Shown one piece after another: positions 1 through 64,000 of a stretch of 64,000 nt of DNA. Below the pieces are notes generated by a model. That model saw nothing but the letters and a program-made list of their open reading frames with translations, searched no databases and was not told the DNA's origin. Every line of letters begins with the position of its first letter. Position 1 is the first letter of the stretch. The position numbers and the translations under genes were made by a program. This DNA comes from Muribaculaceae bacterium Isolate-036 (Harlan) (GTDB lineage Bacteria > Bacteroidota > Bacteroidia > Bacteroidales > Muribaculaceae), in the NCBI GenBank assembly GCA_003833075.1, contig RIAY01000007.1, forward strand, positions 1 through 64,000, in the 5' to 3' direction.

Positions 1-111
1 AGTTTTCATGAGAAAAAGCGTCCAAACTTTTCCTTTAAATTACTAATTTTCAGGGACTTTTGCAAATTTAATCGACTGAAAATTAAGTGTTTAACAGCAT
101 AAATTTAATTT

Positions 112-552
112 TTGTCATCTACTAAAACAAATATGAAAAAGATTAAGCTCACAGCTGAACAGCAAAAACTGTTCAATGCCAACTTCAATCGAAAGGCTTA
201 TGAAGAGGCAAAAAAGCCTATTCAGGAAGCCATCTCAGGCTCTAAATCCTTTGATGAGTTATGGAGTAAACTTCAGAACCATGAATGTGATGTGGAATAT
301 GAAGATGACTGCACTATTATATCTTGTGAGGTCGAACTTGACAGAAGTCACATGGAAACTGAAGGTGATTATGTCGGAGTTTGTTTCTATATCAAATGGT
401 ATGATGAAGCTGATTCCGGCACGATAAGCAAGGTGGAACTCTATTCTTCAGAAACATCAGGTAACTACCTCGCCGACCACCTTTGCAACATACACCCTGA
501 GACTTGTGAAATCACAGAGTGGGTTTATGATGATATTGATGACAAGCAGTGA
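112..552 (+). CDS. hypothetical acidic protein (146 aa)
   Basis: Long ORF, ATG start, rich in D/E. No motif recognised. Confidence 0.4.
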   Translation: MSSTKTNMKKIKLTAEQQKLFNANFNRKAYEEAKKPIQEAISGSKSFDELWSKLQNHECDVEYEDDCTIISCEVELDRSHMETEGDYVGVCFYIKWYDEADSGTISKVELYSSETSGNYLADHLCNIHPETCEITEWVYDDIDDKQ

Positions 553-571
553 TTATCGTCAATAACCAATA

Positions 572-961
572 ATGAAAAAGAAACAAACCCATGACTCAAC
601 CAGAGTTAAAGGCTTTTACATCAATGAACTAATAAGAGGATTTTTCGGAGATCGTTATGAAGGAAAAGAAATGCTGAAAATCATGGGGCTGCCACCAGAT
701 GCAGTGCCATTCAGTGTTGTGGTCTTTCTCCAGAATCAACGTGTCTTTTGGCAAGATAAAGACGGCAACCGCGTCACAATCTCCTTCAAACTCAAACCCA
801 ATCAACTGGAATGTTTCGGAACTTATCTTAAAAAGAGAAAATCTATAAGATTATTCCGTGAATGGGGAAATCACGAAGATCCTGAAGTAATTGCTCGTCT
901 GGAGTCCGAAGCCATTGGGGACTGTTGTATGAGATGTATCTACGAGAACTTAATAGAATAA
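572..961 (+). CDS. hypothetical protein (129 aa)
   Basis: ORF packed 20 nt after the previous stop on the same strand. Confidence 0.4.
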   Translation: MKKKQTHDSTRVKGFYINELIRGFFGDRYEGKEMLKIMGLPPDAVPFSVVVFLQNQRVFWQDKDGNRVTISFKLKPNQLECFGTYLKKRKSIRLFREWGNHEDPEVIARLESEAIGDCCMRCIYENLIE

Positions 962-962
962 T

Positions 963-1298
963 ATGGGCTGGCTAATATTTGCAGCATACCTTTTTTGTGG
1001 TATAATGTACCATCTGTTCAATCAGATAGAGCAATCGGCACCTGAAGGGAGTCTTGGAAAAAAGATTGCAAAGATAGTAATGTATTCCGTAATGGGCATT
1101 GTAGGTCTTGGAGTAGTAATTTTGGCACTATATGCTATCGGATGGATATGGTACTTTTTCTGTGGAGGATTTCTCATTTTTGAGGATCAACCGTTCTGGG
1201 ATAAGGTCGTATGCGGACTGATGTCTCTCATTTTTCTCGGATTCCTTTTTGGGTTTGTCTTGGTTTGTCTTGGTTGGGATCCGGACAATCGGCGCTAA
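963..1298 (+). CDS. small integral membrane protein (111 aa, 3 hydrophobic segments)
   Basis: Starts 2 nt after the previous stop. Strongly hydrophobic helices. Confidence 0.45.
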   Translation: MGWLIFAAYLFCGIMYHLFNQIEQSAPEGSLGKKIAKIVMYSVMGIVGLGVVILALYAIGWIWYFFCGGFLIFEDQPFWDKVVCGLMSLIFLGFLFGFVLVCLGWDPDNRR

Positions 1299-1403
1299 CT
1301 CAATCAAAATATTGGAGGGATTAACTTTTCTTTACAAATAATGAGAGGTTAATCCCTCTATTATGTTATATCTGATGAAAGCAGTTATACTAATTCATTA
1401 ACG

Positions 1404-1982
1404 ATGAATATTTCAAATGTAAAAGTTTATGACTTGGAAGAGTCAGTAATCGCTTGCCGAAATGCAATGCGACTTTCTTTGCCTGAATATAATCAAGAAG
1501 AGTTTGAAGCAAGTCTCGAAAGGGCAAAGAAGCTCTGTCAGGCGTCTAAAGGCGAGGTAAGGTGCCACGCCAACTTCCGCACTGGTATCCGTGTTAGCTT
1601 TGATATAGAATATCCGAACTACATTTCTCCGGAAATGCAGCGTTACCATTGGTTTGATATTGTGACATCATCTTCAAAGATGCACCGTATCATGCAAATG
1701 GATTTCGATAAATGTTGCAATAAATATGTGACCGAAGCCACGAAAGATCAGATGAAACAACTCGTCCAAGAGTATAACGATGATAAATCTGAGGAGAACT
1801 TTATGCGGGTTCTTTCAAATTGCCCACAAGGTGTTATGCTCTTTATGCGTATTTCCACCAATTATGAGCAGCTTCGGACAATATATCTCCAGCGGAAGAA
1901 CCATAAATTACCTGAGTGGCGGTCATTCTGCCAGTGGATAGAAAGCCTGCCCTATGCTCAAGAACTAATCGTTTGCTCGTGA
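1404..1982 (+). CDS. hypothetical protein (192 aa)
   Basis: Long ORF preceded by an inverted repeat (~1313-1361). Confidence 0.45.
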   Translation: MNISNVKVYDLEESVIACRNAMRLSLPEYNQEEFEASLERAKKLCQASKGEVRCHANFRTGIRVSFDIEYPNYISPEMQRYHWFDIVTSSSKMHRIMQMDFDKCCNKYVTEATKDQMKQLVQEYNDDKSEENFMRVLSNCPQGVMLFMRISTNYEQLRTIYLQRKNHKLPEWRSFCQWIESLPYAQELIVCS

Positions 1983-2067
1983 AATATCAACCATTTATAT
2001 AGACCATATTAAAAGACACTGTAATTTTTTGTAATTTTGCAGTGTCTTTCAGTAACTACCAACCAAT

Positions 2068-2415
2068 ATGAATAGACAAAGGAGAAGTGTTCTTCACGCC
2101 GTTCTTGACGGCTTGGCAAGATTGAGAGACCCGGTTGAAAAGGATGAGGCCCTGATGATTCTTCAGAAAGCTCAATCTGATGTTCAGAAATGTGCCGATG
2201 AAGAGGAAGAAGCTCTTGACAACCGGCCAGAATCGCTCCAGTGGTCTGCGGGCAATGATGCAATGTCAGATAACATATCTGACTTGACTGACGCAAGCGG
2301 AGAGCTGGAAGTTCTTATCGACAAATGCCAGTCGGCCGATAAGTTCTCATACAAATCGGTCAAAGGTGACGTTATTAAGATAGTGAACAAGATCAAACAG
2401 ACTATTCATAGATGA
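2068..2415 (+). CDS. hypothetical acidic protein (115 aa)
   Basis: ORF downstream of a TAnnTTTG-like motif embedded in an inverted repeat (~2010-2052). Confidence 0.4.
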   Translation: MNRQRRSVLHAVLDGLARLRDPVEKDEALMILQKAQSDVQKCADEEEEALDNRPESLQWSAGNDAMSDNISDLTDASGELEVLIDKCQSADKFSYKSVKGDVIKIVNKIKQTIHR

Positions 2416-2855
2416 ATCAGGAACAACTCGCAGATAGAATCAAAGAAGCCACTAATGGAGCTGCCTATACAGGTAGCTTAACATCTTACGCCGTACAGTC
2501 TATAGAGTTAGCAAGAAGTAACTATCCAGTCCAAAATTTAATTTCATTCTGTCAAGATATGAATTTGAAGTTTGTGATGACCGATATGGCGACGGAAGAT
2601 CGCTTCTATCCTGAGTCTGTGCTGGACGTTCACAAGGTGTTGGATTTGCTTATGAAACGATATAAAGTTGATCATAAGTTAGTCTATCGAAAGACTGGTA
2701 TTCATTATACGCCGCCCAAGTCTTTAGATCCTGAAGATATTGAACGTATGAAGGAAGAGGCCGACGGTCGTAAATATGTGATACCGCTTTCGATTAAAAC
2801 CTTATTGGCTGTCTGTGAGGTGATTTATTGCGATTTGACGTTTGACCCTAAGTGA
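2412..2855 (+). CDS. hypothetical protein (147 aa)
   Basis: ATGA overlap with the upstream gene. Confidence 0.45.
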   Translation: MNQEQLADRIKEATNGAAYTGSLTSYAVQSIELARSNYPVQNLISFCQDMNLKFVMTDMATEDRFYPESVLDVHKVLDLLMKRYKVDHKLVYRKTGIHYTPPKSLDPEDIERMKEEADGRKYVIPLSIKTLLAVCEVIYCDLTFDPK

Positions 2856-2886
2856 TGAAAGCAGTGTCATAATTTAATATACGATT

Positions 2887-3183
2887 ATGGCAACAAAAAA
2901 AGAGGTTCTTGAACAATCCCAGAAAGCTATCGCAACCTACTTTCAATTATCAAAGTATTTGTTCGGAGAGGATGCTCCCGAAGATGTGAATGAAATCCCA
3001 CCAGAAAATCCATACTATGAGAGTGCCAAGACAATCTCAGATGAGATGGGGCTGGACTGGGATAATATGTCACACGAGGACAGTATTCGCGTTATGCTCA
3101 ATATGCTTGCTGACGCTTTCTCCGCCATCGAACCGGATGAGCATTATGACGCAGTTCTGACAATTTCTTTTAAGAAGGTGTGA
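2887..3183 (+). CDS. hypothetical very acidic small protein (98 aa)
   Basis: D/E-rich. Possible DNA-mimic type (inference only). Confidence 0.4.
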   Translation: MATKKEVLEQSQKAIATYFQLSKYLFGEDAPEDVNEIPPENPYYESAKTISDEMGLDWDNMSHEDSIRVMLNMLADAFSAIEPDEHYDAVLTISFKKV

Positions 3184-3184
3184 T

Positions 3185-3586
3185 ATGGGGCTGGCCGATA
3201 CAGTTCAATTTACCCTCCGGCCAAAAGATTTGGAGAAGGCGAGTGATATGTTTGGTATAGAGATTGCCTTACTGGAACGTCTCAACGCCCAGAGGCTTCT
3301 TAATGCCACATACATTCGCAATCTCCTCATCAGAGCCGATTATGAAAGACTGACAAGCGGATTGCATTGGTTGGAACATCAGGACAAGAATTATAACTTC
3401 CCTGAAGTGCTGAGAGCGTTGTCACGAGAATACAATATCAGTCAGCAAAATCTCAAAGACATTCTTCATGGGAGGAATGAATCACTCTTGTTCTGTAACC
3501 GGTGCGGCAAACGCATTGGTAAGTCTCAGTATAACAGAACAAAAGGTTTTTGTTCCAACTGCTTTGCAGATACATTGGAACTATAA
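3185..3586 (+). CDS. hypothetical protein with C-terminal CxxC...CxxC zinc ribbon (133 aa)
   Basis: C-terminal CNRCG...CSNC motif. Starts 2 nt after the previous stop. Confidence 0.45.
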   Translation: MGLADTVQFTLRPKDLEKASDMFGIEIALLERLNAQRLLNATYIRNLLIRADYERLTSGLHWLEHQDKNYNFPEVLRALSREYNISQQNLKDILHGRNESLLFCNRCGKRIGKSQYNRTKGFCSNCFADTLEL

Positions 3587-3606
3587 TTGATTAAAAGCAG
3601 TTTGAT

Positions 3607-3882
3607 ATGAACACAACATTCAAAATCCAGCAAATATGGCAATATTTAGGGGTTCAGGATGATGAAATCCTAATCATTCGACACTATAATAAGTCCGATG
3701 ATAAAGATGAGTTCTTGATCGCTGAAGTAACCCAAGATGGTCTAAAAATCACAACGGCTCCAACTATGCCTGAACTTAGGGCCGACAGACCGTTCCAGAT
3801 AATTCAACAGCGTGATTCATCCGGGAAATTCATAATCCCATCAGTAACTCAGCTAATCAATGATAAGGTTAGCGATTATTAA
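3607..3882 (+). CDS. hypothetical protein (91 aa)
   Basis: ORF followed by a palindrome and a terminator. Confidence 0.4.
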   Translation: MNTTFKIQQIWQYLGVQDDEILIIRHYNKSDDKDEFLIAEVTQDGLKITTAPTMPELRADRPFQIIQQRDSSGKFIIPSVTQLINDKVSDY

Positions 3883-3902
3883 CCAACACCAATAGGCTTT
3901 TT

Positions 3903-3922
3903 AAGATTTGTTAACAAATCTT
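3903..3922. promoter_or_regulatory. perfect 20-bp palindrome AAGATTTGTTAACAAATCTT (candidate operator or binding site)
   Basis: Seen directly in the sequence, between two operon-like gene blocks. Confidence 0.35.
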
Positions 3923-3928
3923 TCTGAA

Positions 3929-3966
3929 GGCTCTGCACTATTACTCGGTGCAGGGCCTTTTTGTAT
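3929..3966 (+). terminator. rho-independent terminator-like hairpin (GGCTCTGCAC...GTGCAGGGCC followed by TTTTT)
   Basis: GC stem plus a T-run after gene 3607..3882. Confidence 0.45.
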
Positions 3967-3992
3967 GCCCTAATTGATAAAAGCAATATAAC

Positions 3993-4487
3993 ATGGCACA
4001 GAGAATTAAAACCAATATCAAGTTCTACAAAGGGCTTGACAACGTTGCAGATAAGCTCTACGGTTTTGTCGCCAAGTCCAATGGAAGTTGGAGGGGGTGC
4101 CGCGAAACTGAGAGTAAGAAAAAAATCGTGTTTGTAGATACGGCTATTGCTAAAGACATCATCCCCAATACGCTTTACAGTTGCTCACTGGTTCCTATGC
4201 GTAATGAAGGAGGCTTCATAGCCAAGTCTGCAACCATAATCAAATTCCCCGGCACGGTAGCTACAGTATGCCGTAAAAATGTCTTTCTGGTGCGAATAAC
4301 ATTCGGCAACAAGGAATACATCTACGATCCTTCCAGTAAGGAAAAGCGCAAAAACGACATCAAATCTATCGCAGACATTCTTCGGAGCCGGCACGACCTC
4401 GAAAATGCGATAAGTGTGGCTGAAGATTTTATTGATAACGCCTGTATAGTCAAAAGACTCTACGAACAATCTCAATCCAATGTTTGA
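3993..4487 (+). CDS. hypothetical protein (164 aa)
   Basis: ORF that starts a new gene block after the terminator. Confidence 0.45.
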   Translation: MAQRIKTNIKFYKGLDNVADKLYGFVAKSNGSWRGCRETESKKKIVFVDTAIAKDIIPNTLYSCSLVPMRNEGGFIAKSATIIKFPGTVATVCRKNVFLVRITFGNKEYIYDPSSKEKRKNDIKSIADILRSRHDLENAISVAEDFIDNACIVKRLYEQSQSNV

Positions 4488-5184
4488 AGAAACCATGTCA
4501 GGTGACGAGCTGCTGAATGAGTATCGCTTAGACCTTCCTGAAATTCAGGCCAAAACTCTGCGCTATGATAAGTCAGATTATGTGACCCGATATTTATGGA
4601 AACATCACAAGCAGCCCACTGTCATAATGACCAAGATATTTGACTCATCTCGTGGCAATGCCTATTTGGGAATATTGGTCTATTTTCAAACTGGTATCGG
4701 AAAGACTAAAAAATGGGATTGGTCATCTTTCCATATCGGACTGATGAATATCAACAAGGGTGTATCAGCTATTGCTTTTTATGCAGAGAGCAAGCAGGCT
4801 ATTAAGTTCAATCCTCATTTCTTTCAACGTTACAAGGAACGCTTTATCGAAGTATGTGACTGGCAGACCAGGAGCCAACTTGCCACAGCCAAAGACATCA
4901 TTGATGTTATCGGCATATATATGAAACGCAACCTGACTATGACTTGGATTGAGACCAAATCAGTTTTTCGTGATAAAGTTCATATTTTTGGCCCGGTCAA
5001 TGATGGAGTTGCACTACTCCAGTGGAGCAAACATCATAGACTCCTTCAAGCAAACACATTTGTCACAATGGATATGCTTGATGCGAAACAGACTCAAATG
5101 GTAGAGTATGCCAAAATATATTTCTCCCTCTCCAAAGCACAAAGAAAGAAATTCCGTTTCCCGGATTTCATCTTAAATGATTAA
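4480..5184 (+). CDS. hypothetical protein (234 aa)
   Basis: 8-nt overlap with the upstream ORF. Confidence 0.45.
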   Translation: MFEETMSGDELLNEYRLDLPEIQAKTLRYDKSDYVTRYLWKHHKQPTVIMTKIFDSSRGNAYLGILVYFQTGIGKTKKWDWSSFHIGLMNINKGVSAIAFYAESKQAIKFNPHFFQRYKERFIEVCDWQTRSQLATAKDIIDVIGIYMKRNLTMTWIETKSVFRDKVHIFGPVNDGVALLQWSKHHRLLQANTFVTMDMLDAKQTQMVEYAKIYFSLSKAQRKKFRFPDFILND

Positions 5185-5209
5185 CGCAGTGTAAAATAAC
5201 TATCTTGAT

Positions 5210-5605
5210 ATGATAAGTCTCAACGAGGGCATAGCGGTCGATGCAGCCCATTCAATGAAGAATCGCAAGACAGAATTTCAGGGTGTTGACCTAAAAACTG
5301 GTAAAACACTCTTCTATACCGATCTTGGTAATCAGACCATAAATATCGGTGAGTTCCTTGCAATAGTTGAGGCTGTCAAATACATCATCGACCATGACTT
5401 TCAACCTAAAGTCATCTTCTCAGACAGTACGACTGCTATAAGCTGGTTCAAGAATAAACGTACTGCATCCGGCAAGCGAAACGCCAAGTTAATGAAAGCT
5501 GAGATATATCTGAGAGCTATGGCTTATTGGGTAGATGAGATTGAGATAGTAAAATGGGATAATCGTCAATGGGGCGAGATTCCTGCTGACTTTGGTAATA
5601 AATAA
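5210..5605 (+). CDS. RNase H-like (type 1, DEDD) domain protein (131 aa)
   Basis: Motifs VDAA...TNxxGEFLAIVEA...IFSDS...W..N..W..IPAD in RNase HI order. Confidence 0.5.
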   Translation: MISLNEGIAVDAAHSMKNRKTEFQGVDLKTGKTLFYTDLGNQTINIGEFLAIVEAVKYIIDHDFQPKVIFSDSTTAISWFKNKRTASGKRNAKLMKAEIYLRAMAYWVDEIEIVKWDNRQWGEIPADFGNK

Positions 5606-5822
5606 TATGCTCAGAACAATAATTGACTTATACGGTTTAGGAGCCTTGTCAACTCAACAATTATTTGGTTTTCCAAGACAGCCTGAACGAGAAATAATTG
5701 ATGTGGAGTATGAAGATCTTTCAGATCAAGTTGAAAATAATCATCAACTCACAGATAAATCAATCTCTGAAGTTCAACCAGTTTTAATAGCAACGGACTA
5801 TGCTGATACAGATAACAAATAA
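5592..5822 (+). CDS. hypothetical small protein (76 aa)
   Basis: Overlapping ORF in an operon-like arrangement. Weak call. Confidence 0.3.
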   Translation: MVINNMLRTIIDLYGLGALSTQQLFGFPRQPEREIIDVEYEDLSDQVENNHQLTDKSISEVQPVLIATDYADTDNK

Positions 5823-6615
5823 ATGTCACGAGGGCTGCGCCCACTGTATGCAATGCTCTCATCCTCAGGGTAAACACATGGATATGGCCACTTTCAAAAA
5901 CGCCCTGAAATTTGCTCGATTTTTAGGCGTAAGCTCCTACATTATAACCGGAGGAGAGCCAACTGAACATCCTCAGTTCTATGAGTTTTGTGAGACTCTT
6001 AATCGCTTCATCAAAGGTGGTAAAACGGTAGGTGGTTTTACCATAACATCAAACGGCACATGGTTCCCGGAACGTAAAGCCGAAATGGAAAAGCTGGCAA
6101 AACTCGATCACTATGTAGCTATGCAAGTCTATACCAATCCCAAATGGTATAAGGACGCCCCTTTCATAATTGAGCATAAGGATGAGATCGGCGCCATTCC
6201 TAAAGTGATGGTTGACACACACGATATTCAGAGTATGCAGGACTTGGGCCGAGCCAAAACCAATGAGCAAGCTCAAACTGAAATAGCCAATAGCCGTTAT
6301 CACATGTCTTGCTTGAATGGTCATCTGCTATTTAAGCAAACCAGCCCTACCAGAAAGCTCACTGGTCTCGATCTCCAGCCTGGAGTGATGTGTAAGCCTT
6401 GTGTGGATTATAAGGGTGACGTGCATCTTTCAGAATCTAATCTTTGCCCTTCATTCGGCAATGTTAATGATGACTATATGCTTGAAATCTTCAACAATCT
6501 CAGAAATGCCAAACCCTGCTGTCAGTGCGCTCTGGGAAAGAAATTCCTGACTTCCGAGAACATTAAAATACAAGTTGCACGTCACTTATTAGGATTTGAG
6601 GAGCCATCAAAATGA
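5800..6615 (+). CDS. radical SAM protein with a C-terminal Cys cluster (SPASM/twitch-like), 271 aa
   Basis: N-terminal CHEGCAHC (Cx3Cx2C), glycine-rich ITGGEPT, C-terminal CKPC...C...CCQC. Confidence 0.6.
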   Translation: MLIQITNKCHEGCAHCMQCSHPQGKHMDMATFKNALKFARFLGVSSYIITGGEPTEHPQFYEFCETLNRFIKGGKTVGGFTITSNGTWFPERKAEMEKLAKLDHYVAMQVYTNPKWYKDAPFIIEHKDEIGAIPKVMVDTHDIQSMQDLGRAKTNEQAQTEIANSRYHMSCLNGHLLFKQTSPTRKLTGLDLQPGVMCKPCVDYKGDVHLSESNLCPSFGNVNDDYMLEIFNNLRNAKPCCQCALGKKFLTSENIKIQVARHLLGFEEPSK

Positions 6616-6926
6616 AAGTGAAATATTATGACATCTTTGGACTGAGAGGCAAAATTAAGATGTCAGTAAACCCGCCTCAATGTATTGTCGATGCAGACTA
6701 CTGTATCGTTATGGGTGGTAAAGTTTTTCAATGGGTTGGCATTGGCTGGACTGAAATTCGAGATGCTACTCCAAAAGACGATGAAACCCTCCCTCTTGTA
6801 CTCACACCACATTGCTCTCATTGTAAGTATTATGATGTGGTGAAGGATAAGACAATGTACTGTCACAAACTAAACAAACGTATAACGGCTCGTAAGAAGC
6901 CATGTAAAGATTACTCTGAACAATGA
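6612..6926 (+). CDS. Cys/His-rich small protein (104 aa), ATGA-coupled to the radical SAM gene
   Basis: 8 Cys including CxxxxxxC, HCSHC and PCKDY. 4-nt overlap with 5800..6615. Confidence 0.4.
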   Translation: MKVKYYDIFGLRGKIKMSVNPPQCIVDADYCIVMGGKVFQWVGIGWTEIRDATPKDDETLPLVLTPHCSHCKYYDVVKDKTMYCHKLNKRITARKKPCKDYSEQ

Positions 6927-7171
6927 AGAAACAACTCGTAACCTCCGTAGATATAACCCATGTTTGTCATAACACAGGTGACTATATGGAACTCGTCGCG
7001 CTGGGCGAAGTATTTTATATGCGTAGAACGCGCTTTATGAAGCGCCTTGTGCGTAAAGTCATCCATAAGGTTGAAGTGCCGGTAGACTATTTTACTTCTG
7101 CTGAAGAAGCTAAAGCAGAGGCTCGCCGGCAGATGGATGAGTTTGTGAAAAAGTATTATGCCACTGTTTAA
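6923..7171 (+). CDS. hypothetical small basic protein (82 aa)
   Basis: ATGA overlap with the upstream gene. Confidence 0.35.
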   Translation: MKKQLVTSVDITHVCHNTGDYMELVALGEVFYMRRTRFMKRLVRKVIHKVEVPVDYFTSAEEAKAEARRQMDEFVKKYYATV

Positions 7172-7181
7172 GTAAATTTCA

Positions 7182-7583
7182 ATGAAAGATCATTATGTAT
7201 CGTATCAGCAAGCCATTAAACTTAAAGAATTGGAGCTTAGTGGTGAAGTGACGGGCAAATATGTTGATTGCCCTAATGACCCCACTTTATTTAACGGTAT
7301 GCTATATCAGTCATGGAACTTAGAAAATGATGAAGTTCTGGCACCTCGTCTTGACCAGGCTCAGACATGGCTCCGCGAAGAAAAAGAAATAGATGTACTT
7401 GTATTTAACTGTGCATGTGGCTATGGCTGGGAAATATCCAAAGCAGGTAACAACTTGACGCGCGGTACTACAATTATGCTCTTTGATGAGATGGGCGAGG
7501 ATGAAAATAGCGGAATGTGGTTATCCTATGAGAAAGCCTTATCCGCCGGCATTGATGCAGCTCTTAAAATATTGGAGGATTAA
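7182..7583 (+). CDS. hypothetical protein (133 aa)
   Basis: ORF. Confidence 0.4.
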   Translation: MKDHYVSYQQAIKLKELELSGEVTGKYVDCPNDPTLFNGMLYQSWNLENDEVLAPRLDQAQTWLREEKEIDVLVFNCACGYGWEISKAGNNLTRGTTIMLFDEMGEDENSGMWLSYEKALSAGIDAALKILED

Positions 7584-7585
7584 AG

Positions 7586-7834
7586 ATGAGTAGGAAGAAT
7601 CTTATACTTGCAATGGCAACAATGATGGCTATGGCAGCTGAGTCTCATAATAGGGGTTTATATGAACCTCAAATACCAAGAGTGAGAGATACCCGCAGGA
7701 ATTGTCTTGACACAACCAACATAAAGGTAGTTGATAGTCGTCAGTTGCGCGAATTTTCAATCAAAGGTCATAAGGTAATGGCATTTTCAAAAAAGGATGC
7801 TATTACCCGTCTAAAACATCTGAAAAAGATATGA
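7586..7834 (+). CDS. hypothetical small protein (82 aa)
   Basis: ORF 2 nt after the previous stop. Confidence 0.35.
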   Translation: MSRKNLILAMATMMAMAAESHNRGLYEPQIPRVRDTRRNCLDTTNIKVVDSRQLREFSIKGHKVMAFSKKDAITRLKHLKKI

Positions 7835-8316
7835 GTGTAACGATACAAGGTCGATACGGACAAACAACCATTGTGCATGATCTCTCAGTTCTCGACGATA
7901 TCATAAGAGCTGACAAAAAATTTTATGCTGAATGTGATGCGTTCCATGCAAAAATGATGGAATTGGGCGTAAAGGCATATCGGTGTAATGACGGCTGGAT
8001 AAATAGAGAACATAATATTGTTACTTTTCATCCAGATGATAGAGTTCATGGCTATTATTGGGGGAATCGAGATCTTAAAAGTGGTGATAAGATTTTCATC
8101 GGAAATGCAGGTGATGGAGGCAAATTCGCCTATATAGATTATATGGTGGAAATTACCCCGTATTGTGTTAGATACCACTATATTTTATCTGATGAGATAT
8201 TGGATGCGCAAGGGAATGTTTCAAATCCGAAACTCCAAGCATCTGAAAAACGTCTAAAGAAATTCAAGTTCTTTAGAAATATCGTGAAAAGAATATTCAA
8301 ACGGACAAAAAACTAA
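7831..8316 (+). CDS. hypothetical protein (161 aa)
   Basis: ATGA overlap with the upstream gene. Confidence 0.4.
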   Translation: MSVTIQGRYGQTTIVHDLSVLDDIIRADKKFYAECDAFHAKMMELGVKAYRCNDGWINREHNIVTFHPDDRVHGYYWGNRDLKSGDKIFIGNAGDGGKFAYIDYMVEITPYCVRYHYILSDEILDAQGNVSNPKLQASEKRLKKFKFFRNIVKRIFKRTKN

Positions 8317-8328
8317 AGAGATCCAATT

Positions 8329-8793
8329 ATGGCTAAAGATACTCAACCCAAGCCCTATGATGGAATGCTTCTTTTCAGACAAAATCATCCATATACAAAA
8401 GAAGAGTTTGAGGCTATGAAACAGAATTTCTATAAATACTGTGGTCCACTTTTCCCAGCCAAAAATGAACCTACATCTTTTGTTATGCTTGGATATGTAT
8501 CACGGGGTTTATCAGGAGAACTAAAGCTGACCCATAGCCATCCCAGTATGTCTGATAATTTCAACTTATTGCCTCCAGACTTATTCCCGGAGGTTCAATA
8601 TGGTTCCGAGCCACTTTGCGTTGAAATCAAACTCACGCCAGTACCAAATATCAAAGCCTCCGAAGTCCCCAAAGAACAGACAGAGTTTCAGGAAAGGATT
8701 TTGTGCAATCCTGACCGGCCAACCGATGAGGAAATCTGGAGAGATACAACTGATGAAGTGCCATTAAACGATAGTGAAGAAAATGAAGCGTGA
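8329..8793 (+). CDS. hypothetical protein (154 aa)
   Basis: ORF. Confidence 0.4.
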   Translation: MAKDTQPKPYDGMLLFRQNHPYTKEEFEAMKQNFYKYCGPLFPAKNEPTSFVMLGYVSRGLSGELKLTHSHPSMSDNFNLLPPDLFPEVQYGSEPLCVEIKLTPVPNIKASEVPKEQTEFQERILCNPDRPTDEEIWRDTTDEVPLNDSEENEA

Positions 8794-9013
8794 CAATAAC
8801 AGAATATCCTTAACTCTTAAAGAAGCTGATGAGGTAAGAGAACATCTTGAAACTCTTTATGCAATGGAAGGGACACTTGATGAAGATTTCAATCGTGAGT
8901 GTCATCGAGCAGGATTCTTTGCGCGAAAAATATGTGAACTGATACATGGGCATCGACATCCCCAGTGGGAAACTCCAGAGCCTCCAGAACCAAAATATAC
9001 TCCAACAATATAA
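8774..9013 (+). CDS. hypothetical small protein (79 aa)
   Basis: Overlapping ORF. Weak call. Confidence 0.3.
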   Translation: MKKMKRDNNRISLTLKEADEVREHLETLYAMEGTLDEDFNRECHRAGFFARKICELIHGHRHPQWETPEPPEPKYTPTI

Positions 9014-10932
9014 AGTTACTACCAATGCAAAATTATGAGCTAAAACCAGTTGTTTCCAGTATTCTTCAATTTCTTGAAGAAATGACTGGCTGCAATTTGA
9101 AAGAATTGACAGAACAGTCATCTTTCAAAGGGACATTGGGCACATATATAAATGCTAAAGATCTCTTCGCAATCAATAATAATATTCAGAGTGGAGAGTA
9201 TGGCATTGCCTATGAAAAGGAAGTAACATTCTTAAAAAACTTCTTATCTGAGATAAGACTCTCTCATAATTTTGATAGGCTTATCGGGGAATGTAAAGAA
9301 TTAGGCTCTATTCTTTTAGAAGCTCATACTATTTTCAAAGATTACATGATATGGGCCGCCGAAGAGAAAAAGTATTTTCGGGAATATCTTTTTAATAATG
9401 AACTCCTGAAAGAAGAAGAAAAAACTGATGACTTTCTCAATAAGTTTAGTTATGAATGGGTTGATGCAGCCAAGAAATCTGTTCAATCCAAGTTACTCCA
9501 GTTATATAATTTTGGTAATGCTTCCAATACCACTCTCAGCATAGGCCACACAACGCCATATTCTATTTCTGACGCACTTTGTATCTCAGATGATATAAAC
9601 CTATGTATTGGGACAAATAAAGGCCAGGAAGAGGATATATGCTATGCTCGTCTGGCTTTGAAAATTGACCGAGAATTGGCTTTCTCTCACTTCATTATAA
9701 CAATCCAATACAAGGATAAGATATGGTTGGTTACAGACAAACCGACTATGCCCAATCCCCAGTTCCGCGAAAACACCAGAAACCCTTATAGATGGCGTGA
9801 AGAGGCTTTTGACAATATTCAGCTTCCTTATGGCCTATTGGATCACATTGAGGAATGGCGTAAAGAGTCAAAAGCCGTAGCCAAAGAAAACAGTTCTGAA
9901 GTTTACATAAAGTCCATACAGGATTTTCTACCCCCGGCCAGTAAGATTTTGATCAAACTCATAATTGAGGAATTGATATACAATGTCATTCCCATGAAAC
10001 AATTTGATCTGACGATGATTGGTTTGGCTGGAGAAAATATTAAACTCTTGGGTGCCGGTAATACTTTAGAAAATGTTGATGATGTTTTCATAAACATCAA
10101 TAAAGAAGCCAATGAAGAACGATTAAATAACATTATCTATCCAACCTCCACTGAGCTTATCAAAATTGATCCTACCAAGGCTGTGACGCAATATGTAGAG
10201 GCTGGAGAACTATGTACTATAGACGAAATACGCAAAATTGCTATATGGTCTCAAAAGGAAGAACAGCGTAGAAACAAACAAAAACTACTGGATGAAGCCT
10301 ATACTCGTGAAAGAATGAGAGCTGATGAGGAAAAGTTAAATAAAGTGTTATTTGACAATGTTGAAAACCTTTATGAAGTGGTATTCTCAGCAGACATGGT
10401 TTTTATGTGTATAGAAGATGAAAACGCCAGAACCTTTGGATCCTCAAATGGAAATGCCATCATTCAAATCTGCGATACCAGCCTTTTTAAGTCATCATAT
10501 TCCAAACAGTATCTCACAAACTATCATATCAATAAGTTTAGAGATGAGTGGCATGTGGCAAATTGCGTAATATGTGATTGCGAGAATCCAGTCAATCTTC
10601 AGTTAAAAATCTACTCCTATAAAGAACTTTGTGGGATTCTTAAAGTTAAACGTGAACAACTGCCATACACATTCCAGAATTATACCGCGAATCTCTATGT
10701 GCCTTATTACGGCAATGTGATTTTGGATAATGTGAATCCGGAGTATAAGGTACTTGACCCTCGAAGTAGAGAACTCCAACATTACTATTCAATAGGTATT
10801 CCCTTGAATAAACGCTGTTTCAATAAACTTCGGAAGAAATACTGGAAGTATGAGAAAAGTCTTGTGATAATCAACTATACAAAAGGAACCATAAAAATCC
10901 AAGAATATGGAAAAGAAAATAAAAACTACTGA
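8965..10932 (+). CDS. large hypothetical protein (up to 655 aa; ATG at 9025 is an alternative start)
   Basis: Longest ORF of the block. No motif recognised. Confidence 0.5.
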   Translation: MGNSRASRTKIYSNNIKLLPMQNYELKPVVSSILQFLEEMTGCNLKELTEQSSFKGTLGTYINAKDLFAINNNIQSGEYGIAYEKEVTFLKNFLSEIRLSHNFDRLIGECKELGSILLEAHTIFKDYMIWAAEEKKYFREYLFNNELLKEEEKTDDFLNKFSYEWVDAAKKSVQSKLLQLYNFGNASNTTLSIGHTTPYSISDALCISDDINLCIGTNKGQEEDICYARLALKIDRELAFSHFIITIQYKDKIWLVTDKPTMPNPQFRENTRNPYRWREEAFDNIQLPYGLLDHIEEWRKESKAVAKENSSEVYIKSIQDFLPPASKILIKLIIEELIYNVIPMKQFDLTMIGLAGENIKLLGAGNTLENVDDVFININKEANEERLNNIIYPTSTELIKIDPTKAVTQYVEAGELCTIDEIRKIAIWSQKEEQRRNKQKLLDEAYTRERMRADEEKLNKVLFDNVENLYEVVFSADMVFMCIEDENARTFGSSNGNAIIQICDTSLFKSSYSKQYLTNYHINKFRDEWHVANCVICDCENPVNLQLKIYSYKELCGILKVKREQLPYTFQNYTANLYVPYYGNVILDNVNPEYKVLDPRSRELQHYYSIGIPLNKRCFNKLRKKYWKYEKSLVIINYTKGTIKIQEYGKENKNY

Positions 10933-11239
10933 CAAGGCTCAAACCTATGCTCAATCCGTAATTGACAATTTTGGGACCAACGGTGTGCCTATTGGCATAA
11001 AAGACATAAAAAAGATGCTTGCAGAAGCATATCTGGCCGGTCTTTCCGATCAATGGAGAGACACTTCAGACACGCCTCCAATAGATGAAGATGTGCTGGT
11101 TGATTACCCATATGAACACGGATATGCGGTTGCATACTATGATGGGAAGGATTGGTACCTTACCGAGACTGGAAGACTGTTACATCCGACACGCTGGATG
11201 CCTATTCCACCACATAATAAAACTGAGGGGAATGAGTAA
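10907..11239 (+). CDS. hypothetical protein (110 aa)
   Basis: ORF. Confidence 0.4.
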   Translation: MEKKIKTTDKAQTYAQSVIDNFGTNGVPIGIKDIKKMLAEAYLAGLSDQWRDTSDTPPIDEDVLVDYPYEHGYAVAYYDGKDWYLTETGRLLHPTRWMPIPPHNKTEGNE

Positions 11240-11402
11240 CCGTAGATTTCGCAAATATCCTCAGACCATTATTCTTCGATGTCCTTGCTGCCAAGAAGTA
11301 AAATATGCACTTTGCCATTTTGACTCCACCGGAGAAGCTGAATATTGCTGTCAATGTGGTCACATCAGTAAAATTAAACTCGCTAAATTGAATAACAAAT
11401 GA
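11232..11402 (+). CDS. small zinc-ribbon protein (~56 aa; the ORF track extends it to 11085, which I judge unlikely)
   Basis: RCPCCQ...CCQCGH motif. An ATG at 11232 overlaps the stop of the upstream gene. Confidence 0.35.
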   Translation: MSNRRFRKYPQTIILRCPCCQEVKYALCHFDSTGEAEYCCQCGHISKIKLAKLNNK

Positions 11403-11590
11403 AAAAGAAACATATACAATATTGGGTGTATTTCTTTTCTACCGCTATAGTTTTCTTTTGGCTTGGTTCCCTTTGTGGAGCTGGATTAGCATATCATTCT
11501 GCCGAAAAACAATCTGAAAAATATCGTGTGGAAATGGTAAAGGATTCACTTTATTTTGAATACACTCATCATCTCTCTAACTCCAAATAA
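11399..11590 (+). CDS. small membrane protein (63 aa)
   Basis: Hydrophobic N-terminal helix. ATGA overlap. Confidence 0.35.
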   Translation: MKKKHIQYWVYFFSTAIVFFWLGSLCGAGLAYHSAEKQSEKYRVEMVKDSLYFEYTHHLSNSK

Positions 11591-11597
11591 GCCAATG

Positions 11598-11828
11598 AAA
11601 TTCCAAGCAACCAAATGGCCAGTCACTATCACTTTAGATGTGGCCGACGATTACACTGAAGGTGTCGACAAAGAAAACTTGAAAGAAGAATCTCCCGAAA
11701 AGCTTATACAGCTACAAGAGTTAGCTGATATGCTCGCAGATGCACTCATTAAAGCAAAAGGCCAGATTCTCGCTCAACAGGAAGCTAAACGTAAACAAAC
11801 AACTCAAAATAATGGCACGGAAAGCTAA
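11598..11828 (+). CDS. hypothetical small protein (start trimmed to the first ATG after the upstream stop)
   Basis: ORF. Confidence 0.3.
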   Translation, partial: KFQATKWPVTITLDVADDYTEGVDKENLKEESPEKLIQLQELADMLADALIKAKGQILAQQEAKRKQTTQNNGTES

Positions 11829-12228
11829 ACTCATTTCTACCGGAGAAATAGTGGAGGTGTATGCTGATATGGATTATCATGGCAATACTACATGGCTTGA
11901 TACATCAACAAAGACTGAATATTATCCTTCTGAATTAGAATTTCTACCAGAAGATTCAAAGCCTATATCTCCAGTAGTTTCTCTTTCCCAGTTCACTGAC
12001 GAAGAGTTGAGAAGTGAATTAAAACGTCGAGAAAAAGAACGTCGTTCACAATTCCCTCCCAATATCCGGTGCCATGATTGCAAGCATTGCGTGGAAGGAC
12101 TCGCGTTCAAACATCAGTACATTCCAACAACCGTTTGTCGAATGAATCCTAAGCCATCTCAGGGGCCGGATAGATACTATTCAACAGTATGCTCTCTTAG
12201 AGCGTGTGATAAATTTGAAACCAAATAA
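11812..12228 (+). CDS. Cys-rich hypothetical protein (~138 aa from the internal ATG)
   Basis: CHDCKHC...C...C motifs. Confidence 0.4.
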   Translation: MARKAKLISTGEIVEVYADMDYHGNTTWLDTSTKTEYYPSELEFLPEDSKPISPVVSLSQFTDEELRSELKRREKERRSQFPPNIRCHDCKHCVEGLAFKHQYIPTTVCRMNPKPSQGPDRYYSTVCSLRACDKFETK

Positions 12229-12230
12229 CT

Positions 12231-12488
12231 ATGGCAGCAAAAGATTATGTGTTCTGTAAAGCGGCATTGACTGGTCACATTTATCTGACAAAGAAAATAA
12301 AGTCTAAAGATGTGATGAGTCAGGATAGAAGGCTGGTAGAGGATCATGAGGCAATCGGATGTTTTGAAGCATATCTTAGACGATATTGTGAAGAGAATGG
12401 TACCGATACACTCAATGTCACCAACTCCAAAGGAGAAGTTCTTTTTACAGCAACTCTAAAAAAGCAAGAAGATGAAACTGAAAACTAA
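12231..12488 (+). CDS. hypothetical small protein (85 aa)
   Basis: ORF 3 nt after the previous stop. Confidence 0.35.
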   Translation: MAAKDYVFCKAALTGHIYLTKKIKSKDVMSQDRRLVEDHEAIGCFEAYLRRYCEENGTDTLNVTNSKGEVLFTATLKKQEDETEN

Positions 12489-12801
12489 AATCGCTCAAAT
12501 TCTGAGAAGATGGGCTGAAAAGTTAGAGCCTATCTTTCCATACGATGTGAAGCATATCCCATATCTAAAAGAAGAGAGGCACGATATCCAGAAAATGATG
12601 TCGCAGCACTCAATACCCAGATATGTATATGATCGAGATCCAAACCGCATGAATAGGCTGGTTCGTGAAGATATTGCTTCTGGGATAGCCAAGGGATTAG
12701 ATGCTAATGGCCTCATTAAGATAACGATTGAGCCTACTCCAGAAAATGTGAATTACATCGGAGAACTATATATTATTGACTTTCATAAGGATTCAATATA
12801 A
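12472..12801 (+). CDS. hypothetical protein (109 aa)
   Basis: ORF. Confidence 0.4.
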   Translation: MKLKTKIAQILRRWAEKLEPIFPYDVKHIPYLKEERHDIQKMMSQHSIPRYVYDRDPNRMNRLVREDIASGIAKGLDANGLIKITIEPTPENVNYIGELYIIDFHKDSI

Positions 12802-12850
12802 TCAAAATCTCAATGCCTTGGGCGGCTTAATAAAACCCACAAGAAACAAT

Positions 12851-13309
12851 ATGGAGATAATCAAAATCGAAAAATTCCCATCAATCGAAGGCGTGGCTAA
12901 AGACTTCGCCAAAAGAGCAGTTGAAGGCTGTAAGGGCAGTCTTGATTTAGAAAAGTGCGAAAAGCAGATCGCATTTGCTGTTGACTATGGTCACGAAAAT
13001 GCTTGGCAGCTGCTTGACACTATGGACTTCGGCGATGCAATCAGAGCACTCAAAGCCGGTGCTAAAGTGGCCCGTAAGGGCTGGAACGGTAAGGGGATGT
13101 TCCTCTGGCTCAAACCAGCAGCCACCGTCAAATCCGAATGGTGTAAAGATCCTATGCTGAAAAAGCTGGCCGATGACAATGGCGGCACTATCGAGGCTGC
13201 TGGCACTATCTGCATGTTCACTGCCCAGCACCAGATACTCACCGGCTGGCTTGCTTCCCAGACTGATGTGCTTGCTGAGGACTGGGTAATCGTTTCAGAA
13301 GCTGAATGA
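12851..13309 (+). CDS. DUF2829-like protein (phage-associated family), ~152 aa
   Basis: Motif KVARKGWNGKGMFLWL, which I recall as typical of the DUF2829 family. Confidence 0.45.
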   Translation: MEIIKIEKFPSIEGVAKDFAKRAVEGCKGSLDLEKCEKQIAFAVDYGHENAWQLLDTMDFGDAIRALKAGAKVARKGWNGKGMFLWLKPAATVKSEWCKDPMLKKLADDNGGTIEAAGTICMFTAQHQILTGWLASQTDVLAEDWVIVSEAE

Positions 13310-13334
13310 AAATCCGTCTGACAGGTTCTTCACA

Positions 13335-13718
13335 ATGATGACCAGTAAAAAGATGTATTTTCGCAACATGGAGACTGGAGAAGAAACCGAAATTATCAAT
13401 GGCACTACTAAAATGGAGTGCTGTGATAACGATACTTCTTCAGTCAATATTTGCAATTCATATTACTTTGAGTGCGATGTCAAATTGCCTTTGATGAATC
13501 AGGCAGCAAAAGACTTATTCTTTGGTAATCCAGCGTGGAAAACGGCTTGTCGGCTTGCTGATAAACTGAATGGTCTCATTGAGGAGTATCATGCACCCGG
13601 CAACACAAGAAAAGTGCGAAGAGCCGTCCAGCGTCAATTTGATAAGACATTCAAAATCTTCCGCAACCACTGTCAGGATTGTAATATACAATACACTTTC
13701 CAACGACCGAACAAATGA
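13335..13718 (+). CDS. Cys-rich hypothetical protein (127 aa)
   Basis: ORF. It is the last gene before the integrase. Confidence 0.4.
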   Translation: MMTSKKMYFRNMETGEETEIINGTTKMECCDNDTSSVNICNSYYFECDVKLPLMNQAAKDLFFGNPAWKTACRLADKLNGLIEEYHAPGNTRKVRRAVQRQFDKTFKIFRNHCQDCNIQYTFQRPNK

Positions 13719-13755
13719 GAAATGGGGGTAGTCATTAATTGACCGCCCCCATTCT

Positions 13756-15018
13756 TTAGAACTTCATCGCTGCCAACACCTTATTCCGGCTGGCAGTGTC
13801 ACCTTGATTGTTGTAGTAGATCTTCTCACAGTTCTCTATACTGGTGCCCATCATATTCGACACATATATGACCGGCACACCCTTACTTATATAATGTGTT
13901 ATCGCTGTATGCCGGAAAGTGTAGGTGTGCAGCGGAAAAGAACAACCCAGTGCCTTACCGACTTTTTTGAGCCAGTTGTTCAAATTCCCTATAAAGTGTT
14001 TTATGTCACCATTATTGGTGGTCTGAGTTTTCAACTTCTCCTTGTTGCGTATCGGAAATATATAGCCGTCCTTGGCTAATCTTTTCCACCGTAACATAAT
14101 GCGGTCAAGCTCTGTATTGATTGGAACAGAGCAGGGTACCGCTTGCTTCTCAGCAATCTTTCTGCGATTAAAGACAAAGTGGCTTATACCACCTATCTTT
14201 TTGATGTCAGAATACCGAAGTGCTATCGCGTCACAAGCTGACTGGCCGGTATAAAGAATGAAGAGACAGAAATCCCGGTACAACTCATTGAGTGGAGATT
14301 TTGATATTGAAGATAAGTCCAGGGTGGTAAACTTCTGGCATTGTTCTTCAGTCAGTGTATGAAACTTCTGAGAGCTGGAACTGGGTTTCTTGAACCAGTT
14401 GCATTTTTTGAAGTCCTCAGCTTTCAGATACCCCTCTTTGTCGGCTTTCATAATCAATGAGTGCAGGATCTTTGAGACATAACACATTCCCGTGCCTTTA
14501 CGCGCGCGCTCGACCCATTCAAAGACGTTGTTCACGAAAGCGGCATTAATCTCAGTAATTAGGAGCTTGGAGTATTTAATCTTCTTAGCCTTGCAGAACT
14601 CCTGAAGTCTCTTGTCACATTTCAGGTAGTTCTCAAAACTGCCCTTTCCTGAGCCGTCTGCGTGCTTGTTTTTGTTGAGCTGGTCAACTACATACTGGAT
14701 GAACTCTGAGACCGTAAGAGCCTTCCTGACGGGCTCTGTGGCTGTTTCCATAGCAGCGATCATACCAAAAACACTGCCGGTCCAGTTTATAGCCATTTCA
14801 TCGAACTTCTGTCGGAACTGAACGAGTATGGCATTGTTCTCATCGCTGAAGGGGCAGCTTGGGATAAAGAGCTGCTTCTTCTGGTTCCAGTGTTTCTTCT
14901 GGATGGCTCCTTTCAGCATTTTGGTGACGTTGATAAACTTCGTCTCGCCGTCCTGATAGAGCCTCAATCTGAGTTGGAACCCTTTGGTTCCGAACATCTG
15001 ATAGTTGATTGTAATCAT
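13756..15018 (-). CDS. tyrosine recombinase/integrase of block A (420 aa)
   Basis: C-terminal HTYTFRHTAITH...G....Y motif order R..H..R..Y. It ends the small-gene block, and its 5' end faces the tRNA-derived repeat. Confidence 0.75.
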   Translation of the reverse strand: MITINYQMFGTKGFQLRLRLYQDGETKFINVTKMLKGAIQKKHWNQKKQLFIPSCPFSDENNAILVQFRQKFDEMAINWTGSVFGMIAAMETATEPVRKALTVSEFIQYVVDQLNKNKHADGSGKGSFENYLKCDKRLQEFCKAKKIKYSKLLITEINAAFVNNVFEWVERARKGTGMCYVSKILHSLIMKADKEGYLKAEDFKKCNWFKKPSSSSQKFHTLTEEQCQKFTTLDLSSISKSPLNELYRDFCLFILYTGQSACDAIALRYSDIKKIGGISHFVFNRRKIAEKQAVPCSVPINTELDRIMLRWKRLAKDGYIFPIRNKEKLKTQTTNNGDIKHFIGNLNNWLKKVGKALGCSFPLHTYTFRHTAITHYISKGVPVIYVSNMMGTSIENCEKIYYNNQGDTASRNKVLAAMKF

Positions 15019-15228
15019 TACGTTGCTTTAATCAGTTAGTGATGACGTTTCGTCTGTCACAAAATATGCACATCACTGACTGGTCTAAGCCACAACACTG
15101 CGAAAATACCCCAAACTATACAGGGTATTGACAGAACTTAGGGAAGGCTAACCCCAAGATAATCAGCTATTAAAATAGAAACTCAGTTGACCCATACTAT
15201 ACAGGGTAAACTGAGTTTCATCATTGAG

Positions 15229-15241
15229 GTGGTGCCACCAG
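15229..15241. repeat. 13-bp direct repeat GTGGTGCCACCAG, identical to the 3' end of tRNA-Phe at 30891-30903. Candidate att core and junction between blocks A and B.
   Basis: Exact 13/13 match seen in the sequence. Confidence 0.55.
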
Positions 15242-15361
15242 CACCTGAGTTTCTGAATGAATACGAATGAATTTGAATGGCTTGTTTAGGCAAAATACTG
15301 AATAATAGTGCAATATGAACTTTGATGAATTTTGGGAATTTTCAGATTTATTCAAAAAACG

Positions 15362-15383
15362 TGGTGACCTGCGTGGTGACCCG
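15362..15383 (+). promoter_or_regulatory. two direct GTGGTGACC repeats (candidate integrase arm-type sites) upstream of the integrase
   Basis: CGTGGTGACCTGCGTGGTGACCC. The same 8-mer recurs four times at the other element end (30579-30834). Confidence 0.4.
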
Positions 15384-15485
15384 ACTTGACAAAATGCGGT
15401 TTGGGTTGTTATATTTGCAGAACCAAAGTGGCTGATTGTGAATAACTGTGAACGCCACCACTCAGAAATTTATAACATCGAAGAT

Positions 15486-16949
15486 ATGACAAAAACACCC
15501 TCTCCGAAAAAATTGACCCCGTTTCATGTCCGAACCAAGGATTTGAAGAAGGATACCGCGACTCTCTTTATCCGTATCCATACCCGCAAGGTTGATGTGC
15601 TGATTTCGACCATGCTTCAGGTTGAGGTTGCCGACTGGCAGAAGGCTACGACATCACCCCGCGCATGGCTGGCGCATCAGAAGAAGAATTATCAGCTTCA
15701 TGCCAAGCTCACGCAGATTGAGGGCATAGTCAAGGCCCATCTCGCAAAGGTGAACTTTGACCGCGAGGCTCTCGACATGGATGTGCGCTATATCTCAGAG
15801 CCGGAGAAAGTGGACGCTGAACGTCGGGCGATGGAGGAAGCCGCCGAGGCTGAGCGTAAGGCTATCGCCAAACGTGAGGCGGCGAAAGAAAAAGCCCGCA
15901 AGAAAGCCGAGGAAAAGAAACGTATCGAGGATGAGAAGAACCGCCTTATCTGGCCGTTCCTCGTTCAGTTTGTCGATGACATCAAGAGCGGGGCGCGCAA
16001 GATTGGCAGTGACGACTATGCACCCGGCACATGCAAGGCATGGAAAAGTTTTATTGGTGTCTATGAAGGCTTCGACACATTGCACAAGTTCGGATGGGCA
16101 GACATCGACCGTGCGTTTGTGTCACGCTACATCAACTACTTACAGAAGCACGGCTACATGGCGAAGGTGGTCAACAAGCATCTGACAAACCTGAAGGCTC
16201 TTATCAATGCCGCATTCGTTGACGGCGTACATGATAATCAGAGAGCTGCCGCGCTCATTGTCAAGAAGAAGATTGAAGACCGCGACAAGGCTGTCGAGAT
16301 TTATCTCACCGAGGAGGAGTTGCAGGCTCTCTATGAAATGCCTCTGACCGGGAAGAAAGAACACATCCGCGATGTTTTTCTCATTGGCTGCTACACCTGT
16401 CAGCGTGTAAGCGATTACAACAACCTCAATGTTGACAATTTTGAGACCACCCGCAAGGGGACGCGCATCATCCGTCTTGTGCAGCAGAAGACCAAGACCG
16501 AGGTAACAATCCCCATTCTCAACGAGAACCTTATCACCATCTGCGAGAAGTACGGCTACAATATTCCGAAAGCCAACGAGCAGGTGCTGAACCGCTACAT
16601 CAAGGATATTCTCAAAGACCTGTCGGAGCAGTTGCCGTCACTGAAAGAGAAAGTGCCGACCAAGCTCACCATGAAGCAGAAGGAGGCGTTGAGAAAAGAG
16701 AAGAAGGAACCGGAGACCGACCTCAACGGCAACGTGATTGTGCCGCGCTATGAGTGTGTGACAAGCCACACCGCCCGACGCACCGGCATCACGAATATGT
16801 ACCTCAGCCACAGGTACACCATCTTCCAGATGATGCACGTCAGCGGTCATAAGACCCAAAAGACCTTCATGGACTACATCAAGCTATCCTCCGAGGAGAT
16901 AGCCGACGAAATTGCCGCCATGTCCAAGAAAGAGAATGATATGTGGTAA
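15486..16949 (+). CDS. tyrosine recombinase/integrase of element B (the ORF track starts at GTG 15438; ATG 15486 is more likely)
   Basis: C-terminal HTARRT...HVSGH...Y catalytic motif order. A TAtaTTTG -7-like motif sits at ~15411. Confidence 0.75.
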   Translation: MTKTPSPKKLTPFHVRTKDLKKDTATLFIRIHTRKVDVLISTMLQVEVADWQKATTSPRAWLAHQKKNYQLHAKLTQIEGIVKAHLAKVNFDREALDMDVRYISEPEKVDAERRAMEEAAEAERKAIAKREAAKEKARKKAEEKKRIEDEKNRLIWPFLVQFVDDIKSGARKIGSDDYAPGTCKAWKSFIGVYEGFDTLHKFGWADIDRAFVSRYINYLQKHGYMAKVVNKHLTNLKALINAAFVDGVHDNQRAAALIVKKKIEDRDKAVEIYLTEEELQALYEMPLTGKKEHIRDVFLIGCYTCQRVSDYNNLNVDNFETTRKGTRIIRLVQQKTKTEVTIPILNENLITICEKYGYNIPKANEQVLNRYIKDILKDLSEQLPSLKEKVPTKLTMKQKEALRKEKKEPETDLNGNVIVPRYECVTSHTARRTGITNMYLSHRYTIFQMMHVSGHKTQKTFMDYIKLSSEEIADEIAAMSKKENDMW

Positions 16950-17078
16950 ACCCTTGGCTCAACTCCTCTCAAGTGGCAAAATAGCCGCTTTCTGGGGTGG
17001 TGAGCCTTTAATCCTCTCACTAAAAGCGGATAATTCAGCATAATTTTGTATCTTTGCAAAAAAATAATTGCGCAATAA

Positions 17079-17873
17079 ATGAACAATCTATATACTAAAG
17101 ATACGCTCAAGCACTATCTCCATAATCCTCTTGGAATATTGGGGATGTTTATTACCCTCTGTTATCTAATTGCGGGCATTGTCTTTTCAATAGGATTAGG
17201 TCAGCTGCAAGGAGATTCTGAAAGATTGCCATTCATATATTTCATTATAGGTTTCCCCTTAGTTATTTTGATCGCGTTTTTATTTTTGGTTATATGTCAC
17301 CACGAAAAGCTTTATAGCCCACAAGATTTTTCAGATGAAGCAAATTTTGTAAAATTAACCGGTAAAGAGAGCACTGAAAAACTTAGGAAGGAGGCAGTAG
17401 AAATAATTTCCCATGGGAACAATGTCCTCAGAGAAACAAAAAATGTTACAGAAAAAGTCCATGCATTGATGCCAATAGTAGAAAATGTAGAGAAATTAGC
17501 CGTAAAAAAAATAGAGAGTATCTATGGCATTCAATTTCAAAGGGAAGTTCAGTATGTTTTAAACCGCCATCGATATATATTTGATGCTTTTGCACAAAAG
17601 GATGAGATTTTTTATATTTTTGAATGCAAATATGTAAGAAATGCCATCTCTCGTGAAAGGTTGAGGAGTGTGTTAGAGCAAATGTTACGATATAAACAGA
17701 TGTTCAAAGATCAAGGTATTGCAACTAAATTTATTGTTGCATTTGTATTAGATGAATTTACCGAAAACCGTCAGCACGAAATTATGGATTTTTATTCATC
17801 AGTTGCACCTGAAATGACAGTATATGTATTTGATTTCAACAAATTAAAGGTAGAATTCTCTACAAAATCCTGA
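17079..17873 (+). CDS. membrane protein (2 TM) with a C-terminal PD-(D/E)xK nuclease-like motif
   Basis: TM helices near the N-terminus. C-terminal FDAF...IFYIFECKY (D-x15-ExK). A TAtcTTTG promoter motif sits at ~17051. Confidence 0.5.
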   Translation: MNNLYTKDTLKHYLHNPLGILGMFITLCYLIAGIVFSIGLGQLQGDSERLPFIYFIIGFPLVILIAFLFLVICHHEKLYSPQDFSDEANFVKLTGKESTEKLRKEAVEIISHGNNVLRETKNVTEKVHALMPIVENVEKLAVKKIESIYGIQFQREVQYVLNRHRYIFDAFAQKDEIFYIFECKYVRNAISRERLRSVLEQMLRYKQMFKDQGIATKFIVAFVLDEFTENRQHEIMDFYSSVAPEMTVYVFDFNKLKVEFSTKS

Positions 17874-17875
17874 AA

Positions 17876-19558
17876 ATGCCCAGATATACAATAGAACAAC
17901 TTCAACATATGCGTGAGTCGGAAGACCACGTTGAGTTCAAAAAAGGGGAACACGGAAACGTATCCTATAACGGTGCGGGTAAAGACAAACCACAGGAGCG
18001 TCGCCGGTGTATCCTCGGATATGTCGCTGCTCTCTGTAACGAGGGTGGCGGTCGTATCGTCATAGGTATGCACGATGCCTATCCTCATAAGGTTATCGGC
18101 ACAAAACAGTGTCTTAACGGTATCGGGCAACTTGAGAGTGACATATATCGGGATATGGGCATACGCCCCGACATCTACGAATTGTATGAGGACGAGGAAG
18201 CAAAATCCGGGCGAGTGCTTGTAATCGAGGTTCCTCCGCATCCGATTGGCAAGGTATTCAAATTCGAGGACGTAGCACTTATGCGTGTGGGAGAGGAATT
18301 GAAGCCAATGGATGACAAGACTTTCATCTCCATCATTCAGGAGCAGGAGCCTGATTTCTCGGAGCACATCTGCGAAGGTATCACCATTGATGACCTGGAC
18401 AAAGAGGCAATCAAAGTGATGAAGGAAAGATACGCTGAAAAGCAGAAGAATCCAACATTTACATCATTGTCCGATGCACAGGCATTAAGCGACCTTAGGC
18501 TGATAATTGGAGATAAGGTTACGAATGCCGCGCTACTGCTGGTCGGCAAGGAAGAAGTGATTGAGCGTTTCTATCCTCAGGCAAAAGTAATGCTTGAATA
18601 TCGCAATACAGAAAGCCAGATACACTTTGACAACAGAAAATCTTTCGGTCAGCCGTTCTTCCTTCTGATTGACGAGCTTTGGGAGGAAATAAATCGACGT
18701 AACGGTTCCGTGCCGGTAAGAAAAGGTCCGTACATATTCGACATTCCTTTCTTCAACGAGGACGTTATACGAGAGATTGTTAATAACGCTTTTTCTCATA
18801 GAGATTATAGATTTGGCAGTGAGATTGTAATCAAGCAATATCCTCTAAAATTCACAATCATCAATGGTGGCGGTTTTCCTCATGGCGTGTCAGTCGATAA
18901 TCTTCTGACTACTCCGAGTATGCCACGAAACAGGCTCATCGCTGATGTTCTGTCCAAGACCGGTATCGTAGAACGCTCCGGCCAAGGAGTTGACAAGATA
19001 TTTCTATACACGCTTTCAGAAGGGAAGCCTGCTCCGGATTACTCAAAGACTGACGAGTTCAATGTTACAGCGACATTATCAGCCACTGTGAAGGATACCG
19101 GATTCGCCCTTTATGTGCAGGATATTCAGGATGGACTGCCGGATGACAAGAAACTTACGGTGTTTGAGGTGCTTGCTCTATGTGAAATACGGGATGGAGC
19201 AAAACGACCATCTGACAAGGAGATAGCCTTAAAGCTTGAAAAACTTGGATTCATAGAGAAGCATGGCAAGACCAACGCACAATACTACATTCTACCCCGC
19301 AAATATTATGAACTGAGTGGTGATTTGGCAGCCTATTCGTTAAAGACCGATTGGGACATCAATCAGGTATGGGCTGTACTTCATCCTTTTATGGTCAAAT
19401 ATGGCAAGGCAAAGCGGGCTGATATAAATACCCTTATTGGAACCCATTTGTCGGAAAAGCAACTTCGTAATTTTATTGAGGAGTTGAAACAGCAGGGAAA
19501 ATTGAGAGCAGAAGGAGGAAGAGGGTATGTAGTGTATTATCTTGGAGAGAACGCTTAA
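17876..19558 (+). CDS. AlbA_2 (Schlafen-like) DNA-binding domain plus HATPase_c_4 (RecG C-terminal-like) putative regulator (560 aa)
   Basis: N-terminal Y..E..E.E.VEFK...H motif typical of the divergent-AAA/AlbA_2 family. Starts 3 nt after the upstream stop. Confidence 0.55.
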   Translation: MPRYTIEQLQHMRESEDHVEFKKGEHGNVSYNGAGKDKPQERRRCILGYVAALCNEGGGRIVIGMHDAYPHKVIGTKQCLNGIGQLESDIYRDMGIRPDIYELYEDEEAKSGRVLVIEVPPHPIGKVFKFEDVALMRVGEELKPMDDKTFISIIQEQEPDFSEHICEGITIDDLDKEAIKVMKERYAEKQKNPTFTSLSDAQALSDLRLIIGDKVTNAALLLVGKEEVIERFYPQAKVMLEYRNTESQIHFDNRKSFGQPFFLLIDELWEEINRRNGSVPVRKGPYIFDIPFFNEDVIREIVNNAFSHRDYRFGSEIVIKQYPLKFTIINGGGFPHGVSVDNLLTTPSMPRNRLIADVLSKTGIVERSGQGVDKIFLYTLSEGKPAPDYSKTDEFNVTATLSATVKDTGFALYVQDIQDGLPDDKKLTVFEVLALCEIRDGAKRPSDKEIALKLEKLGFIEKHGKTNAQYYILPRKYYELSGDLAAYSLKTDWDINQVWAVLHPFMVKYGKAKRADINTLIGTHLSEKQLRNFIEELKQQGKLRAEGGRGYVVYYLGENA

Positions 19559-19769
19559 AGGGCGAACTAAAGGGCGAACTTTTACGCCTTATAAGCCATT
19601 TCAACTTGAAATCATCCTCTTATCATGTTGATAATTAGAACTAAACATTAACCGTCAAAGGGCGAACTAAAGGGCAAAAGGATTATAAGCATATTTTAGG
19701 AGACAAAGGGTACTCAGAAAGGAAAAGAAGGGAGCCAGAACGCAATAACGGGAACCATGCCCGGAATAA

Positions 19770-19802
19770 TTTGGAAAGTCTGATAAGGTGGTATTATCTT
19801 TG
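19770..19802 (+). promoter_or_regulatory. Bacteroides sigma-A-type promoter candidate (TTTG, 21 nt spacer, TAtcTTTG)
   Basis: Motifs seen at ~19770 and ~19795. Confidence 0.4.
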
Positions 19803-19888
19803 CCAGAGAATTGTGAGGCGACCATTGCTATATCGGTTATATATACTGAGATACATGTACAACCTTGTGCTATATCCGGCGGAAAATA

Positions 19889-19921
19889 TTTGGCGGGATT
19901 GAAAATTACACTTTATCTTTG
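19889..19921 (+). promoter_or_regulatory. second Bacteroides-type promoter candidate (TTTG, 21 nt spacer, TAtcTTTG)
   Basis: Motifs seen at ~19889 and ~19914. It points rightward into the GC-rich noncoding region. Confidence 0.4.
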
Positions 19922-20039
19922 CCGCTGTAAGGATGAAAAGAAAGTCCGGAACCAGGAGTAGGGGCTAATGCCCGGTCATGCACTACTTTTGGCTATGGAT
20001 GATATTTTTCGCTGAATCGTGAACTTTTTTGGACAAAGC

Positions 20040-21110
20040 TTTGTTAGGAAAGTTGCGGTGGCAAATCTCGCGACCATAGCGGAGCGTCAGATTGCTCTGC
20101 CGTGACGGTTGCGCCCTTATACACCGCAGACACAACCCGCAGCCCAAGAGTGGGCTGACTCCCTATGAGCCGACCCCGAAGGGTCGGATCCGATGCACAA
20201 CACTCGGAGGTGTGTGCCTGAATTTCGCAGCCGGATGCGCAATATCTTGCGAACAAATCGGTGTGCGGGTACTTACCCGAATCTTACACCGACACCGGTG
20301 CCCATATTCAGGCGTGACACTTGTGGACGCTATCGGCACACACCTACATCATACACACCCGATAGCCGACAATGTCAACCGCCGACGGGAGATTGTGCCG
20401 ATTTGGTAATCTCGGAAAATTTTGTTATCTTTATGTAACGATTGAAGGCAGCGCACGCCCGAAGCGACACGTTCAGCTTTATAGACAGGAACAGGAACGA
20501 TGCTCCCCGACGGATGCCATGCCCGATATTGACACTGTAACAATAATAACGAGGTACCTGATCAGAAGACCGGACTCAGAATCCGGAACCACTATGAAAA
20601 GCCTGCTGTTGAATGCGGAACGAACCGCAACGGTTTAACCCGATATCAACTCGCACTAAGGAAGCGATGCTCAACGGATTAAATGCGTGGAACAACGGCA
20701 GAAGAAGAAAGAACGGCACAGCCATAAACTGTCATAGAGCCTATACGAGCTGAATTTTGCGACAGCCATAACTGTGCCCGTACAGAATCTGTACGTCAAA
20801 AACAATCAATTAAAAAGAAGAAGAAATGCGTATGCCTTACCTTATTGCAAAGTAAGACACAACCGCCTTTGTATCTGCCCCGTATAAGGAACAGATGCCC
20901 TCATGTCGTTGCCTTTCGGCGCGATATGGAAAAGGGTGAACCACGCCCTTTGCCGACCCTGACAGGACGGCAGCAACAACCGTCGGCTTTAGCGAAACAT
21001 AGCCGACAGCCCTTCCTATGTCCTTTCGGGGACACGTCACCGCAGCCTCTTTCGTCGCCGGGGCTGTGGGTGATGCAAGTTACTTGGCGATATAACTTTA
21101 ATTTCATAAT
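20040..21110 (+). ncRNA. candidate long structured RNA or structured leader (GC-rich, noncoding) upstream of the xis-like/primase/mob genes
   Basis: About 1.1 kb without any ORF longer than 105 aa. It is visibly GC-rich, roughly 50-60% by eye against ~40% in the flanks. It has many short GC hairpins (for example CGACCCcgaaGGGTCG, CCGGActcagaaTCCGG, GACGGcagcaacaaCCGTC) and two upstream promoters. Confidence 0.3.
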
Positions 21111-21118
21111 CCCCCCAG

Positions 21119-21448
21119 ATGAAATTGAATCTTTTTGACCTTCTTCAGGCGTCGGCACTCGACCCTGACTCCCCCGATATTATCCTCAACGTCCGCCTCT
21201 CTGACCTCCATCAGCTTGTGGTGGACACAATCGAAGCCACCCGCGAGCGTCTGCTCCCCCTCTACATGGAGGCCGAGTCGGACAGGTCAATCACCAAGAA
21301 AGAGGTTGCCGAGCGGCTCGGCGTCTGCGAGACCACGGTCTACAACATGACCAAGGACGGCAGACTCCACCCTTTCAAGGTGAACGGCAGTACCCGCTAC
21401 AGCCTGCGGGAAGTCAACTCCATTATCAACCCCTCTAACGATGACTGA
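21119..21448 (+). CDS. excisionase/AlpA-like helix-turn-helix DNA-binding protein (109 aa)
   Basis: KKEVAERLGVCETTVYNMTKDGRL HTH. 8-nt overlap with the next gene. Confidence 0.6.
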   Translation: MKLNLFDLLQASALDPDSPDIILNVRLSDLHQLVVDTIEATRERLLPLYMEAESDRSITKKEVAERLGVCETTVYNMTKDGRLHPFKVNGSTRYSLREVNSIINPSNDD

Positions 21449-22670
21449 GCTTATGGAAGACGTAATAGTTACACCTCCCGCCGACGACCGCTTCGAGCGC
21501 ATCGGTACCACTTACTACAAGATTGTCCGCCAGCCCAACGCTGCCGGACAGCTCATCGAGCGCAGCATACCGTGGACTATCGAGGCAATCCGTCAGGACT
21601 ACGGCAAGGACTTCCTTGCCAACGTGCCCAAGTACGACGGCTTCTGCTGTGTTCCCTCGCATCTGGACTATAAGCCGGTTGTCGGCAGTTTCAAGAACAA
21701 GTATTCGCCGTTGAGCCATATTCCCGCCGATGGAGAATGGCCATGCATCGAATCGCTTGTGCGCCATATCTTCGGCGAACAGTACGACCTCGGTCTCGAC
21801 TACCTGCAAATACTTTACACCATACCGTTGCAGAAACTTCCGATACTGCTGCTGGTGTCGGAGGAACGGAACACCGGCAAATCCACCTTCCTCAATTTCC
21901 TCAAACTGCTCTTTGAGGCTAATGTCACGTTCAACACCAACGAGAACTTCCGCAGCCAGTTTAACGATGATTGGAACGGCAAGCTGGTAATCGTAGTGGA
22001 CGAGGTGTTGCTCAACAAGCGAGAGGATTCCGAGCGTCTGAAAAACCTCAGCACCACCTACAACTACAAGATGGAGGCCAAAGGACGCGACCGCGAGGAG
22101 GTGAGTTTCTTCGCCAAGTTCGTACTATGCTCCAACAACGAGTATCTCCCCGTGGTCATCGACCCCGGCGAGACCCGCTACTGGGTGCGGAAGGTTCCGA
22201 GGCTTACCACGGACGATACCACGTTTCTGGAGAAAATCCGCTACGAGATACCGGCATTTCTCCATGCCCTGACCTATCGGCAGCTGATAACCGCCGAGGA
22301 AAGCCGCATGTGGTTCAATCCCGCGCTGCTCGACACCGAGGCATTGCAGAAAATCATCCGCGCCAACCGCAACCGTGTGGAGCTGGAGCTTGCCGAGCTG
22401 CTGACCGAGATAATGGACTCGCGCAAAATCGACGAGGTGGATTTCTGCTTCAACGACATCCTGAGTCTATTCGGCTACCGTCAAGTCAAGGCTGACCGTA
22501 GCCAGCTCCGGAAGGTGGTGCAGGACTGCTGGAAGCTCAGACCTGCCTCCAACTCGTTCTGCTACACGACCTACACCGTCGGGATGTTCCTCAACGAAGA
22601 AACATACGTTGAGACCCGCCGTTGCGGACGATACTACACCGTCACCCGTCAGATGTTGGAAAATTTATAA
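21441..22670 (+). CDS. primase/D5-P4-type NTPase-like replication protein (PrmN1-like), 409 aa
   Basis: Walker A ERNTGKST, Walker B LVIVVDEV. The NBU gene order is int, xis-like, prm, mob. Confidence 0.55.
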   Translation: MTELMEDVIVTPPADDRFERIGTTYYKIVRQPNAAGQLIERSIPWTIEAIRQDYGKDFLANVPKYDGFCCVPSHLDYKPVVGSFKNKYSPLSHIPADGEWPCIESLVRHIFGEQYDLGLDYLQILYTIPLQKLPILLLVSEERNTGKSTFLNFLKLLFEANVTFNTNENFRSQFNDDWNGKLVIVVDEVLLNKREDSERLKNLSTTYNYKMEAKGRDREEVSFFAKFVLCSNNEYLPVVIDPGETRYWVRKVPRLTTDDTTFLEKIRYEIPAFLHALTYRQLITAEESRMWFNPALLDTEALQKIIRANRNRVELELAELLTEIMDSRKIDEVDFCFNDILSLFGYRQVKADRSQLRKVVQDCWKLRPASNSFCYTTYTVGMFLNEETYVETRRCGRYYTVTRQMLENL

Positions 22671-22979
22671 TTTTTTCTCGTTGAAATTTGATGAACTGAT
22701 GAAAGGAGAGACAGTCTATTGTTTTTCAGTGCCTTTTCTTCTCATCGGTTATTCATCAACGCTTCATCAAAGGATGAAAGGCAATGAAAAGAAAATATAG
22801 TGGCACTGAGAGAAAACCTCAATTTTCTTTTCCCTCGCCGAAATTTTCTTCTCACCGCCCATATAATAACGATGAAACAATGATGAACAGATAACGCACT
22901 GATATGATTAAATATACCTGTCCGATTCATCAGTTTATCAAATTCAACACCTCACCCGGTCGCCGAGACTTTTATCTCG

Positions 22980-23906
22980 GTGTCCACAATTCACAATGAT
23001 ATGGCAAAATCAACCAAATCCACCAAAGCATCAGGTTTTGATGCGGATAAATACCTTGAGGAACTGGAAGAGGAGTCCCGAAAGGAAAAAGAAGCTGCAA
23101 AGAAAAAGGAAGCTCGCATTATGGAATATTCAATTCCATGGAACATGACAGATAGAGAGCCTCCGCTCCCGGAAATGAAGTTGAACGCATGGCGTTTCAG
23201 ATGGGAGCCCGAGAATCTGGAAGAGTTCATACCGAAATATGGCGAAGATTGCAAGAGGATAATTGCGGAAATCAACGCCGAAAAGAAAAGACGACTCGAC
23301 ACGATTCCGGACGTAAGGCGACCGGGCTACTCGGTGACAGGGAATAAGCTCGATACTGATGAGCCAGCCAATCAACCGGATGCACAGGCAAGCAGTCAAC
23401 CGGAACATCAGTCAACCAAGACAACGGAGACCGAGATACCGGACGATGCGGTGCAACCGCAACCTCAGTCTACCGGTACACCGGTTACACCGTCCGCAGC
23501 TTCCGAGCCGGAGGTGAAAGATGTATTGCCTCCGTCATCGCCGATCACCGATGCTCCCGACGTTCAGAACTCCGACACGGACACAGCTTCTGTTCCGCCA
23601 CAAGCTGAGTCGCGGCCAAACTCCGCCACCGTGGAACAATTGAAAAAGTCCCGCGTCAGTGCCAGGAAGGTCGATGCCGATTTCGAGGAATTGTCCCGAA
23701 GGTATCTCCACGTCGTCAGTCTCGGCGAGAAGAAACCGGTGTTCCTCCCTCTCGAACTCCGCAACGCTTTGGATACTCTCGCCCGGTTGAGTGGTGTACC
23801 GAATCTGGCACCGTCTCACATTGTCATCAACATTCTTAAAGCGTTCTTTGACGATAACCGCGAACTTATCAACTGCAAACTCTCACGTGAGAAATTAAGA
23901 ATCTGA
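22980..23906 (+). CDS. DUF3408-like mobile-element protein with a low-complexity P/S/T/Q-rich linker (308 aa)
   Basis: Conserved-looking C-terminal region and a long low-complexity middle. Lies upstream of the mob genes. Confidence 0.4.
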   Translation: MSTIHNDMAKSTKSTKASGFDADKYLEELEEESRKEKEAAKKKEARIMEYSIPWNMTDREPPLPEMKLNAWRFRWEPENLEEFIPKYGEDCKRIIAEINAEKKRRLDTIPDVRRPGYSVTGNKLDTDEPANQPDAQASSQPEHQSTKTTETEIPDDAVQPQPQSTGTPVTPSAASEPEVKDVLPPSSPITDAPDVQNSDTDTASVPPQAESRPNSATVEQLKKSRVSARKVDADFEELSRRYLHVVSLGEKKPVFLPLELRNALDTLARLSGVPNLAPSHIVINILKAFFDDNRELINCKLSREKLRI

Positions 23907-24105
23907 AATCTACGTGATTCAGGGCGCGGCGGTATCCATCCGCAGGGCTAATGGAGGGGCTAAGCGAGGTTAGATTTTTGTGATACAAAAATCGTCGCAA
24001 CCATGTTGCTCCCCTCGCCACCCTCCATTACACCGGGTGGACCGGTACACCGGTGTAACGAATCCGCTTTGCCCCTCCATTTTCAAACCCTTAATCCCCC
24101 CACGC
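23905..24105. promoter_or_regulatory. candidate oriT region: long inverted repeat TAATGGAGGGG...CCCCTCGCCACCCTCCATTA plus inner IR ACACCGG...CCGGTGT
   Basis: Seen in the sequence immediately upstream of the MobC-like and relaxase genes. Confidence 0.35.
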
Positions 24106-24107
24106 CA

Positions 24108-24491
24108 ATGAAACCGAAATCCCCGACCCGCAAATCGAATCTCAGGGCAGGACACCGCAACGGTCGTCCATCCCTGCCCGAAGAGGAGCGTCAGTCCTAC
24201 GTCCGGCACACGCGATACAACGAGGCTGAAAACACCCTCCTGCTTGCCAATGTCAAGCGCACGGGAATGAAAAATGTCAGCGAATATATACGATCGGTGA
24301 CGCTCAATCCTCACATTGTTCCACGACTCGATGAATCAGAAATGAGAATCGCCCGCAATCTCTCCGGCATGAGCAACAATTTCAACCAGCTCCTTCGCCT
24401 CTGCCATCAGCGCGGACTCGATGCCATGGCCCGCGATGTGCAATACTGCCTCAGCCAATTCCGCGGACTTTTCGCAAAATTAAGTTCCTAA
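24108..24491 (+). CDS. MobC-like mobilization (relaxosome accessory) protein. The ORF track start at 24003 is probably noncoding oriT.
   Basis: R.S...EE......R.T..E...L...AK..G...S.Y.R pattern of Bacteroides MobA/MobC-type proteins. 7-nt gap to the relaxase. Confidence 0.55.
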   Translation: MKPKSPTRKSNLRAGHRNGRPSLPEEERQSYVRHTRYNEAENTLLLANVKRTGMKNVSEYIRSVTLNPHIVPRLDESEMRIARNLSGMSNNFNQLLRLCHQRGLDAMARDVQYCLSQFRGLFAKLSS

Positions 24492-24497
24492 TTTCCT

Positions 24498-25967
24498 ATG
24501 ATAGCATATATAATAAGCGGCTCAGGCTTTGGCGGATGTGTCGATTATGTCACCCGCCGCAAGCTCGAAGAGAAGCTCTATAAGGAGCAGTCGAAAGGTC
24601 TGAAAGCCGATGAAAGAAAATATGAACCCGCGAAGCGGCTCGCGAGTGGGCTTGAAGCGCATGTCAGCGGAGCTGGTGCGCGGTGGCAAAGCCATCAAGA
24701 CCCACCGCAGCGCAACAAAGGAGAGGATATAATCGACCATCTTTCCAAAGACTGGAAACTCCTGTCTTCCTCCGGCGACATAAGGATATATGAAGGCCGC
24801 AAGGCTATGGCTGACGACATCGCCCGACCGTCACGACAACGTAAGCCTATAAAAGACCCGGTCGGTCATATATCACTCGACTTTCATCCAGACGATGCTC
24901 CGAAGATGACGGACGAACTTATGACCGAGGTGGCGCAGGAATATATGAGGCAGATGGGGCTGACCAATACCCCGTACATAGTGGTACGACATTTTGACAA
25001 GGCGCATCCGCACTGTCATATAGTTTTCAGCCGGGTTGATTATGACGGCAAGATTCTGACTCAGACCACCAACTTCAAGAAGAATGAGCGCGTCTGCAAG
25101 GCTCTCAATCTGAAACACCGTCTTACGCAGGGAAAGAGCAAACTTAATACAGATGTTTCAAAACTGCGGGGAAAAGATAAAATCCGTTACCCACTTGTCC
25201 ACAATATAGCCGGAGTGTACATCCGTCCGGAGATTCAGGACTGGAACTCGTTTCTCATTGCTCTTAAGCAACAGGGTATAAGGGTCAAGGAAAAGACCGG
25301 CCAATCAGGGAAAACGAATCTGTATTACTGCACAGGCAGACATGAATTCTGGTATAAGAAACTCGATTCCTTTTTCAGCCGCGAGAATCTTGAATTGAAA
25401 TTCAAGGCTCGTCGAGAGAAACAGCAAGCGGCAAAGACTCAACCCGGAACCGCACCACAGCCTAAACCGCAACGGCAGTCACAGCCTAAATCAAAGCAGC
25501 CGGAGCCTATTGTTATCCCGCCATTGTCGGATATCGTATGCGGCGTAAGGATTGACCGACTAAAGCAGCAAGCCTATCAGGAAGGCAAGTTCATCAGCAT
25601 CGGAATCTGTGACCCCGGAGGCGTTGTGCCAATCAATCATTGGATTTGGTACGATTTCGACAAACGAGAACCCGTAATGAGCCGTACATATCCCTACGAC
25701 CACAAAATCCCCGAAGCCTTCCAGCGACAGTTGGCGTCTAAGCAATCTCCCGCATCATCATCGCAGGGCACCGGAATCCGATTCTCATCGCCTTCTCTCG
25801 GTGGAAACATTCCTGAAGAACAAGGTTTCGCTCACGACAGAGGAATGCCGGACGACTTCAAGCACTTCCTTGAATTGCACCCCGGCATGAGCTTTGAGGA
25901 AGCCAAACGCCGCTTTAAGGACGAGCAAAAAGCCAAGCAACAACGCAAAGGTCCTAAACTGCACTAA
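24498..25967 (+). CDS. relaxase (MobA/VirD2-family mobilization nuclease) with a Pro/Gln-rich linker, 489 aa
   Basis: HISLDFHPDD...AHPHCHIVFSRVD histidine triad region. Confidence 0.7.
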   Translation: MIAYIISGSGFGGCVDYVTRRKLEEKLYKEQSKGLKADERKYEPAKRLASGLEAHVSGAGARWQSHQDPPQRNKGEDIIDHLSKDWKLLSSSGDIRIYEGRKAMADDIARPSRQRKPIKDPVGHISLDFHPDDAPKMTDELMTEVAQEYMRQMGLTNTPYIVVRHFDKAHPHCHIVFSRVDYDGKILTQTTNFKKNERVCKALNLKHRLTQGKSKLNTDVSKLRGKDKIRYPLVHNIAGVYIRPEIQDWNSFLIALKQQGIRVKEKTGQSGKTNLYYCTGRHEFWYKKLDSFFSRENLELKFKARREKQQAAKTQPGTAPQPKPQRQSQPKSKQPEPIVIPPLSDIVCGVRIDRLKQQAYQEGKFISIGICDPGGVVPINHWIWYDFDKREPVMSRTYPYDHKIPEAFQRQLASKQSPASSSQGTGIRFSSPSLGGNIPEEQGFAHDRGMPDDFKHFLELHPGMSFEEAKRRFKDEQKAKQQRKGPKLH

Positions 25968-25969
25968 TC

Positions 25970-26026
25970 AAAAATCCACCGAGAGAAGATCGTTTCTTTC
26001 GGTGGATTAACTTTGTTTTTTTGTGT
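25970..26026 (+). terminator. terminator-like hairpin (TCCACCGAG...TCGGTGGA) followed by a T-run
   Basis: Seen after the relaxase stop. Confidence 0.4.
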
Positions 26027-26210
26027 AATAGTTCGACGAAATAATTTCGTTCTTAGCTCATAAAGTCTGTCCAATATCTATTTTTCTTTGCCTACAAGCC
26101 ATTGCATACTCATATTCAAAGCCATTGCTTTGATACTATTTGGTGCCTCTGATTAAATTAGTTAAAATTATCAATGACAAATGCCTGTCCAATATTTGAT
26201 GTCTGATTAT

Positions 26211-26852
26211 TTATAATTTAGACGAATTTTTGCTCTCCCTTTTTTCTTTGTTTCGTAGGTATCTAGTAGCCAACTCATGATATGATGAGTCTGATTTACT
26301 TAAAAATAATTTGCGTGTGTCGCTGTCGATATCATATTCATCAATTATATCGAAAGTGTTTTGGAGCATTTTAATCTTGACATTGACTCGATCTATTCGT
26401 GACGATATAACCCCCTGCCTTGAAGCCATATCTTCAATTACTGAAAAATCGAGCACTATTTCTTTAAATAGTTTAAGTGCTTCAGGGAGATTTGTCAGAG
26501 ACAGTTGTCTTTGACATTTTTGTATCAGGCTATGGACGAAAACAAGCATTTCTGAAAGTTTTTGCCCTTCAGATGTTTGTGGGAGTTTATCCCTACGCAA
26601 ATCCCTAATCTTATACCAAGTTTTTTTATCACGGATATCATTAGCCACGGCTTCCCCCTCATTGTCTACGCTGGTTACATGCCAGGCACAACAAAATGAG
26701 CAGTAGTAGCTTCTGGACGGGACTTTCCCAGACAAAGAGGCTATTTCATCTCGATTGAACTTGATGAAATTATCTGCCTTTGCTTGAGTTTCAAAGAGCA
26801 TCTTTGGATGTCTGCATCCAATGCAGTATACACGGTTCTTCGTTGGCTTCAT
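26211..26852 (-). CDS. N-terminal Cys4-type zinc-finger protein of unknown function (213 aa)
   Basis: CIGC...(27)...CSFCCAWH. ATGA overlap with the upstream glycosylase-fusion gene. Confidence 0.45.
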   Translation of the reverse strand: MKPTKNRVYCIGCRHPKMLFETQAKADNFIKFNRDEIASLSGKVPSRSYYCSFCCAWHVTSVDNEGEAVANDIRDKKTWYKIRDLRRDKLPQTSEGQKLSEMLVFVHSLIQKCQRQLSLTNLPEALKLFKEIVLDFSVIEDMASRQGVISSRIDRVNVKIKMLQNTFDIIDEYDIDSDTRKLFLSKSDSSYHELATRYLRNKEKRESKNSSKL

Positions 26853-27640
26853 TGTTTTAGAATCGTTTCCCAGCGGTCTATTTTAGCGTCTAGCGTAAAA
26901 TGGGTGTTTGTTGAACTGGAACTTGGGAGAGAAACGACACGTATATGTTTCGGTAGTTCATCTATATTTATATATGTTCTAAAATAAGTTGAAGCTTTGT
27001 CTCCGTTTAGACCGATGACACGAATATTTGGATGCTTTGAAATAAACCCTAATATATCATTGATAGTTAAGTTTTTGATGTCTGAATCGAGACTACTGAT
27101 TCTTTCTGCTGATTTGAGCACATCCCACAATGCGATATGGTGTTTCTCCAAAAATCGTAGCCTGTCTTCGTAAGCGAGTGGTATACTTTCGTCAAACAGA
27201 CTTGACATGATTTTCCAGAATTGATTACCCTGATTCGCATAGTAACATTGTGTCTCCAATGATACTTTGCCCGGCAATGTCCCTAAGATCAGAAATTCCG
27301 ATTCTGAATCGGCGATGGGCGCAAGACCCTCTGTGACAACGCTGGATGTCAGGACTTTTGTCATGATGACTTCTGTCTCTGACGTATGTGCCGGGGTGGA
27401 AAGCGATGTTTTTTTACAATTTGAATGTCGGATATACCATGATTGTTTTTTACCGCCGGGTTGCTCTGCATTAGGAATTTTGCCATCTCGCAGGTGTCTG
27501 CGTAAAGTTTTTCCTCCGTCGGAAGGCAAAGCCCCGTTTTTAGCTAAATAGGCGGCGACTTCACTGGGCCCCACATGATTTAATCTGTTTGATTCGAGGT
27601 ATTCATCAATCAGATATATGATTCTGTTTATGTCTGCCAT
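26849..27640 (-). CDS. fusion protein: unknown N-terminal domain (~110 aa) plus UDG-superfamily DNA glycosylase domain (Mug/TDG or deoxyinosine-glycosylase-like)
   Basis: C-terminal LILGTLPGKVSL...YYANQGNQFWKIM...ALWDV...SLDSDI...IGLNGDKA matches the GxxPG / YxNxxNxFW motifs of UDG families. Confidence 0.5.
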   Translation of the reverse strand: MADINRIIYLIDEYLESNRLNHVGPSEVAAYLAKNGALPSDGGKTLRRHLRDGKIPNAEQPGGKKQSWYIRHSNCKKTSLSTPAHTSETEVIMTKVLTSSVVTEGLAPIADSESEFLILGTLPGKVSLETQCYYANQGNQFWKIMSSLFDESIPLAYEDRLRFLEKHHIALWDVLKSAERISSLDSDIKNLTINDILGFISKHPNIRVIGLNGDKASTYFRTYINIDELPKHIRVVSLPSSSSTNTHFTLDAKIDRWETILKQ

Positions 27641-27681
27641 AGCTGAAATATTTGTTTTACGGTATTATCATTTTTATGGGG

Positions 27682-28791
27682 TTATTTAAAAATTCGGTCT
27701 TTATAAGGCGTAGATTCAACGCCATTTACTTGAAGTTTACGAACAAGTCCGTCAAGTAGAGCAAGACAGATTCTCTTAAAGATTGCAGTGTTGCCAACCC
27801 ATTTTACAAGGGTCGGACTAACAGCATAGTAGGTGCGTATGAAAGCGCGCCCATACCAAGTTTCGGCGAGTGTGTAATCGCGGAATCTGCGTAGTGTCCA
27901 AACTTCGGGACAATCGTAAGAGCCATATACCGCTGTTGCAACATAGCACGGTCCGGAAGATGGATTTGATATATGCTCCTCATTAAACGTGTCAAGATTT
28001 CCGCTTGGAAGACCCTGCTTGATTCTATTAAGTATAGCGCGAAATTCCGTAACGGATTCTTCGTTAAGATTCGATTTAAATACGTTAAAACGAGCGTTAA
28101 CAGCTTGCGTGAAATTAATCCAGTTTTTTGCCGCAAATCCTACAAGGCAAGAAAGTTCCTCATGTGCGACTTTATCATCCGGGATCACATAGCGTAAACT
28201 CAGCAACAATTCATATTGGCTCATTATAAAAGCAAATATTTCATCTGAATCGGCTGTAAGTTCTGATGCTTTAAATGGATTCGATATACAATTCAGTTCA
28301 TATATCTGCTTTAAAGCCCCTGTGTTTTGTAATTGCTCGGTAAACGACTGAAGGTTTACGTTGAGAACTGTTATATAGAAGCCGTATACGTCTATTTCCA
28401 ATTCTCCATTGGATTTTTCGATAGCCTTTTTTCCGGCAGATATTATCTCTGTGACTCTAAGGTTGTCAATACTTGAGGATAATCCGATGGCTTTCATCTT
28501 AATAAACCATGCCTGGGCATTGTCGCAGTCAATTTCAAGAATACGTTTAACATATGACTCCGCTTCATCAACATTTAAACTGTCAATGGCATTCTGAGCA
28601 AGAGACAACAAGTTTGGAACTTTGTCCGATTGATCAATCTTGACTTTCCCTTCAATGTTGACAACTCCTTCGACCATCATTTTCTTGGCTTCTTCAACGG
28701 AGTATTTGGTTCCGCATGACTGACATACGAATACACCATCTTGTTTAAGGATATTTGTGCTTCCGCACATTTCACAGGTAAGTGGTTTCAT
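27682..28791 (-). CDS. zinc-ribbon protein with a helical middle and a conserved Cys-containing C-terminal module (YdjG-like partner of SPFH), 369 aa
   Basis: N-terminal CEMCG...CQSCG. C-terminal CYVATAVYGSYDCPEVWTLRRFRD. 4-nt overlap with the membrane gene. Confidence 0.5.
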   Translation of the reverse strand: MKPLTCEMCGSTNILKQDGVFVCQSCGTKYSVEEAKKMMVEGVVNIEGKVKIDQSDKVPNLLSLAQNAIDSLNVDEAESYVKRILEIDCDNAQAWFIKMKAIGLSSSIDNLRVTEIISAGKKAIEKSNGELEIDVYGFYITVLNVNLQSFTEQLQNTGALKQIYELNCISNPFKASELTADSDEIFAFIMSQYELLLSLRYVIPDDKVAHEELSCLVGFAAKNWINFTQAVNARFNVFKSNLNEESVTEFRAILNRIKQGLPSGNLDTFNEEHISNPSSGPCYVATAVYGSYDCPEVWTLRRFRDYTLAETWYGRAFIRTYYAVSPTLVKWVGNTAIFKRICLALLDGLVRKLQVNGVESTPYKDRIFK

Positions 28792-29165
28792 GAGGATTTA
28801 CAGTCTTGTGAGGGTTTATTTTTGACTTGATTTGCAGAACGTTTGGCAATGGCATAAATGAGACAGCCATTAAATGCCATTAGACAGAGGATAGCAATGA
28901 TTCCCCAATTGTCTTCTAACTGAGAAGGCATTAATAGTCCCATAATAAATTCTATTAAAGTAAATAACGGGATGATAAAAGCCAGAGATATTGTAAATGC
29001 AGATTTAAAAGACCCTTTGTTGACCCAGTAGGAAAACAAGGCTGCAACGCAGATTACAACTGTATTTATTCCCATATTGAACATGGGATAGCAGGATAAT
29101 ATCAATCCGGCTACGATATTTATCATCAGAAAGATGACATATAAGATTGGGAATATTTGTTTCAT
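28788..29165 (-). CDS. small polytopic membrane protein (YdjH-like), 125 aa
   Basis: Three to four hydrophobic helices. Lies 1 nt after the SPFH gene stop. Confidence 0.5.
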   Translation of the reverse strand: MKQIFPILYVIFLMINIVAGLILSCYPMFNMGINTVVICVAALFSYWVNKGSFKSAFTISLAFIIPLFTLIEFIMGLLMPSQLEDNWGIIAILCLMAFNGCLIYAIAKRSANQVKNKPSQDCKSS

Positions 29166-29166
29166 A

Positions 29167-30270
29167 TTATGGCAAAGGTGGTGGTGTAATAGAATTGATT
29201 AACGATGCTAATGTCGGAATCTGAGAGATAGGAAGCCAAGCAGACATTCCAATCGTCCACGCAAGCGTGGAACCATCGACAACACCACTTGAGATGTAAG
29301 CCGAAATACTCTCGGTCGTTAGATTGGGGACTTGTTGACCATCTATCAGCAAATAGTATGTCGGAGCGGACTGAGGGATGGGCGGCACATGAGGATTGGT
29401 GTTTAGATACTGGCCGGCAATATTACCGGCTGCATTACCCACGCCCATCCCAGCTCCGAGACCTACGCCTAACCCCATCATCTGACCTCCTGCGCCATCA
29501 TTGTTAGCAGCGGCTTCAAGGACGTTGAAACTACGTTCCATTTGGTATACATCGCGTCCGGTAATACGAAGACGCGCGGCAAGATCTTTGGCGTTTTTTA
29601 GCTTAATAACACTTTCGTCATCCTGAGGGAAAGTAATTGACATTATCGAAAATTCGATAATTGAAACTCCGTATTTCCCAAGCAGTTGATTGAGTTGCTC
29701 ATTAATGGAATCAGACATTGACAACAATAATGTATTGATGTCAAGAATTGATATGCCGTTGGTAACAATTTGCCTCGCGAGCAAAGAGTTTAGGGCGGAA
29801 ATGATTCTGCCCTTATAAAATTGTTCAATCTGTTCAGATGTAAACGCCCCCATGCTGCCGATAAGAGTTTCCAAGAAGATACGGGGATTAGTGACACGGA
29901 TACCATATTGACCATGAGCTCGAACAGGCACAATAATATGATACCGAGGATCTTCAATTTGAATTGGGTGCGGAGTGCCCCAGGGAAGATTGAGTTTTGC
30001 TGTTTGATTTATAAACCATACCTCGGCTTGGAACGGAGATTCCGAGCCAAAAGGCAAGTTTATAATCTTATTAAGTATCGGTATATTTTCAGTATCAATT
30101 CTATATGTTCCCGCAGTAAATTCATCACAGATGGCACCTCCTTTTACAAAGAAAGCTGTTTGAGCTGGGTGTACCACAAGCTGAGTACCCATACGCAGGT
30201 CATCGGAGTCGAACTTATGACAAAGTTCACCATCAACCGTTTGATATTTTACAACGTCTATTATTGCCAT
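29167..30270 (-). CDS. SPFH/Band-7 family protein (PF13421-like, YdjI-like) with a Gly-rich linker and a C-terminal GYF/DUF4339-like domain, 367 aa
   Basis: N-terminal MAIIDVVKY...FFVKGG signature of the SPFH-Band7_1 family. C-terminal YYLLIDGQQ...W module. Confidence 0.6.
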   Translation of the reverse strand: MAIIDVVKYQTVDGELCHKFDSDDLRMGTQLVVHPAQTAFFVKGGAICDEFTAGTYRIDTENIPILNKIINLPFGSESPFQAEVWFINQTAKLNLPWGTPHPIQIEDPRYHIIVPVRAHGQYGIRVTNPRIFLETLIGSMGAFTSEQIEQFYKGRIISALNSLLARQIVTNGISILDINTLLLSMSDSINEQLNQLLGKYGVSIIEFSIMSITFPQDDESVIKLKNAKDLAARLRITGRDVYQMERSFNVLEAAANNDGAGGQMMGLGVGLGAGMGVGNAAGNIAGQYLNTNPHVPPIPQSAPTYYLLIDGQQVPNLTTESISAYISSGVVDGSTLAWTIGMSAWLPISQIPTLASLINSITPPPLP

Positions 30271-30578
30271 ATACTCAACTTAAAACTGACCAAAAGCCCA
30301 CTTGGTCATAAATAAAAAAGAGGCGTGGGCTGCTATGCCACGCCTTTACGGATAGGTGGTAGGAATACCTGTATATGAAGATGTGGAAATAACAGCTCCA
30401 CGCCGTATGGCATGGAGACTGTCATGACTTTCTCTTGCATATACTTGGATGTAAGTTTCCTACGCTTTATCCGTACAAGCAGAAGACATAACGCCTCTTT
30501 GATTCAAAAATGTTTGGACAGACCACGGCCTATCCGACTGCAAAGTTACGAAAATATTTTGATATTTTAACCCTAAGG

Positions 30579-30834
30579 TGTGGTGACCCGGCGAGATTTT
30601 GGCTGAGGTCACCACATTTTTATTGCTGGAATATGGTTAAAGTCTGTTAATGTTTGGGGTCATCAGGCGGTGATGTGGGGATGAATGACGCTGAACGGAT
30701 TTGGTTGAATTTGAAATATATACTGATTATCAGCGCATTAAACCGCCATGATAAAAGATATGCGCCTATACAGACACGCATAATAAACAATATTTCAGTG
30801 TATTAGGATGGGCGTGGTGACTTTTGTGGTGACT
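30579..30834. promoter_or_regulatory. four GTGGTGAC(C/T) repeats (30579-30588 direct, 30607-30615 inverted, 30814-30822 and 30826-30834 direct). Candidate integrase arm-type sites at the tRNA-proximal end.
   Basis: The same 8-mer occurs twice next to the integrase at 15362-15383. Confidence 0.4.
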
Positions 30835-30856
30835 TGGAGGGGTATGATTGAATAAA

Positions 30857-30890
30857 AGACCGCTAACTCATTGAGAATTAGCGGTCTTTT
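30857..30890. terminator. hairpin AGACCGCTAA...TTAGCGGTCT flanked by A/T runs (bidirectional terminator 3' of tRNA-Phe)
   Basis: Seen in the sequence. Confidence 0.45.
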
Positions 30891-30891
30891 G

Positions 30892-30964
30892 TGGTGCCAC
30901 CAGGAATCGAACCGGGGACACAAGGATTTTCAGTCCTTTGCTCTACCAACTGAGCTATGGCACC
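30892..30964 (-). tRNA. tRNA-Phe (anticodon GAA), no encoded CCA
   Basis: Reverse complement GGTGCCATAGCTCAGTTGGTAGAGCAAAGGACTGAAAATCCTTGTGTCCCCGGTTCGATTCCTGGTGGCACCA shows a cloverleaf with a GAA anticodon loop. Confidence 0.85.
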
Positions 30965-31626
30965 AACTTTAATGTTTGCAATATTGAGAACCTGCGCTAC
31001 TGCCTGTTTCCGTTTTGCGAGTGCAAAGTTAGTAATATTTTTTTATTCTGCAAAATTTTTCGCAATTTTTTATTAATTATTTTGTTGGATTCTGCTTCAG
31101 AGATTTACTGAACACAGCTGAGCTTTGCTGAATCACGTTGGCTAAGTCACATGTTACCAACAATATCCGCCATATGTTTTTTTTTAATAAACAAGTGCCG
31201 GGAATTAGCCTGTCTATCTCTTCAGCATATCCAAATCAATGTCCGTGCGGATGTCGAAGGGCTGCGGGTGCATTGCCATTATATCGTCAAGCAGCAGGAC
31301 TGTGCGGATGAAACATCGCCGCACTTCGCTTCTGTACACCTCCGCATACACGCCTTTGTTGGCAAGTTCATGCAGCTTGCTCCATTGCAAATAGAGATTC
31401 TCCTCGCATGCTCATAATCATGATATTTGTCAAATATTGTATACTTGAAATCAAATTTAGCTCGCTTCATTGACGCCTACTGCTTCCAGATAGGAAGAAC
31501 CGTTTCTCAGGGCGTTGTCAAGAAACAGTGCACTATCATTGTCAATGCTTTCGAGACACACCACATAGATATTGTTATCAGATACTGCAATCAGCTTTTG
31601 CGCATCAAGAGTGTTCCAGACCTTTA

Positions 31627-31810
31627 AGAAACTGTTTAAATTTAATTCGAAAAAATTTATATAATATATCTTGTGGGTTCCTTGAGGTCTTTTATGGTTG
31701 TTTTCACCAAGTCTCATCGGTCTCATAGCCCGCTATGCTCCCTCTTCAACTCGTGAAAACTCCTCATAAAATCCTCTCAATGAACCTCACAATTAAATTT
31801 AAACAGTTTC
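31627..31810. repeat. MITE-like repeat copy 1 (~184 bp) with perfect 20-bp terminal inverted repeats GAAACTGTTTAAATTTAATT
   Basis: About 90% identical to 40220-40402. Flanked by a TAA direct repeat. An internal CATAGCCCGCTATG hairpin is present. Confidence 0.6.
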
Positions 31811-32077
31811 TAAAGAAGCCATCAGCCATTTTTCAAATAGTTTCAGACGCCGGTTGTCATCCATATGACAGGAAATACACATATGGGCTTCGTCACTCTC
31901 TATGACTACCGCCTCCGACGCACATACATCCAGCAAAAGATCGCCGACAAACACCTTTGACGTCAGATTAAGATTACGCTTCTGCAGAATAGCGTTGAAA
32001 ACTATCCTGTTCACTGTCTCGCCATAGATACATCCCAGAGAGGGATCATCCGCATTAAAATGAAATGCCACTTTCAT
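31799..32077 (-). CDS. hypothetical protein fragment whose 3' end and stop codon lie inside the MITE terminal repeat (gene probably truncated by the MITE insertion)
   Basis: The ORF ends ...LMASLETV* within the GAAACTG TIR. A second ORF piece continues on the other side of the MITE (31457-31626). Confidence 0.3.
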   Translation of the reverse strand: MKVAFHFNADDPSLGCIYGETVNRIVFNAILQKRNLNLTSKVFVGDLLLDVCASEAVVIESDEAHMCISCHMDDNRRLKLFEKWLMASLETV

Positions 32078-32088
32078 ACCTTTGATTC

Positions 32089-33069
32089 TCAAGCGGTAGC
32101 CACAAGCCATGCCATATAACCGACATAGCAGGCGGCAAGCACACCACCCTCCCGTCGGGTAATGGTACGCTCTTTATAGACACATCCGAATATCCAGAAA
32201 AGCAAACTGCTTGCGGTGAGTATAAGCAGGTCTGCATTACCTACGGCTCCGAATGGCAACGGTCTTACCGTTGCCGCACATCCCAACACAAGGAATATAT
32301 TGAAGATGTTGCTCCCGATTACATTTCCCAGGGCTATGCCGGTCTTGCCTTTCAGGGCAGCCGTTATCGAGGTGGCAAGTTCCGGCAAAGATGTGCCCGC
32401 CGCCACAATCGTAAGACCGATCACGGCATCGCTCACCCCCAGTCCCGCGGCTATTCCGGAAGCACCGTCCACAAACTTGTCGCCGCCGTAAATCAGTCCC
32501 GCAAGACCACCTGCCACCCACAGCCATGCCTTCCACACCGGCATTTTTCTCTTCGACTCACCGCCTTTTGCCGCAGGGTCGCCGGATGCGGCATGCCTGG
32601 CAGAGGAGAAGGTGTGATGCATGAACACCATAAAGAAAAGCAGCAGGATTATACCGTCAACCCGCGTCAGCATATTGGTTTTCGAGCCGTCAAGGAGCGA
32701 TGTGTTGCCCATTGTCAGCAGAACGAGCGCCGAAAGTATCACAAGCGGAATATCCGTGGTCAGGATACTTTTCGAAATACGCATCGGTCGCACAAGGGAT
32801 GTTATCCCGATTATGGCACACACGTTGAAGATATTGCTCCCCACCACGTTTCCAATCGCCAGTCCGGCATTCCCGTCTACCGCCGACATTACGCTTATCA
32901 CGAGCTCAGGCGCCGACGTGCCGAACGCCACGATTGTGAGTCCGACAACAAGATCCGACATTCCCCACCGCTTGGCAAGCGACGACGCGCCATCGGTAAG
33001 CGCGTTTGCTCCCACAAGAATCAGCACAAGACCCAATATGAGAAATACTATATTCAGAATCATAAGCAA
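32089..33069 (-). CDS. CaCA-family Na+/Ca2+ (cation) antiporter (YrbG-like), 326 aa
   Basis: Duplicated GNVVGSNIFN / GNVIGSNIFN alpha-repeat motifs and a polytopic membrane profile. Confidence 0.7.
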   Translation of the reverse strand: MLMILNIVFLILGLVLILVGANALTDGASSLAKRWGMSDLVVGLTIVAFGTSAPELVISVMSAVDGNAGLAIGNVVGSNIFNVCAIIGITSLVRPMRISKSILTTDIPLVILSALVLLTMGNTSLLDGSKTNMLTRVDGIILLLFFMVFMHHTFSSARHAASGDPAAKGGESKRKMPVWKAWLWVAGGLAGLIYGGDKFVDGASGIAAGLGVSDAVIGLTIVAAGTSLPELATSITAALKGKTGIALGNVIGSNIFNIFLVLGCAATVRPLPFGAVGNADLLILTASSLLFWIFGCVYKERTITRREGGVLAACYVGYMAWLVATA

Positions 33070-33148
33070 TGAAATTTCAGTTCATACACCGCCACTTCGC
33101 GTCACATCCCTGTCAAACCCCGCAACGCCCCGTTTCGACTCGTCACCC

Positions 33149-34438
33149 CTATTCCTTAACGTAAAAATCTATCAGAGAGTTGAGGGCACGGCGGCACGCG
33201 GGGCAGAATCCATGCCATTCATTGTCACGCATACGGCACCTGTCCGCAGGGCTGTATACACCACGAAACGAATATCCTCCTCCCTCGAACACACCCACAG
33301 GATACCGTTGCCATTCACTGCGTTGTGTCGGCACCGGAGTCCCTTCCTCAAGCAAGGATTTCCATTTTGAATCAAAATCCACGAGTGTGGTGATATTCGG
33401 CTCCCAAGGCTCCACATCAAAAGGATAGCTGTCTTCCATCACGTCTCCTTCATAGAAATATTCATCGGCAAGACCTCCGAAACTATGTCCGAACTCATGT
33501 ACGACCACCGGCGCGAAATTATCATGTCCCGTAGTTGTCAGCGTATAGCTATTGTAAATTCCGCCGCCCCCATACACATCGCAATTGGCAAGAATTATGA
33601 TATGTTCATAAGGTACATGCGAAACCGATTCGTGAATATCAGACACATTTCCCGTGGTCAGATAACGATCCGAATAAAACGTGTCGAAATTTGATCCGAA
33701 CGATGTCTTCTTCCATTCCTTTCTTCTCGGCACACTCACTCCCTCATCTTCAGAAACCGTAGCTACAGCCACAAAATTAAAGCACGACTCCCGGTCCTTG
33801 AACGGCTCATGGCTCAGTATCGCCGTCACAGCCTTCTCTGCATCCCTGTAAAAAGCCTCCGTCTGCGATGCATTATACCCCTCGGCAAGAATCGCCACAT
33901 CAATCACATCTTCAGCATTGCCATTCTTCCTCAGATAGCGGTATTCGCTTTTACCCCTCGTGTCCGACTCCTTTACGAGGATATCATCCGGTGAATAGAG
34001 ATGCGTATTCGAAGCCACAGCATCATGTCGGGCGTCAAGCAATTCAATCGTAATCCTTGCCGTCCTGCGAGGCAAAGGTATCAAAAACGTATTCTGAAAA
34101 GATTTCGAAGTTACGGCAGCCTCCGGCGTAGACTGCCACTCCCGGAAAAGAGTGGAAAAACTGTGTCTGTATATGGTATCGCCACTAAGAGAATCAGCCA
34201 CAGTCACTATCCCGTTGCCGACATAAGGAATACTGTCAAGATTACACCTGCGTCCTGCCCATCCGCCGAACTTATGCATCCTGTCAAGAAACACGTGACT
34301 CTCCTTCGAATTACCTGCAGCTATATAATCAAGTCTGAGAGTTGAATCACAGAACACCTTTTCAAAACTCACATCCGCCATCCCCACCATGCGATAAAAC
34401 ACGACAAATGCAGACAACAGCAACAATTTTCTTATCAT
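33149..34438 (-). CDS. secreted M64-family (IgA-peptidase-like) zinc metallopeptidase. The start is trimmed to the ATG preceding the signal peptide.
   Basis: HEFGHSFGGLADEY zinc-binding motif. N-terminal MIRKLLLLSAFVVF signal peptide. Confidence 0.65.
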   Translation of the reverse strand: MIRKLLLLSAFVVFYRMVGMADVSFEKVFCDSTLRLDYIAAGNSKESHVFLDRMHKFGGWAGRRCNLDSIPYVGNGIVTVADSLSGDTIYRHSFSTLFREWQSTPEAAVTSKSFQNTFLIPLPRRTARITIELLDARHDAVASNTHLYSPDDILVKESDTRGKSEYRYLRKNGNAEDVIDVAILAEGYNASQTEAFYRDAEKAVTAILSHEPFKDRESCFNFVAVATVSEDEGVSVPRRKEWKKTSFGSNFDTFYSDRYLTTGNVSDIHESVSHVPYEHIIILANCDVYGGGGIYNSYTLTTTGHDNFAPVVVHEFGHSFGGLADEYFYEGDVMEDSYPFDVEPWEPNITTLVDFDSKWKSLLEEGTPVPTQRSEWQRYPVGVFEGGGYSFRGVYSPADRCRMRDNEWHGFCPACRRALNSLIDFYVKE

Positions 34439-34596
34439 ATTAACCGTCAATTGATTTTTACTGACCACTTCAAGGTTATTCCATAAGACGAACCGGAATA
34501 ACAAAAAGCATGGCTGCAAATGTAATAAATTCTTTTTTGGAAACATGAAGTTTCTAATTTTTTTGTTAGCTTTGGCTAAAACAATACAGAACAACC

Positions 34597-35034
34597 ATGC
34601 GCAAGTCAATTCTTATACTCGCTTTGCTTCTCGCGAATCCGTTTTACGTCATATGCCTTGCTGAACAAAACAGGCGCCACACACCGGCAGCGAAGAGCAA
34701 CGTGCCGAGAAGGATCATACACACCTGTATCCGACCATGATTATCTACCCTCCGACCGCCCCACCCTCGACGGCACTTTCTGGATTGAAGACGGCAAGCC
34801 ATGGGCGTGGCATACTCTAAAAGCGGTCGCCTCGAAGGTCCGTGGATACAAGAGAAAGAACCGCTTACACCCCCGAACCACGGTCATGGCATGATATTCA
34901 AAGATCTTGAAGGACGCAACATCCTTTCAGCACATAGCCATAGCGAAATCAACGGCAGATATGTACGCCGTCCCGTATTCTGGGAGATCGATCTTACAGG
35001 CGACAAACTCCGCATTATCCGCAAAATCGACTGA
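34597..35034 (+). pseudogene. frameshifted remnant of a secreted protein (signal peptide in one frame, the body split across two other frames)
   Basis: ATG plus signal peptide MRKSILILALLLANPF at ~34597. ORFs 34658..34894 and 34801..35034 continue the same apparent protein in shifted frames. Confidence 0.4.
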
Positions 35035-35203
35035 ACGAGACACACAAACCTCCACAAATTTCCACAATTCCGAATAATTACAAGCCAAAAATTCATATTT
35101 TTATAAAATAAATACCGATTATTACTGTCTTTTGATTATATTTGCGGCAATTTTCGAAAAAAACGGCGGCAAAACCGCCAAGGGCAAGAATAATCAATAA
35201 GTA

Positions 35204-35821
35204 ATGAACAACGACCAGGTATCAGTGATGTTCGCAGGAGAAGAGCATATAAAATATGCCGATCTCATATGCGACCTCATCTATGAGTCCGCGCTTCAGC
35301 GCGGCACCGGTATCGCCAGGCGTTCTCCCGACTACATCATCGACAAGATCCGAGGAGAGAAAGCCGTAGTGGCGATGTATGGCGACCGTCTCATCGGCTT
35401 CAGCTACATTGAAAGCTGGGGTCATGGTGACTACGTTGCCACATCGGGTCTTATCGTAGACCCGGAGTTCCGCAAGCTCGGTCTTGCGGCGCGTATCAAG
35501 AACAAGACATTCGAACTTGCCCGACGACGATTCCCCTTCGCAAAAATTTTCTCCATCACCACTTCGCTGCCTGTAATGAAACTCAACTCCCGCCTCGGCT
35601 ACAAGCCGGTGACATTCTCGGAGTTGACCACCGACGAAGAATTCTGGAGAGGATGCGAAGGGTGTGTGAATTACGATATCCTCTGCCGCAACAACCGCAA
35701 GATGTGTCTCTGCTACGGCATGCTTTACGACCCGAAGGCAACACTGCGGAAACAGTCATGGACTATCCCTTACGTAACTTGGATATCCAACAAGGTCAGA
35801 AAAATATTCCATCTGAAATAG
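35204..35821 (+). CDS. GNAT-family N-acetyltransferase, ArgA-like (N-acyl-glutamate synthase of the Bacteroidetes arg operon)
   Basis: GNAT motif region ...VDPEFRKLGLAARI... It is the first gene of the arg cluster. Confidence 0.6.
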   Translation: MNNDQVSVMFAGEEHIKYADLICDLIYESALQRGTGIARRSPDYIIDKIRGEKAVVAMYGDRLIGFSYIESWGHGDYVATSGLIVDPEFRKLGLAARIKNKTFELARRRFPFAKIFSITTSLPVMKLNSRLGYKPVTFSELTTDEEFWRGCEGCVNYDILCRNNRKMCLCYGMLYDPKATLRKQSWTIPYVTWISNKVRKIFHLK

Positions 35822-35947
35822 ACAGGTTTTTCCACACCGCATCCCCCTGATACTCATCCGCGCCGCACCCGGCGCTTAAAAGTTTTAATGCAGGAGCGTC
35901 CGCACCCGGCGGAACGCTTCATAACACATATACATACACATAAAGAA

Positions 35948-37156
35948 ATGAAAGAGTCCAAGAAAAAAGTCGTCCTTGCCTTCAGCGGAGGCCTCGACAC
36001 CTCATTTGCAGCAAAATATCTCTCCGAAGATCTCGGCTACGAGGTTCACACTGCAATAGCCAACACCGGCGGATTCACCCCCGGAGATCTCGAACGCATC
36101 GAGCAAAGGGCATACGCACTCGGTGCGGCGTCACACGCCTCTCTCGACATAACCGAAGACTATTACAACCGATCCATACGATATATGATAGCCGGCAACG
36201 TGCTCCGCAACGGCACATATCCCATCTCCGTCTCCTCGGAGCGCATATTTCAGGCGATAGCCATCATCGAATATGCCAAGAAGATCGGCGCGGACGCTGT
36301 GGCACACGGCTCAACCGGAGCCGGCAACGACCAAGTGCGTTTTGATCTCACATTCCAGATTCTCGCTCCGGAGATAGAGATCATCACTCCCACCCGCGAC
36401 ATGACACTCACACGCGAATATGAGATAGACTATCTCAAAAAACACGGAGTCGACGCCGACTATAAGAAAATGGAATATTCCATCAACAAAGGTCTGTGGG
36501 GAACGAGCATCGGCGGCAAAGAGACTCTTCACAGCGAGCAGACACTTCCCGACAGCGCCTATCCCAGTCAGGTCACGGCATCGGGAGAAGAGACACTCCG
36601 CATCACATTTCACAAAGGCGAAGTGACTGCCGTCAACGGCAAGACATATGAAAACCGCATCGACGCCATCCGTGCGGTCGAGGAGGCGGGAGCGAAATTC
36701 GGCATCGGACGCGACATGCATATCGGCGACACAATAATCGGCATAAAAGGACGAGTTGGCTTTGAAGCCGCCGCTCCCGTGCTCATCATAGCCGCCCACA
36801 AAATGCTGGAGAAACACACCCTCACCAAATGGCAGCAATACTGGAAAGACCAGATCGGCACCTGGTACGGCATGTTCCTTCACGAATCGCAATATCTCGA
36901 ACCGGTGATGCGCGACATGGAGAAATTCCTTGAAAGCAGTCAGGAGAACGTAAGCGGAACAGTTGAGATTACACTCCGTCCGCTCGGCTATACCCTCGTT
37001 GGCGTCGACTCCCCGTTCGACCTGATGAAAACCGATTTCGGAGAATACGGAGAAGTCAACAAGGCATGGAGTGCCGACGATGTGAAAGGATTCACAAAAA
37101 TTCTCGGCAACCAGATGAAAATATTCCACAACGTACAGAAAAGAAACGGGAAATGA
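35948..37156 (+). CDS. argG: argininosuccinate synthase
   Basis: AFSGGLDTS PP-loop motif. Start trimmed from the ORF-track start (35888) to ATG 35948. Confidence 0.85.
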   Translation: MKESKKKVVLAFSGGLDTSFAAKYLSEDLGYEVHTAIANTGGFTPGDLERIEQRAYALGAASHASLDITEDYYNRSIRYMIAGNVLRNGTYPISVSSERIFQAIAIIEYAKKIGADAVAHGSTGAGNDQVRFDLTFQILAPEIEIITPTRDMTLTREYEIDYLKKHGVDADYKKMEYSINKGLWGTSIGGKETLHSEQTLPDSAYPSQVTASGEETLRITFHKGEVTAVNGKTYENRIDAIRAVEEAGAKFGIGRDMHIGDTIIGIKGRVGFEAAAPVLIIAAHKMLEKHTLTKWQQYWKDQIGTWYGMFLHESQYLEPVMRDMEKFLESSQENVSGTVEITLRPLGYTLVGVDSPFDLMKTDFGEYGEVNKAWSADDVKGFTKILGNQMKIFHNVQKRNGK

Positions 37157-38115
37157 TAAAGGCAGGAATAATCGGAGGCGCGGGCTACACAGCGGGAGAA
37201 CTTGTCAGGCTTCTGCTCAACCATCCCGAAGTCAGTCTCGAATGGGTACACTCGTCGAGCAATGCCGGCAGACCGCTGTGCGAGGTGCACTCCGGCATTG
37301 CCGGAGACACTGACATGCTCTTTGCCGACACCCACCCGTTACAGGGCATAGACGTTCTCTTTCTCTGTTCCGGACACGGAGCGAGCGCTTCATTCTGGCA
37401 GCAGAACGAAATGCCCCGCGGTCTGCGGGTCATAGACCTTGCCCAGGACTTCCGCGATGAATCATGCGGTTACGTCTACGGACTTCCGGAAATCAACCGC
37501 CCACGCATCGCCGAGGCACGCAAGGTCGCCAACCCCGGATGCTTCGCCACAGCCATTCAGCTTGCTCTTCTCCCCCTCGCCGCATCAGGCAGTCTTGAAG
37601 GACGTGTGCATACTACGGGAATCACGGGAAGCACCGGCGCGGGAGTAAAGCCCTCCGTCACCACCCATTTCAGCTGGCGCGACAACAATCTGTCGGTATA
37701 CAAACCGTTCACACACCAGCACCTTACTGAAATCGGTGCCACCCTGCGCCATCTGCAGCCATCCTGGTCCGAAGGCATCAGCTTCATCCCCGTGCGCGGA
37801 GACTTTCCACGCGGCATATTCTGCGCCACAACCCTGCGCACTGCACTCGACACCGGCGAGCTGACCCGGATGTATTCGGATTTTTATTCGGAATCACCGT
37901 TCACACACGTATGCCGGACCGATGTTGACCTCAAGCAGGTTGTCAACACCAACAAATGTCTTCTCAGCGTCACCTCCCGCAACGGAGAAGCCCTTGTCAT
38001 CTCAGTCATCGACAACCTTCTAAAAGGAGCTTCCGGTCAGGCAGTCGAGAATATGAATCTGATGTTCGGACTCCCCGAAGACTGCGGGCTGAGACTCAAG
38101 GCATCTGCATTTTAG
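37153..38115 (+). CDS. argC: N-acetyl-gamma-glutamyl-phosphate reductase
   Basis: N-terminal GIIGGAGYTAGEL Rossmann motif and a catalytic Cys region (NPGCFAT). ATGA overlap with argG. Confidence 0.85.
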   Translation: MIKAGIIGGAGYTAGELVRLLLNHPEVSLEWVHSSSNAGRPLCEVHSGIAGDTDMLFADTHPLQGIDVLFLCSGHGASASFWQQNEMPRGLRVIDLAQDFRDESCGYVYGLPEINRPRIAEARKVANPGCFATAIQLALLPLAASGSLEGRVHTTGITGSTGAGVKPSVTTHFSWRDNNLSVYKPFTHQHLTEIGATLRHLQPSWSEGISFIPVRGDFPRGIFCATTLRTALDTGELTRMYSDFYSESPFTHVCRTDVDLKQVVNTNKCLLSVTSRNGEALVISVIDNLLKGASGQAVENMNLMFGLPEDCGLRLKASAF

Positions 38116-38142
38116 GTGTCGTTTAAATCTAAAAATACAGCA

Positions 38143-39270
38143 ATGAAACTATTTGATGTTTATTCATTATACGACATAGAACCCGTGCGCGGCAAGGGAA
38201 ACTATGTCTACACCGCCGACAGCACTCCCTATCTCGACTTTTACGGAGGTCACGCCGTGATCTCAATTGGTCACTCGCATCCGCGATATGTCGATGCCGT
38301 CAGCAGACAGGTGTCTCAGCTTGCGTTCTACAGCAATTCTGTTAAAAACACCCTGCAGCAACGCCTCGCCGACCTTCTCGGTGAGATTTCCGGTTATGAC
38401 GATTATCAGCTCTTTCTTGCCAATTCAGGCGCGGAAGCCAACGAGAACGCCATAAAACTCGCATCTTTCGCTACCGGACGCCGCAGGATCCTTGCCTTCG
38501 ACAAGGCGTTTCACGGACGCACATCTGCCGCAGTTGCCGCCACCGACAACCCCCGCATACAGGCACCAGTCAACAAGACCGACAACATCGTCTTCTCCCC
38601 CCTCAACGACATCGAGGCGGCAACCCGCCTGCTCGAATCACAGGAATTCGCAGCCGTCATTATCGAAGGCATTCAGGGAGTTGCAGGAATCCGCATGGTC
38701 GATGATGATTTCCTGCGCCGCCTGAGCGAAGTCGCCGCCGCAACCGGCACACTGCTGATAGCCGACGAAATCCAAAGCGGCTACGGACGCACAGGGAAAT
38801 TCTTCGCCCATCAGCACGCCGGGATACGCCCCGACATAATAACCTCCGCAAAAGGCATTGCAAACGGATTCCCGATGTCGGCGGTGCTCGTGTCGCCGGA
38901 GATCAGACCTGAAAAAGGGATGCTCGGCACAACCTTCGGAGGAAATCATCTCGCCTGTGCAGCCGCAATCGCGGTGCTTGAGATAATGCGCGATGAAAAC
39001 CTTGTGGAGAATGCAGCCCGAACCGGAGAAAGACTTATCGCGCGGCTTCGCGCCATTCCTGAGATAAAAGAGGTGCGCGGACGCGGACTGATGATAGGAA
39101 TGGAGATTGACGGAGATGCCTCTGAACTCCGCAGAAAACTCCTCTTCGGCAATCACGTATTTACCGGAGGCGCAGGCATACATACCGTCAGGCTGCTACC
39201 CCCGTTAACCATAACCGACGGTGAGGCTGACATCTTCATCGAAAGGTTGAAAAAAGCTATCAAAGAATGA
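38143..39270 (+). CDS. argD: acetyl/succinyl-ornithine aminotransferase (class III PLP aminotransferase)
   Basis: LIADEIQSGYGRTGKFFA PLP-lysine region. Confidence 0.8.
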   Translation: MKLFDVYSLYDIEPVRGKGNYVYTADSTPYLDFYGGHAVISIGHSHPRYVDAVSRQVSQLAFYSNSVKNTLQQRLADLLGEISGYDDYQLFLANSGAEANENAIKLASFATGRRRILAFDKAFHGRTSAAVAATDNPRIQAPVNKTDNIVFSPLNDIEAATRLLESQEFAAVIIEGIQGVAGIRMVDDDFLRRLSEVAAATGTLLIADEIQSGYGRTGKFFAHQHAGIRPDIITSAKGIANGFPMSAVLVSPEIRPEKGMLGTTFGGNHLACAAAIAVLEIMRDENLVENAARTGERLIARLRAIPEIKEVRGRGLMIGMEIDGDASELRRKLLFGNHVFTGGAGIHTVRLLPPLTITDGEADIFIERLKKAIKE

Positions 39271-40220
39271 GAAAGTTCACAGACGTAACAGACATCGGCT
39301 CTCTGCGCCAAGCCGTAGATGAGGCATTTGAGATAAAACGTGACCGTTTCGCCCATACCGATCTCGGCAAAAACCACACTTTGCTGATGATATTCTTCAA
39401 TTCGAGCCTGCGCACACGGCTCAGCACCCAGAAAGCGGCGATGAACCTCGGCATGAACGTGATTGTGCTCGATGTCAATCAGGGCGCATGGAAACTCGAG
39501 ACAGAACGCGGCGTGATAATGGACGGCGACAAAGCGGAACACCTCCTTGAGGCGATTCCGGTCATGGGAAGTTACTGCGACATAATCGGCGTGCGCGCCT
39601 TCGCCGGTCTCAAAGACCGCGACGAAGACTACGGGGAGCGCGTCATCTCCCAGTTTATCCACCATTCCGGGCGCCCCGTATTCAGTATGGAAGCGGCAAC
39701 CCGCCATCCCCTGCAAAGTTTCGCAGATCTTATCACCATCGAGGAGTTCAAGACAGTGGAGCGCCCTAAAGTGGTGCTTACATGGGCACCCCATCCCAAG
39801 GCTCTCCCGCAGGCGGTGCCCAACTCGTTCGCCGAATGGATGAACGCCGCCGACTACGATTTTGTCATCACTCATCCCCATGGATATGAGCTCGCACCGG
39901 AGTTTGTCGGCAATGCCACCGTGGAATATGACCAGCATCGCGCATTCGAGGGAGCGCACTTCATATACGCGAAAAACTGGAGTGCATACAATGCCCCCGA
40001 TTATGGAAAAGTTCTGAACACCGACCGCTCATGGATGGTGGATGAAGAGAAGATGCGCCTCACCGACAACGCCTTTTTCATGCACTGCCTTCCCGTCAGA
40101 CGCAACATGATTGTCTCCGATGCAGTCATAGAATCCGAACGCAGTCTGGTGATTCCCCAGGCAGCCAACCGCGAGATTTCGGCGCAGGTAGTTCTCAAAC
40201 GCATGCTTGAATCCCTTTAG
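39267..40220 (+). CDS. argF: N-acyl-ornithine carbamoyltransferase (ArgF'-type transcarbamylase)
   Basis: The transcarbamylase fold lacks the canonical STRTR signature and shows SLRTRLS instead, as in Bacteroides ArgF'. ATGA overlap with argD. Confidence 0.7.
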   Translation: MRKFTDVTDIGSLRQAVDEAFEIKRDRFAHTDLGKNHTLLMIFFNSSLRTRLSTQKAAMNLGMNVIVLDVNQGAWKLETERGVIMDGDKAEHLLEAIPVMGSYCDIIGVRAFAGLKDRDEDYGERVISQFIHHSGRPVFSMEAATRHPLQSFADLITIEEFKTVERPKVVLTWAPHPKALPQAVPNSFAEWMNAADYDFVITHPHGYELAPEFVGNATVEYDQHRAFEGAHFIYAKNWSAYNAPDYGKVLNTDRSWMVDEEKMRLTDNAFFMHCLPVRRNMIVSDAVIESERSLVIPQAANREISAQVVLKRMLESL

Positions 40221-40402
40221 AAACTGTTTAAATTTAATTCGATTTTTTTTATATAGTACATCTTGTGGCTTCCTTGAGGTCTTTTATGGCTGTTTTCACC
40301 GAGTCTCATCGGTCACATAGCCCGCTATGCTCCCTCTTCGACTCGTAAAAACACCTCATAAAATCCTCTCAATGAACCTCACAATTAAATTTAAACAGTT
40401 TC
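40220..40402. repeat. MITE-like repeat copy 2 (~183 bp), inserted between argF' and argB. Its first base completes the argF' TAG stop.
   Basis: Perfect 20-bp TIRs. A TTA direct repeat flanks it. Confidence 0.6.
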
Positions 40403-40426
40403 TTAGAATTAATATATTGACAGATA

Positions 40427-41203
40427 ATGCAGACTCTGAAAATTTTCAAGATAGGCGGCAACGTAGTTGACAACCCGCAGATTCTAAGCAAATTCCTTGC
40501 GGATTTCAACAGAGTGTCGGGAGACAAGATAATAGTGCACGGAGGCGGAAAGGAGGCGACACGTCTCGCCTCCGCTCTTGATGTGCCGGTCACAATGATC
40601 GAAGGGAGACGCGTCACAGACCGCCGGACACTCGACATCGTCACTATGGTTTACGCCGGACTCGTCAACAAACGTGTTGTGGCGGCACTTCAGGCTATCG
40701 GCTGCAACGCTATCGGGCTCTCTGGGTCCGACGGCGATGCGATCAGGGCTGTGAGACGCGCACCGGAACCTGTTGACTATGGATACGTCGGCGACATCAA
40801 CGCATCCTCAGTCAATGTCAGGCTGCTGACAGACTTGCTCGGCTGCGGCATGGTACCGGTGCTATGCGCCATAACCCACGATGGCGACGGCTTGCTACTG
40901 AACTGCAACGCCGACACGATAGCCTCGTCCGTCGCAGTAGCGCTTTCGCAGGTGCGGGAAACAGAACTGATCTACTGCTTCGAGCAGCCGGGAGTGCTTA
41001 CCGACATAAATGACAAAAGCAGCGTGATTCCACTGATCACCCCCGATGACTTTCCCGCTCTTAAAGAGAGCGGTGTGATTTCAGCCGGAATGATACCTAA
41101 AATCAAGAATGCCCTCGACGCGGTGCGCAAGGGAGTCAGATACGTCTCTGTCAAAAGCAGTGATGACATTCTCGGCTGCACCGGAACAACAGTGCGCCTA
41201 TGA
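40427..41203 (+). CDS. argB: acetylglutamate kinase
   Basis: Amino-acid kinase family motifs (KIGG...VHGGG). Confidence 0.8.
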   Translation: MQTLKIFKIGGNVVDNPQILSKFLADFNRVSGDKIIVHGGGKEATRLASALDVPVTMIEGRRVTDRRTLDIVTMVYAGLVNKRVVAALQAIGCNAIGLSGSDGDAIRAVRRAPEPVDYGYVGDINASSVNVRLLTDLLGCGMVPVLCAITHDGDGLLLNCNADTIASSVAVALSQVRETELIYCFEQPGVLTDINDKSSVIPLITPDDFPALKESGVISAGMIPKIKNALDAVRKGVRYVSVKSSDDILGCTGTTVRL

Positions 41204-42288
41204 CACGTCAGGCAACAGACCTCCTCAGGACACTCATCGCCACACCCTCCGTCTCTCGCGATGAAAACGCCGCAGCTGATGTCGTGGAGGCTTTTCTCCG
41301 CGACCATGGTGTCCGTACCCGGCGTTATGCCGACAACATCGTCGCTCTGCCGGAACGTTTCGTTCCGGGGTTGCCGGTACTGATGCTCAACAGCCATATC
41401 GACACAGTCCGTCCCGCACCCTCCTATTCGTTCGACCCCTTTGCCCCGTTCGAAGAGAACGGACGTCTGTACGGACTCGGCAGCAATGACGCCGGGGCAA
41501 GCGTGGTGTCGCTCATAGCGGCGTTTCTGCAGCTTCGCGGCGAGGACCTCCCCCTGAATCTTCTGCTTGCCGTCTCGGCGGAAGAAGAGGTCGGGGGTGA
41601 AAACGGGATGCGCCTGCTTCTACCTTCTCTTGCAGCCGACGGCATCGTGCCCGACATGGCAATCGTCGGAGAACCCACGGGGATGCAGCCCGCCATCGCC
41701 GAACGCGGACTTGTCGTTCTCGACTGCGTGACACGCGGAATAACCGGACATGCCGCCCGCCCGGAGGGAGTGAACGCCATATACAGGGCGATCGATGACA
41801 TTTCCCTGTTGCGCGGCTTCCGGTTCGGCAACGAATCGGAGACTCTCGGTCCTGTCAGGATCTCCGTAACCATGATAGAGGCAGGCAGGCAACACAATGT
41901 AGTGCCCGACGAATGCCGCTGGGTTGCGGACATACGCACCACCGACGCCTACTCGAATGAAGAGACCGTCAGGATACTGCAGGAGGCTGTAAGCTGTCAT
42001 TCCGTTCTGACTCCCCGTTCCACACGCATCCGCGCCTCGGTGATCGACCCGGGACATCCGCTTGTAAGGGCAGCCTCGGAAATGGGACTGACTCCGTTCA
42101 TATCCCCAACCACCTCCGACATGTCGCTGATGCACGGCATACCATCGCTCAAGATCGGTCCGGGGGATTCCGCCCGCTCCCACTCCGCCGACGAATTCAT
42201 TCTCATCGACGAGATAGAGCAGGCTATATCGTTATATCCGAAACTAATAAGAAAATGTTCAAATGAAACTTTGGGACAAGGGTTTTGA
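41200..42288 (+). CDS. argE: M20-family deacylase (acetylornithine deacetylase or succinyl-ornithine desuccinylase)
   Basis: M20 motifs NSHIDTV and GSNDAGA. ATGA overlap with argB. Confidence 0.7.
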   Translation: MTRQATDLLRTLIATPSVSRDENAAADVVEAFLRDHGVRTRRYADNIVALPERFVPGLPVLMLNSHIDTVRPAPSYSFDPFAPFEENGRLYGLGSNDAGASVVSLIAAFLQLRGEDLPLNLLLAVSAEEEVGGENGMRLLLPSLAADGIVPDMAIVGEPTGMQPAIAERGLVVLDCVTRGITGHAARPEGVNAIYRAIDDISLLRGFRFGNESETLGPVRISVTMIEAGRQHNVVPDECRWVADIRTTDAYSNEETVRILQEAVSCHSVLTPRSTRIRASVIDPGHPLVRAASEMGLTPFISPTTSDMSLMHGIPSLKIGPGDSARSHSADEFILIDEIEQAISLYPKLIRKCSNETLGQGF

Positions 42289-43552
42289 ACCCGACAAAAT
42301 AATAGAGAAGTTCACCGTAGGCAATGATCGCGAACTCGACATGAGACTCGCCCTTTACGATGTCGAGGGCTCCATGGCACACATCACCATGCTTGAATCG
42401 ATCGGACTTCTGACACAGGAGGAGCTGCAAACCCTCCTCTCCGCTCTTGAGGAAATAAAAGAGACCATACGCAACGGCAGTTTCAGCATCGAGGAGGGTG
42501 TGGAGGATGTCCACTCCCAGGTCGAGTTCATGCTTACGGCAAAGCTCGGTGACCTCGGAAAAAAAATCCACTCAGGTCGCTCCCGCAACGACCAGGTGCT
42601 TCTTGACCTGAAACTCTTTATGCGCGACGAGCTGAAGAAAATAGCCCAAGTCACAGGCAGCCTGTGCCACTCTCTGCTTGATCTTGCCGAAAGACACAAG
42701 GATGTCCTGATGCCGGGATACACACATCTGCAGATAGCCATGCCCTCTTCTTTCGGTCTGTGGTTCGGAGCTTACGCCGAATCATTTTCCGACGACCTCG
42801 AGCTGCTTTGGTCGGCATACCGCATAGCCAACCGCAATCCGCTCGGGTCGGCAGCCGGATATGGCTCTTCGTTCCCCCTTGACCGCGAGATGACCACCCG
42901 CCTCCTCCACTTCGAATCGATGCATTACAACGTCGTGGCGGCGCAGATGAGCCGGGGAAAGACCGAACGCGCCGCAGCCATGGCTGTTGCCGCAATAGCC
43001 TCTACCCTTTCACACCTTGCCATGGACGTTTGCATGTGGATGTGTCAGAATTTCGGATTTGTCTCCTTTCCCGATGAGCTCACAACCGGTTCCTCGATAA
43101 TGCCTCACAAGAAAAATCCGGACGTGTTCGAGATAATGCGGGGCAAATGCAACAGGCTCCAGTCTCTGCCCAACGAGATCGCACTTCTCACCGCCAACCT
43201 CCCGTTAGGATACAACCGCGACCTCCAGCTACTGAAAGACATAACATTCCCGGCTACTTCGGAAATCATCTCCTGCCTCGAAATGGCGGAATTTATGCTC
43301 GGACACATCAGAGTGAACACCAGGATTCTCGATGATCCGAAATACGACTACCTATTCACGGTAGAGGATGTGAACCGGCTCGCTCTTGAAGGCATGCCCT
43401 TCCGCGATGCCTATAAAGAAATAGGTATGCAGGTGCAGAAAGGTGAATACAAACCCGATCAGCATATCCGCCACACCCATGCCGGCAGCATAGGCAACCT
43501 CTGCAACGACCGCATCGCAGCTCGCATCAACGAAATCCTCTCACGCTTCTAA
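42263..43552 (+). CDS. argH: argininosuccinate lyase
   Basis: Fumarate-lyase signature GSSIMPHKKNPD. Confidence 0.85.
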   Translation: MKLWDKGFEPDKIIEKFTVGNDRELDMRLALYDVEGSMAHITMLESIGLLTQEELQTLLSALEEIKETIRNGSFSIEEGVEDVHSQVEFMLTAKLGDLGKKIHSGRSRNDQVLLDLKLFMRDELKKIAQVTGSLCHSLLDLAERHKDVLMPGYTHLQIAMPSSFGLWFGAYAESFSDDLELLWSAYRIANRNPLGSAAGYGSSFPLDREMTTRLLHFESMHYNVVAAQMSRGKTERAAAMAVAAIASTLSHLAMDVCMWMCQNFGFVSFPDELTTGSSIMPHKKNPDVFEIMRGKCNRLQSLPNEIALLTANLPLGYNRDLQLLKDITFPATSEIISCLEMAEFMLGHIRVNTRILDDPKYDYLFTVEDVNRLALEGMPFRDAYKEIGMQVQKGEYKPDQHIRHTHAGSIGNLCNDRIAARINEILSRF

Positions 43553-43601
43553 AAGAATCTACGATATCATTATTTTAACTTTCGTAAATAAGTCAAGACG
43601 A

Positions 43602-43694
43602 GTTCACTGTTTAAATTTAATTATGAGGTTCATTGAGTGGATTTTATGAGGCGTTTTTACGAGTTGAGGAAGGAGCACAGCTCGCTGTGCTCCT
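43602..43694. repeat. partial, inverted MITE-like copy 3 (one TIR plus ~70 bp) followed by a GGAGCACAGC...GCTGTGCTCC hairpin
   Basis: TTCACTGTTTAAATTTAATT...ATGAGGTTCATTGAG matches the reverse complement of the right half of copies 1 and 2. Confidence 0.45.
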
Positions 43695-43860
43695 GACCAT
43701 ACAATATAAGGCGGTGTGTCAAAATTGATAAAATTTGACACACCGCCTTGATTTTAGCCGGATGGCGAGGATGCTGTCAGAATAGTCCGAATCATTCAGC
43801 CAACGACCCAGACGGGCTATTATGACACATCCTCTTCACTTTTTAGTATTATGCGCCAGT

Positions 43861-46800
43861 CTATCTGTCGTTAACTACCTTTACCACACGTGTCGTGCCA
43901 TCGGAAAGTTCCTCCAGCACAATATAGATCCTGCCATCAGCCGTTTCAGGCACAGGCACCTCAATTCCTTCCGTATTGAAGAATCTGCGGCTGACAACGT
44001 TTTCCCCATCATTTTCAATAGAACCGATTCCTGATGTATGGTTCACTGCCAGTTCATATGTCTTTGACAGGTCACCTGCCGTAGCAGTCACGAGAATCTT
44101 GCCTATGACAGTTGCTGCGAAGCAAGCCTTGTTTCCATCAAACACGAGATCCTTGCAATCGCTTGACCATTTCACGGTTCCTACGCCACCTACATTGAAA
44201 TCCTTTGTCACACTTGATTGCGTGTCACCATCGGCAAGGATCAAACCTGCAGCATGGAACAATGCGACTTCATTTCCTACGGCATCTTTCACTACCGGAT
44301 ATGTATAGTCATCCGTCGAAACGAAACCTTCACCGAGATCAAGAGCGGCAAGTTCCTTTGCAGTTATCTTGCGCGCCTCAAACGCCTCGTCATTGACACT
44401 ATTGTTGATGTCAAGATAGAAGGTATTCTCCATCTTGTTGTCTGCCGTCCATTGTTTTCCGTTTGTAAAAGACACACCCACTATTGAGCCGCAAGAGTCA
44501 GCAGGAGCTTCGATCTTGCCGGAATTATAACAATTGACAAACTGAGTCTTCCCCTTTTCGGGAGTTGCCACAAGACCTGCCACACGGGCAAGCCCCTTCA
44601 CGGAACCCGCGTTGTAGCAGTTTCTGAATGTTGCGCCCGAATGCGCAGCCAGACCGCCTATCTCAAATGAAGGCTCATCTTTTGTCACAGTAGACTGCAC
44701 ATTACTGAGCGATGAAACGCTACCTGTGTTCCAGCACCCCTCGACAAGACCGTCTATAGGCGATCCCCATGCGATCAACCCGCCTGCACGATCTGTCTTT
44801 CCTGTAATGTTACCCGTATTGTAACAGTTTATCATCTGTGGACCATTACCTGCAAATTGCGAAGTAATGCCCGCTACCATACGGTTACCCTCGATATCAC
44901 CGACATTCCGGCAATTCCTGAATATCACCTTTCCCGATGCGGAGCCGGTGATGCCACCGCCCTGGTTGCCATCGGCAATGATCGTTCCTTCGTTGACACA
45001 ATCGATAAACGATGCCTCGTCAGGAGTAGAAGCAGATCCCGGAGTACCGATTACCTGTCCCGCTATTCCGCCGGCATAGACATTGAAATTGGATATGATC
45101 GTACCTGTATTGGTGCAACGAGTGAACGAAGACCCGGGCGTATAGGATGTTACAAATCCAGCCGTTGGATAACCCGTGCCGAGAGATTTGGTCGATTCTG
45201 CAGAAATGTCACCATTGTTAAGGCAATCAGTCATTATATATTGAGCGTTGGCTGATGCCGAAGATGTTGCCGGAGTGCCGGCAATGTACCCTGCAACCTT
45301 ACCTGCCGCGCTGACCGGAGTGCTGTTGGTACAAGATACGAAGGAATAAACGCCATTGCCCTTAGTGCCAAGAGCGTTTCCGATGAATCCGGCTACAGTG
45401 TGAGCCCACTCGGGTGTGGCAACGATTATTTCTCCATTGCTTTTGCAATTCTCAAAAATTGCGGCACCTGAACTTGAAACAAAACCACCTATAGTGACTG
45501 CCGTTGCTTTGGAATATGATGCCGTCTGCTCTATCTTGCCCTTGAACTCGCAATCCTTATATGTCACTCCGGCTGCACCTGTGGCAACAAGACCACCGAT
45601 CGATGCCATATTGCTCTTTATCGAGCCGCCGAACACCACGCCATTAAGCACTGCGCCTGCATAAGCATTGCCTACGACTCCGGATACATTCGCCTTATTT
45701 GTTGTCACCGAAACATTCGAAACAACGTTCTCCAGTGTTCCGTAAAGTTTATCAACAACAGGACAGGCATATGTATGCGTAGCGTTTAACGTTCCCTCAA
45801 TCTTAAGGTTCTTGATTGTCGCATCGGCACCGACGGTTCCGAACATTCCACTCGCCGAATTGGCAATCGAGCTTAAGTCAACAACTTTTATCGTGTGGTT
45901 AGCACCATCGAGCGTTCCGCTCATCACGGTCACTCCATCGCCACCTATGCGTACGGGAGTAATGCCTGAAAAGTCAAGGTCCGCAGTTATCCTTACAGTC
46001 TGACCGATCAGGTCCCTGCCTGTCTTGTTCATGTGTGTTGCAAGAGCGTTCCAGTCCCCCGTATTATTGAGAAGATATGGATTATCGGCTGTACCCTCTC
46101 CGTTGAGAGGCATCGCGGGAAGCACACGGATAAAAATCGGACGACGCACATTTGCCGCGTTAACGGCTATTAGCGTATCCGCCACTATCTCCGTTACGTT
46201 CTGCGGGACTATCAATACCCCATTCTCAATCTTGAACGCGCTTCCGTCAGAGAGTGACCATGCTGCGTTTCCATCAAGTTCCACATTGCTTGCGAGTTCG
46301 CTGAAGATCTCTCCCGACACAGCTTTGGCGATGACTTTACGTGCAGCATCCACCTTAGTCTCGTCTGCGAATGTTTTCAGCGCGGGATATATACCGGCAC
46401 GGTAGTCCCATACATCTGAGACAAGACCTTCAAGGGCTTCACCGGAAGTCAGTGCCGTTGTTTCAACACCATTCATATTCACAACGTCAGCGTTAGCTCC
46501 TGCCTTAATACCTATAGTCTGTGCATCGAAATAAACATTCTCAACATTCTTCGTACCGGCAAGACCGAGAACAGCACCTACTGTCGCCTTGTTGCCGCAA
46601 TATACATTGCCGAGACTCAGGCAGCCGATTATGTTATCATTTGCCGATCCTGCTGCCGATGTGCCCTCCATAGAGCCACTTATGCCGCCGGCATTATTAT
46701 TCTGGGCGTAAACGGTGCCGTAATTCACACAATTTTTTATTGCCGAACCGTTGCTGCCTCCTGCAATACCGCCTACCCGCTGCAACTGCTTGATATAGTT

Positions 46801-49800
46801 TGTGCAGATAGCCGACGCCGAGATATCGCCTGTATTCACGCAGTTCTCTATCATACCATTGGAAGAGCCCGCTATGCCTCCGACGTTGGCATATCCGGAA
46901 CGTATGTTTCCCGCATTATAGCAGTCAGAGATCCTGCCTCCCTTATTCACCATTCCTGCGATGCCTCCTACCCAGCATGAATAGCCGGTCACGTCGGCAT
47001 AGTTACGGCAGTTTTCCACCGTTCCGTCAAGCGATGCCACAAAAGCGGCGCAGGTGCCGTACATTTCAAACTTGGATCCGGCTCCGATGTTAAGATTGCG
47101 CACTACCCCATTCTCGCCCAAACGTCCGAAAAGTCCGCCCATTGTGCGGCATTCCGAGGTGTTGAGCGTTCCGACTTCTGTCTCCGTCGGTGTCTTTGAC
47201 CACACAACCCTGTCAGGTATAAGTATGTTGTCGATCGTATAGCCTCTGCCGTCAAACACTCCCTGGAATTTTACCGATGCCGAACCCGCTGAAGCGTCTG
47301 CGGATATTCCGTCGAATGCCGGGTCATGACCGAGATCTATGTCGTTTGTCATGGCAAAGTATACACCGTCGAATGTCTGACGCTTTGCCGTAGTAGCCTC
47401 GGATAGCAGGATGAGATCGTTCTTCGTCTTTATGAGCAGCGGCGAATCAGCCGTGCCTTCCCCCTCGAATGGTATGGGGGCAATGTTCAGGAAATGATAT
47501 GTCTGCACATCTCCGTTGACCACATAAAGAGTATCCGTGCCAAATTCCGTTCCGATTTCAAGGGTCTTGTTTTCAACAATTCTTGAATAGTAACCTTCTG
47601 TATAGAGATTGCGCCCTTTTGAAATACGGAAAAGCGTGTTGCCAAGGGCAGTAAGCGGCGTGTTGTTTGAGATTTTACGGAAACTGTCGCCTGAAGCTGT
47701 CAACACGGCAGATGCGCTGAATTTTGCCGCCTCCGTCTCTGCCAGAGCCTTGATGCGCGGATATGCTCCTTCCGTGAAAGTCCAGACATCGGCAGGGAAA
47801 CCGGCGGGACCGCCCGCTGCAGTCAGTTCGGCAGTGGTGGAGCCGAAGCGCGTTGACTGGAAATCGGTTACTTTCCTGTCGTAATATATATTGGTCAGTT
47901 CAGGATTTGTTCCGTCCAATATCTTGCCTATCACTTCATTGCAATTATTACGGTCATACTGGTATGTCTCCACCTCTACGGAAGCCGACGTATAACAGTT
48001 TATAACCTTAGGAGTTATTTTTGACGATCCGAGCTGTATCTGACCTATTATACCTCCTCCCATCCTTGTGAAGCAGTGAACCACTCCGGAGGAGTAGCAG
48101 TTCTCGACAACTCCGCTTGACAGAATGCCGACAACTCCGCCGACTTGCGACTGTGAGCTGTAACCGCGCACAACGCCAGACGAGAATGAGTTGCGCAAGG
48201 CAACGTTCTGAAGCGTGCCCACGACACCTCCTATAATCTGTCCGTTATCGTTCTGCAGATTCGCATATGTAATAAGTCCGCTGAAATACAGGTTTGACGC
48301 GTCCGCATCAAGAATATTGCCCGCGACACCTCCGGCAGGGCTGTTATCTCCCATGATATGAACCGTTGTCCCTACGGCAGAACAATTGTTCATGCCGCCA
48401 TGAACCTCGCCAACGACACCACCCAGGAAACCGGTTCCGGCAACGGTGCCTCCGGTGACGCGGCATTCGGACATGCTGCCCGACACTATACCGGCAACGC
48501 CTCCCGTACCTGTGCGTGCTCCGCTGACAGACGGCTTATTCACTGTTATGTTCTCGAGCGAACCGATACACCATGCGGCAACCGGTCCCGCGCTGAGATA
48601 TTGACTGGAAACTACAGGTTGTTCGATCACTATATTCTTTATCACCGTCGTAGTGTCACAAATGCCGAACAGACCGGCATACGCATCTGCACCCGAATTT
48701 ACGTTAAGCCCACGGATAGTATGCCCCCTGCCATCCAATGAGCCTGCAAACCGCTGATTCCAGGTTTTGCCAATGGCATCGAATGCATAACCCTTCATGT
48801 CAATATCGGAGGTAAGGGCAAAGTGCTTGCCTATATATGTACGTGTATATTTCTGTGTTCCGTACACGCCCACATAGTTATCATCGCTGTTCACCTTGTC
48901 TGAAAGAAGAATGAGATGATCAAGAGATGAAATCAGGTAAGGGCTTTCAACGGTTCCGTCTCCCTCAAATCCGTCAACACTGAGTTCGGGATATTTCCAT
49001 GGAGTATCGGCAGAAAGCCTTGCCTCCGTCAGCACACCCGCATATGACTTAGCCTCCGCGCACAGCAGCGACCAGTCTGTCCAGGAGAGAGTGCTGTTGT
49101 CGGCTGCCGGAGCTGCCGCAGTTGCAATGATAGGCGAATATTTAGTAAGATTGCCCTTATCGTTAAATTCCAGACACTTGATCATCAACCACGAACCGGA
49201 TCCGTTTATAAATGCCGTCTGGTTGTTGATCTCTGCCGTGCGGTCTCGATTCAGTTTAATCTCGATATCCAGACCACGGTTGAAGATATTCGTAACCGCC
49301 AGCATGTTTGGCGATGTCTGGTTTATGATGACATAATATCCGGCTTGCCTGTTGTCTGAAGTTTTATATGTCATTGTGCCATTGGGCATTCCCATTGCCA
49401 GATTGAAGTATGCGCCTACGAATTTATCCTTGTTGGCACCCTCCTTCTGAACATATATTCCCCACCATGCCTCAGTGAAATCTATGGAACCGCCATCAGT
49501 CACCTTGCCGGTGATCTGCCTGTCGTAAGCGGGAGTTCCATCCGTCTGGGTCACTGCAATGTCAAGACGACCGAGCGATTCATCCGTCATCACATACTGG
49601 CTGGGGATCGAAACCGTCGACGTAACCTTGTCGTAATGGGCACGCACATTGCATCCATTCCAGAAGTTATTGATGGTAATCGAGTCACCGTCTGCATCGG
49701 GGGTCAGCTGCATTGTTGAGCCGCCATCGTAACTTGCGCTCACAAGTGTCTGATAAGTGCCCACATAATAACCACCGATATCGCCTGCCTGTCGCGATTC

Positions 49801-50061
49801 TGCCGCTTTCACAGGTCTGTTTCTGAGTATCGGCGACACTTTCCTTTCCGGCTTAATGATAGCTTTGGGCAATACCTTAAGCCTCAATCCCCCTTGAAGC
49901 GATTGGGGGTTGAAAGAGTTGTGACTTGCAGCCGTAGCGACCGATCCGGCTATCCGACCGTCAAGTTCGGCAGATGCCGACAGCGTCTCTGTCTGCGCCT
50001 GGGCAATCAGGCTTGCCGCAAGCATGCCCGACACCAGTAAAGAAGTTATTGTCCTTCCCAT
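43861..50061 (-). CDS. giant secreted GLUG-repeat protein (IgA-protease-like beta-helix repeats) with a T9SS C-terminal sorting domain. The start is trimmed to the ATG before the signal peptide.
   Basis: Signal peptide MGRTITSLLVSGMLAASLIAQAQ. Dozens of GG[IV]AG...N[CS]YN.G.V repeats. C-terminal ...RIYIVLEELSDGTTRVVKVVNDR. Confidence 0.6.
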   Translation of the reverse strand: MGRTITSLLVSGMLAASLIAQAQTETLSASAELDGRIAGSVATAASHNSFNPQSLQGGLRLKVLPKAIIKPERKVSPILRNRPVKAAESRQAGDIGGYYVGTYQTLVSASYDGGSTMQLTPDADGDSITINNFWNGCNVRAHYDKVTSTVSIPSQYVMTDESLGRLDIAVTQTDGTPAYDRQITGKVTDGGSIDFTEAWWGIYVQKEGANKDKFVGAYFNLAMGMPNGTMTYKTSDNRQAGYYVIINQTSPNMLAVTNIFNRGLDIEIKLNRDRTAEINNQTAFINGSGSWLMIKCLEFNDKGNLTKYSPIIATAAAPAADNSTLSWTDWSLLCAEAKSYAGVLTEARLSADTPWKYPELSVDGFEGDGTVESPYLISSLDHLILLSDKVNSDDNYVGVYGTQKYTRTYIGKHFALTSDIDMKGYAFDAIGKTWNQRFAGSLDGRGHTIRGLNVNSGADAYAGLFGICDTTTVIKNIVIEQPVVSSQYLSAGPVAAWCIGSLENITVNKPSVSGARTGTGGVAGIVSGSMSECRVTGGTVAGTGFLGGVVGEVHGGMNNCSAVGTTVHIMGDNSPAGGVAGNILDADASNLYFSGLITYANLQNDNGQIIGGVVGTLQNVALRNSFSSGVVRGYSSQSQVGGVVGILSSGVVENCYSSGVVHCFTRMGGGIIGQIQLGSSKITPKVINCYTSASVEVETYQYDRNNCNEVIGKILDGTNPELTNIYYDRKVTDFQSTRFGSTTAELTAAGGPAGFPADVWTFTEGAYPRIKALAETEAAKFSASAVLTASGDSFRKISNNTPLTALGNTLFRISKGRNLYTEGYYSRIVENKTLEIGTEFGTDTLYVVNGDVQTYHFLNIAPIPFEGEGTADSPLLIKTKNDLILLSEATTAKRQTFDGVYFAMTNDIDLGHDPAFDGISADASAGSASVKFQGVFDGRGYTIDNILIPDRVVWSKTPTETEVGTLNTSECRTMGGLFGRLGENGVVRNLNIGAGSKFEMYGTCAAFVASLDGTVENCRNYADVTGYSCWVGGIAGMVNKGGRISDCYNAGNIRSGYANVGGIAGSSNGMIENCVNTGDISASAICTNYIKQLQRVGGIAGGSNGSAIKNCVNYGTVYAQNNNAGGISGSMEGTSAAGSANDNIIGCLSLGNVYCGNKATVGAVLGLAGTKNVENVYFDAQTIGIKAGANADVVNMNGVETTALTSGEALEGLVSDVWDYRAGIYPALKTFADETKVDAARKVIAKAVSGEIFSELASNVELDGNAAWSLSDGSAFKIENGVLIVPQNVTEIVADTLIAVNAANVRRPIFIRVLPAMPLNGEGTADNPYLLNNTGDWNALATHMNKTGRDLIGQTVRITADLDFSGITPVRIGGDGVTVMSGTLDGANHTIKVVDLSSIANSASGMFGTVGADATIKNLKIEGTLNATHTYACPVVDKLYGTLENVVSNVSVTTNKANVSGVVGNAYAGAVLNGVVFGGSIKSNMASIGGLVATGAAGVTYKDCEFKGKIEQTASYSKATAVTIGGFVSSSGAAIFENCKSNGEIIVATPEWAHTVAGFIGNALGTKGNGVYSFVSCTNSTPVSAAGKVAGYIAGTPATSSASANAQYIMTDCLNNGDISAESTKSLGTGYPTAGFVTSYTPGSSFTRCTNTGTIISNFNVYAGGIAGQVIGTPGSASTPDEASFIDCVNEGTIIADGNQGGGITGSASGKVIFRNCRNVGDIEGNRMVAGITSQFAGNGPQMINCYNTGNITGKTDRAGGLIAWGSPIDGLVEGCWNTGSVSSLSNVQSTVTKDEPSFEIGGLAAHSGATFRNCYNAGSVKGLARVAGLVATPEKGKTQFVNCYNSGKIEAPADSCGSIVGVSFTNGKQWTADNKMENTFYLDINNSVNDEAFEARKITAKELAALDLGEGFVSTDDYTYPVVKDAVGNEVALFHAAGLILADGDTQSSVTKDFNVGGVGTVKWSSDCKDLVFDGNKACFAATVIGKILVTATAGDLSKTYELAVNHTSGIGSIENDGENVVSRRFFNTEGIEVPVPETADGRIYIVLEELSDGTTRVVKVVNDR

Positions 50062-50215
50062 AATTGCTGCTGACTGAGGAACTTTGATTACTATAAACAC
50101 CCGTGAAAGACTACATCCGTGTCCTCAGTTTACCGGACTGTAGTGCTTGTCAGGGGATATTGACCGATCCGTAAACCAGTCATTAAAAACTTTTAGACGT
50201 TGTTTATCCGGATTC

Positions 50216-52417
50216 TTAATCCACAACATGGACTTTTGTGGCTCTCCCGCCACTCACTTTTATATATATTCCCGGCACATTGGGAGCGCTGACTTGGTAA
50301 CCGGAGATACTGTACCATTTCACTTCTCCACACTCCTGATCAGTTTCTTCATACAAGACACTGACTCCTGATTCCTTATCCTGCATAAGAGTGATTTCCA
50401 TTAGTTCCACCGCACATCGTGCCGATGCGCTTCCGGTGAACTGCGCCAGTCTGAACGCCGGTTTCTCAAGTGATCCGGTGTTGTAATGTAGAGTTATTGT
50501 CTCACCTCCTCGCACGGATGGGTTTGCCGAACCTTCGACTGTATTCACCGGGACCCATGTCAATCCATTGTCTATTGAAGAGTAAAGACGGAAAATGGCA
50601 TTAGAGGCAGTGGCATTGTTTACCCGTATTGACACGTTCTCCACCTTGGCATCAATGGCTGAGCACTCCGCTTCAGAGCCTTTTATGGTTGTAAGCACTG
50701 TGTTTTCAGAATCTTCCATAGCTTCTATCCTTGCACCCTTTGAAAAATTCCAAGAGGCAAATTTACCCGATATCCCCTTGGCATCTCCGGTTGTAGGAGA
50801 CATGTTGGCAAAATCTTCCACCAATGTATCCACATCGTCTTCCATAACGCTGAAAGTAACGGTTCCGTCAGATTTAAGCTCAATATCATTGATGATAAAG
50901 GGAGTGGACTGCATAGTCCACGAACGCAGCGAGGGGGTAGTGGCATTGTCAAGCCTCGTCACGTTGCCGCTGCCGGGAAAGGGGTCTCCGTCACTATCGG
51001 TCAGAGTCGCACCCGACACTTGGGGCGAGGCGCGAAGCAATGTGTAGTAGGTACGCCCGGATGTCGCATTGACCCGATTGTTTTCCCATACCGCCGGATT
51101 AGTCAAATCTACCCTGTGGACCAGCAGCCCCTCGCCGGGAAGATATTCATCCCAACGTGTTTTCGTGCGGCTTTCAAGCAGGAAAAATTCATTTTCCACA
51201 GCTGAATTTATCCGGCATCCGTCCGGTGTGTCACCTTCATTAAGAGGAATTATGCCATATTCCCCGCTCCGGGTTATAAGCCTGGGAGTTGCAAAACCAA
51301 GTGCATAACGTTCGAAAAGGGAATATCCGCAAGGGGTGCGACTTTTGTTCAGATATGATCCGCTTGCCATCACTGACCATTTTGACGGATGTTCTGCCTG
51401 CCCTCCTGTTTCATAATCCACATCATATAAATCGGGCAAACCGAGCACGTGACTGAACTCATGACATATTGTCCCGATGCCGTCAAGCAATTTATTTGCC
51501 GGTGCCCCATAAAGTTCGGTAGAACAAGCATAACGGCCAAAAGAAACCCCGTCAAGACTAAGGTTCATCACCATTGAGGCATGTGGCCATATGAGAGTCT
51601 CGTCGTTTCCCGCGAAATTCGACCCGGCGCCTGAGAAAATAAAATAAACCATATCCACCTCGCGATTTCCATCAGTATCATATACGGAATAATTCACTTC
51701 TGAATCAGCAGCGCGCAACGCGGCACTGACAAGAGTCTGCGCACCTGCCGTCTGTCTTGCATAATGTCGCGAATAATCTATTTTCACGGGACCAACCACA
51801 TCAAACCTGGGATCAAACACTCCTCCTGAGTTTTCATAATAATAATCACGCACTGAACCTGTGTATTCCACCTTTGTCGGTATCATGTGATCGGTCATAT
51901 AACCATCGTAACCCTCCATGTTTATCATCTCGTCGAAAACCATTTGTATATCATTCCTTGAGAACGGAGTGTCGTTATATTCCACAAGAATTACAAGCCC
52001 ACGGAAGCTATCGTAATCGTATTGTCCTGTTTCAAGTGAGTATCTTCGCCGTTCAGGCATTTTTTGTTTCCGGTTTTGCCGGAACACCGGTCTCACGCCC
52101 TTTGACCGTGTCGGTGCTTTCTTGCCGTCAGCGGCACCGATGCCGGTGGAAACAAGCATGCCGCCGGCGGATAGTTCCGCATATTCCCAAATTCCGGTTA
52201 TATCGTTTAGCACTACAGCATAGCCATCCGCAGTCATAGTATAGTTATAGGATTCATCACCGAAGAGGCGCAACGTCACTTCGGTTCCATCAGGCTGTGT
52301 AAACGTGCTGGGATCGGGATTGGCAACTACTGCGTTCGCCCTGATACCGGCAAAAGCAACCATTCCACCGGCAAGCATTATCCCGATGCTTTTTTTAAAT
52401 GAGTTTTTTATAGCCAT
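50216..52417 (-). CDS. secreted M6-like (InhA-type) zinc metalloprotease with a putative T9SS C-terminal domain
   Basis: HEFSHVLGLPDLYD motif. N-terminal signal peptide. C-terminal ...GIYIKVSGGRATKVHVVD. Confidence 0.6.
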   Translation of the reverse strand: MAIKNSFKKSIGIMLAGGMVAFAGIRANAVVANPDPSTFTQPDGTEVTLRLFGDESYNYTMTADGYAVVLNDITGIWEYAELSAGGMLVSTGIGAADGKKAPTRSKGVRPVFRQNRKQKMPERRRYSLETGQYDYDSFRGLVILVEYNDTPFSRNDIQMVFDEMINMEGYDGYMTDHMIPTKVEYTGSVRDYYYENSGGVFDPRFDVVGPVKIDYSRHYARQTAGAQTLVSAALRAADSEVNYSVYDTDGNREVDMVYFIFSGAGSNFAGNDETLIWPHASMVMNLSLDGVSFGRYACSTELYGAPANKLLDGIGTICHEFSHVLGLPDLYDVDYETGGQAEHPSKWSVMASGSYLNKSRTPCGYSLFERYALGFATPRLITRSGEYGIIPLNEGDTPDGCRINSAVENEFFLLESRTKTRWDEYLPGEGLLVHRVDLTNPAVWENNRVNATSGRTYYTLLRASPQVSGATLTDSDGDPFPGSGNVTRLDNATTPSLRSWTMQSTPFIINDIELKSDGTVTFSVMEDDVDTLVEDFANMSPTTGDAKGISGKFASWNFSKGARIEAMEDSENTVLTTIKGSEAECSAIDAKVENVSIRVNNATASNAIFRLYSSIDNGLTWVPVNTVEGSANPSVRGGETITLHYNTGSLEKPAFRLAQFTGSASARCAVELMEITLMQDKESGVSVLYEETDQECGEVKWYSISGYQVSAPNVPGIYIKVSGGRATKVHVVD

Positions 52418-52487
52418 GTCATTATTCGGTATAAAATAAGTAGGGTGTTCAGCCATATATTCTTACAAAACTGTAACCTAAACTATT

Positions 52488-52524
52488 AAAGGCTTCGATC
52501 GGGATTCCGACCGAAACCTTTAGT
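52488..52524 (-). terminator. hairpin terminator downstream of the 2084-aa gene. A near-identical copy lies downstream of the paralog.
   Basis: AAAGGCTTCGATCGG...CCGACCGAAACCTTT. Confidence 0.4.
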
Positions 52525-52555
52525 TTTGATTCTAATTGAGGTTGGTCGGGAAGAA

Positions 52556-55500
52556 TCAGTTTTTAGCGATCTTCTTCTCTACCTTCATTGTGCCGTCGGT
52601 GAAGACGGTGCGCATGATATATACTTGACCGGGTTCGGGGGTGACAACCTGACGACCCTGAAGGTCAATAAGCACAACTTCCTTAACTTCCTTGCCTGCG
52701 AAAGATTCCTCTACAGCCGATTGTTCCTTGTAATCTACCAAAACTTCGAAGTTTTTCTTGAAACCTTTGTAAAGGCATGTGAGCATCACTTTGCCGGAAG
52801 CTGTCGGGACAGCGCGTCCTCCGTCAATCTTCAGAATCTTGGAAGCGGACTCGGTTGATGCAGGTTCGACATCAGTATCTTCGTCATCCACGAAATCGGT
52901 TGCAATCCATTCACAACCATCAGGTCCTACGAGTGTGATTTCTCCTGAAACCTTGCCGTAAGTATCGTTCTCGGCAAGTAGAAGAAGAGCCGAGCCGGCA
53001 TTTGCCGCATCATTGTCGGCAAAGCTTGCCAATACGGGATAGCCACCCCAGGCAGGATTAGCGAAGCCTTCGCCTATCATAAGCTCCTTAAGCTCTTTAG
53101 TGGTCTTCTTTGAACCCGGAACTGTACGGAACTCGCGACCGGGGTTAATCTCAACATCATAGAAACAGTTTTCATGACCCTCCAGCATCAGACGTTCAAC
53201 GCCATCACAAAGTTTAGTATATGAGCCAGAATAGGTTGTCCCACTCCACAAATAACGCTCGCTATTATCTGAGATTATGTTAGTCTTAAGACATGTGACT
53301 TTACCGGAGTTATAACAATTACGCACTACCGAATATGGATAGAAAACGCCTCCGAAAAGACCTCCCACTCGCCTTTCGGCAGTTACATTTCCGGTGTTAT
53401 AACAATTTTCTACTCTATGAGGTGCATCTTCGTTACAAGTAGAGAGATACCCTCCGAGACCTCCTGCATTACCCTGCGTAGCCGTGCCTGTATAATTGGA
53501 AACAACATCTCCGATATTGAAGCAATCTCTCATGACTGCCGGATACGTAACATCACCTGATGCAAAATATCCGACAAGACCTCCTACTGCATAATTGGTG
53601 GCTGTCACATCTCCTGCATTGAAACAGCGCTCCATGACACCATTCATTTTACCTACCAGACCGCCTGCTGTCAACGCACCGTTTGCAGGATTGGATCCGA
53701 TTGAATAAACATCACCCGTATTATAACAATCGCTCATATATCCGAACTTGGCTAAGTCACCTATAAAACCGGATATTCCTGCTCCGTTTCCTCTGACTTC
53801 ACCGGAATTGAAGCACCTTTCTATTGTAACCAATGATTCTTTGGTCTTTCCGGCACTGGTTTTAGAAGAGAAACCATATGCGTATGCAGTCGAGGACCCG
53901 TTTGATGCAGTCACATCACCTCTGTTGGAACAATCAGAAATTTTCCAACCTGCATTTATTACTCCTATAGCTCCCATTATATTGTTGGAACCTTTAAGAT
54001 TGCCGTAATTGTGACAATTCTTAATAAAGCCGGTCGTTCCATCTTCGTCAATATCGGATATTGATGACAAAGTATATACAATTCCATAAACGTCACTTCC
54101 CGGTTTGGCAAGCTGGGAAAGGTCTATATCGGATTTATTCTCACAATCCTCCATATAACCTGTAGCTTCAACTTTATAAGCCACACCGGCAATTGTACTT
54201 TTAGCCATCAGGGAACCTTCATTCACGCAACCCTTCATGCCTCCTGCGACATTGGCGACAATACCCATCGCCGAAGTTGTGGTAGAAGTCACGGAACCCT
54301 TGTTGACGCAATTCTCAAGCAGCGATCCTGCCTTGGTCTCGTAAACGATACCCGTTGCATAAGTTATCTTGGATACTACGGCTCCTTCGTTCACACAGTT
54401 CCTGATTATTGAATTCTCATATGAACGGCAAGCGATTCCCGATGCGTAACCGCTTGTAAGTGTCTCAACAGATCCCAGGTTGGTCACATTCTCGATCAGA
54501 CCGTAATTATAACCCACGACTGAACCAATATAACTGTGAGCCTTAAGCACTCCGTCAAGTGTCAGATTCTTTATCGAACCTGTGCTTCCGAGAGTTCCGA
54601 TAAGTCCGAGGTACTTGCCTACGTACAAATTCGGTCCCTGAAGTTTTGTTTTGGTAGAATTATTGTTTGAATAGACATAATTCTTTATCGTGTGTTTCGC
54701 GCCGTCAAGCTCTGCCTGGAAATTGACCCCATTCACTGCAAGCAGTTTGATTGAGTCGCCCTGGAAATCAATATCATTCTCAATTCTGAAGAAATTACCG
54801 CTATATTCCCATTGGGAGGACTCCATAAAGTCGGCAAGTTTGTTCCAGTCTGCCGGAGTCTCAATCAGATAGGGAGATTCCTTCGTGCCTTCTCCCTTGA
54901 GAATAACAGGCACTGCGTTCAGATCGAAAGACTTGGCATAATTTCCACATGTCGCCGTTATCCTGTCTGAGACAAGCGTCATGCCTTCCGGCTTGATGAT
55001 TGTCAACAGGTCACCTTCTATCTTGAAACTTTCGTTTTTCTCAAGTTTGAACTCAATGCCTTCTGCCTTTGAAAGGGGAACTTCGGCAAGCACGTTTGTC
55101 CTCATCTGCTTCGGAGCAAACGCCACATAAATCGAACGCATCGCCCGGGATGCATTCTCGTTTGCAAACGCCTTCAGCACAGGATATGCATTGGGTGTGA
55201 AATCAAATTCTTCTGCGGGTAGACCAGCAAGTGCATTTCCTGCAACAAGCTCGCTTGAAGAAAGTCCTGTGGCTCCCTCGACTCCATTGTTGTTTGCGCC
55301 CCCGTTAACATTGACAGATGCGTCATAATAGTTTCCTGTGAGAGTTATGGAACCTGATGCAGAACCAAGAACACCTCCGCGTGACAGAGTTGATTCAAGC
55401 ACGTTGACAACTCCGTTGTTTATACACTGCGCGATATCTCCTTCTCCATTATAATTGCTTGCAGCTCCTGCGATACCACCGACTTTGTCAAAGCCTTGAA

Positions 55501-58500
55501 CACCGCCGTTATTCACGCTGCACTCTATCTTGCCGTAATTTGTACCAACAACACCGCCTACGCAGTTGGTCTTGGTTTTCTCCGTCACTTTATCAAACGA
55601 CTTGTTGAATACATCGCCATCGTTCTGACACTTGGAAACACACGCCGTAGCGGCATTATAGCCGACTATACCGCCGCCATTCGCTGTGCCGAAGTTTACA
55701 GCTCCTCCATTGTAACATTTGTTTACCTTTCCGCCGGTATGGTTGTAACCAACGATACCGCCGACATATGAAGTCATGGCATTGACAGCAGTGTAATTAC
55801 GACAGTTTTCAACAAGACCCTGATTGACACCGGCAACAGAGCCGCCGTAAGCGTAATGCATCAGATTGCAATCTTCGGCGATATTGAGATTGCGCACAAC
55901 CCCCTTCTCTCCAATATAAGCGAAGAACCCTGTATAATATCTTGATGCAGTATTCGATACAGCATTCTTGTCATCACGCACGACCGCATCAATCTTCAAT
56001 CCATGCACTGTATGACCAAGTCCGTCGAAGATTCCGCAGAACTGGTTTATAGTGGCATTCGCACCTGTAGCGCCATAACCAACACCACTGAAATCTTCCG
56101 CAGAGGAGAAGTCTATGTCATTAGCCATAACGAAGTAGTCGCCATCGTGACTCTGCTTATAGACGCTGACAGCCTCATGAAGTTTCCTGAAGTCATCAAC
56201 CGTCTTCATCATATATGGGTCTCCAGCGGTGCCTTCACCTTCGAATACCTTCGGCACAACCGCCAGACGATACAGCTTGATACCCCAGTTGTCGGCAGTA
56301 GATGCGGTAATTACAGAGTTTGAATATTGATCTTTTACAATCACCTTATTGCCCTGGACACGCAGTGCCTTAGTTTCCGTAGCCGTCTCACCGGCTTCCT
56401 CATCAAAATTCAATGCCCATGTTACATTGGAAGACTGGGTAAGCCCCACTTCCTCCCTGACCTTCGCGCTGTTATCAACTTCGCGCATCAATAACGGAAG
56501 AGAGGAAATCTCCTGAGTCTGCGTGCCAGTTCCCGTTGCAAGTACGGGATACTTGCCGGATTCTGATTTCCATACCTTGGAATCAAATCCGGAAGGCAAA
56601 GCACTTATAAATTCTCGAGTAGATTTGCCATAATCAGGATGATCGAATCCCATAACCTGATTGTCGAAATAACAGTTTTCTATGCATCTCTCCAATGGTC
56701 CGGGACCAACATATGAAGAACTTAAATGGAAATTTCCAACAATTCCCTTATTGGGAGATGCAGAAGTGGATATTATCTGACCGGAGTTATAGCAATTCCT
56801 GATATTGCTGATATTGATCATCTCTATCGGTTTACCGGATGTAAACGAATAACTGACACCGAGATAACCTATAATACCGCCTACATTCTCGCTCTGATCC
56901 GACTTCATGATCGTGCCTGAATTGTAGCAGTCAGTCAGCTCCGAACTATTGGTATACCCTACGAGTCCTCCGGTATTTGTATCATCGTCTCCGCCATTTG
57001 GACTGCCAAAAGAAGCCCTCTTTGCAGAAATCGCCGCCGTATTAAACGATTCTGAGATCCTGGTTGAAAAAGAATAACCGACAAGTCCGCCAAGACATGC
57101 ATATCCTATTTCATCGGATATAACACCTGCTACCTGACATTTCGAAATCTCACTGGAGAAAGCTTTTCCGACAATTCCACCACCCACTACACTCGACATC
57201 ACAGCCGATGCTCCGTCAATCGTTATGTTTGTCCTTACATCGCATGTAGATATGGTTGCGCTATGGGTATATCCTGAAATTCCGCCTCCACTTCCTTTCG
57301 ACATTACATTACCGGTGAAAGAACATCCGGCAATCGAACCGCCAAGAGCTTGTCCGACAACACCTCCTCCGATCTCTCCGTCGCAATCCACAACGCTCGA
57401 TGTAATTGTGATATTACTTATGTCGGCATAACTTGTGCCGGCAAGGATTCCCACATAGTTTCCTGTAGCCGTTACACCCGCTTTGTCAAACATAATGTTA
57501 TCAACAACAGATCCTTCTCCGAGCACACCGAAAAGTCCTGTGTCACAGAAACCTTTTCCGTCTGCTAAGAAATTGGATATTTTGTGTCCGTTGCCATGCA
57601 ACTTACCGCAGAAAGGTGTAGCCACCGAACCGACCGGAACATATGAAGTAGGAGACACACCCGAGAAATCCAGATCACCACCTAATGCAAAATGAACACC
57701 TTCGAAAGAGTTGCCTCCCTCTGAAGCCTGCGAAATTGCCTGAATATGGGAAACAGACTCTATCAGATAGGGGGAAGCTTCCGTTCCCTCTCCTTTGAGA
57801 TCAAGGGCGACAGGTGCCGGATAAGTTATCTGAGCCTCCGTGGTGACAGAAACGTCGTTATACATATAACCTATCGCTCCGCCCGGATTAGCACGTGCGG
57901 ATATAACCCAACCACCGATCTTCAACTCGCCGTCACCGGTATCCTTAAGCACCATGTGGTTTTTCCAGTCTACGGAAACTTTCCATTTTTGCGTGTTCAC
58001 ATCCTGCTCGAATGATGCCGGATAGTTCATAAATTCTCCATACATCATATGAGTATACATCTGCTGTGGAGAGATAAGAATACGCTTGTCGACTGTCAGT
58101 CTCGCTGTGAGAATATCGTTGGAATTGATGTTGCCGAAGCCATAGAGAACCACCTCGTTTGATGCAGTCTGTTCAATATACATCTCATACATCATGAGCT
58201 TGTTCTGGGAAATATTGAAGCAGGCTACCTCTGTGTTGGGAACAACCCATTCGCTGCCTGAGAATACATTGAAAAGACGTCCCCAGTTGGGAGACTTCTG
58301 CAATTCGCCGTCTACTTCCTGCATCTGCGTGACCATGACACCCCATGTGCCGAGCACAATCGTGCCGTCGCTCTGCAATGTGCCCTTGAGGTCTCCTTCC
58401 ACAGTATAGAATTTACCCTCCTTGATAAGCATGGGCACCATACTTACCTCTCCGTATGAAGCATGTTGGTAGATTTTCTGTTGTGGAATAAGCACCTCTC

Positions 58501-59047
58501 CGGTCTGAAGATTGATCTTCATGTCAATCACCGCATCAAGTCCGTAAACATTACCAAGGGCATAAACCCCTTCTGTTTCCGTTGATTCAACTGTGATCCT
58601 GGAACTATACATCACGGATTTGTAATTGAGATCCTTCGTCATCATTGTGCCGGTGACAAGCTTAGGGACGGATGCCCCATCTGCCTTACGGATCTTCTTC
58701 GGAGCGACGGAGACAACTCCCTTCCCTCCTTCTACTGCCACTCCTATCACGGAATCCTCCGAAAGGATCACATCCGCAGAGGGGCGGGCATCGACCACTT
58801 CCGCAGGCACAAACTCATCGCCCGCCTGAAGAACAGATGAAACAGGGTTGTCAGATCCCTATCCGGGATATTCCACTCCAGAAGAAACGATCTCTTGTGG
58901 CTGCATCTGCGTTCCGGCAGGCAGCTCGTTTTTCACAATGGCTTTTGCCCGCTCCTCAATCTCCGCCTTGTTGAGACGGGGAAGAACCGCGGAACCTGCC
59001 AGTGCGAAAAACACAACCAGCGTTGCTGACAGTAGTTTTCTTACCAT
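52556..59047 (-). pseudogene. giant GLUG-repeat T9SS cargo protein whose signal-peptide exon-like N-terminus (59047..58862) is separated from the 2084-aa body (58810..52556) by an in-frame TAG at 58859-58861
   Basis: The same reading frame runs throughout. MVRKLLSATLVVFFALAGSA signal peptide, then ...GVEYPG*, then GSDNPVSSVLQAGDEF(V/M)PAEVV... The body has a T9SS CTD (...VYIMRTVFTDGTMKVEKKIAKN). Confidence 0.5.

Positions 59048-64000: not shown

What the first reader, a model, noticed from the sequence alone, without database searches (positions are those of the whole stretch)
1..13718. About 31 co-directional, overlapping small ORFs with almost no recognizable functions: candidate novel accessory, phage-satellite or anti-defence gene block
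Every gene in 13.7 kb is on the same strand. Many are coupled by ATGA or 2-8 nt overlaps, and most encode proteins of 60-200 aa. I could not assign any of them to a housekeeping, capsid, terminase or replication family. The only recognizable folds are RNase H-like, radical SAM, DUF2829-like (phage-associated), several zinc ribbons, a small membrane protein and three very acidic proteins (112..552, 2068..2415, 2887..3183) that could be DNA-mimic-type anti-restriction proteins. This architecture resembles phage early regions or the leading regions of conjugative elements where anti-defence genes accumulate. Block A ends with its own integrase.
Basis: inference. Interest (0 to 1): 0.55.

Follow-up and report, generated by a model that had tools for sequence, protein, structure and literature searches.

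The report
Accessory gene arm of a prophage
The 31 small same-strand genes are the last 13.7 kb of a roughly 30-kb arm of mostly unknown genes in a large temperate phage integrated at a tRNA-Phe gene of a mouse-gut Muribaculaceae bacterium. The arm carries one recognisable counter-defence gene (a Tad2 signal sponge), so it is a real but fairly ordinary kind of phage region.

Summary
Positions 133-13718 carry 31 genes, all on the + strand, 96% coding, with 12 overlaps. dN/dS is 0.04-0.18 wherever diverged copies exist.

The block is neither a satellite nor part of a conjugative element. On near-identical public contigs the same array continues upstream through PcfK, PcfJ and a reverse transcriptase. 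Downstream it ends at the same integrase, 223 nt before a 12-nt tRNA-Phe core (window 15230-15241). In one 94-kb contig that junction leads on to a large terminase and an endolysin.

Related elements (72-82% nt identity) show a roughly 2-kb non-coding region ahead of the arm, then a Mu-like portal, MuF and protease module. The isolated temperate Bacteroides phage BS-TP1 (111.7 kb) has the same layout, but only 6 of the 31 window proteins match it.

Functions recognised:
- Tad2/DUF2829 sponge, with ligand-contact residues conserved
- RNase HI, with an intact DEDD motif
- a compact radical SAM enzyme with four extra invariant cysteines
- a ThyX-fold protein that lacks the ThyX motif

About 26 genes remain orphans, including a 635-aa protein with no fold match. 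Whole-gene cassettes differ between otherwise 99% identical copies.

Verdict: a new member of a known kind, of moderate-to-low interest. The anti-defence reading is shown for one gene and inferred for the rest.

The parts
133..13718 (+). 31 co-directional small genes: the distal 13.7 kb of the + strand accessory arm of a prophage. The arm continues upstream beyond position 1.
963..1298 (+). 111-aa hydrophobic, probably membrane, protein
   Evidence: maximum Kyte-Doolittle 19-residue window 2.62; weak DUF6338 hit below cut-off
1299..1403 (.). intergenic gap with an 11-bp-stem hairpin (GGAGGGATTAAC...GTTAATCCCTC)
   Evidence: sequence; terminator-like hits at 1344-1359
1404..1982 (+). 192-aa protein with a ThyX-like fold but without the ThyX sequence motif; flanked by hairpin-bearing gaps on both sides
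   Evidence: phrog_6721 E 6e-47; 2950 clusters; AF2 pLDDT 85; the 50 best listed Foldseek PDB hits are all ThyX, TM 0.43-0.58; no Pfam Thy1 hit and no profile hit to ThyX chains
1983..2067 (.). intergenic gap with a hairpin (AAAGACACTG...CAGTGTCTTT) enclosing a TAnnTTTG motif at 2032
3883..3992 (.). intergenic gap with two hairpins, the second followed by a T-run (terminator-like)
3185..5605 (+). sub-module partly shared with phage BS-TP1 (gp106, gp108, gp109): 133-aa zinc-ribbon protein, 91-aa protein, 164-aa and 234-aa basic proteins, then RNase H
   Evidence: tblastn against BS-TP1; charges
5210..5605 (+). RNase HI-type ribonuclease H with the four catalytic carboxylates conserved (D11, E48, D71, D127)
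   Evidence: PDB B. halodurans RNase H E 5e-18 with alignment; NF046109 E 9e-24
5607..5822 (+). 71-aa acidic, fast-evolving ORF overlapping the radical SAM start
5800..6615 (+). compact (271 aa) radical SAM enzyme: CX3CX2C plus four further invariant Cys (C198, C216, C240, C243)
   Evidence: Pfam E 3e-11; alignment invariants; profile hits to YydG, PqqE, CteB, SkfB and viperin cores; at least 308 family clusters at E<=1e-30
7182..7834 (+). two-gene cassette (133 aa acidic, 82 aa basic) replaced by other genes in otherwise near-identical copies
9025..10932 (+). 635-aa lineage-restricted protein of unknown fold
10907..12488 (+). six-gene variable stretch, wholly or partly replaced in some copies; includes a 56-aa double-CxxC zinc-ribbon protein (11232-11402) and a 63-aa hydrophobic protein (11399-11590)
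12851..13309 (+). Tad2/DUF2829-family protein (152 aa from ATG 12851; the ORF opens at TTG 12776)
   Evidence: PF11195 E 5e-23; PDB SptTad2 2e-20, HgmTad2/AcrIIA7 2e-18, SPO1 Tad2 2e-13 with alignments; ligand residues from 10.1101/2023.11.15.567273
13719..13755 (.). GC-rich hairpin (ATGGGGG...CCCCCAT) between the convergent last arm gene and the integrase
13756..15018 (-). tyrosine integrase of the prophage (SAM_5 plus catalytic domain)
   Evidence: identical protein indexed in 1023 blocks of the collection
15230..15241 (.). right attachment core TGGTGCCACCAG (complement of the tRNA-Phe 3' end); similarity to all other copies of the phage stops at 15241
15242..30891 (.). separate integrative mobilizable element (own integrase, DUF5906, DUF3408, NikA-like, relaxase) inserted in tandem between the prophage and tRNA-Phe; not part of the block
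30891..30964 (-). tRNA-Phe(GAA), the integration target; it carries the second copy of the 12-nt core at 30892-30903

Best explanation
The block is the att-proximal end of the long rightward accessory arm of a large temperate tailed phage (about 94 kb or more) lysogenised at tRNA-Phe in a Muribaculaceae genome. In this phage group one strand carries replication, tail and head genes. The other strand carries a few nucleotide-metabolism and recombinase genes, a non-coding region of about 1.5-2 kb, and then an array of small genes that runs to the integrase and attP. That array is about 60 annotated genes in BS-TP1 and an estimated 70-plus in this lineage. Shown here: the phage context, the att site, the coding reality of the genes, cassette-wise turnover between near-identical copies, and the family assignment of four genes. 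Inferred: the arm is read away from the non-coding region in several short transcription units separated by hairpins. It would supply dispensable, fast-exchanging functions used on infection or induction, namely host takeover, nucleotide or nucleic-acid chemistry (RNase HI, ThyX-fold protein, radical SAM enzyme) and counter-defence. The one mechanistically interpretable counter-defence gene is Tad2. In characterised homologues Tad2 forms a tetramer that sequesters the Thoeris signal gcADPR, and in Bacteroides-phage homologues also cGG/cGAMP of CBASS, so the host effector is never switched on.
For: Same contig, same array: L001 and L048 overlap exactly on a 94-kb, 315x contig that is 98-99.5% identical to the window. 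On that contig PcfK, PcfJ, the RT and the block are followed by the integrase, the att core, a 368-aa gene, Terminase_3, DUF6549 and an amidase endolysin. In five other contigs the identical integrase end abuts tRNA-Phe with different host flanks. The window has the core twice. Related loci (72-82% nt) extend the small-gene array to about 18 kb upstream of the window start. Next upstream comes a 2.2-kb non-coding stretch, followed by DUF4406, dUTPase, a small recombinase and DUF4494, and beyond those a Mu-type portal, MuF, ClpP/Mu-I protease and DUF2586. BS-TP1 has TerL 50% identical over 99% of its length and the same architecture, including the RT, DUF2829, radical SAM and RNase H in its arm and an integrase at the arm's end. 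It was isolated as a temperate phage (PMC12694917). Tad2. No defence-system model matches. Cassette replacement at 7160-7830 and 11033-12549 lies inside flanks that are 99% or more identical.
Against: The window itself holds no structural gene, so phage context rests on near-identical and related contigs. The head-module and non-coding-region evidence comes from relatives at only 72-82% nt identity, not from the same phage. Expression timing and promoter positions are not shown, and the sigma-70 scan is uninformative for Bacteroidota. Only 1 of 31 genes belongs to a known anti-defence family. About 26 genes have no assignable function, so 'counter-defence and takeover' as the arm's main role is inference by analogy. 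A location next to att would also fit lysogenic-conversion genes.
Confidence: 0.8

Rival explanations
1. It is a lysogenic-conversion or prophage-encoded defence island. On this reading the arm is expressed from the resident prophage and protects or benefits the host, for example by superinfection exclusion or abortive infection, rather than serving the phage's lytic programme.
For: The arm lies next to the integrase and att site, where morons accumulate (established knowledge). The upstream part of the arm carries a non-DGR reverse transcriptase followed by a conserved non-coding gap, a gene type often used in defence. Internal hairpins split the arm into small autonomous units.
Against: No PADLOC defence model matches any of the 31 products. 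The one assignable immune-related gene, Tad2, is a counter-defence gene. RNase H, ThyX-fold and radical SAM genes fit phage nucleic-acid metabolism better.
Confidence: 0.15
2. It is a phage satellite (PICI/P4-like): a roughly 15-kb integrase-bearing island without structural genes that hijacks a helper phage.
For: Within the window the block plus integrase is about 15 kb, has no capsid or terminase gene, and is tRNA-integrated.
Against: The array continues at least 8.6 kb upstream on near-identical contigs and about 18 kb in relatives. It is contiguous with TerL and an endolysin across attP on one contig. BS-TP1 virions carry the equivalent arm in a 111.7-kb genome. No satellite hallmark gene (primase-helicase, capsid-size redirection, small terminase) was found.
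Confidence: 0.02
3. It is the leading or distal region of a Bacteroidota conjugative transposon, with anti-defence genes that enter the recipient first.
For: PcfK and PcfJ domains, typical of conjugative elements, lie upstream in the same array. A relaxase and a NikA-like gene lie 10 kb downstream. The uniform orientation resembles plasmid leading regions (own knowledge).
Against: The relaxase belongs to a separate element bounded by its own att repeats, 15242-30891. The sequence fetched from relatives, reaching about 37 kb upstream, holds phage morphogenesis genes and no type IV secretion or coupling protein. The junction beyond the integrase leads to a terminase in the excised form.
Confidence: 0.02

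Closest known systems
Bacteroides phage BS-TP1 (PQ571274.1; Liu et al. 2025, PMC12694917)
   Same: Large temperate Bacteroidales phage. TerL is 50% identical over 99% of its length. It has the same two-strand layout, the same Mu-type portal, MuF and protease, and DUF4494, dUTPase and a small recombinase ahead of a non-coding gap. A roughly 32-kb + strand array of about 60 small genes (gp58-gp118) ends at a convergent integrase followed by TerL. Its arm also holds an RT with a non-coding gap, DUF2829, radical SAM and RNase H.
   Different: Only 6 of the 31 window proteins have a detectable homologue there, at 23-63% identity, and the integrase is 30% identical. The host family differs (Bacteroidaceae versus Muribaculaceae). 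BS-TP1 is 111.7 kb, whereas the near-identical contig here is 94 kb. BS-TP1 carries RtcB, a ParA/Mrp-like gene and a cytidylyltransferase in its arm that are absent from the window. The published paper does not discuss the arm.
Tad2 / HgmTad2 (AcrIIA7) sponge proteins (Yirmiya et al. 10.1101/2023.05.01.538930; Li et al. 10.1101/2023.11.15.567273)
   Same: DUF2829 domain. The gcADPR-contact residues W21, N22, G23, M76, W87, L88, S90, T92 and D93 of HgmTad2 are all identical in the window protein. HgmTad2 is also encoded by Bacteroides phages.
   Different: About 50-75 extra N-terminal residues. The insertion between beta2 and beta5 that binds cyclic dinucleotides is about 11 residues shorter than in HgmTad2 and 5 shorter than in SptTad2. 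The CDN contacts R31 and N85 are K and T here. No binding or phage-rescue data exist.
Anti-defence islands and early or accessory regions of phages, and leading regions of conjugative plasmids
   Same: Uniformly oriented, tightly packed small genes of unknown function with rapid cassette turnover and at least one counter-defence gene (own knowledge of the literature).
   Different: The arm is far larger, about a third of the phage genome. Only one known anti-defence family is present. It sits on a phage, not a conjugative element, and early expression is not shown.
Flavin-dependent thymidylate synthase ThyX
   Same: The predicted fold of the 1404-1982 product matches ThyX structures exclusively (the 50 best listed hits, probability 1.0, TM 0.43-0.58).
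   Different: The ThyX signature RHRxxSxxxxSxRY is replaced by QRYHWFDIVTSSSKMHR. There is no Pfam Thy1 hit, and the family profile does not find ThyX chains by sequence. Thymidylate synthase activity should therefore not be assumed.

Membership tests
BS-TP1-like temperate Bacteroidales phages | Homologous large terminase | tested here: met
   TerL from L048 (same phage lineage, 99% nt identity to the window across the integrase end) is 49.9% identical over 99% of BS-TP1 gp123. The next best phage hits cover 44% or less.
BS-TP1-like temperate Bacteroidales phages | Mu-type portal, MuF and protease head module divergent from DUF4494, dUTPase and small recombinase genes | tested here: met
   Found in IMG/VR relatives L015 and L021 and annotated in BS-TP1 gp41-gp51. 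Shown only in relatives at 72-82% nt identity, not on the window's own lineage.
BS-TP1-like temperate Bacteroidales phages | Long + strand small-gene arm ending at a convergent integrase, with attP and then TerL beyond it | tested here: met
   Window 133-15241; L001 and L048 are contiguous; BS-TP1 gp58-gp123.
BS-TP1-like temperate Bacteroidales phages | Shared gene content of the arm | tested here: inconclusive
   6 of 31 products have tblastn hits at 23-63% identity. The architecture is conserved but the content is largely not.
Tad2 (DUF2829) anti-Thoeris/anti-CBASS sponges | DUF2829/Tad2-like domain above the family threshold | tested here: met
   PF11195 81.9 bits against a cut-off of 25, full-length profile 1-73. 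Hits solved Tad2 proteins at E 2e-20 to 2e-13.
Tad2 (DUF2829) anti-Thoeris/anti-CBASS sponges | gcADPR-binding residues | tested here: met
   In the alignment, HgmTad2 W21, N22, G23, M76, W87, L88, S90, T92 and D93 (listed) are identical in the query. A78 is T and V84 is L.
Tad2 (DUF2829) anti-Thoeris/anti-CBASS sponges | Long beta2-beta5 insertion with cyclic-dinucleotide contacts (R31, S47, F70, N85) | tested here: inconclusive
   An insertion is present but shorter. R31 is K and N85 is T; S47 and F70 cannot be placed reliably.
Tad2 (DUF2829) anti-Thoeris/anti-CBASS sponges | Tetramer that sequesters the signal and rescues phage from Thoeris | not testable with these tools
   Needs biochemistry and infection assays.
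RNase HI | RNase H domain with the DEDD catalytic carboxylates | tested here: met
   E 5e-18 to B. halodurans RNase H. Query D11, E48, D71 and D127 align with its conserved vD, gEflaiv, sDs and aDyg positions. Identification of these as D71/E109/D132/D192 is from my own knowledge.
Radical SAM superfamily (SPASM/twitch-type maturases) | CX3CX2C cluster motif and radical SAM core | tested here: met
   C9, C13 and C16 are invariant in 29 sequences. PF04055 44.4 bits against a cut-off of 29.5.
Radical SAM superfamily (SPASM/twitch-type maturases) | C-terminal auxiliary Fe-S cluster domain and a peptide substrate | tested here: inconclusive
   Four further invariant Cys (C198, C216, C240, C243) are present, but there is no SPASM Pfam hit. 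Profile hits to YydG, PqqE, CteB and SkfB cover only core residues 1-100. The upstream 71-aa ORF is not a conserved neighbour; in BS-TP1 and L058 the neighbour is a ParA/Mrp-like ATPase.
ThyX (flavin-dependent thymidylate synthase) | ThyX fold | tested here: met
   AF2 pLDDT 85; the 50 best listed Foldseek PDB hits are all ThyX.
ThyX (flavin-dependent thymidylate synthase) | ThyX signature motif RHRxxSxxxxSxRY and Pfam Thy1 membership | tested here: not met
   The motif region reads QRYHWFDIVTSSSKMHR. There is no Thy1 hit at E<0.1 and no ThyX chain found with the family profile at E<10. The motif itself is from my own knowledge.
Phage satellites (PICI/P4-like) | Self-contained integrative island of about 10-20 kb lacking morphogenesis genes | tested here: not met
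   The array continues upstream and is contiguous with terminase, endolysin and head genes.
Conjugative element leading region | Location next to oriT and relaxase on the same transferable unit carrying a T4SS | tested here: not met
   The relaxase lies in a different element, 15242-30891. No tra genes are in the sequence fetched from relatives, which reaches about 37 kb upstream.
DNA-mimic anti-restriction proteins (Ocr, ArdA) | Family HMM match or extreme, DNA-like negative surface | tested here: not met
   No Pfam hit at E<=1 for the acidic ORFs. Charge density is -0.08 to -0.13 per residue. Structures were not modelled, so a convergent mimic is not excluded.

The most novel reading that the evidence does not exclude
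About a third of the genome of this widespread group of 94-112-kb temperate Bacteroidales phages is a dedicated, rapidly shuffling counter-defence and host-takeover arm. On this reading most of the roughly 26 orphan genes in the window are inhibitors or subverters of Bacteroidales immune systems by mechanisms not yet described. These would include the 635-aa orphan, the ThyX-fold protein without the ThyX motif, the compact radical SAM enzyme and the five acidic proteins.
Probability: 0.25. Interest if true: 0.6.

Novelty: new member of a known kind. Interest (0 to 1): 0.3.

Why it matters
Temperate phages of gut Bacteroidales are abundant and poorly annotated. The integrase and the ThyX-fold protein of this phage are each indexed in more than a thousand blocks of the public assembly collection. 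Placing the block in a defined phage, with a defined att site and an isolated relative, turns 31 anonymous ORFs into a tractable list of candidate accessory and counter-defence genes. One member, Tad2, can be tested at once. Cassette-swap points mark where new candidates enter. The result is useful for mining, but it does not change how such regions are understood.

Tried and rejected
- Megablast of the block against the phage and plasmid collections found nothing.
- Exact look-up of the first ORF from TTG 112 found nothing because the start was wrong.
- Pfam, PHROG and NCBIfam scans of all ORFs, first as linker-joined concatenates, left most ORFs unassigned. GS linkers gave spurious Serglycin hits and poly-P linkers gave spurious PRIMA1 hits. 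Ten ORFs rescanned singly at E<=1 gave nothing further.
- PADLOC gave no defence system.
- Rfam on the block, on the non-coding gap after the RT and on the 2.2-kb upstream non-coding region gave nothing above noise. The only hit scored 30.9 bits against a gathering score of 128.
- The ThyX-like family profile against PDB sequences found no ThyX.
- The idea that the 71-aa ORF and the radical SAM enzyme form a RiPP pair was dropped. The small ORF is not a conserved neighbour in distant family members, and scans of eight distant family members, including one 532-aa protein, found no domain other than the radical SAM core.
- My first working idea, a CTnDOT-like conjugative transposon based on PcfK and PcfJ, was dropped once the upstream walk reached phage head genes.
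- A search for a long direct repeat linking the integrase end to tRNA-Phe missed the 12-nt core. The core was found by comparing junctions across contigs.
- The sigma-70 promoter and terminator scan gave fewer promoter-like sites than the shuffles and terminator-like sites at the shuffled expectation, and it is not suited to Bacteroidota.

Full report
**Observation.** The + strand of window 133-13718 carries 31 consecutive genes and the - strand none of comparable length. I refined the starts using gene calls on public contigs that are 99-100% identical. With those starts the stretch is 96.2% coding and the median product is 127 aa. Twelve junctions overlap, five of them by 4 nt, and thirteen gaps are 25 nt or less. 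Wherever a diverged copy exists, dN/dS is 0.04-0.18, which was measurable for 13 ORFs. The ORFs are therefore real genes under purifying selection.

Three gaps of 85-110 nt (1299-1403, 1983-2067, 3883-3992) and the 37-nt gap before the integrase each contain a hairpin. The array is therefore several short units, not a single operon. GC content is 36-43%, against about 50% in the host-like right half of the window.

**What can be assigned.** I scanned every product against Pfam, PHROGs, NCBIfam and PDB sequences.
- **Tad2/DUF2829** (12776/12851-13309): PF11195 at E 5e-23; SptTad2 2e-20, HgmTad2/AcrIIA7 2e-18 and SPO1 Tad2 2e-13.
- **RNase HI** (5210-5605): E 5e-18 to B. halodurans RNase H, with all four catalytic carboxylate positions aligned.
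- **Radical SAM enzyme** (5800-6615): PF04055 at E 3e-11.
- **PHROG families of unknown function:** phrog_6721 for 1404-1982 (6e-47), phrog_4068 for 2068-2415 and phrog_28241 for 12231-12488.

PADLOC finds no defence system and Rfam finds nothing credible. About 26 of the 31 products have no family.

**Context: a phage, not a satellite or a conjugative element.** The exact 1404-1982 protein is indexed in 1436 blocks of the public assembly collection. Seven contigs align to the window at 83-99.98% nt identity. One of them is the complete genome CP039396.1, where the gene is annotated in Duncaniella dubosii. Upstream of the window the same-strand array continues through PcfK, PcfJ, a 423-aa reverse transcriptase and further small genes.

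Downstream, the identical integrase is indexed in 1023 blocks. Similarity between all copies stops at window 15241, right after TGGTGCCACCAG. In five contigs the sequence then runs into tRNA-Phe, followed by different host genes. In the window, the same 12-mer recurs at 30892-30903 inside the intact tRNA-Phe. The 15.65 kb between the two copies carries its own integrase, DUF5906, DUF3408, a NikA-like gene and a relaxase. It is a second element inserted in tandem.

In contig NODE_252 (94 kb, 315x coverage) the junction leads to a 368-aa gene, a Terminase_3 large terminase, DUF6549 and an amidase endolysin. The two loci fetched from that contig overlap exactly, so PcfK, the arm, the integrase, attP and the terminase are one molecule.

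I also walked upstream through related elements at 72-82% nt identity. The small-gene array extends to about 18 kb left of the window start. It is preceded by about 2.2 kb of non-coding DNA, then DUF4406, dUTPase, a small tyrosine recombinase and DUF4494. On the other strand lie a Mu-type portal, MuF, a ClpP/Mu-I protease and DUF2586.

**Closest described relative.** The terminase is 49.9% identical over 99% of its length to that of Bacteroides phage BS-TP1, which is 111,694 bp. BS-TP1 was isolated as a temperate phage (PMC12694917). Its annotation shows the same architecture:
- replication, DGR, tail and head genes on one strand;
- DUF4494, dUTPase, a ligase and a small integrase on the other;
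- a 1.5-kb gap, then gp58-gp118, about 32 kb of small + strand genes;
- a convergent integrase (gp119) at the end of the arm, and beyond it the terminase (gp123) and an endolysin.

The BS-TP1 arm includes a Lar-like protein, a second RT followed by a 1.35-kb gap, DUF2829, RtcB, a ParA/Mrp-like ATPase, a radical SAM enzyme and RNase H. Only 6 of the 31 window products have a tblastn match there: RNase H at 63%, and the radical SAM enzyme, Tad2, the 164-aa protein and two others at 23-36%. The layout is conserved while the content turns over.

**Turnover.** Among copies that are 99% or more identical elsewhere, whole-gene cassettes are replaced at 7160-7830 and 11033-12549. One variant (L049) carries an HU-like gene beside Tad2. 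The 71-aa ORF at 5607-5822 is 54-58% identical between variants whose neighbouring RNase H is 95-98% identical.

**Individual genes examined further.**
- **Tad2.** The residues of HgmTad2 that contact gcADPR (W21, N22, G23, M76, W87, L88, S90, T92, D93) are listed in 10.1101/2023.11.15.567273. All are identical in the alignment. The cyclic-dinucleotide insertion is shorter and two of its contacts differ. Related contigs call the gene from ATG 12851, giving 152 aa.
- **1404-1982.** This belongs to a large family of 2950 clusters, with homologues in Clostridioides and Fusobacterium phages. The AlphaFold model (pLDDT 85) matches only ThyX structures, with TM 0.43-0.58. The ThyX motif is absent, and neither Pfam nor a family profile links it to ThyX by sequence. 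I call it ThyX-fold with unknown activity.
- **Radical SAM enzyme.** The family is compact (250-290 aa) with at least 308 clusters at E<=1e-30. Its invariant cysteines are C9, C13 and C16 plus C198, C216, C240 and C243. The nearest solved relatives are peptide-modifying enzymes and viperins, but only over the core. In BS-TP1 and in a distant 104-kb contig it follows a ParA/Mrp-like ATPase.
- **635-aa protein.** Its family has only 28 clusters, the model is half-confident, and there is no informative fold match.
- **Acidic proteins.** Five products carry net charges of -9 to -17. None hits an anti-restriction family. DNA mimicry is untested.

**Explanation.** The phage identity, the att site, the coding status, the turnover and the four family assignments are shown. 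The following is inferred.
- The arm is transcribed away from the upstream non-coding region in several units.
- It supplies dispensable functions used on infection or induction: nucleic-acid and nucleotide chemistry, host takeover and counter-defence.
- Tad2 acts as a signal sponge against Thoeris and possibly CBASS.

The main rival is that the arm is expressed in the lysogen as a conversion or defence island. That remains possible for part of it (about 0.15). The satellite and conjugative-leading-region readings are contradicted by the contiguity and att evidence.

**Comparison and novelty.** This is a new member of a known kind: the accessory, anti-defence-bearing arm of a temperate phage, in a phage group that already has one isolated representative. 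The arm itself has not been described in that paper, and most of its genes are orphans. The architecture and the likely biology are familiar. Interest is 0.3. The most novel reading not excluded is that most of the arm consists of undescribed counter-defence genes. I give that a probability of about 0.25 and an interest of 0.6 if true.

Noticed in passing
window 15242-30891: A second integrative, mobilizable element sits in tandem between the prophage end and tRNA-Phe. It is flanked by the same 12-nt core (15230-15241 and 30892-30903). It carries its own tyrosine integrase (15438-16949), a Schlafen/AlbA_2 plus HATPase_c_4 protein (17876-19558), DUF5906 (21441-22670), DUF3408, a NikA-like gene and a MobA/VirD2 relaxase (24498-25967), plus a UDG-family gene on the - strand.
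   Followed up: partly
L001:5137-7190 (about 3.5 kb to 1.4 kb upstream of the window start); BS-TP1 79351-81963: A 420-423-aa reverse transcriptase sits inside the accessory arm and is followed by a conserved non-coding gap of about 0.8-1.35 kb. BS-TP1 has this in addition to its DGR reverse transcriptase. No Rfam family matches the gap. It could be a retron-like or DRT-like RT with a non-coding RNA carried by the phage.
   Followed up: partly
L015:7750-9900 (relatives, about 18-20 kb upstream of the window start): About 2.2 kb of non-coding DNA precedes the first gene of the arm. It has poly-A/G-rich stretches, repeated GTGAAAC motifs and a GC-rich, structured-looking 3' part. No Rfam hit. 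It is a candidate regulatory region, origin or RNA gene. BS-TP1 has a 1.5-kb gap at the same place.
   Followed up: partly
L001:2849-4567: PcfK (PF14058) and PcfJ (PF14284) domains, normally annotated on conjugative elements, are encoded within the phage arm.
   Followed up: no
L049 and L052: Two contigs carry the identical integrase end joined to non-tRNA sequence: inside an Rnf gene cluster, and next to DNA methylase and PAPS-reductase genes. Both junctions come after the same GGTGCCACCAGG core, which suggests secondary integration sites or further tandem elements.
   Followed up: no
window 43861-58810 (- strand): Two very large ORFs (2079 and 2084 aa) flank a 746-aa ORF in the host-like, roughly 45-51% GC part of the window. 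They were not examined.
   Followed up: no
window 5607-5822: A 71-aa acidic ORF between RNase H and the radical SAM gene evolves much faster than its neighbours: 54-58% against 95-98% amino-acid identity in the same pair of variants.
   Followed up: partly

What the first reader, a model, noticed from the sequence alone, without database searches (positions are those of the whole stretch)
19770..21118. GC-rich ~1.1 kb ORF-free region behind two Bacteroides-type promoters inside the mobilizable element: candidate large structured RNA or structured leader
Between the AlbA_2 regulator gene and the xis-like gene there is a 1.5 kb stretch with no ORF over 105 aa. From ~20040 to ~21110 it is clearly GC-rich compared with the rest of the window (about 50-60% by eye against ~40%). 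It is dense in short GC helices with small loops. It is preceded by two TTTG-N21-TAtcTTTG promoter motifs (19770-19802 and 19889-19921) pointing into it. GC-rich noncoding islands in AT-rich Bacteroidales DNA are typical of structured RNAs, and nothing in it resembles tmRNA, RNase P, SRP or 6S RNA signatures. It could be a novel large ncRNA of a mobile element, a regulatory leader of the excision/replication/mobilization operon, or an origin with iterons (ACAGCCATAA(A)CTGT occurs twice at ~20717 and ~20760).
Basis: partly seen in the sequence, partly recalled or inferred. Interest (0 to 1): 0.7.

Follow-up and report, generated by a model that had tools for sequence, protein, structure and literature searches.

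The report
Large structured leader RNA of Bacteroidales mobile elements
The 1.2 kb gene-free stretch is a conserved, heavily folded RNA that sits in front of the excisionase-like gene of a widespread family of gut Bacteroidales mobilizable elements; it matches no catalogued RNA family and would be one of the largest structured bacterial RNAs outside the ribosome.

Summary
Window 19559-21118 has no real ORF, no codon periodicity and no Pfam match in six frames. It is about 51% GC. That equals the neighbouring element genes, so it stands out only against the 40% GC host DNA.

The stretch belongs to a 15.66 kb mobilizable element inserted in tRNA-Phe (15229-30903). A homologous gene-free region of 0.9-1.4 kb lies directly 5' of the HTH_17 gene in every relative examined. 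These relatives include elements with different helicases, different relaxases and different cargo. About 40 helices are predicted. Compensatory changes exceed the register-shift controls two- to ten-fold. G·U pairs outnumber A·C pairs three- to six-fold on the + strand. Three 3' hairpins fold alike in 13 lineages with unrelated sequences. No Rfam 15 family matches.

Best reading: a 0.7-1.3 kb structured 5' leader RNA of the HTH_17/helicase/mobilization operon, transcribed from promoters P1/P2 and an internal P3-like promoter. That it is a structured RNA is well supported. Its regulatory role is inferred. Rivals are a stand-alone large ncRNA, a single-stranded DNA element used in transfer, and a double-stranded DNA control or origin region. 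The two-copy "iteron" idea is not supported.

The parts
19770..19802 (+). P1, an upstream Bacteroides-type promoter motif (TTTG-N21-TATCTTTG).
   Evidence: Exact motif. Kept, 113-120 nt upstream of P2, in L011, L012, L014, L018, L021, L033, L038 and L168. Absent in relatives where the cargo junction cuts in.
19826..19888 (.). Conserved operator-like DNA block just upstream of the P2 -33 box. It carries TGCTATATC twice (19827 and 19869) and an invariant TGTACAACCTTG.
   Evidence: 80-92% column identity to the window sequence in clade A. Recognisable in L021, L023, L033, L038 and L169, and partly in L168. Its role as a regulator binding site is inferred.
19889..19921 (+). P2 promoter motif (TTTG-N21-TATCTTTG). 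The transcription start is expected near 19928-19932.
   Evidence: Exact motif. The -33 and -7 boxes are nearly invariant in 20 aligned relatives and present in L021, L023, L033, L038, L168 and L169. Absent in L032/34/35/37 and in the tRNA-Gln elements.
19925..20049 (+). 5' end of the transcript. It has a variable hairpin (about 19940-19975), then helix H2 (20008-20012/20019-20023), a U-run, and helix H3 (20025-20034/20043-20051).
   Evidence: Conservation shared by all lineages starts at GAACUUUUU(U)GAAC, about 20021.
20050..20193 (+). 5' core domain with helices H4-H8. It includes the near-invariant ACCAUAGCGGAGC...GCUCUGCCGUGACGG.
   Evidence: Covariance model R3 finds it in clade A, L038, L021 and L041, and weakly in L168. 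95% of cells paired. 9 pairs have changes on both sides, against 0-5 in slid controls. G·U 89 versus A·C 15.
20195..20398 (+). Multi-branch domain. It is closed by H9 (20195-20200/20393-20398) and H10 (20203-20212/20380-20389), and contains H11-H16.
   Evidence: RNAalifold on 20 sequences. H10, H11, H13, H14 and H16 each carry 2-3 pairs with compensatory change. Roughly window 20275-20525 (the 3' two-thirds of this domain, P3 and the Y:Z helix) is missing in the tRNA-Gln elements.
20402..20433 (+). P3, an internal promoter-like motif (TTTGG-N19-TATCTTTA; the last base of the -7 box is A rather than G).
   Evidence: Both boxes are invariant, while the spacer varies in sequence but not in length, in every lineage except the tRNA-Gln elements. 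Promoter activity is inferred.
20466..20505 (+). Y:Z helix present in every lineage that has this segment. GACACGUUC (20466-20474) pairs with GGAACGAUGCUC (20494-20505).
   Evidence: 9 pairs in 21 sequences, with one compensatory G-C to A-U change in L041 and L168. It competes with clade-A helix H18 (20434-20448/20470-20483).
20570..20586 (+). Hairpin CCGGA/UCCGG with a variable loop.
   Evidence: The stem is kept and the loop differs in all lineages.
20605..20699 (+). Three-way junction of helices H23-H26. The loop CUAAGGAAGCGAUGCUC (20657-20673) is near-invariant.
   Evidence: H23, H24 and H25 have compensatory pairs in clade A. The helices are recognisable with different sequences in clade B, L162 and L164. 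This is the best-conserved block across distant lineages, at 56-92% identity to the window.
20715..20778 (+). Two ACAGCCAUAA(A)CUGU mini-hairpins (20718 and 20762) enclosed by helix H27 (20715-20719/20774-20778).
   Evidence: Found only in clade A. Other lineages carry an insert of about 105 nt here, which has its own covarying hairpin.
20826..20933 (+). Three consecutive hairpins: H31, H32/33 and H34.
   Evidence: Model R2. With filters off it hits distant loci at positions that abut the R1 hits. Single-sequence minimum-energy folds give the same three hairpins in 13 lineages with unrelated sequences. z-scores are -3.1 to -6.4 in 8 of 10 lineages.
20932..21096 (+). 3' domain: H35, H36, H37, H39 (UUCG loop) and the 13-pair hairpin H40, then the invariant GGCGAU.
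   Evidence: Model R1 finds it in all lineages at E from 8e-60 to 4e-15. 92.3% of cells paired. 13 pairs have changes on both sides, against 0-5 in slid controls. G·U 127 versus A·C 21.
21055..21090 (+). Possible pseudoknot between the H40 loop UCGCCG (21055-21060) and UGGCGA (21085-21090), about 28 nt before the start codon.
   Evidence: Both segments are invariant or nearly so in all lineages. The base at 21085 is U or C, and either pairs with G21060. There is no true covariation, so this is a suggestion only.
21119..21448 (+). HTH_17 (excisionase/AlpA-like) gene. It is the first gene downstream and overlaps the DUF5906 helicase gene (21441-22670).
   Evidence: Pfam PF12728, E=3e-11. It is the one gene that always follows the RNA.

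Best explanation
The stretch is transcribed on the + strand as a very long (about 0.7-1.3 kb), highly structured 5' leader of the operon that begins with the HTH_17 excisionase-like gene and continues into the helicase and mobilization genes of an integrative mobilizable element.

Proposed mechanism:
- Transcription starts at the Bacteroides-type promoters P1/P2, which sit behind a conserved operator-like block, and probably also at the internal P3.
- The RNA folds into a 5' core, a multi-branch domain, a three-way junction and a 3' array of hairpins. This array ends about 20-30 nt before the start codon.
- The fold, or a factor that binds it, decides how much transcription and translation reaches the excision/replication genes. 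Candidate factors are a protein or RNA from the element, the host or a helper conjugative element.
- That would gate excision and transfer.

Shown here: conservation, noncoding nature, structure with covariation, strand, linkage to HTH_17, and promoter motifs.
Inferred: actual transcription, the regulatory role, and the identity of any ligand or partner.
For: Noncoding:
- There is no codon periodicity. The ratio is 1.0-1.6, against 3-29 in the adjacent genes.
- Six-frame peptide matches between lineages occur in all frames and do not keep frame.
- No Pfam family matches in six frames.

Conserved backbone:
- The region is 73-91% identical over its length in clade A, while the cargo next to it varies.
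- A profile HMM finds it in lineages whose HTH_17 is only 52-67% identical. These include elements with DUF3987+Mob_Pre instead of DUF5906+Relaxase, and one with no helicase.

Structure:
- 237 pairs are predicted, 96% of cells paired. 40 pairs carry compensatory change, against 16±2.6 in shuffles and 12-26 in slid controls.
- The 3' domain has 13 such pairs against 0-5. The 5' core has 9 against 0-5.
- Three hairpins are kept in 13 lineages with different sequences.

Strand:
- G·U versus A·C is 127/21, 89/15 and 69/21.
- The + strand consensus energy is -219.9 kcal/mol, against -179.6 for the - strand.

Leader rather than separate gene:
- The 3' domain ends 15-30 nt before the HTH_17 start in every lineage.
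- No terminator-like site lies on the + strand.
- No TAnnTTTG box lies on the + strand between 19991 and 21118. Any hth mRNA must therefore start at least about 680 nt upstream and contain this sequence.

Promoters.
Against: - There are no expression data.
- P1/P2 are absent in some lineages: L032/34/35/37, where cargo abuts the conserved core.
- In the tRNA-Gln elements P3 is missing. The only upstream consensus promoter there belongs to the tRNA, and it is followed by a terminator-like hairpin. The promoter of the RNA in that lineage is therefore unidentified.
- No clear expression platform was found, meaning a terminator or a conserved start-codon-sequestering helix. The 17-nt complementarity between 20795-20811 and codons 2-7 of hth does not hold in the clade-A relatives whose hth 5' coding sequence differs.
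- Sliding-window folding z-scores in the window (-1.5 to -4) are no better than in the flanking coding DNA.
- 1.2 kb of conserved structure is far more than any known bacterial cis-regulator needs.
Confidence: 0.5

Rival explanations
1. It is a stand-alone, stable large noncoding RNA of the mobile element, in the manner of GOLLD, ROOL or OLE. It would act in trans or as a ribonucleoprotein in excision, replication, transfer or anti-defence. Its position upstream of hth would reflect shared transcription and later processing rather than regulation of hth.
For: - Its size (0.9-1.25 kb) and complexity exceed any known leader. It has about 40 helices, multi-branch domains and near-invariant loops such as CUAAGGAAGCGAUGCUC.
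- It is kept across elements with different helicase and relaxase modules.
- In many lineages it has its own promoter module with an operator-like block.
Against: - No terminator lies at its 3' end.
- The 3' domain always abuts the hth start.
- It was never found away from an HTH_17 gene in the loci examined. The public collections could not be searched with the covariance models.
Confidence: 0.25
2. The conserved fold acts as single-stranded DNA rather than RNA. It could be a single-strand origin or priming site (sso/ssi type), or a single-strand promoter (Frpo type). Such a site would be used when the element enters a recipient as a single strand during mobilization.
For: - The folding is strand-specific and lies in a mobilizable element.
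- It is present with three different mobilization modules.
- The tRNA-Gln elements lack a recognisable promoter in front of it.
Against: - It is 3-8 times larger than known sso, ssi or Frpo elements (sizes from my own knowledge).
- G·U(T) makes up about 13% of pairs, which is typical of RNA.
- Conventional double-strand promoter motifs point into it.
- Its 3' end is locked to the hth start codon.
- By analogy with F and RP4, where relaxase genes enter last, the transferred strand would be the - strand, which is not the strand that folds. This is an inference. The nick site could not be located.
Confidence: 0.1
3. It is mainly a double-stranded DNA control or replication region, holding promoters, operators, binding sites for HTH_17, integrase or helicase, and an origin. 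The apparent RNA structure would be secondary.
For: - There are three promoter-like motifs and an operator-like block.
- There is a two-copy palindromic ACAG...CTGT motif.
- GGAA(N)GAUGC-like repeats occur at 20494, 20660 and 20888.
- A helicase gene lies downstream.
Against: - Double-stranded sites do not produce compensatory changes or a 3-6:1 G·U versus A·C strand asymmetry.
- The 'iteron' has only two copies, is confined to clade A and flanks an insertion site.
- The region is kept in an element without a helicase (L168).
Confidence: 0.07
4. It is a decayed protein-coding gene or a cluster of small ORFs.
For: ORFs of 81-105 aa exist. There is a weak third-position excess at 20499-20678, ratio 1.6.
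Against: - Frames and start codons are not conserved between lineages, and matches occur in all six frames.
- No Pfam family matches at E<=0.1.
- The ORF-free state is kept in all lineages.
Confidence: 0.02

Closest known systems
GOLLD, ROOL, OLE and HEARO: large structured bacterial ncRNA classes, several linked to prophages or mobile elements
   Same: It is very large, has many helices, and is conserved by structure more than by sequence. It is carried by mobile DNA, and its function cannot be read from context.
   Different: There is no detectable homology (Rfam 15). It sits as the 5' leader of an HTH_17 gene with no terminator of its own. It is restricted, as far as sampled, to Bacteroidales integrative mobilizable elements. 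It is longer than those classes, at up to about 1.2 kb.
Satellite phage P4 left-operon leader and CI RNA immunity (recalled from memory, not tested)
   Same: Both are integrative elements with tandem promoters, an AlpA/Vis-type HTH regulator, and a long leader ahead of a primase-helicase operon whose expression decides the element's life cycle.
   Different: P4 uses a small processed RNA of about 70 nt that pairs with two complementary leader sites to terminate transcription. No such RNA was recognised here. The only hint of competing pairings is Y:Z versus H18 plus the Z-like repeats. The structured part here is more than ten times larger.
Single-strand origins (ssoA, ssoU), ssi sites and Frpo single-strand promoters of plasmids
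   Same: They are noncoding, orientation-specific, hairpin-rich and found in mobilizable DNA.
   Different: They are 150-330 nt (from memory) and act as DNA. Here the region is at least 0.9 kb, is preceded by ordinary promoters, has an RNA-like G·U content, and is fixed to the start of a gene.
NBU1 excision region (intN1-orf2-orf2x-orf3-prmN1-mobN1) of Bacteroides
   Same: The element type and gene order are the same (integrase, HTH excisionase, primase/helicase, relaxase). Excision of NBU1 needs 'a large region' beyond the integrase and the directionality factor (review PMC5704250).
   Different: The NBU1 sequence and the primary papers were not available, so homology of this RNA to the NBU1 orf2/orf3 region is untested. 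The relaxase and helicase families may differ.
Cis-acting leader RNAs: riboswitches, T-boxes, and processive antitermination RNAs such as put or EAR
   Same: It is a structured RNA in the 5' untranslated region, on the same strand, immediately before the controlled operon.
   Different: Those are 50-300 nt with a defined expression platform. This one is 4-20 times larger and no platform was identified.

Membership tests
Any Rfam 15 family (including GOLLD, ROOL, OLE, HEARO, group I/II introns, RNase P, tmRNA, 6S, SRP) | Match to the family covariance model. | tested here: not met
   The only gathering-score hit in the window is tRNA-Phe. In 19400-21500 only three chance-level hits appear at E 0.95-3. 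Nothing appears in the RNA region of L162, L032, L041 or L168 at E<=1.
Structured RNA (generic) | Base pairs maintained by compensatory changes beyond phylogeny-preserving controls. | tested here: met
   Pairs with change on both sides versus slid controls: 40 against 12-26, 13 against 0-5, 9 against 0-5. The same three hairpins appear in 13 lineages with unrelated sequences.
Structured RNA (generic) | Strand asymmetry: G·U tolerated, A·C avoided. | tested here: met
   G·U versus A·C on the + strand is 127/21, 89/15 and 69/21. The alignments were fitted to models that already contained G·U pairs, so there is some bias.
Cis-regulatory 5' leader | Same strand, immediately upstream of the same gene in all relatives. 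| tested here: met
   The 3' domain ends 15-30 nt before HTH_17 in all 26+ loci that have enough upstream sequence.
Cis-regulatory 5' leader | No promoter and no terminator between the RNA and the gene. | tested here: met
   No TAnnTTTG box on the + strand between 19991 and 21118. No + strand terminator-like site in 19400-21300. These are consensus scans only.
Cis-regulatory 5' leader | Expression platform or switch (alternative pairings, start-site sequestration). | tested here: inconclusive
   H18 and the Y:Z helix are mutually exclusive. A possible pseudoknot lies at 21055-60/21085-90. The leader:start-codon complementarity does not hold in the clade-A relatives whose hth 5' coding sequence differs.
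Cis-regulatory 5' leader | Transcript demonstrated. | not testable with these tools
   No expression data were available.
Stand-alone ncRNA gene | Own promoter and own terminator. | tested here: not met
   A promoter module is present in many lineages, but no terminator lies at the 3' end.
Iteron-type replication origin | Three or more phased direct repeats of about 17-22 bp, conserved among relatives. | tested here: not met
   There are only two copies of a 14-15 nt palindromic motif, 44 nt apart. They are absent from clade B, L021, L041 and L162, and are separated by a 105-nt insert in other clade-A members.
Single-strand DNA origin or promoter (sso, ssi, Frpo) | Lies on the transferred or displaced strand. 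| not testable with these tools
   The oriT nick site was not identified. There is no ATCCTG in 22671-24002, and only small inverted repeats.
Single-strand DNA origin or promoter (sso, ssi, Frpo) | Compact size (about 150-330 nt). | tested here: not met
   The conserved structured span is about 0.9 kb in the tRNA-Gln elements and about 1.1-1.2 kb here.
Protein-coding gene or pseudogene | Codon periodicity, a conserved frame, and a domain match. | tested here: not met

The most novel reading that the evidence does not exclude
The RNA is not merely a leader. It would be a functional RNA component of the element's life cycle, for example an immunity or commitment RNA in the P4 style, or a scaffold or guide acting with the integrase, the HTH_17 factor or the helicase during excision, replication or establishment. 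That would make it a new class of large catalytic or architectural RNA specific to integrative mobilizable elements. It could also explain why NBU-type elements need large ORF-poor regions for excision.
Probability: 0.2. Interest if true: 0.92.

Novelty: new variant of a known kind. Interest (0 to 1): 0.78.

Why it matters
- If confirmed, this is a new and very large (0.9-1.2 kb) structured RNA class. It would rank among the largest in bacteria outside ribosomal RNA.
- It is carried by an abundant family of gut Bacteroidales mobilizable elements. The exact window HTH_17 protein is indexed in 456 blocks of the assembly collection, and a sister HTH_17 in 179.
- These elements shuttle variable cargo, much of it defence-like, between Muribaculaceae, Bacteroides and Prevotellaceae.
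- The RNA sits at the decision point for excision, replication and mobilization. It is therefore a concrete, testable handle on how such elements sense when to move. This is poorly understood for NBU-like elements, beyond their dependence on helper-element regulators.
- It also offers a rich target for RNA structure work, because many lineages carry heavy covariation.

Tried and rejected
- BLASTN of the region against the plasmid and phage collections found no match.
- A gapped 18-base pattern scan of viral contigs returned 120 loci. None matched the region's profile HMM (nhmmer, E<=1e-3), so all are treated as chance hits.
- A 23-base pattern scan of JGI metagenomes returned one locus. It lies inside coding DNA and is a chance hit.
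- Four literature searches found no description of this RNA.
- The NBU1 primary papers are not held in the library.
- I first took the TTTG...TAnnTTTG motif at L162:2298 and L164:2274 to be the RNA's promoter. It is the promoter of a tRNA-Gln gene into which those elements are inserted.
- Model R2 does not find distant lineages with default filters. With filters off the hits are collinear but individually weak, at E 0.35-9.
- Whole-domain MAFFT plus RNAalifold on all lineages loses most helices through misalignment.
- A candidate small ORF at 20533-20680 was rejected. It has no start codon in the window, and a different frame is open in other clade-A members.
- The 21-nt and 17-nt long-range complementarities (20115/20869 and 20795/21123) do not appear conserved among relatives by inspection of the alignments.
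- A search for an RP4-type nick motif to assign the transferred strand failed.
Full report
WHAT IS AT THE COORDINATES

The gap between the stop of the AlbA_2/HATPase_c_4 gene (17876-19558) and the start of the HTH_17 gene (21119-21448) is 1560 nt. Its longest ORF is 105 aa with a TTG start.

The stretch 20040-21110 is 50.9% GC, against 39.6% in the host flank. The adjacent element genes are 51.4%, and the region 32-58 kb of the window is about 50%. The GC figure is therefore right, but it marks the element backbone rather than this stretch.

The two TTTG-N21-TAtcTTTG motifs are exactly at 19770-19802 (P1) and 19889-19921 (P2). They are two of only four in the window. The repeat ACAGCCATAA(A)CTGT is at 20718 and 20762.

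Rfam 15 gives no hit in the region, even at E<=10.

CONTEXT

A 13-bp direct repeat, GTGGTGCCACCAG, occurs at 15229-15241 and at 30891-30903. The second copy is the 3' end of tRNA-Phe. The repeat delimits a 15.66 kb integrative mobilizable element. Its gene order is:
- tyrosine integrase (15438-16949);
- two low-GC cargo genes;
- the gap;
- HTH_17, overlapping a DUF5906 helicase gene;
- DUF3408, NikA-like and relaxase genes;
- further cargo on the opposite strand (UDG-like, SPFH/GYF).

The exact HTH_17 protein is indexed in 456 blocks of the public assembly collection.

THE GAP IS CONSERVED BACKBONE AND IS LINKED TO HTH_17

Ten near-identical copies and 31 genomic relatives were collected. The relatives come from Muribaculaceae, Bacteroides muris, a Prevotellaceae MAG and others.

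In relatives whose helicase is 85-98% identical, the gap is 73-91% identical to the window over its length, from about 19720-19830 up to the hth start. The genes between the integrase and the gap differ between these relatives.

Every relative has about 1.5 kb upstream of hth without a long open frame.

A profile HMM of the region detects it in relatives whose helicase is only 70-73% identical. It also detects it in loci reached through HTH_17 homologues of 58-67% identity. Some of these loci carry DUF3987 plus a Mob_Pre relaxase in place of DUF5906 plus Relaxase. One (L168) has no helicase at all.

A large sister group is inserted in tRNA-Gln. There the conserved region begins about 160 nt after the tRNA and runs to hth.

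HTH_17 is the one gene that always follows the region. In the tRNA-Gln elements the middle part is missing (roughly window 20275-20525, including P3), and the 5' core is joined directly to the 3' half. This argues that the two halves work as one unit.

IT IS NOT CODING

- Third-position excess is 1.0-1.6 across the gap, against 3-29 in hth and the helicase gene.
- Peptide matches between lineages occur in all six frames and change frame between lineages.
- Six-frame translations hit no Pfam family at E<=0.1.
- Per-site diversity in the gap (0.14-0.24) is somewhat lower than at third codon positions of the neighbouring genes (about 0.25-0.32).

IT IS STRUCTURED, ON THE + STRAND

RNAalifold on 20 sequences predicts 237 pairs, with 96.1% of cells paired. 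Forty pairs carry changes on both sides. Column shuffles give 16.1±2.6, and versions with the 3' partners slid by 1-3 columns give 12-26. Compensated cells number 93, against 13-34 in the slid versions.

Three covariance models were built.

- The 3' domain model (20932-21096) finds every lineage, at E from 8e-60 to 4e-15. On 25 distinct sequences, 92.3% of cells are paired. 13 pairs are compensated, against 0-5 in slid controls, and 44 cells against 0-16. The 13-pair terminal hairpin has 8 covarying pairs.
- The 5' core model (20050-20193) gives 95% paired cells and 9 compensated pairs against 0-5.
- The three hairpins at 20826-20933 have diverged too far for the filtered search. With filters off, the model lands exactly next to the 3' domain hit in the distant loci.

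Single-sequence folding of the 110 nt upstream of the 3' domain gives the same three hairpins in 13 lineages with unrelated sequences. z-scores are -3.1 to -6.4 in 8 of 10 lineages tested.

G·U pairs outnumber A·C 127:21, 89:15 and 69:21 in the three model alignments. The + strand consensus energy is lower than the - strand energy, -219.9 against -179.6 kcal/mol.

Sliding-window z-scores on the window sequence alone are unremarkable. The case therefore rests on comparative evidence.

PROMOTERS AND DNA-LEVEL FEATURES

P2 is nearly invariant in clade A. The P1/P2 pair, with its spacing of 113-120 nt, recurs in L021, L033, L038 and L168.

A 63-bp block between them (19826-19888) is conserved across these lineages and looks like an operator region. 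It carries TGCTATATC twice and an invariant TGTACAACCTTG.

A third motif at 20402-20433 has invariant boxes and a variable spacer of fixed length in all lineages except the tRNA-Gln elements. Its form is TTTGG-N19-TATCTTTA.

Two caveats apply. Some clade-B members (L032/34/35/37) lack P1/P2, and cargo abuts the conserved core at about window 20021. In the tRNA-Gln elements no consensus promoter precedes the region.

In the window there is no -7 box on the + strand between 19991 and 21118 and no + strand terminator-like site. Any hth mRNA must therefore carry at least the 3' 680 nt of the region as its 5' untranslated part.

MECHANISM

The best-supported reading is a long structured leader of the excision/replication/mobilization operon.

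Features that might form a switch:
- the Y:Z helix (20466-20474 with 20494-20505), found in every lineage that has this segment, which excludes clade-A helix H18;
- Z-like repeats at 20660 and 20888;
- a possible pseudoknot between the H40 loop (21055-21060) and 21085-21090, close to the start codon.

None of these is proven.

The sheer size and the near-invariant loops leave real room for a stand-alone functional RNA. A single-stranded DNA role in transfer cannot be excluded, because the transferred strand could not be assigned. Against it count the size, the G·U content, the promoters and the fixed junction with the hth start. A purely double-stranded DNA role does not explain covariation or strand asymmetry. 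The 'iteron' is a two-copy motif confined to clade A that flanks an insertion site.

COMPARISON AND NOVELTY

No Rfam family matches in five lineages. No plasmid or phage record contains the sequence. Four literature searches found no description.

In kind it resembles the large structured RNAs of mobile elements (GOLLD, ROOL, HEARO) and long regulatory leaders. The P4 left-operon leader is an organisational analogue recalled from memory.

A review notes that NBU1 excision needs a large region beyond the integrase and the directionality factor (PMC5704250). Whether that region is homologous could not be tested.

I rate this a new class within a known kind. My confidence that it is a conserved + strand structured RNA is about 0.85. 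My confidence in the specific leader mechanism is about 0.5.

Noticed in passing
window 15229-15241 and 30891-30903: The 13-bp direct repeat GTGGTGCCACCAG matches the 3' end of tRNA-Phe (30892-30964, - strand). It delimits a 15.66 kb integrative mobilizable element.
   Followed up: partly
window 13756-15018 (-): A second tyrosine integrase gene (420 aa) lies just outside the left end of the element. This suggests a tandem or remnant element at the same site.
   Followed up: no
window 17079-19558; L168 510-2111; L169 162-2042: The slot between the integrase and the RNA is a variable cargo site. It holds a 264-aa protein plus AlbA_2/HATPase_c_4 here (GC 0.33 and 0.45), Peptidase_M78+DUF4411 in L168, and AAA_15/21+RloB in L169. 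All three look like defence cargo.
   Followed up: no
L162 2368-2560 (likewise L164, L171, L175): The sister elements are inserted at the 3' end of tRNA-Gln(CTG). Directly after the tRNA come a perfect terminator-like hairpin with compensatory changes between loci and a tandem TTTGCACAACA repeat. The repeat may be an integrase or excisionase arm site.
   Followed up: partly
window ~20760; L022-L030, L040, L169 and distant lineages: Other lineages carry an insert of about 105 nt between the two ACAGCCATAACTGT copies. The insert has its own covarying hairpin: CGCCG/CGGCG versus CACCG/CGGTG versus CGCTT/GGGCG.
   Followed up: partly
window 20831-20861 (-): Read on the - strand, hairpin H31 followed by the complement of the A-rich linker (20795-20825) scores as an intrinsic terminator. 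It could stop antisense transcription. It is present in clade A only.
   Followed up: no
window 15380-15417: Near the left end of the element, CGTGGTGACC occurs twice in tandem just upstream of a TATATTTG -7 box that precedes the integrase gene. These may be arm-type or operator sites.
   Followed up: no
window 26211-30270 (-): The right-hand cargo is on the opposite strand. It comprises a UDG-superfamily protein, an SPFH/Band-7 protein with a GYF_2 domain, and three proteins with no Pfam match. GC is about 0.40.
   Followed up: no
window 32000-58000: This long stretch has about 50% GC and mostly - strand genes, which is distinct from the 40% GC host flank. It may be another mobile element.
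   Followed up: no
window 19550-19678: AAAGGGCGAACT is repeated four times around the stop codon of the AlbA_2 gene, at about 19557, 19569, 19657 and 19669. It lies in the cargo part and is not conserved in relatives with other cargo. L031 has similar GGGCGAA repeats upstream of its region.
   Followed up: no

Follow-up and report, generated by a model that had tools for sequence, protein, structure and literature searches.

The gene pair and its mobile element

The window, a 64,000-nucleotide stretch of DNA from Muribaculaceae bacterium Isolate-036 (Harlan), contains two coupled open reading frames (ORFs) on its minus strand. The upstream ORF (26849..27640, minus strand) encodes a 263-residue fusion of a winged-helix domain with a UDG family-6 (HDG) domain, hereafter HDGf, and the downstream ORF (26211..26852, minus strand) encodes a 213-residue, C-terminally truncated zinc-ribbon/helical partner. 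Both exist as originally predicted, and they overlap through an ATGA stop/start that reads 'caATGAagcc'. The HDGf ORF does not arise by chance, because its product matches TIGR04274 (E=5.6e-46) and has full-length homologues in about 65 clusters, and its partner has 170 homologues. The protein is 98% identical to 'DNA-deoxyinosine glycosylase [Muribaculum intestinale]' at NCBI.

The pair forms the final two genes of a tight, co-directional five-gene block that runs from 30270 down to 26211. The three cargo genes upstream (27682..30270, minus strand) travel with HDGf in all loci of the window type and encode an SPFH+GYF protein (29167-30270), a 125-residue membrane protein (28788-29165) and a zinc-ribbon/CFI-box-CTERM protein (27682-28791). 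The block ends at a hairpin with a 16-bp stem (25973..26008), detected by a terminator-like scan and by reading the sequence, which lies between the convergent relaxase and zinc-finger genes and is likely to be a bidirectional terminator. A sigma-70 promoter scan gave background levels only, and no Bacteroidetes -33/-7 promoter pattern was found upstream of the cargo block.

This block is carried by an integrative mobilisable element (IME) of ~15.7 kb (15229..30903) that has the 13-bp direct repeat GTGGTGCCACCAG at both ends. One copy of the repeat lies at 15229-15241 and the other, at 30891-30903, is the 3' end of a tRNA-Phe gene (30891-30964). The repeat occurs twice in the window, and 0 of 100 shuffles give two copies. 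Between the repeats are genes for a tyrosine integrase (15438-16949), MobA (24003-24491) and a MobB-type relaxase (24498-25967), together with a Schlafen/AlbA_2 ATPase-like gene, DUF5906 and DUF3408 genes, and the cargo block. The pairing of the att repeat with the 3' end of tRNA-Phe, and the presence of integrase, MobA and relaxase, bear out the original prediction that the gene pair is mobile-element cargo. A neighbouring element carries a Tad2-like anti-defence gene.

The HDGf and partner genes have a GC content of 40%, against 49% for the chromosomal flank. A contig from a Bacteroides muris isolate shows 98% DNA identity to the window over 24714-30913 and 91-92% over most of 16187-24625. 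This contig is 16,986 bp long, has 692x coverage and reads through a 22-nt tRNA segment in the manner of an attP junction. Further copies at 98-100% identity are found in mouse-gut MAG bins, the taxonomic labels of which may reflect mis-binning. Copies at 97-100% identity thus come from the B. muris isolate, from the species that NCBI names M. intestinale and from further bins, and the element has spread horizontally between different Bacteroidales. A megablast search of plasmids with the region returned a match to the tRNA only.

Domain architecture of the fusion protein

HDGf consists of an N-terminal winged-helix domain (residues 1-75; 27416..27640, minus strand), a variable disordered linker (residues 76-99; 27344..27415, minus strand) and the UDG family-6 catalytic domain (residues 100-263; 26852..27343, minus strand), which is supported by Foldseek matches and conserved columns. 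An AlphaFold2 model built from a 40-sequence alignment has pLDDT values above 90 across the glycosylase domain and below 50 in the linker, which shows no column conservation. The protein had been predicted to begin with an unrelated domain of ~110 residues. An extra domain is indeed present, but its folded part spans only ~75 residues and is followed by the ~25-residue linker.

The catalytic domain is, on sequence grounds, clearly a UDG family-6 hypoxanthine/deoxyinosine glycosylase. Residues 105-257 match the equivalog model TIGR04274 (DNA-deoxyinosine glycosylase) with 156.4 bits against a cut-off of 80, covering the model in full (positions 1-150), and Pfam assigns the domain to the generic UDG superfamily only. 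The top Foldseek match is 2L3F (E=1.7e-13, TM 0.84, 34% identity), the NMR structure of a family-6 homologue from Methanosarcina acetivorans, and MUG/TDG structures rank after it with TM values of 0.57-0.72. Of the two identities first proposed for this domain, Mug/TDG or deoxyinosine-type, the second is retained. Mug/TDG (UDG family 2) is rejected, because the G/U-mismatch glycosylase model NF007570 scores 12.5 bits against a cut-off of 144 (E=0.091) and TIGR00584 scores 14.4 bits against 402.6 (E=0.022).

We compared 62 fusion HDG domains with 47 stand-alone canonical HDGs. In both groups, 34 columns are at least 90% conserved, and these include G120, P123, Y133, Y134, N139, W142, W172, D173, N212, G213 and S242. 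The motifs on which the original prediction was based (GTLPG, YYANQGNQFW and LNG) are all present and all fall in columns that are invariant or at least 90% conserved across the fusion clade and the stand-alone HDGs. Residue changes that distinguish the fusions from the canonical enzymes are mostly conservative, with the exception of the motif-B loop, which is LPSTSPAHA in canonical HDGs and LPS[ST]SxNTH in fusions. The shared columns and the mostly conservative nature of the group-specific changes suggest that the glycosylase chemistry is very probably retained. Substrate specificity is not readable from the sequence. In biochemical terms, a family-6 enzyme excises hypoxanthine and lacks uracil-DNA glycosylase activity, and the sole member characterised at this level acts as a repair glycosylase on hypoxanthine (PMC5387724, PMC8438529). 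The catalytic domain of HDGf is 40-48% identical to housekeeping-type HDGs. Canonical HDGs are 159-205 residues long and the typical housekeeping form has a single domain of ~160-180 residues and a stable chromosomal position, whereas HDGf has 263 residues, carries a winged helix and resides on an IME.

The N-terminal domain is a winged helix of three helices and a β-hairpin wing, the arrangement found in generic winged-helix DNA-binding domains. Its 'LRKLLREGKIPNA...W.I' segment aligns to the recognition helix and wing of the Excisionase/MerR-type HTH_17 domain, and the isolated domain scores 20.8 bits against Pfam HTH_17 (PF12728), below the gathering threshold of 27. A search against PDB sequences gave one spurious, ankyrin-repeat-like local match only.

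A profile of this domain identifies 335 clusters among 1.84 billion representative proteins. Among the best 150 of these clusters, the domain is N-terminal with a C-terminal extension in 80 and stands alone in 59, and 26 clusters of unrelated partner domains are represented. We scanned the 87 longer matches with Pfam, NCBIfam and PADLOC. The partner is a family-6 HDG domain in 18 by NCBIfam (Pfam UDG superfamily, 21), a MUG-type glycosylase in 3 (NCBIfam/PADLOC), GIY_YIG_2 in 10 and GIY-YIG in 1 (Pfam), and DUF7255 in 7 by Pfam, for which the matching BLAST cluster has 9 members. HNH models account for up to 2 of these proteins, since the HNH_2 and HNH matches may come from the same one. Single fusions match a PT-DNA restriction endonuclease model, PADLOC mREase_IV, PDC-M57B and PDC-S14. 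The largest partner cluster ('IAEAPP...RFFYY', 19 members) is without annotation and has no match among PDB sequences. This fusion aligns end to end with HDGf in hhalign, with a score dominated by the common N-terminal domain, which is weakly suggestive of a distant UDG-like domain.

The attachment of one domain to glycosylases, GIY-YIG and HNH nucleases and Type IV-like domains suggests that it serves as a handle to which effectors that cleave DNA or excise bases can be attached interchangeably. The idea that HDGf contains an extra sensing or targeting domain is therefore strengthened, in that its winged helix behaves as such a module and is common to nucleases. We found no relatives of the domain in 2.9 M viral contigs, and the BFVD viral structure models gave remote UDG-fold matches only.

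Partner protein, distribution and cargo slot

The partner begins with a zinc-ribbon domain of the form CxxC...CxxC..H (residues 1-75; 26628..26852, minus strand). Over this stretch of ~75 residues there is hardly any variation within a large family from Bacteroidales, with invariant columns at M18, L19, F20, K25, A26, D27, N28, F29, I30, N33, P45, R47, S48, Y49, C51, C54, H58, T60 and D75. In the predicted C..C...C..CC.WH finger, C51, C54 and H58 are invariant and C10 and C13 nearly so, but C55 is usually glycine in relatives. The helical remainder diverges fast, with the exception of one C-terminal motif. Close relatives have ~338 residues, and the 213-residue window copy is without the last ~125 residues and this conserved motif. 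It is 72% identical to a full-length relative (P0122) over residues 1-210, a level that holds to about residue 205 before the sequences diverge and the window copy stops. The partner has no family match in Pfam, NCBIfam or PADLOC, its profile returns only generic helical-bundle noise from PDB sequences, and its matches in PHROG are weak and to families of unknown function. We considered the zinc-finger protein as an obligate partner of the glycosylase and rejected this, because distant family members lie in unrelated contexts without any glycosylase.

The fusion occurs in 4 of the best 80 loci from 185,579 species-representative genomes, a lower bound because the genome scan is pattern-limited, and three of the four are near-identical copies. 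Among these 80 loci the core genomes of relatives are without the fusion architecture, which departs from what the original prediction would have expected of an ordinary housekeeping enzyme. The canonical short HDGs of Flavobacterium, by comparison, have native GC, and in 15 of 16 species the 10 kb upstream of them are collinear.

We compared 36 fusion-bearing loci with the window and found three configurations. The first, in CTnDOT-like ICEs, consists of a conserved, very acidic ORF of 76-93 residues followed by HDGf and a full 338-residue zinc-ribbon gene, usually with a WG-repeat gene and an EEP nuclease gene upstream and the convergent traQ to traM genes downstream. This ICE module sits among PDDEXK_13/REase-ARP, EEP nuclease and UvrD genes, or, in one variant (L090), adjoins Type I R-M/WYL genes instead. 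The second is the window type, which has no acidic ORF, a truncated zinc-ribbon gene, the SPFH-GYF, membrane-protein and CFI-box genes upstream and the relaxase gene downstream. The third is a solo HDGf gene, found in more divergent lineages at 45-57% identity; L086, of this type, retains eight codons of the zinc-ribbon gene. Further loss is seen in L107-109, which have an internal deletion. Judged by gene content, the window copy is a reduced version of the three-gene ICE module. The proposed coupling of glycosylase and zinc-finger protein accordingly holds for the ICE/IME subclade and not for the more divergent fusions; the zinc-finger family also occurs without a glycosylase, and the window copy is truncated.

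The acidic ORF belongs to an unannotated family restricted to Bacteroidales, the most widespread member of which is present on more than 800 contigs at the same ICE position. In the most widespread ICE variant, the acidic ORF is followed by an ATGA-coupled gene for a 235-residue Mrr_cat protein, and GmrSD_N, EEP and PDDEXK_13/REase-ARP genes lie upstream of this cassette. The two ICE types are homologous in DNA across the acidic ORF and again from a lysozyme gene onward; the break and the return of homology coincide exactly with the ends of the cassette, such that only the cassette differs. HDGf and its partner thus take the place of a Type IV-type nuclease at a single cargo hotspot. Such slot sharing shows a cargo hotspot, not a function. 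The slot-sharing Mrr_cat protein was tested for the winged-helix domain, which is absent.

Functional interpretation and known systems

The reading that best accommodates these observations, which we hold tentatively, is that HDGf serves in defence or exclusion, as a base-excision effector against foreign DNA. We infer its activity, its substrate, DNA binding by the winged helix, an anti-phage effect and the roles of the partner proteins as follows. HDGf would be a monofunctional family-6-type glycosylase, carried as cargo on mobile elements of gut Bacteroidales and joined by a flexible linker to a winged-helix DNA-binding domain, and it would act on incoming DNA of a phage or rival element rather than in housekeeping repair. 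The winged helix would keep the enzyme on DNA, where the HDG domain would flip out and excise hypoxanthine-like or other non-canonical purines, and the resulting abasic sites would stop replication or be cut by host AP endonucleases. Such a mechanism would parallel those of the Brig1/2/3 and Dag enzymes. The downstream zinc-ribbon/helical protein and, in ICEs, the upstream acidic small protein would be accessory, as regulator, adaptor or inhibitor; both are truncated or absent in several lineages, the window included, which suggests that they are not essential for catalysis.

Several lines of evidence point to defence. The catalytic motifs are intact, with a strong TIGR04274 score and a fold match to 2L3F, and the N-terminal module is otherwise found on DNA-acting effectors. 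The gene is IME cargo at tRNA-Phe, has low GC and occurs as near-identical copies across hosts, in contrast to canonical HDGs with their conserved chromosomal neighbourhood and native GC. ICE neighbours are restriction-like (REase-ARP, EEP and UvrD, or Type I R-M/WYL), and the cassette is exchanged for Mrr_cat. There are precedents in Brig1 (PMC11078745), Brig2 (10.1101/2025.10.29.685425) and the Brig3-BapA operon (PMC13160076).

Other observations count against this reading. Housekeeping-type HDGs are unusually near relatives of the catalytic domain, which has an equivalog-level score, so that unchanged hypoxanthine specificity, and hence repair, is entirely possible. Brig2-type UDG candidates, by comparison, have at most 20% identity to Brig1, and the homology of Brig3 to uracil DNA glycosylases is only weak. 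The module in the window is reduced, with the acidic ORF missing and the partner truncated. The genomic context of the other N-domain fusions comes from one locus, in which a GIY-YIG fusion adjoins a Type I R-M system, and homing, rather than defence, could be the role of the nucleases in the GIY-YIG and HNH fusions. The present analysis identified no Bacteroidales phage whose DNA carries a hypoxanthine-like modified base. PADLOC v2.0.0, the library of which is older than the Brig and Dag descriptions, matched HDGf only to PbeC, at a level that is not meaningful (E=0.0092).

Repair is the main rival, and we regard it as plausible but somewhat less likely. HDGf would here clear element or host DNA of hypoxanthine (deaminated adenine) by ordinary base-excision repair, as fitness cargo in the nitrosative gut or during single-stranded conjugative transfer, and the winged helix would simply raise DNA affinity. 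The equivalog-level match, the sharing of all motif positions with canonical HDGs and the hypoxanthine repair activity of the only characterised family member (PMC5387724, PMC8438529) are consistent with this role, as is the finding that HDGf stays intact and conserved in lineages that have lost both partner genes. However, members of this family that act in repair have a single domain and keep a stable chromosomal position, whereas HDGf has a sporadic, horizontally transferred distribution. Moreover, its added winged helix otherwise pairs with nucleases and Type IV-like domains, and its ICE slot is common to an Mrr-type nuclease and adjoins GmrSD_N and REase-ARP genes.

We consider it improbable that HDGf serves counter-defence, clearing deoxyinosine from element DNA in the face of recipient immunity based on dITP/ITP or adenine deamination and so aiding establishment after transfer. 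Conjugative and mobilisable elements do bear anti-defence cargo, a Tad2-like gene being present in the neighbouring element, and an immunity based on inosine nucleotides exists (10.1101/2024.12.20.629578). The acidic small ORF of the ICEs also resembles DNA-mimic anti-restriction proteins, in composition only. Excision of densely incorporated deoxyinosine would, however, break up the DNA of the element itself. From their location downstream of the relaxase, we take the genes to be outside the leading region. The neighbouring cassettes are restriction-like rather than anti-restriction-like, and sequence searches did not connect the genes to any known anti-defence family.

It is similarly doubtful that the pair is a decaying, non-functional remnant of the three-gene ICE module on a young, rapidly spreading IME, as the lost acidic ORF, the shortened zinc-finger protein, the further decay in L086 and L107-109 and a near-identity of copies that could mean recency rather than selection might suggest, because the HDGf ORF runs to full length and retains all conserved catalytic columns, the truncated form represents clusters with more than 100 member sequences, and the persistence of solo HDGf lineages at 45-57% identity implies long-term selection on the fusion alone.

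The original interpretation is therefore upheld as to mobile cargo, an extra targeting-type domain and, among the loci scanned, an architecture absent from the core genomes of relatives; it is revised in that Mug/TDG drops out and coupling to the partner is confined to the ICE/IME subclade, and the proposed defence role draws on genomic context. A bolder version of the defence reading, which we put forward as speculation, is that the ICEs carry a three-gene 'base-excision restriction' system, with a winged-helix-tethered family-6 glycosylase recruited as its effector and an acidic regulator and a zinc-ribbon/helical protein beside it. What the system would recognise is a modified purine in the DNA of phages or plasmids. 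The winged-helix domain would then define a wider, undescribed family of immune proteins with interchangeable effectors (glycosylase, GIY-YIG, HNH or Type IV nuclease). None of the papers searched describes this fusion, the winged-helix module or the ICE slot.

Base-excision defence, as exemplified by Brig1-3 and Dag, is a very recent concept, and the known UDG-fold defence glycosylases target modified pyrimidines and are mostly of soil or Proteobacteria origin. If the defence reading is true, base-excision defence would extend to a new, purine-type UDG family (family 6) and to a new host group, the gut Bacteroidales, the phages of which include crAss-like viruses and have poorly known DNA modifications. 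It would also have a modular architecture, and the winged-helix 'handle' common to nucleases could be used to find further effectors. If HDGf is instead repair cargo, mobile elements bring their own hypoxanthine repair, which would bear on mutation rates and on resistance to deaminase attack.

Among known systems, the closest in sequence is UDG family 6, with the Methanosarcina barkeri HDG as prototype. HDGf has the same motifs (GxxPG, YYAxxxNxFW, ALWDV, NG and LPSxS) and the same fold. It differs in its N-terminal winged helix and linker and in its altered motif-B loop, and its gene lies on a horizontally spreading mobile element, translationally coupled to that of a zinc-ribbon protein.

The Brig1, Brig2 and Brig3-BapA systems use monofunctional UDG-fold glycosylases encoded in defence islands or mobile elements (PMC11078745; 10.1101/2025.10.29.685425; PMC13160076), and HDGf likewise combines a UDG fold with carriage on an IME. 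Brig3 acts in a two-gene operon (PMC13160076), as the HDGf gene is coupled to that of its partner; BapA is, however, a β-barrel glucosyl hydrolase unrelated to the zinc-ribbon and helical partner. Brig enzymes target modified pyrimidines and are distant from canonical UDGs, whereas HDGf is close to a purine (hypoxanthine) glycosylase and has a winged helix and no known phage phenotype.

Dag1, Dag2 and related HhH defence glycosylases act against 7-deazaguanine phages and are thus purine-directed, and they occur on mobile elements and in AT-rich regions (10.1101/2025.10.29.685425). Their fold is HhH rather than UDG, and they are integron-borne in Vibrio and others. A location on mobile elements or in defence islands rather than in the core genome, typical of Brig and Dag enzymes, is shared by HDGf as IME cargo and in the ICE slot.

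The link to Mrr, a modification-dependent Type IV enzyme, is one of position, in that an Mrr_cat gene follows the same acidic ORF in the identical ICE slot, and one fusion of the winged-helix domain matches PADLOC mREase_IV models. Mrr acts by cleaving phosphodiester bonds and HDGf would act by removing bases, and the Mrr_cat protein of the slot does not carry the winged helix. HDGf is a family-6 glycosylase in a novel modular architecture borne by mobile elements, and a winged helix that is elsewhere attached to nucleases, together with a cargo slot that can instead house a restriction nuclease, makes it a plausible candidate for a base-excising anti-phage enzyme.

Cargo and surroundings of the window IME

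The integrative mobilisable element (IME) at tRNA-Phe carries a three-gene set (window 27682-30270) encoding a protein with SPFH (Band_7_1) and GYF domains, a 125-aa membrane protein and a zinc-ribbon/CFI-box-CTERM protein. The three ORFs overlap or abut, and the set accompanies HDGf, the winged-helix/UDG family-6 glycosylase fusion, in all loci organised like that of the window. It matched none of the PADLOC systems. The IME backbone includes a 560-aa Schlafen/AlbA_2 and HATPase_c_4 protein (window 17876-19558), preceded by a 264-aa ORF (window 17079-17873) that weakly matches a PHROG family with no assigned function.

Just left of the IME att site lie an adjoining pair of genes for a Tad2-like (Thoeris anti-defence 2) domain protein (window 12776-13309) and a second tyrosine integrase (window 13756-15018). 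The left ~15 kb of the window, which also contains a radical-SAM gene (window 5800-6615), has a low GC content and probably represents a further mobile element that was inserted in tandem. The chromosomal flank contains three very large reverse-strand ORFs of 2079, 2084 and 1181 aa (window 43861-50100, 52556-58810 and 60431-63976), among which lies an M6 (immune inhibitor A) peptidase gene (window 50216-52456). Pfam gave no match for the two of these large ORFs that were scanned, those of 2079 and 1181 aa.

At L007:1-260, on a 16,986-bp contig of Bacteroides muris NM69_E16B with a coverage of 692x, the sequence continues past the 22-nt tRNA-Phe 3' segment into DNA that is absent from the window. 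This read-through, together with the very high coverage, suggests that L007 represents a related element as an excised circle or in multiple copies.

Cassette exchange and the acidic ORF in ICEs

In one hotspot of the CTnDOT-like conjugative elements (ICEs), HDGf and the zinc-ribbon gene (L088:8001-9805) are replaced by an Mrr_cat gene (L123:9234-9941), and the sequences on both sides of the exchanged cassette are homologous (77-78% identity). Genes for GmrSD_N, EEP and PDDEXK_13/REase-ARP proteins lie 5' of the hotspot cassette. The ICE module variants L107-L109 have an internal deletion in the zinc-ribbon gene that fuses its N-domain straight to the C-terminal motif region.

ICE loci possess a conserved, highly acidic ORF of 76-93 aa directly 5' of HDGf (L001:7717-7998, L088:7762-7998 and L090:7768-7998), which is absent from the window. 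In the commonest ICE variant this ORF (L123:9001-9237) precedes the Mrr_cat nuclease gene rather than HDGf. Its family comprises 86 clusters, none of them annotated, and is restricted to the Bacteroidales. The acidic ORF could encode a DNA mimic or an inhibitor, or be a backbone gene.

Domain partners of the glycosylase fusion

Three proteins (P0082, P0107 and P0114) join the HDG domain to a different N-terminal domain of ~85 aa ('MKGK..FTE.E...QK.IR.KMRKIGFY..DF'), indicating that family-6 glycosylases have gained N-terminal modules more than once. The winged-helix domain of HDGf is also fused to other partners, the largest of which (19 clusters, ~280 aa; P0255 and 11 relatives in alignment A5) has no matches in Pfam or the PDB. 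A profile-profile alignment places its motifs 'IAEAPP', 'RFFYY' and 'PFPxxGxQ' opposite UDG motifs A and B. The partner may constitute an unrecognised UDG-like family.

Follow-up and report, generated by a model that had tools for sequence, protein, structure and literature searches.

The repeats described here represent one subfamily of a non-autonomous MITE superfamily, characterized by the terminal inverted repeat (TIR) GAAACTGTTTAAATTTAATT, that is very probably moved by an IS5-family transposase encoded elsewhere. Two full-length copies and one half element are present in a 64,000-nucleotide stretch of DNA from Muribaculaceae bacterium Isolate-036 (Harlan), referred to below as the window; positions are counted from its first letter.

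Copies in the window

The 20-mer GAAACTGTTTAAATTTAATT is found without mismatch four times in the 64-kb window, as two inverted pairs, and a fifth time with three mismatches at 43603-43622. By chance 0.04 matches are expected per window, and five matches were reached in 0 of 100 shuffles. The full-length copies are flanked by target site duplications (TSDs), which were read directly from the sequence.

31625-31627: TSD TAA, left of copy 1
31628-31810, minus strand (the stronger-hairpin strand): full-length 183-bp MITE (copy 1), perfect 20-bp TIRs, nhmmer E=4e-34
31811-31813: TSD TAA, right of copy 1
40217-40219: left-hand TSD of copy 2, TTA, whose TA belongs to the argF′ TAG stop
40220-40402, minus strand (the stronger-hairpin strand): full-length 183-bp MITE (copy 2) in the argF′-argB interval
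40403-40405: right-hand TSD of copy 2, TTA; the next base (40406) is G
43603 to about 43697, plus strand: copy 3, half element (one arm and the apex), degenerate outer TIR TTCACTG..., nhmmer E=3e-11
43672-43693, plus strand: apex hairpin of copy 3, extended to 10 bp, GGAGCACAGC-TC-GCTGTGCTCC

Copies 1 and 2 align without gaps and are identical at 169 of 183 positions (92.3%), both with 20-bp TIRs; an A5/T5 run accounts for five of the 14 differences. The divergence of 7.7% counts against the explanation preferred here, as it bears on recent activity. A first-pass annotation of this DNA had described two copies of ∼90% identity with perfect TIRs and 3-bp A/T direct repeats, together with a partial inverted copy at ∼43602-43694, and in these respects it agrees with the present analysis. 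Its coordinates for copy 2 also stand, but the start it gave for copy 1 (31627) is one base early and is in fact the final A of the TAA duplication.

The half element lies 50 nt 3′ of the argH stop, and positions 43606-43689 are 88% complementary over 84 nt to both full copies. Its apex differs from that of copies 1 and 2 by a compensatory T-A to C-G change. Copy 3 is fixed in six further strains, and in L129 and L130 the apex loop is inverted, with GA in place of TC. It probably represents an older insertion that lost half of itself. Beyond these three copies, an nhmmer profile detected no others in the 64-kb window. Open reading frames that touch the 183-bp element match no Pfam family, and the element has no transposase gene.

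Probable partner IS5-family insertion sequences

At nine loci among the matches listed, the N-terminus of an IS5 transposase is found ∼95 nt inside the TIR. One contig, L088, carries a 924-bp insertion sequence (IS) at 139-1062 that has the TIR at each end and is flanked by duplicated TAA. The transposase it encodes comprises 263 amino acids, matches NCBIfam NF033580 at 2e-65 (220.9 bits; cut-off 110), displays DUF4096 and DDE_Tnp_1 domains (PF13340 and PF01609) and has two in-frame stops. An intact related IS of 899 bp, with a TTA duplication and a TIR that matches at 17 of 20 positions, is present on the Bacteroides fragilis plasmid CP103159.1. Partner ISs are thus 899-924 bp in length, with one DDE transposase of ∼258 amino acids that has a DUF4096 N-terminus, ends that start with GAA/GAAG and a 3-bp TWA duplication. 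Two other transposase-bearing contigs (L133 and L134) were set aside as references, as neither has an intact left end. A tblastn search with the transposase N-terminus found no transposase of this clade in the 64-kb window. Mobilization by an IS5 or Harbinger-like transposase encoded elsewhere, as first proposed, is therefore supported, and the autonomous IS with the same TIRs that the proposal called for does exist. Similarity between the 183-bp element and the IS is limited to ∼20 nt, so that it is the TIR and the type of duplication that link the two.

From the common ends and the duplications we infer a mobilization step in which an IS5-family DDE transposase, supplied by an IS of ∼900 bp with the same repeat, would bind both ends of the MITE, excise or copy the element and insert it at a TWA sequence, which would become duplicated.

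Distribution in the Bacteroidota

The exact TIR is present in at least 109 stretches of a species-representative genome set, nearly all of them from Bacteroidota. Among the matches listed, hosts are Muribaculaceae, Paludibacteraceae, Prolixibacteraceae, Microscillaceae, Ferruginibacter, and rumen and deer Bacteroidales; TTA or TAA abuts 101 of the 114 TIR ends in these matches. They also include 49 TIR pairs that are 67-365 bp apart, and identical 3-bp flanks are found in 40 of these, 39 with TWA. A scan of viral contigs with the TIR gave no matches. Copies of the same subfamily, 183-184 bp in length and 91% identical, reside at unrelated loci in Muribaculaceae Isolate-104. The expectation that copies would be found elsewhere in genomes is borne out, as there are many and they are at unrelated sites.

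Two other classes of repeat were considered and rejected. A TA duplication of the IS630/mariner type does not fit, as both TTA and TAA occur and are the same on both sides in 39 of 40 cases, which makes the duplication 3 bp and not 2 bp. REP/BIME or IS200/IS605-derived palindromes do not fit either, given the TIRs, the 3-bp duplications and the co-occurrence of a DDE transposase.

No description of the repeat family was found in the literature searched, which covered the TIR string and MITEs of Bacteroidales, Muribaculaceae and Bacteroides; the MITEs reported there for these groups are solely those of Porphyromonas gingivalis and Cardinium, whose TIRs are different. The claim that the family is novel holds solely at the family level: the family is one subfamily of a TIR-defined superfamily spread through the Bacteroidota.

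Each copy might instead be an inert relic of its own full-length IS, degraded in situ, with the short element never amplified. Internal-deletion derivatives of the IS do exist (667 bp in L046 and 719 bp in L051), as do in-situ deletion forms of the short element of 26, 40, 67, 77 and 90 bp. However, the 183-bp copies are 91-92% identical over the whole interior, which is unlike that of the IS. The presence of the same 143-bp interior at different sites is impossible by independent decay, and the short form itself must therefore have been copied. Separate decay is very improbable as an origin of these repeats.

In two metagenome-assembled genomes, many copies are at contig ends. Many TIR matches are situated ∼30-50 nt from the ends of contigs. 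The TIR marks a common, unannotated repeat that breaks Bacteroidota assemblies.

Insertion between argF′ and argB

Copy 2 is located within an arginine operon whose gene order by Pfam is GNAT, argG, argC, argD, argF′, argB, M20 deacylase and argH. The genes that border the insertion are as follows.

39267-40220, plus strand: argF′ (acetyl/succinyl-ornithine carbamoyltransferase), upstream of copy 2; Pfam OTCace_N and OTCace, and the names of homologue sources
40427-41203, plus strand: argB, downstream of copy 2; Pfam AA_kinase

The argF′ stop codon TAG occupies 40218-40220, and its final G is also the first TIR base of copy 2. It had been proposed that this G completes the stop. It is indeed the last base of the codon, but the right-hand TTA is also followed by G (40406). 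The site therefore read TAG before it was interrupted, and the stop predates the insertion. The element would have landed on the stop codon and left both protein and stop unchanged.

Comparison of empty and filled sites, as had been suggested, shows an unoccupied locus in a relative of 88% identity (L122), where argF′ and argB are separated by a 16-nt spacer and the element is absent. Relatives at 87% have overlapping argF′ and argB genes. No truly empty site was found among conspecifics, in which the element is either full length or internally deleted; a metagenome scan with a 25-mer of the argF′ junction yielded three contigs, none of them empty. At least seven conspecific contigs, from different projects and pipelines, have in place of copy 2 a 26-bp palindrome that is likewise flanked by TTA, and this palindrome is also present at the arg site of a 94% relative. 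It corresponds to a 157-bp internal deletion between TTAAATTTAA repeats, and strains with identical ArgF′ lack these inner 157 bp. Copy 2 is probably decaying in the population, with the loss in most strains probably occurring by slippage between the 10-nt palindrome TTAAATTTAA present in both ends.

The collapsed examples all come from metagenome assemblies, and polymerases can skip strong hairpins; the 26-bp form might then be a short-read library or assembly artefact. This is improbable in view of the number and diverse origin of the contigs and the occurrence in the 94% relative. In addition, contig L115 has the 26-bp form at the arg site and yet its copy 1, which is no less structured, is assembled completely (99.5% identity), another contig assembled with SPAdes (L117) keeps copy 2 at full length, and the novel junction k-mers must be present in the reads.

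Copy 1 and a minus-strand open reading frame

Copy 1 adjoins two open frames on the minus strand.

31799-32110, minus strand: 103-amino-acid open reading frame, no Pfam family, perhaps the 5′ portion of a gene that copy 1 interrupted
31457-31627, minus strand: open frame LKVWNTLDAQ...VNEAS*, which continues the former once copy 1 is removed

The first frame ends in ...MASL|ETV*, where ETV and the stop are encoded by the TIR. When copy 1 and one TAA are removed, it is joined in frame to 31457-31627. The start of three database proteins (P0004-P0006) is within the element, and they extend into the latter frame. The first-pass annotation considered the minus-strand frame to be apparently truncated by copy 1. 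The insertion would have occurred within, or at the end of, this small unannotated open reading frame. The TIR-encoded last codons and stop and the restoration of the frame on excision are in accord with this. On the other hand, searches for an intact homologue of the restored frame matched solely element-split forms, and in L118, the nearest diverged relative, there is no clean empty site: a 329-nt gap spans the position, and the open reading frame stops six codons before it. Truncation by copy 1 is plausible but unproven.

Foldback structure and strand asymmetry

The entire element folds as a long, almost complete hairpin, with a stem-loop at its apex.

31724-31737, no strand assigned: apex stem-loop of copy 1, CATAGC-CC-GCTATG
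40316-40329, no strand assigned: apex stem-loop of copy 2, CATAGC-CC-GCTATG

Folding energies of the two copies are −66.7/−71.8 kcal/mol on one strand vs −55.1/−50.7 kcal/mol on the other (z-scores −11.1 and −7.2), and a gap of 10-40 kcal/mol between strands is found in most of 48 elements. An RNAalifold analysis of a cross-subfamily MAFFT alignment gave a poor consensus of 20 pairs, mostly in the TIR; as the arms are out of register across the alignment, subfamily consensuses were analysed one by one. The strong strands of five subfamily consensuses, all in the same homologous orientation, display 31 G·U pairs vs 0 A·C mismatches, an asymmetry that is inflated by choosing the strong strand after folding (a corrected estimate is still ∼1e-8) and that comes from subfamilies not fully independent of each other. 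Mismatches on the strong strand are purine-purine. The apex stem, whose distance to one end is constant at ∼74 nt, varies in sequence among subfamilies, but pairing is always kept.

Given the much stronger fold of one strand, a single-stranded form of the element, RNA or ssDNA, has probably been under selection. The hairpin might be selected for a function of its own, for example as an RNA that is processed by RNase III or acts on transposase expression, or as an ssDNA hairpin for mobilization. This would add to mobilization by an IS5-type transposase and not replace it. The excess of G·U pairs in diverged subfamilies, the energy gap, the covarying apex and the purine-purine mismatches favour such a function; against it are the inflation and partial dependence noted above, the presence of only two G·U pairs in the window's own subfamily and the lack of a preferred orientation with respect to neighbouring genes (in co-directional contexts, 8 weak vs 4 strong, by crude ORF calls). 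It is possible, with the balance somewhat against it. More specifically, and as a tentative and rather doubtful proposal, an old Bacteroidota MITE superfamily would keep a one-strand, element-long hairpin by compensatory change, selected as a single-stranded molecule. If this is so, the selected form would be either a structured RNA that serves the element or its host, or an ssDNA hairpin required for mobilization, neither of which has been described for IS5-type elements.

The CATAGCCCGCTATG hairpin had been suggested to act as a transcription attenuator. It is the tip of the element-long hairpin and is followed by CTCCCTCTTCG with no U-tract, and the suggestion is therefore not supported. 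A broader possibility is that the repeats do not move and act on the arginine operon in cis, as a conserved regulatory element or as a structured RNA such as an attenuator, a terminator or a riboswitch-like element. In favour of this are the location of copy 2 within the operon and of copy 3 at the operon's 3′ end, and a fold far more stable than those of shuffled sequences; in addition, of the two full copies a terminator scan flagged only copy 2, at one weak, terminator-like 6-bp site (40267-40281). However, the arg mRNA (plus strand) carries the weaker-folding strand of copy 2, and Rfam 15 at the gathering score gave a tRNA at 30892-30964 as sole match in the 64-kb window; a permissive Rfam scan of copy 1 gave snoRNA matches at chance level (E≥0.6). 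Target duplications also accompany the same element at loci and in genomes that are unrelated, its inner 157 bp are missing in strains with identical ArgF′ and the whole is missing in the 88% relative. A regulatory origin is extremely improbable. The conserved, non-mobile element without a TIR-bearing IS that the first-pass annotation named as the contrary outcome is not what is found, given an empty site, unrelated loci and an IS with the same TIR.

Comparison with known elements

P. gingivalis MITEs 239, 464/PgRS, 700 and BrickBuilt are type II, IS5-derived elements with TIRs that match ISPg1/3/4/9 (PMC4596501). Like the element described here, they are short, non-coding, multi-copy and mostly intergenic, and cause assembly breaks (PMC4596501). 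Both also have only the TIR in common with IS5-family ISs of the same phylum. The TIRs differ, however, with GAAACTGTTTAAATTTAATT here vs GAGACTGTTGCA in ISPg4/MITE464 (9 of 12 alike). BrickBuilt has irregular duplications, in contrast to the clean 3-bp TWA; the present element is one long foldback without internal tandem repeats; and it is found in many families of the phylum, whereas the P. gingivalis MITEs are from one species.

ISs with the NF033580 (transpos_IS5_3) transposase presumably correspond to the IS1031-like group of ISfinder. Members of this group are 850-950 bp in length, with a 3-bp TNA duplication and ends starting GAG. The partner ISs are similar in size, DUF4096 DDE transposase, ends and duplication; the window element differs in that it lacks a transposase. 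Tourist-like MITEs and PIF/Harbinger elements also display a 3-bp TWA (TTA/TAA) duplication and a short AT-rich foldback, and their transposase is distantly related to that of IS5. They belong to eukaryotes and depend on an additional, Myb-like protein, and the likeness is one of mechanism and not of membership. The Correia elements of Neisseria and ERIC/IRU of Enterobacteria are MITE-like foldbacks co-transcribed with neighbouring genes; their RNA hairpin varies with orientation and can alter mRNA processing. Their sequences are unrelated to the present one, and Correia duplicates TA. The element described here is ordinary in kind, a MITE very probably moved by an IS5-type transposase; the long hairpin favoured on one strand is new here. 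If selected, this strand-biased foldback offers a lead on how IS5-type MITEs are recognized or tolerated.

The argF′-argB site provides a three-state marker (empty, full and 26-bp scar) for the population genetics of gut microbes. It is also a natural experiment on the effect, if any, that a 183-nt hairpin in a biosynthetic operon has on the expression of genes 3′ of it. The element in addition creates spurious small open reading frames with element-encoded ends or starts, e.g., P0001 and P0004-P0006.

Classification and copies in the window

The window repeat belongs to the type II bacterial MITEs and derives its ends from an IS5-family insertion sequence (IS). Elements of this kind are well known, and P. 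gingivalis (PMC4596501) provides examples within Bacteroidota that have different terminal inverted repeats (TIRs). A literature search found no paper with the TIR of the window MITE and no description of a MITE in Muribaculaceae, or in Bacteroidales apart from P. gingivalis. Rfam has no family for the element.

MITE copies in the window and the complete IS that bears the same TIR
31628-31810: copy 1, 183 bp, flanks TAA/TAA
40220-40402: copy 2, 183 bp, flanks TTA/TTA
43603-43622: TIR-like site, the start of copy 3, an inverted partial copy
L088 139-1062: complete IS, 924 bp, TAA duplication

Copies 1 and 2 are identical at 169 of 183 positions (92.3%) without gaps, and each opens with the 20 bp TIR GAAACTGTTTAAATTTAATT and closes with the exact reverse complement of that sequence. 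Sites matching the TIR with three or fewer mismatches number five in the window, against 0.04 expected. Copy 3 is 88% complementary to each of the full copies over 43606-43689. An nhmmer profile detected these three copies and no fourth anywhere in the window. The repeat is real, and its first interpretation, as a MITE mobilised by a transposase encoded elsewhere, was largely right. By Pfam, the order of the arg operon is GNAT, argG, argC, argD, argF', argB, M20 deacylase and argH; copy 2 lies between argF' and argB.

The probable autonomous IS5-family partner

As the first-pass annotation proposed, the mobilising transposase is probably encoded elsewhere: an IS5-type partner is present in other genomes and none was found in the 64 kb window. 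In nine loci of Paludibacteraceae type, the N-terminus of an IS5-type transposase lies ∼95 nt past the TIR. The complete IS with the same TIR, on contig L088, has the ends GAAATTGTTTAAATTTAATT and ...AAACAGCTTC, and its product of 263 amino acids contains two in-frame stops. The transposase matches NCBIfam NF033580 (IS5 family) at 2e-65 and displays the Pfam domains DUF4096 and DDE_Tnp_1. An intact 899 bp relative of this IS is found on the B. fragilis plasmid CP103159.1, with a transposase 66.7% identical, a TIR match of 17/20 and a TTA duplication. More than 2,000 transposase homologues of 257-259 amino acids were found at E<=1e-60, many on ∼1 kb contigs. Similarity between MITE and IS is confined to ∼20 nt.

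Spread and mobility of the TIR family

A scan for the exact 20-mer, with one genome per prokaryotic species, showed that copies of it exist elsewhere, in at least 109 stretches. Among the matches listed, nearly all are in Bacteroidota: Muribaculaceae, Paludibacteraceae, Prolixibacteraceae and relatives, Ferruginibacter, Bacteroidales of rumen, deer and horse, and one MAG of Microscillaceae containing dozens of copies. The few listed matches outside Bacteroidota mostly have no flanking TWA (TTA or TAA) and seem to be chance matches or contigs placed in the wrong bin. Two contigs with a Bacteroidota-type TIR, L096 and L028, are in bins of unrelated phyla (MAGs labelled Agathobacter and Saccharibacteria); one carries an IS5 transposase, the other a Muribaculaceae-type MITE, and mis-binning is more likely than transfer.

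The 3 bp TWA-type duplication proposed earlier is borne out across the family. Among the matches listed, TTA or TAA adjoins 101 of 114 TIR ends and TNA adjoins 109; 49 TIR pairs are 67-365 bp apart, the majority 160-185 bp, and 40 of these have identical 3 bp flanks, TWA in 39. Only about half of the pairs with TWA at both flanks would be identical by chance. MITE interiors fall into several seemingly unrelated subfamilies. That of the window occurs at other loci of Muribaculaceae Isolate-104 (91% identity) and at many contig ends in two MAGs labelled Porphyromonadaceae.

The argF'-argB site

Empty and filled sites are both found among relatives. Contigs whose ArgF' is identical, and which match the window at 98-99.5% of nucleotides, have only TTA-GAAACTGTTTAAATTTAAACAGTTTC-TTA between argF' and argB. 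This 26 bp perfect palindrome replaces copy 2 in L110-L116 and L121, and is the allele of the majority of conspecific strains. It equals copy 2 minus 157 bp, with end points inside the 10 nt palindrome TTAAATTTAA of both TIRs. The scar is unlikely to be an assembly artefact, because conspecific contig L115 carries it yet has copy 1 assembled in full, and L117, a separate assembly, retains the full copy 2. A 94% relative likewise has the scar; in an 88% relative (L122) the site is empty, with a 16 nt spacer, and 87% relatives show a 4 nt overlap of the two genes.

Without copy 2 and one of its TTA flanks, the site reads ...CTT TAG AAT..., and the argF' stop codon is therefore older than the insertion. 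The first G of the TIR, which was suggested to complete this TAG, did not create the stop.

Further mini-derivatives, with lengths of 40, 67, 77 and 90 bp, were seen in L032, L091, L105 and L019. Past the right TIR and TTAGAAT, L117 (ERZ778497 NODE-1915) departs from the arg operon into sequence absent from the window; either the DNA has been rearranged at the MITE, or the contig is a chimera assembled at low coverage (4x) through the repeat. In place of an 88 nt remnant in the window (34711-34798), L117 shows 655 nt of open, coding-like sequence; it appears that in the window strain a gene located between that for the M64 peptidase and the beginning of the arg operon has been deleted or has decayed.

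Copy 1 and the split open reading frame

Excision of copy 1 and one TAA joins the open reading frame at 31799-32110 in frame with 31457-31627, giving a product of ∼144 amino acids. This fits the proposal that copy 1 truncated a minus-strand open reading frame. Among database proteins, every homologue of the restored frame is element-split, and the 87% relative L118 has a stop six codons ahead of the copy 1 site and is missing 329 nt around it; for these reasons, disruption of a gene by copy 1 is only plausible.

L120 (ERZ807551 NODE_5253) shows a rearrangement of the copy 1 region, in which pieces of the open reading frame are inverted and duplicated; the region adjoins an IS110-family transposase gene. 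A tRNA gene (30892-30964; Rfam 68.4 bits), which shares the minus strand with the interrupted frame, is found ∼660 nt downstream of copy 1.

Foldback structure

Of most interest as a loose end is a strand-specific, covarying foldback. The hairpin CATAGCCCGCTATG is the tip (apex) of a foldback that runs the full length of the element. In copy 2 the minus strand folds at -71.8 kcal/mol (z = -11.1) vs -50.7 kcal/mol (z = -7.2) for the plus strand, and most of the 48 elements folded display a strand asymmetry of 10-40 kcal/mol. The more stable (strong) strands are homologous between subfamilies; in five subfamily consensuses they contain 31 G·U pairs but not one 1x1 mismatch of A·C type, an asymmetry whose estimate is still ∼1e-8 after correction for picking the stronger strand post-folding. 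The apex stem starts 73-79 nt from one element end, and its sequence varies by subfamily with pairing always kept (CATAGC/GCTATG, CACAGC/GCTGTG, CAATGG/CCATTG and 8 bp stems of other sequence).

The hairpin had been put forward as an attenuator within the arg operon. This finds no favour in the copies: the apex is not followed by a U-tract, and a terminator scan gave one weak site only, in copy 2. No orientation bias of the MITEs relative to neighbouring genes was seen.

Copy 3 and the region past argH

Copy 3, a half element, is fixed in six more strains. Its apex loop (43682-43683) reads TC in the window vs the complement, GA, in two of these strains (L129 and L130), which is a loop flip of the type that palindromes undergo.

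Directly after copy 3, at 43711-43756, where argH and a 2079-amino-acid open reading frame converge, the intervening DNA contains a hairpin of canonical terminator-like form, GGCGGTGTGTCAAAATTGATAAAATTTGACACACCGCC with TTGATTTT after it. It is absent from the list of the terminator scan, probably because its loop and stem are long. A 60 nt insertion/deletion polymorphism at ∼43786, in the gap that separates the arg terminator region from the end of the 2079-amino-acid frame, distinguishes the window from L127, L128, L131 and L132. The frame itself (43861-50100, minus strand) has no Pfam family at E<=0.001. Two ∼1.8 kb stretches, 52462-54289 and 60337-62137, are 7.9 kb apart and 68-86% identical, an identity that suggests they are probably paralogous genes. 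A 31 nt motif occurs eight times, mostly inside these two stretches.
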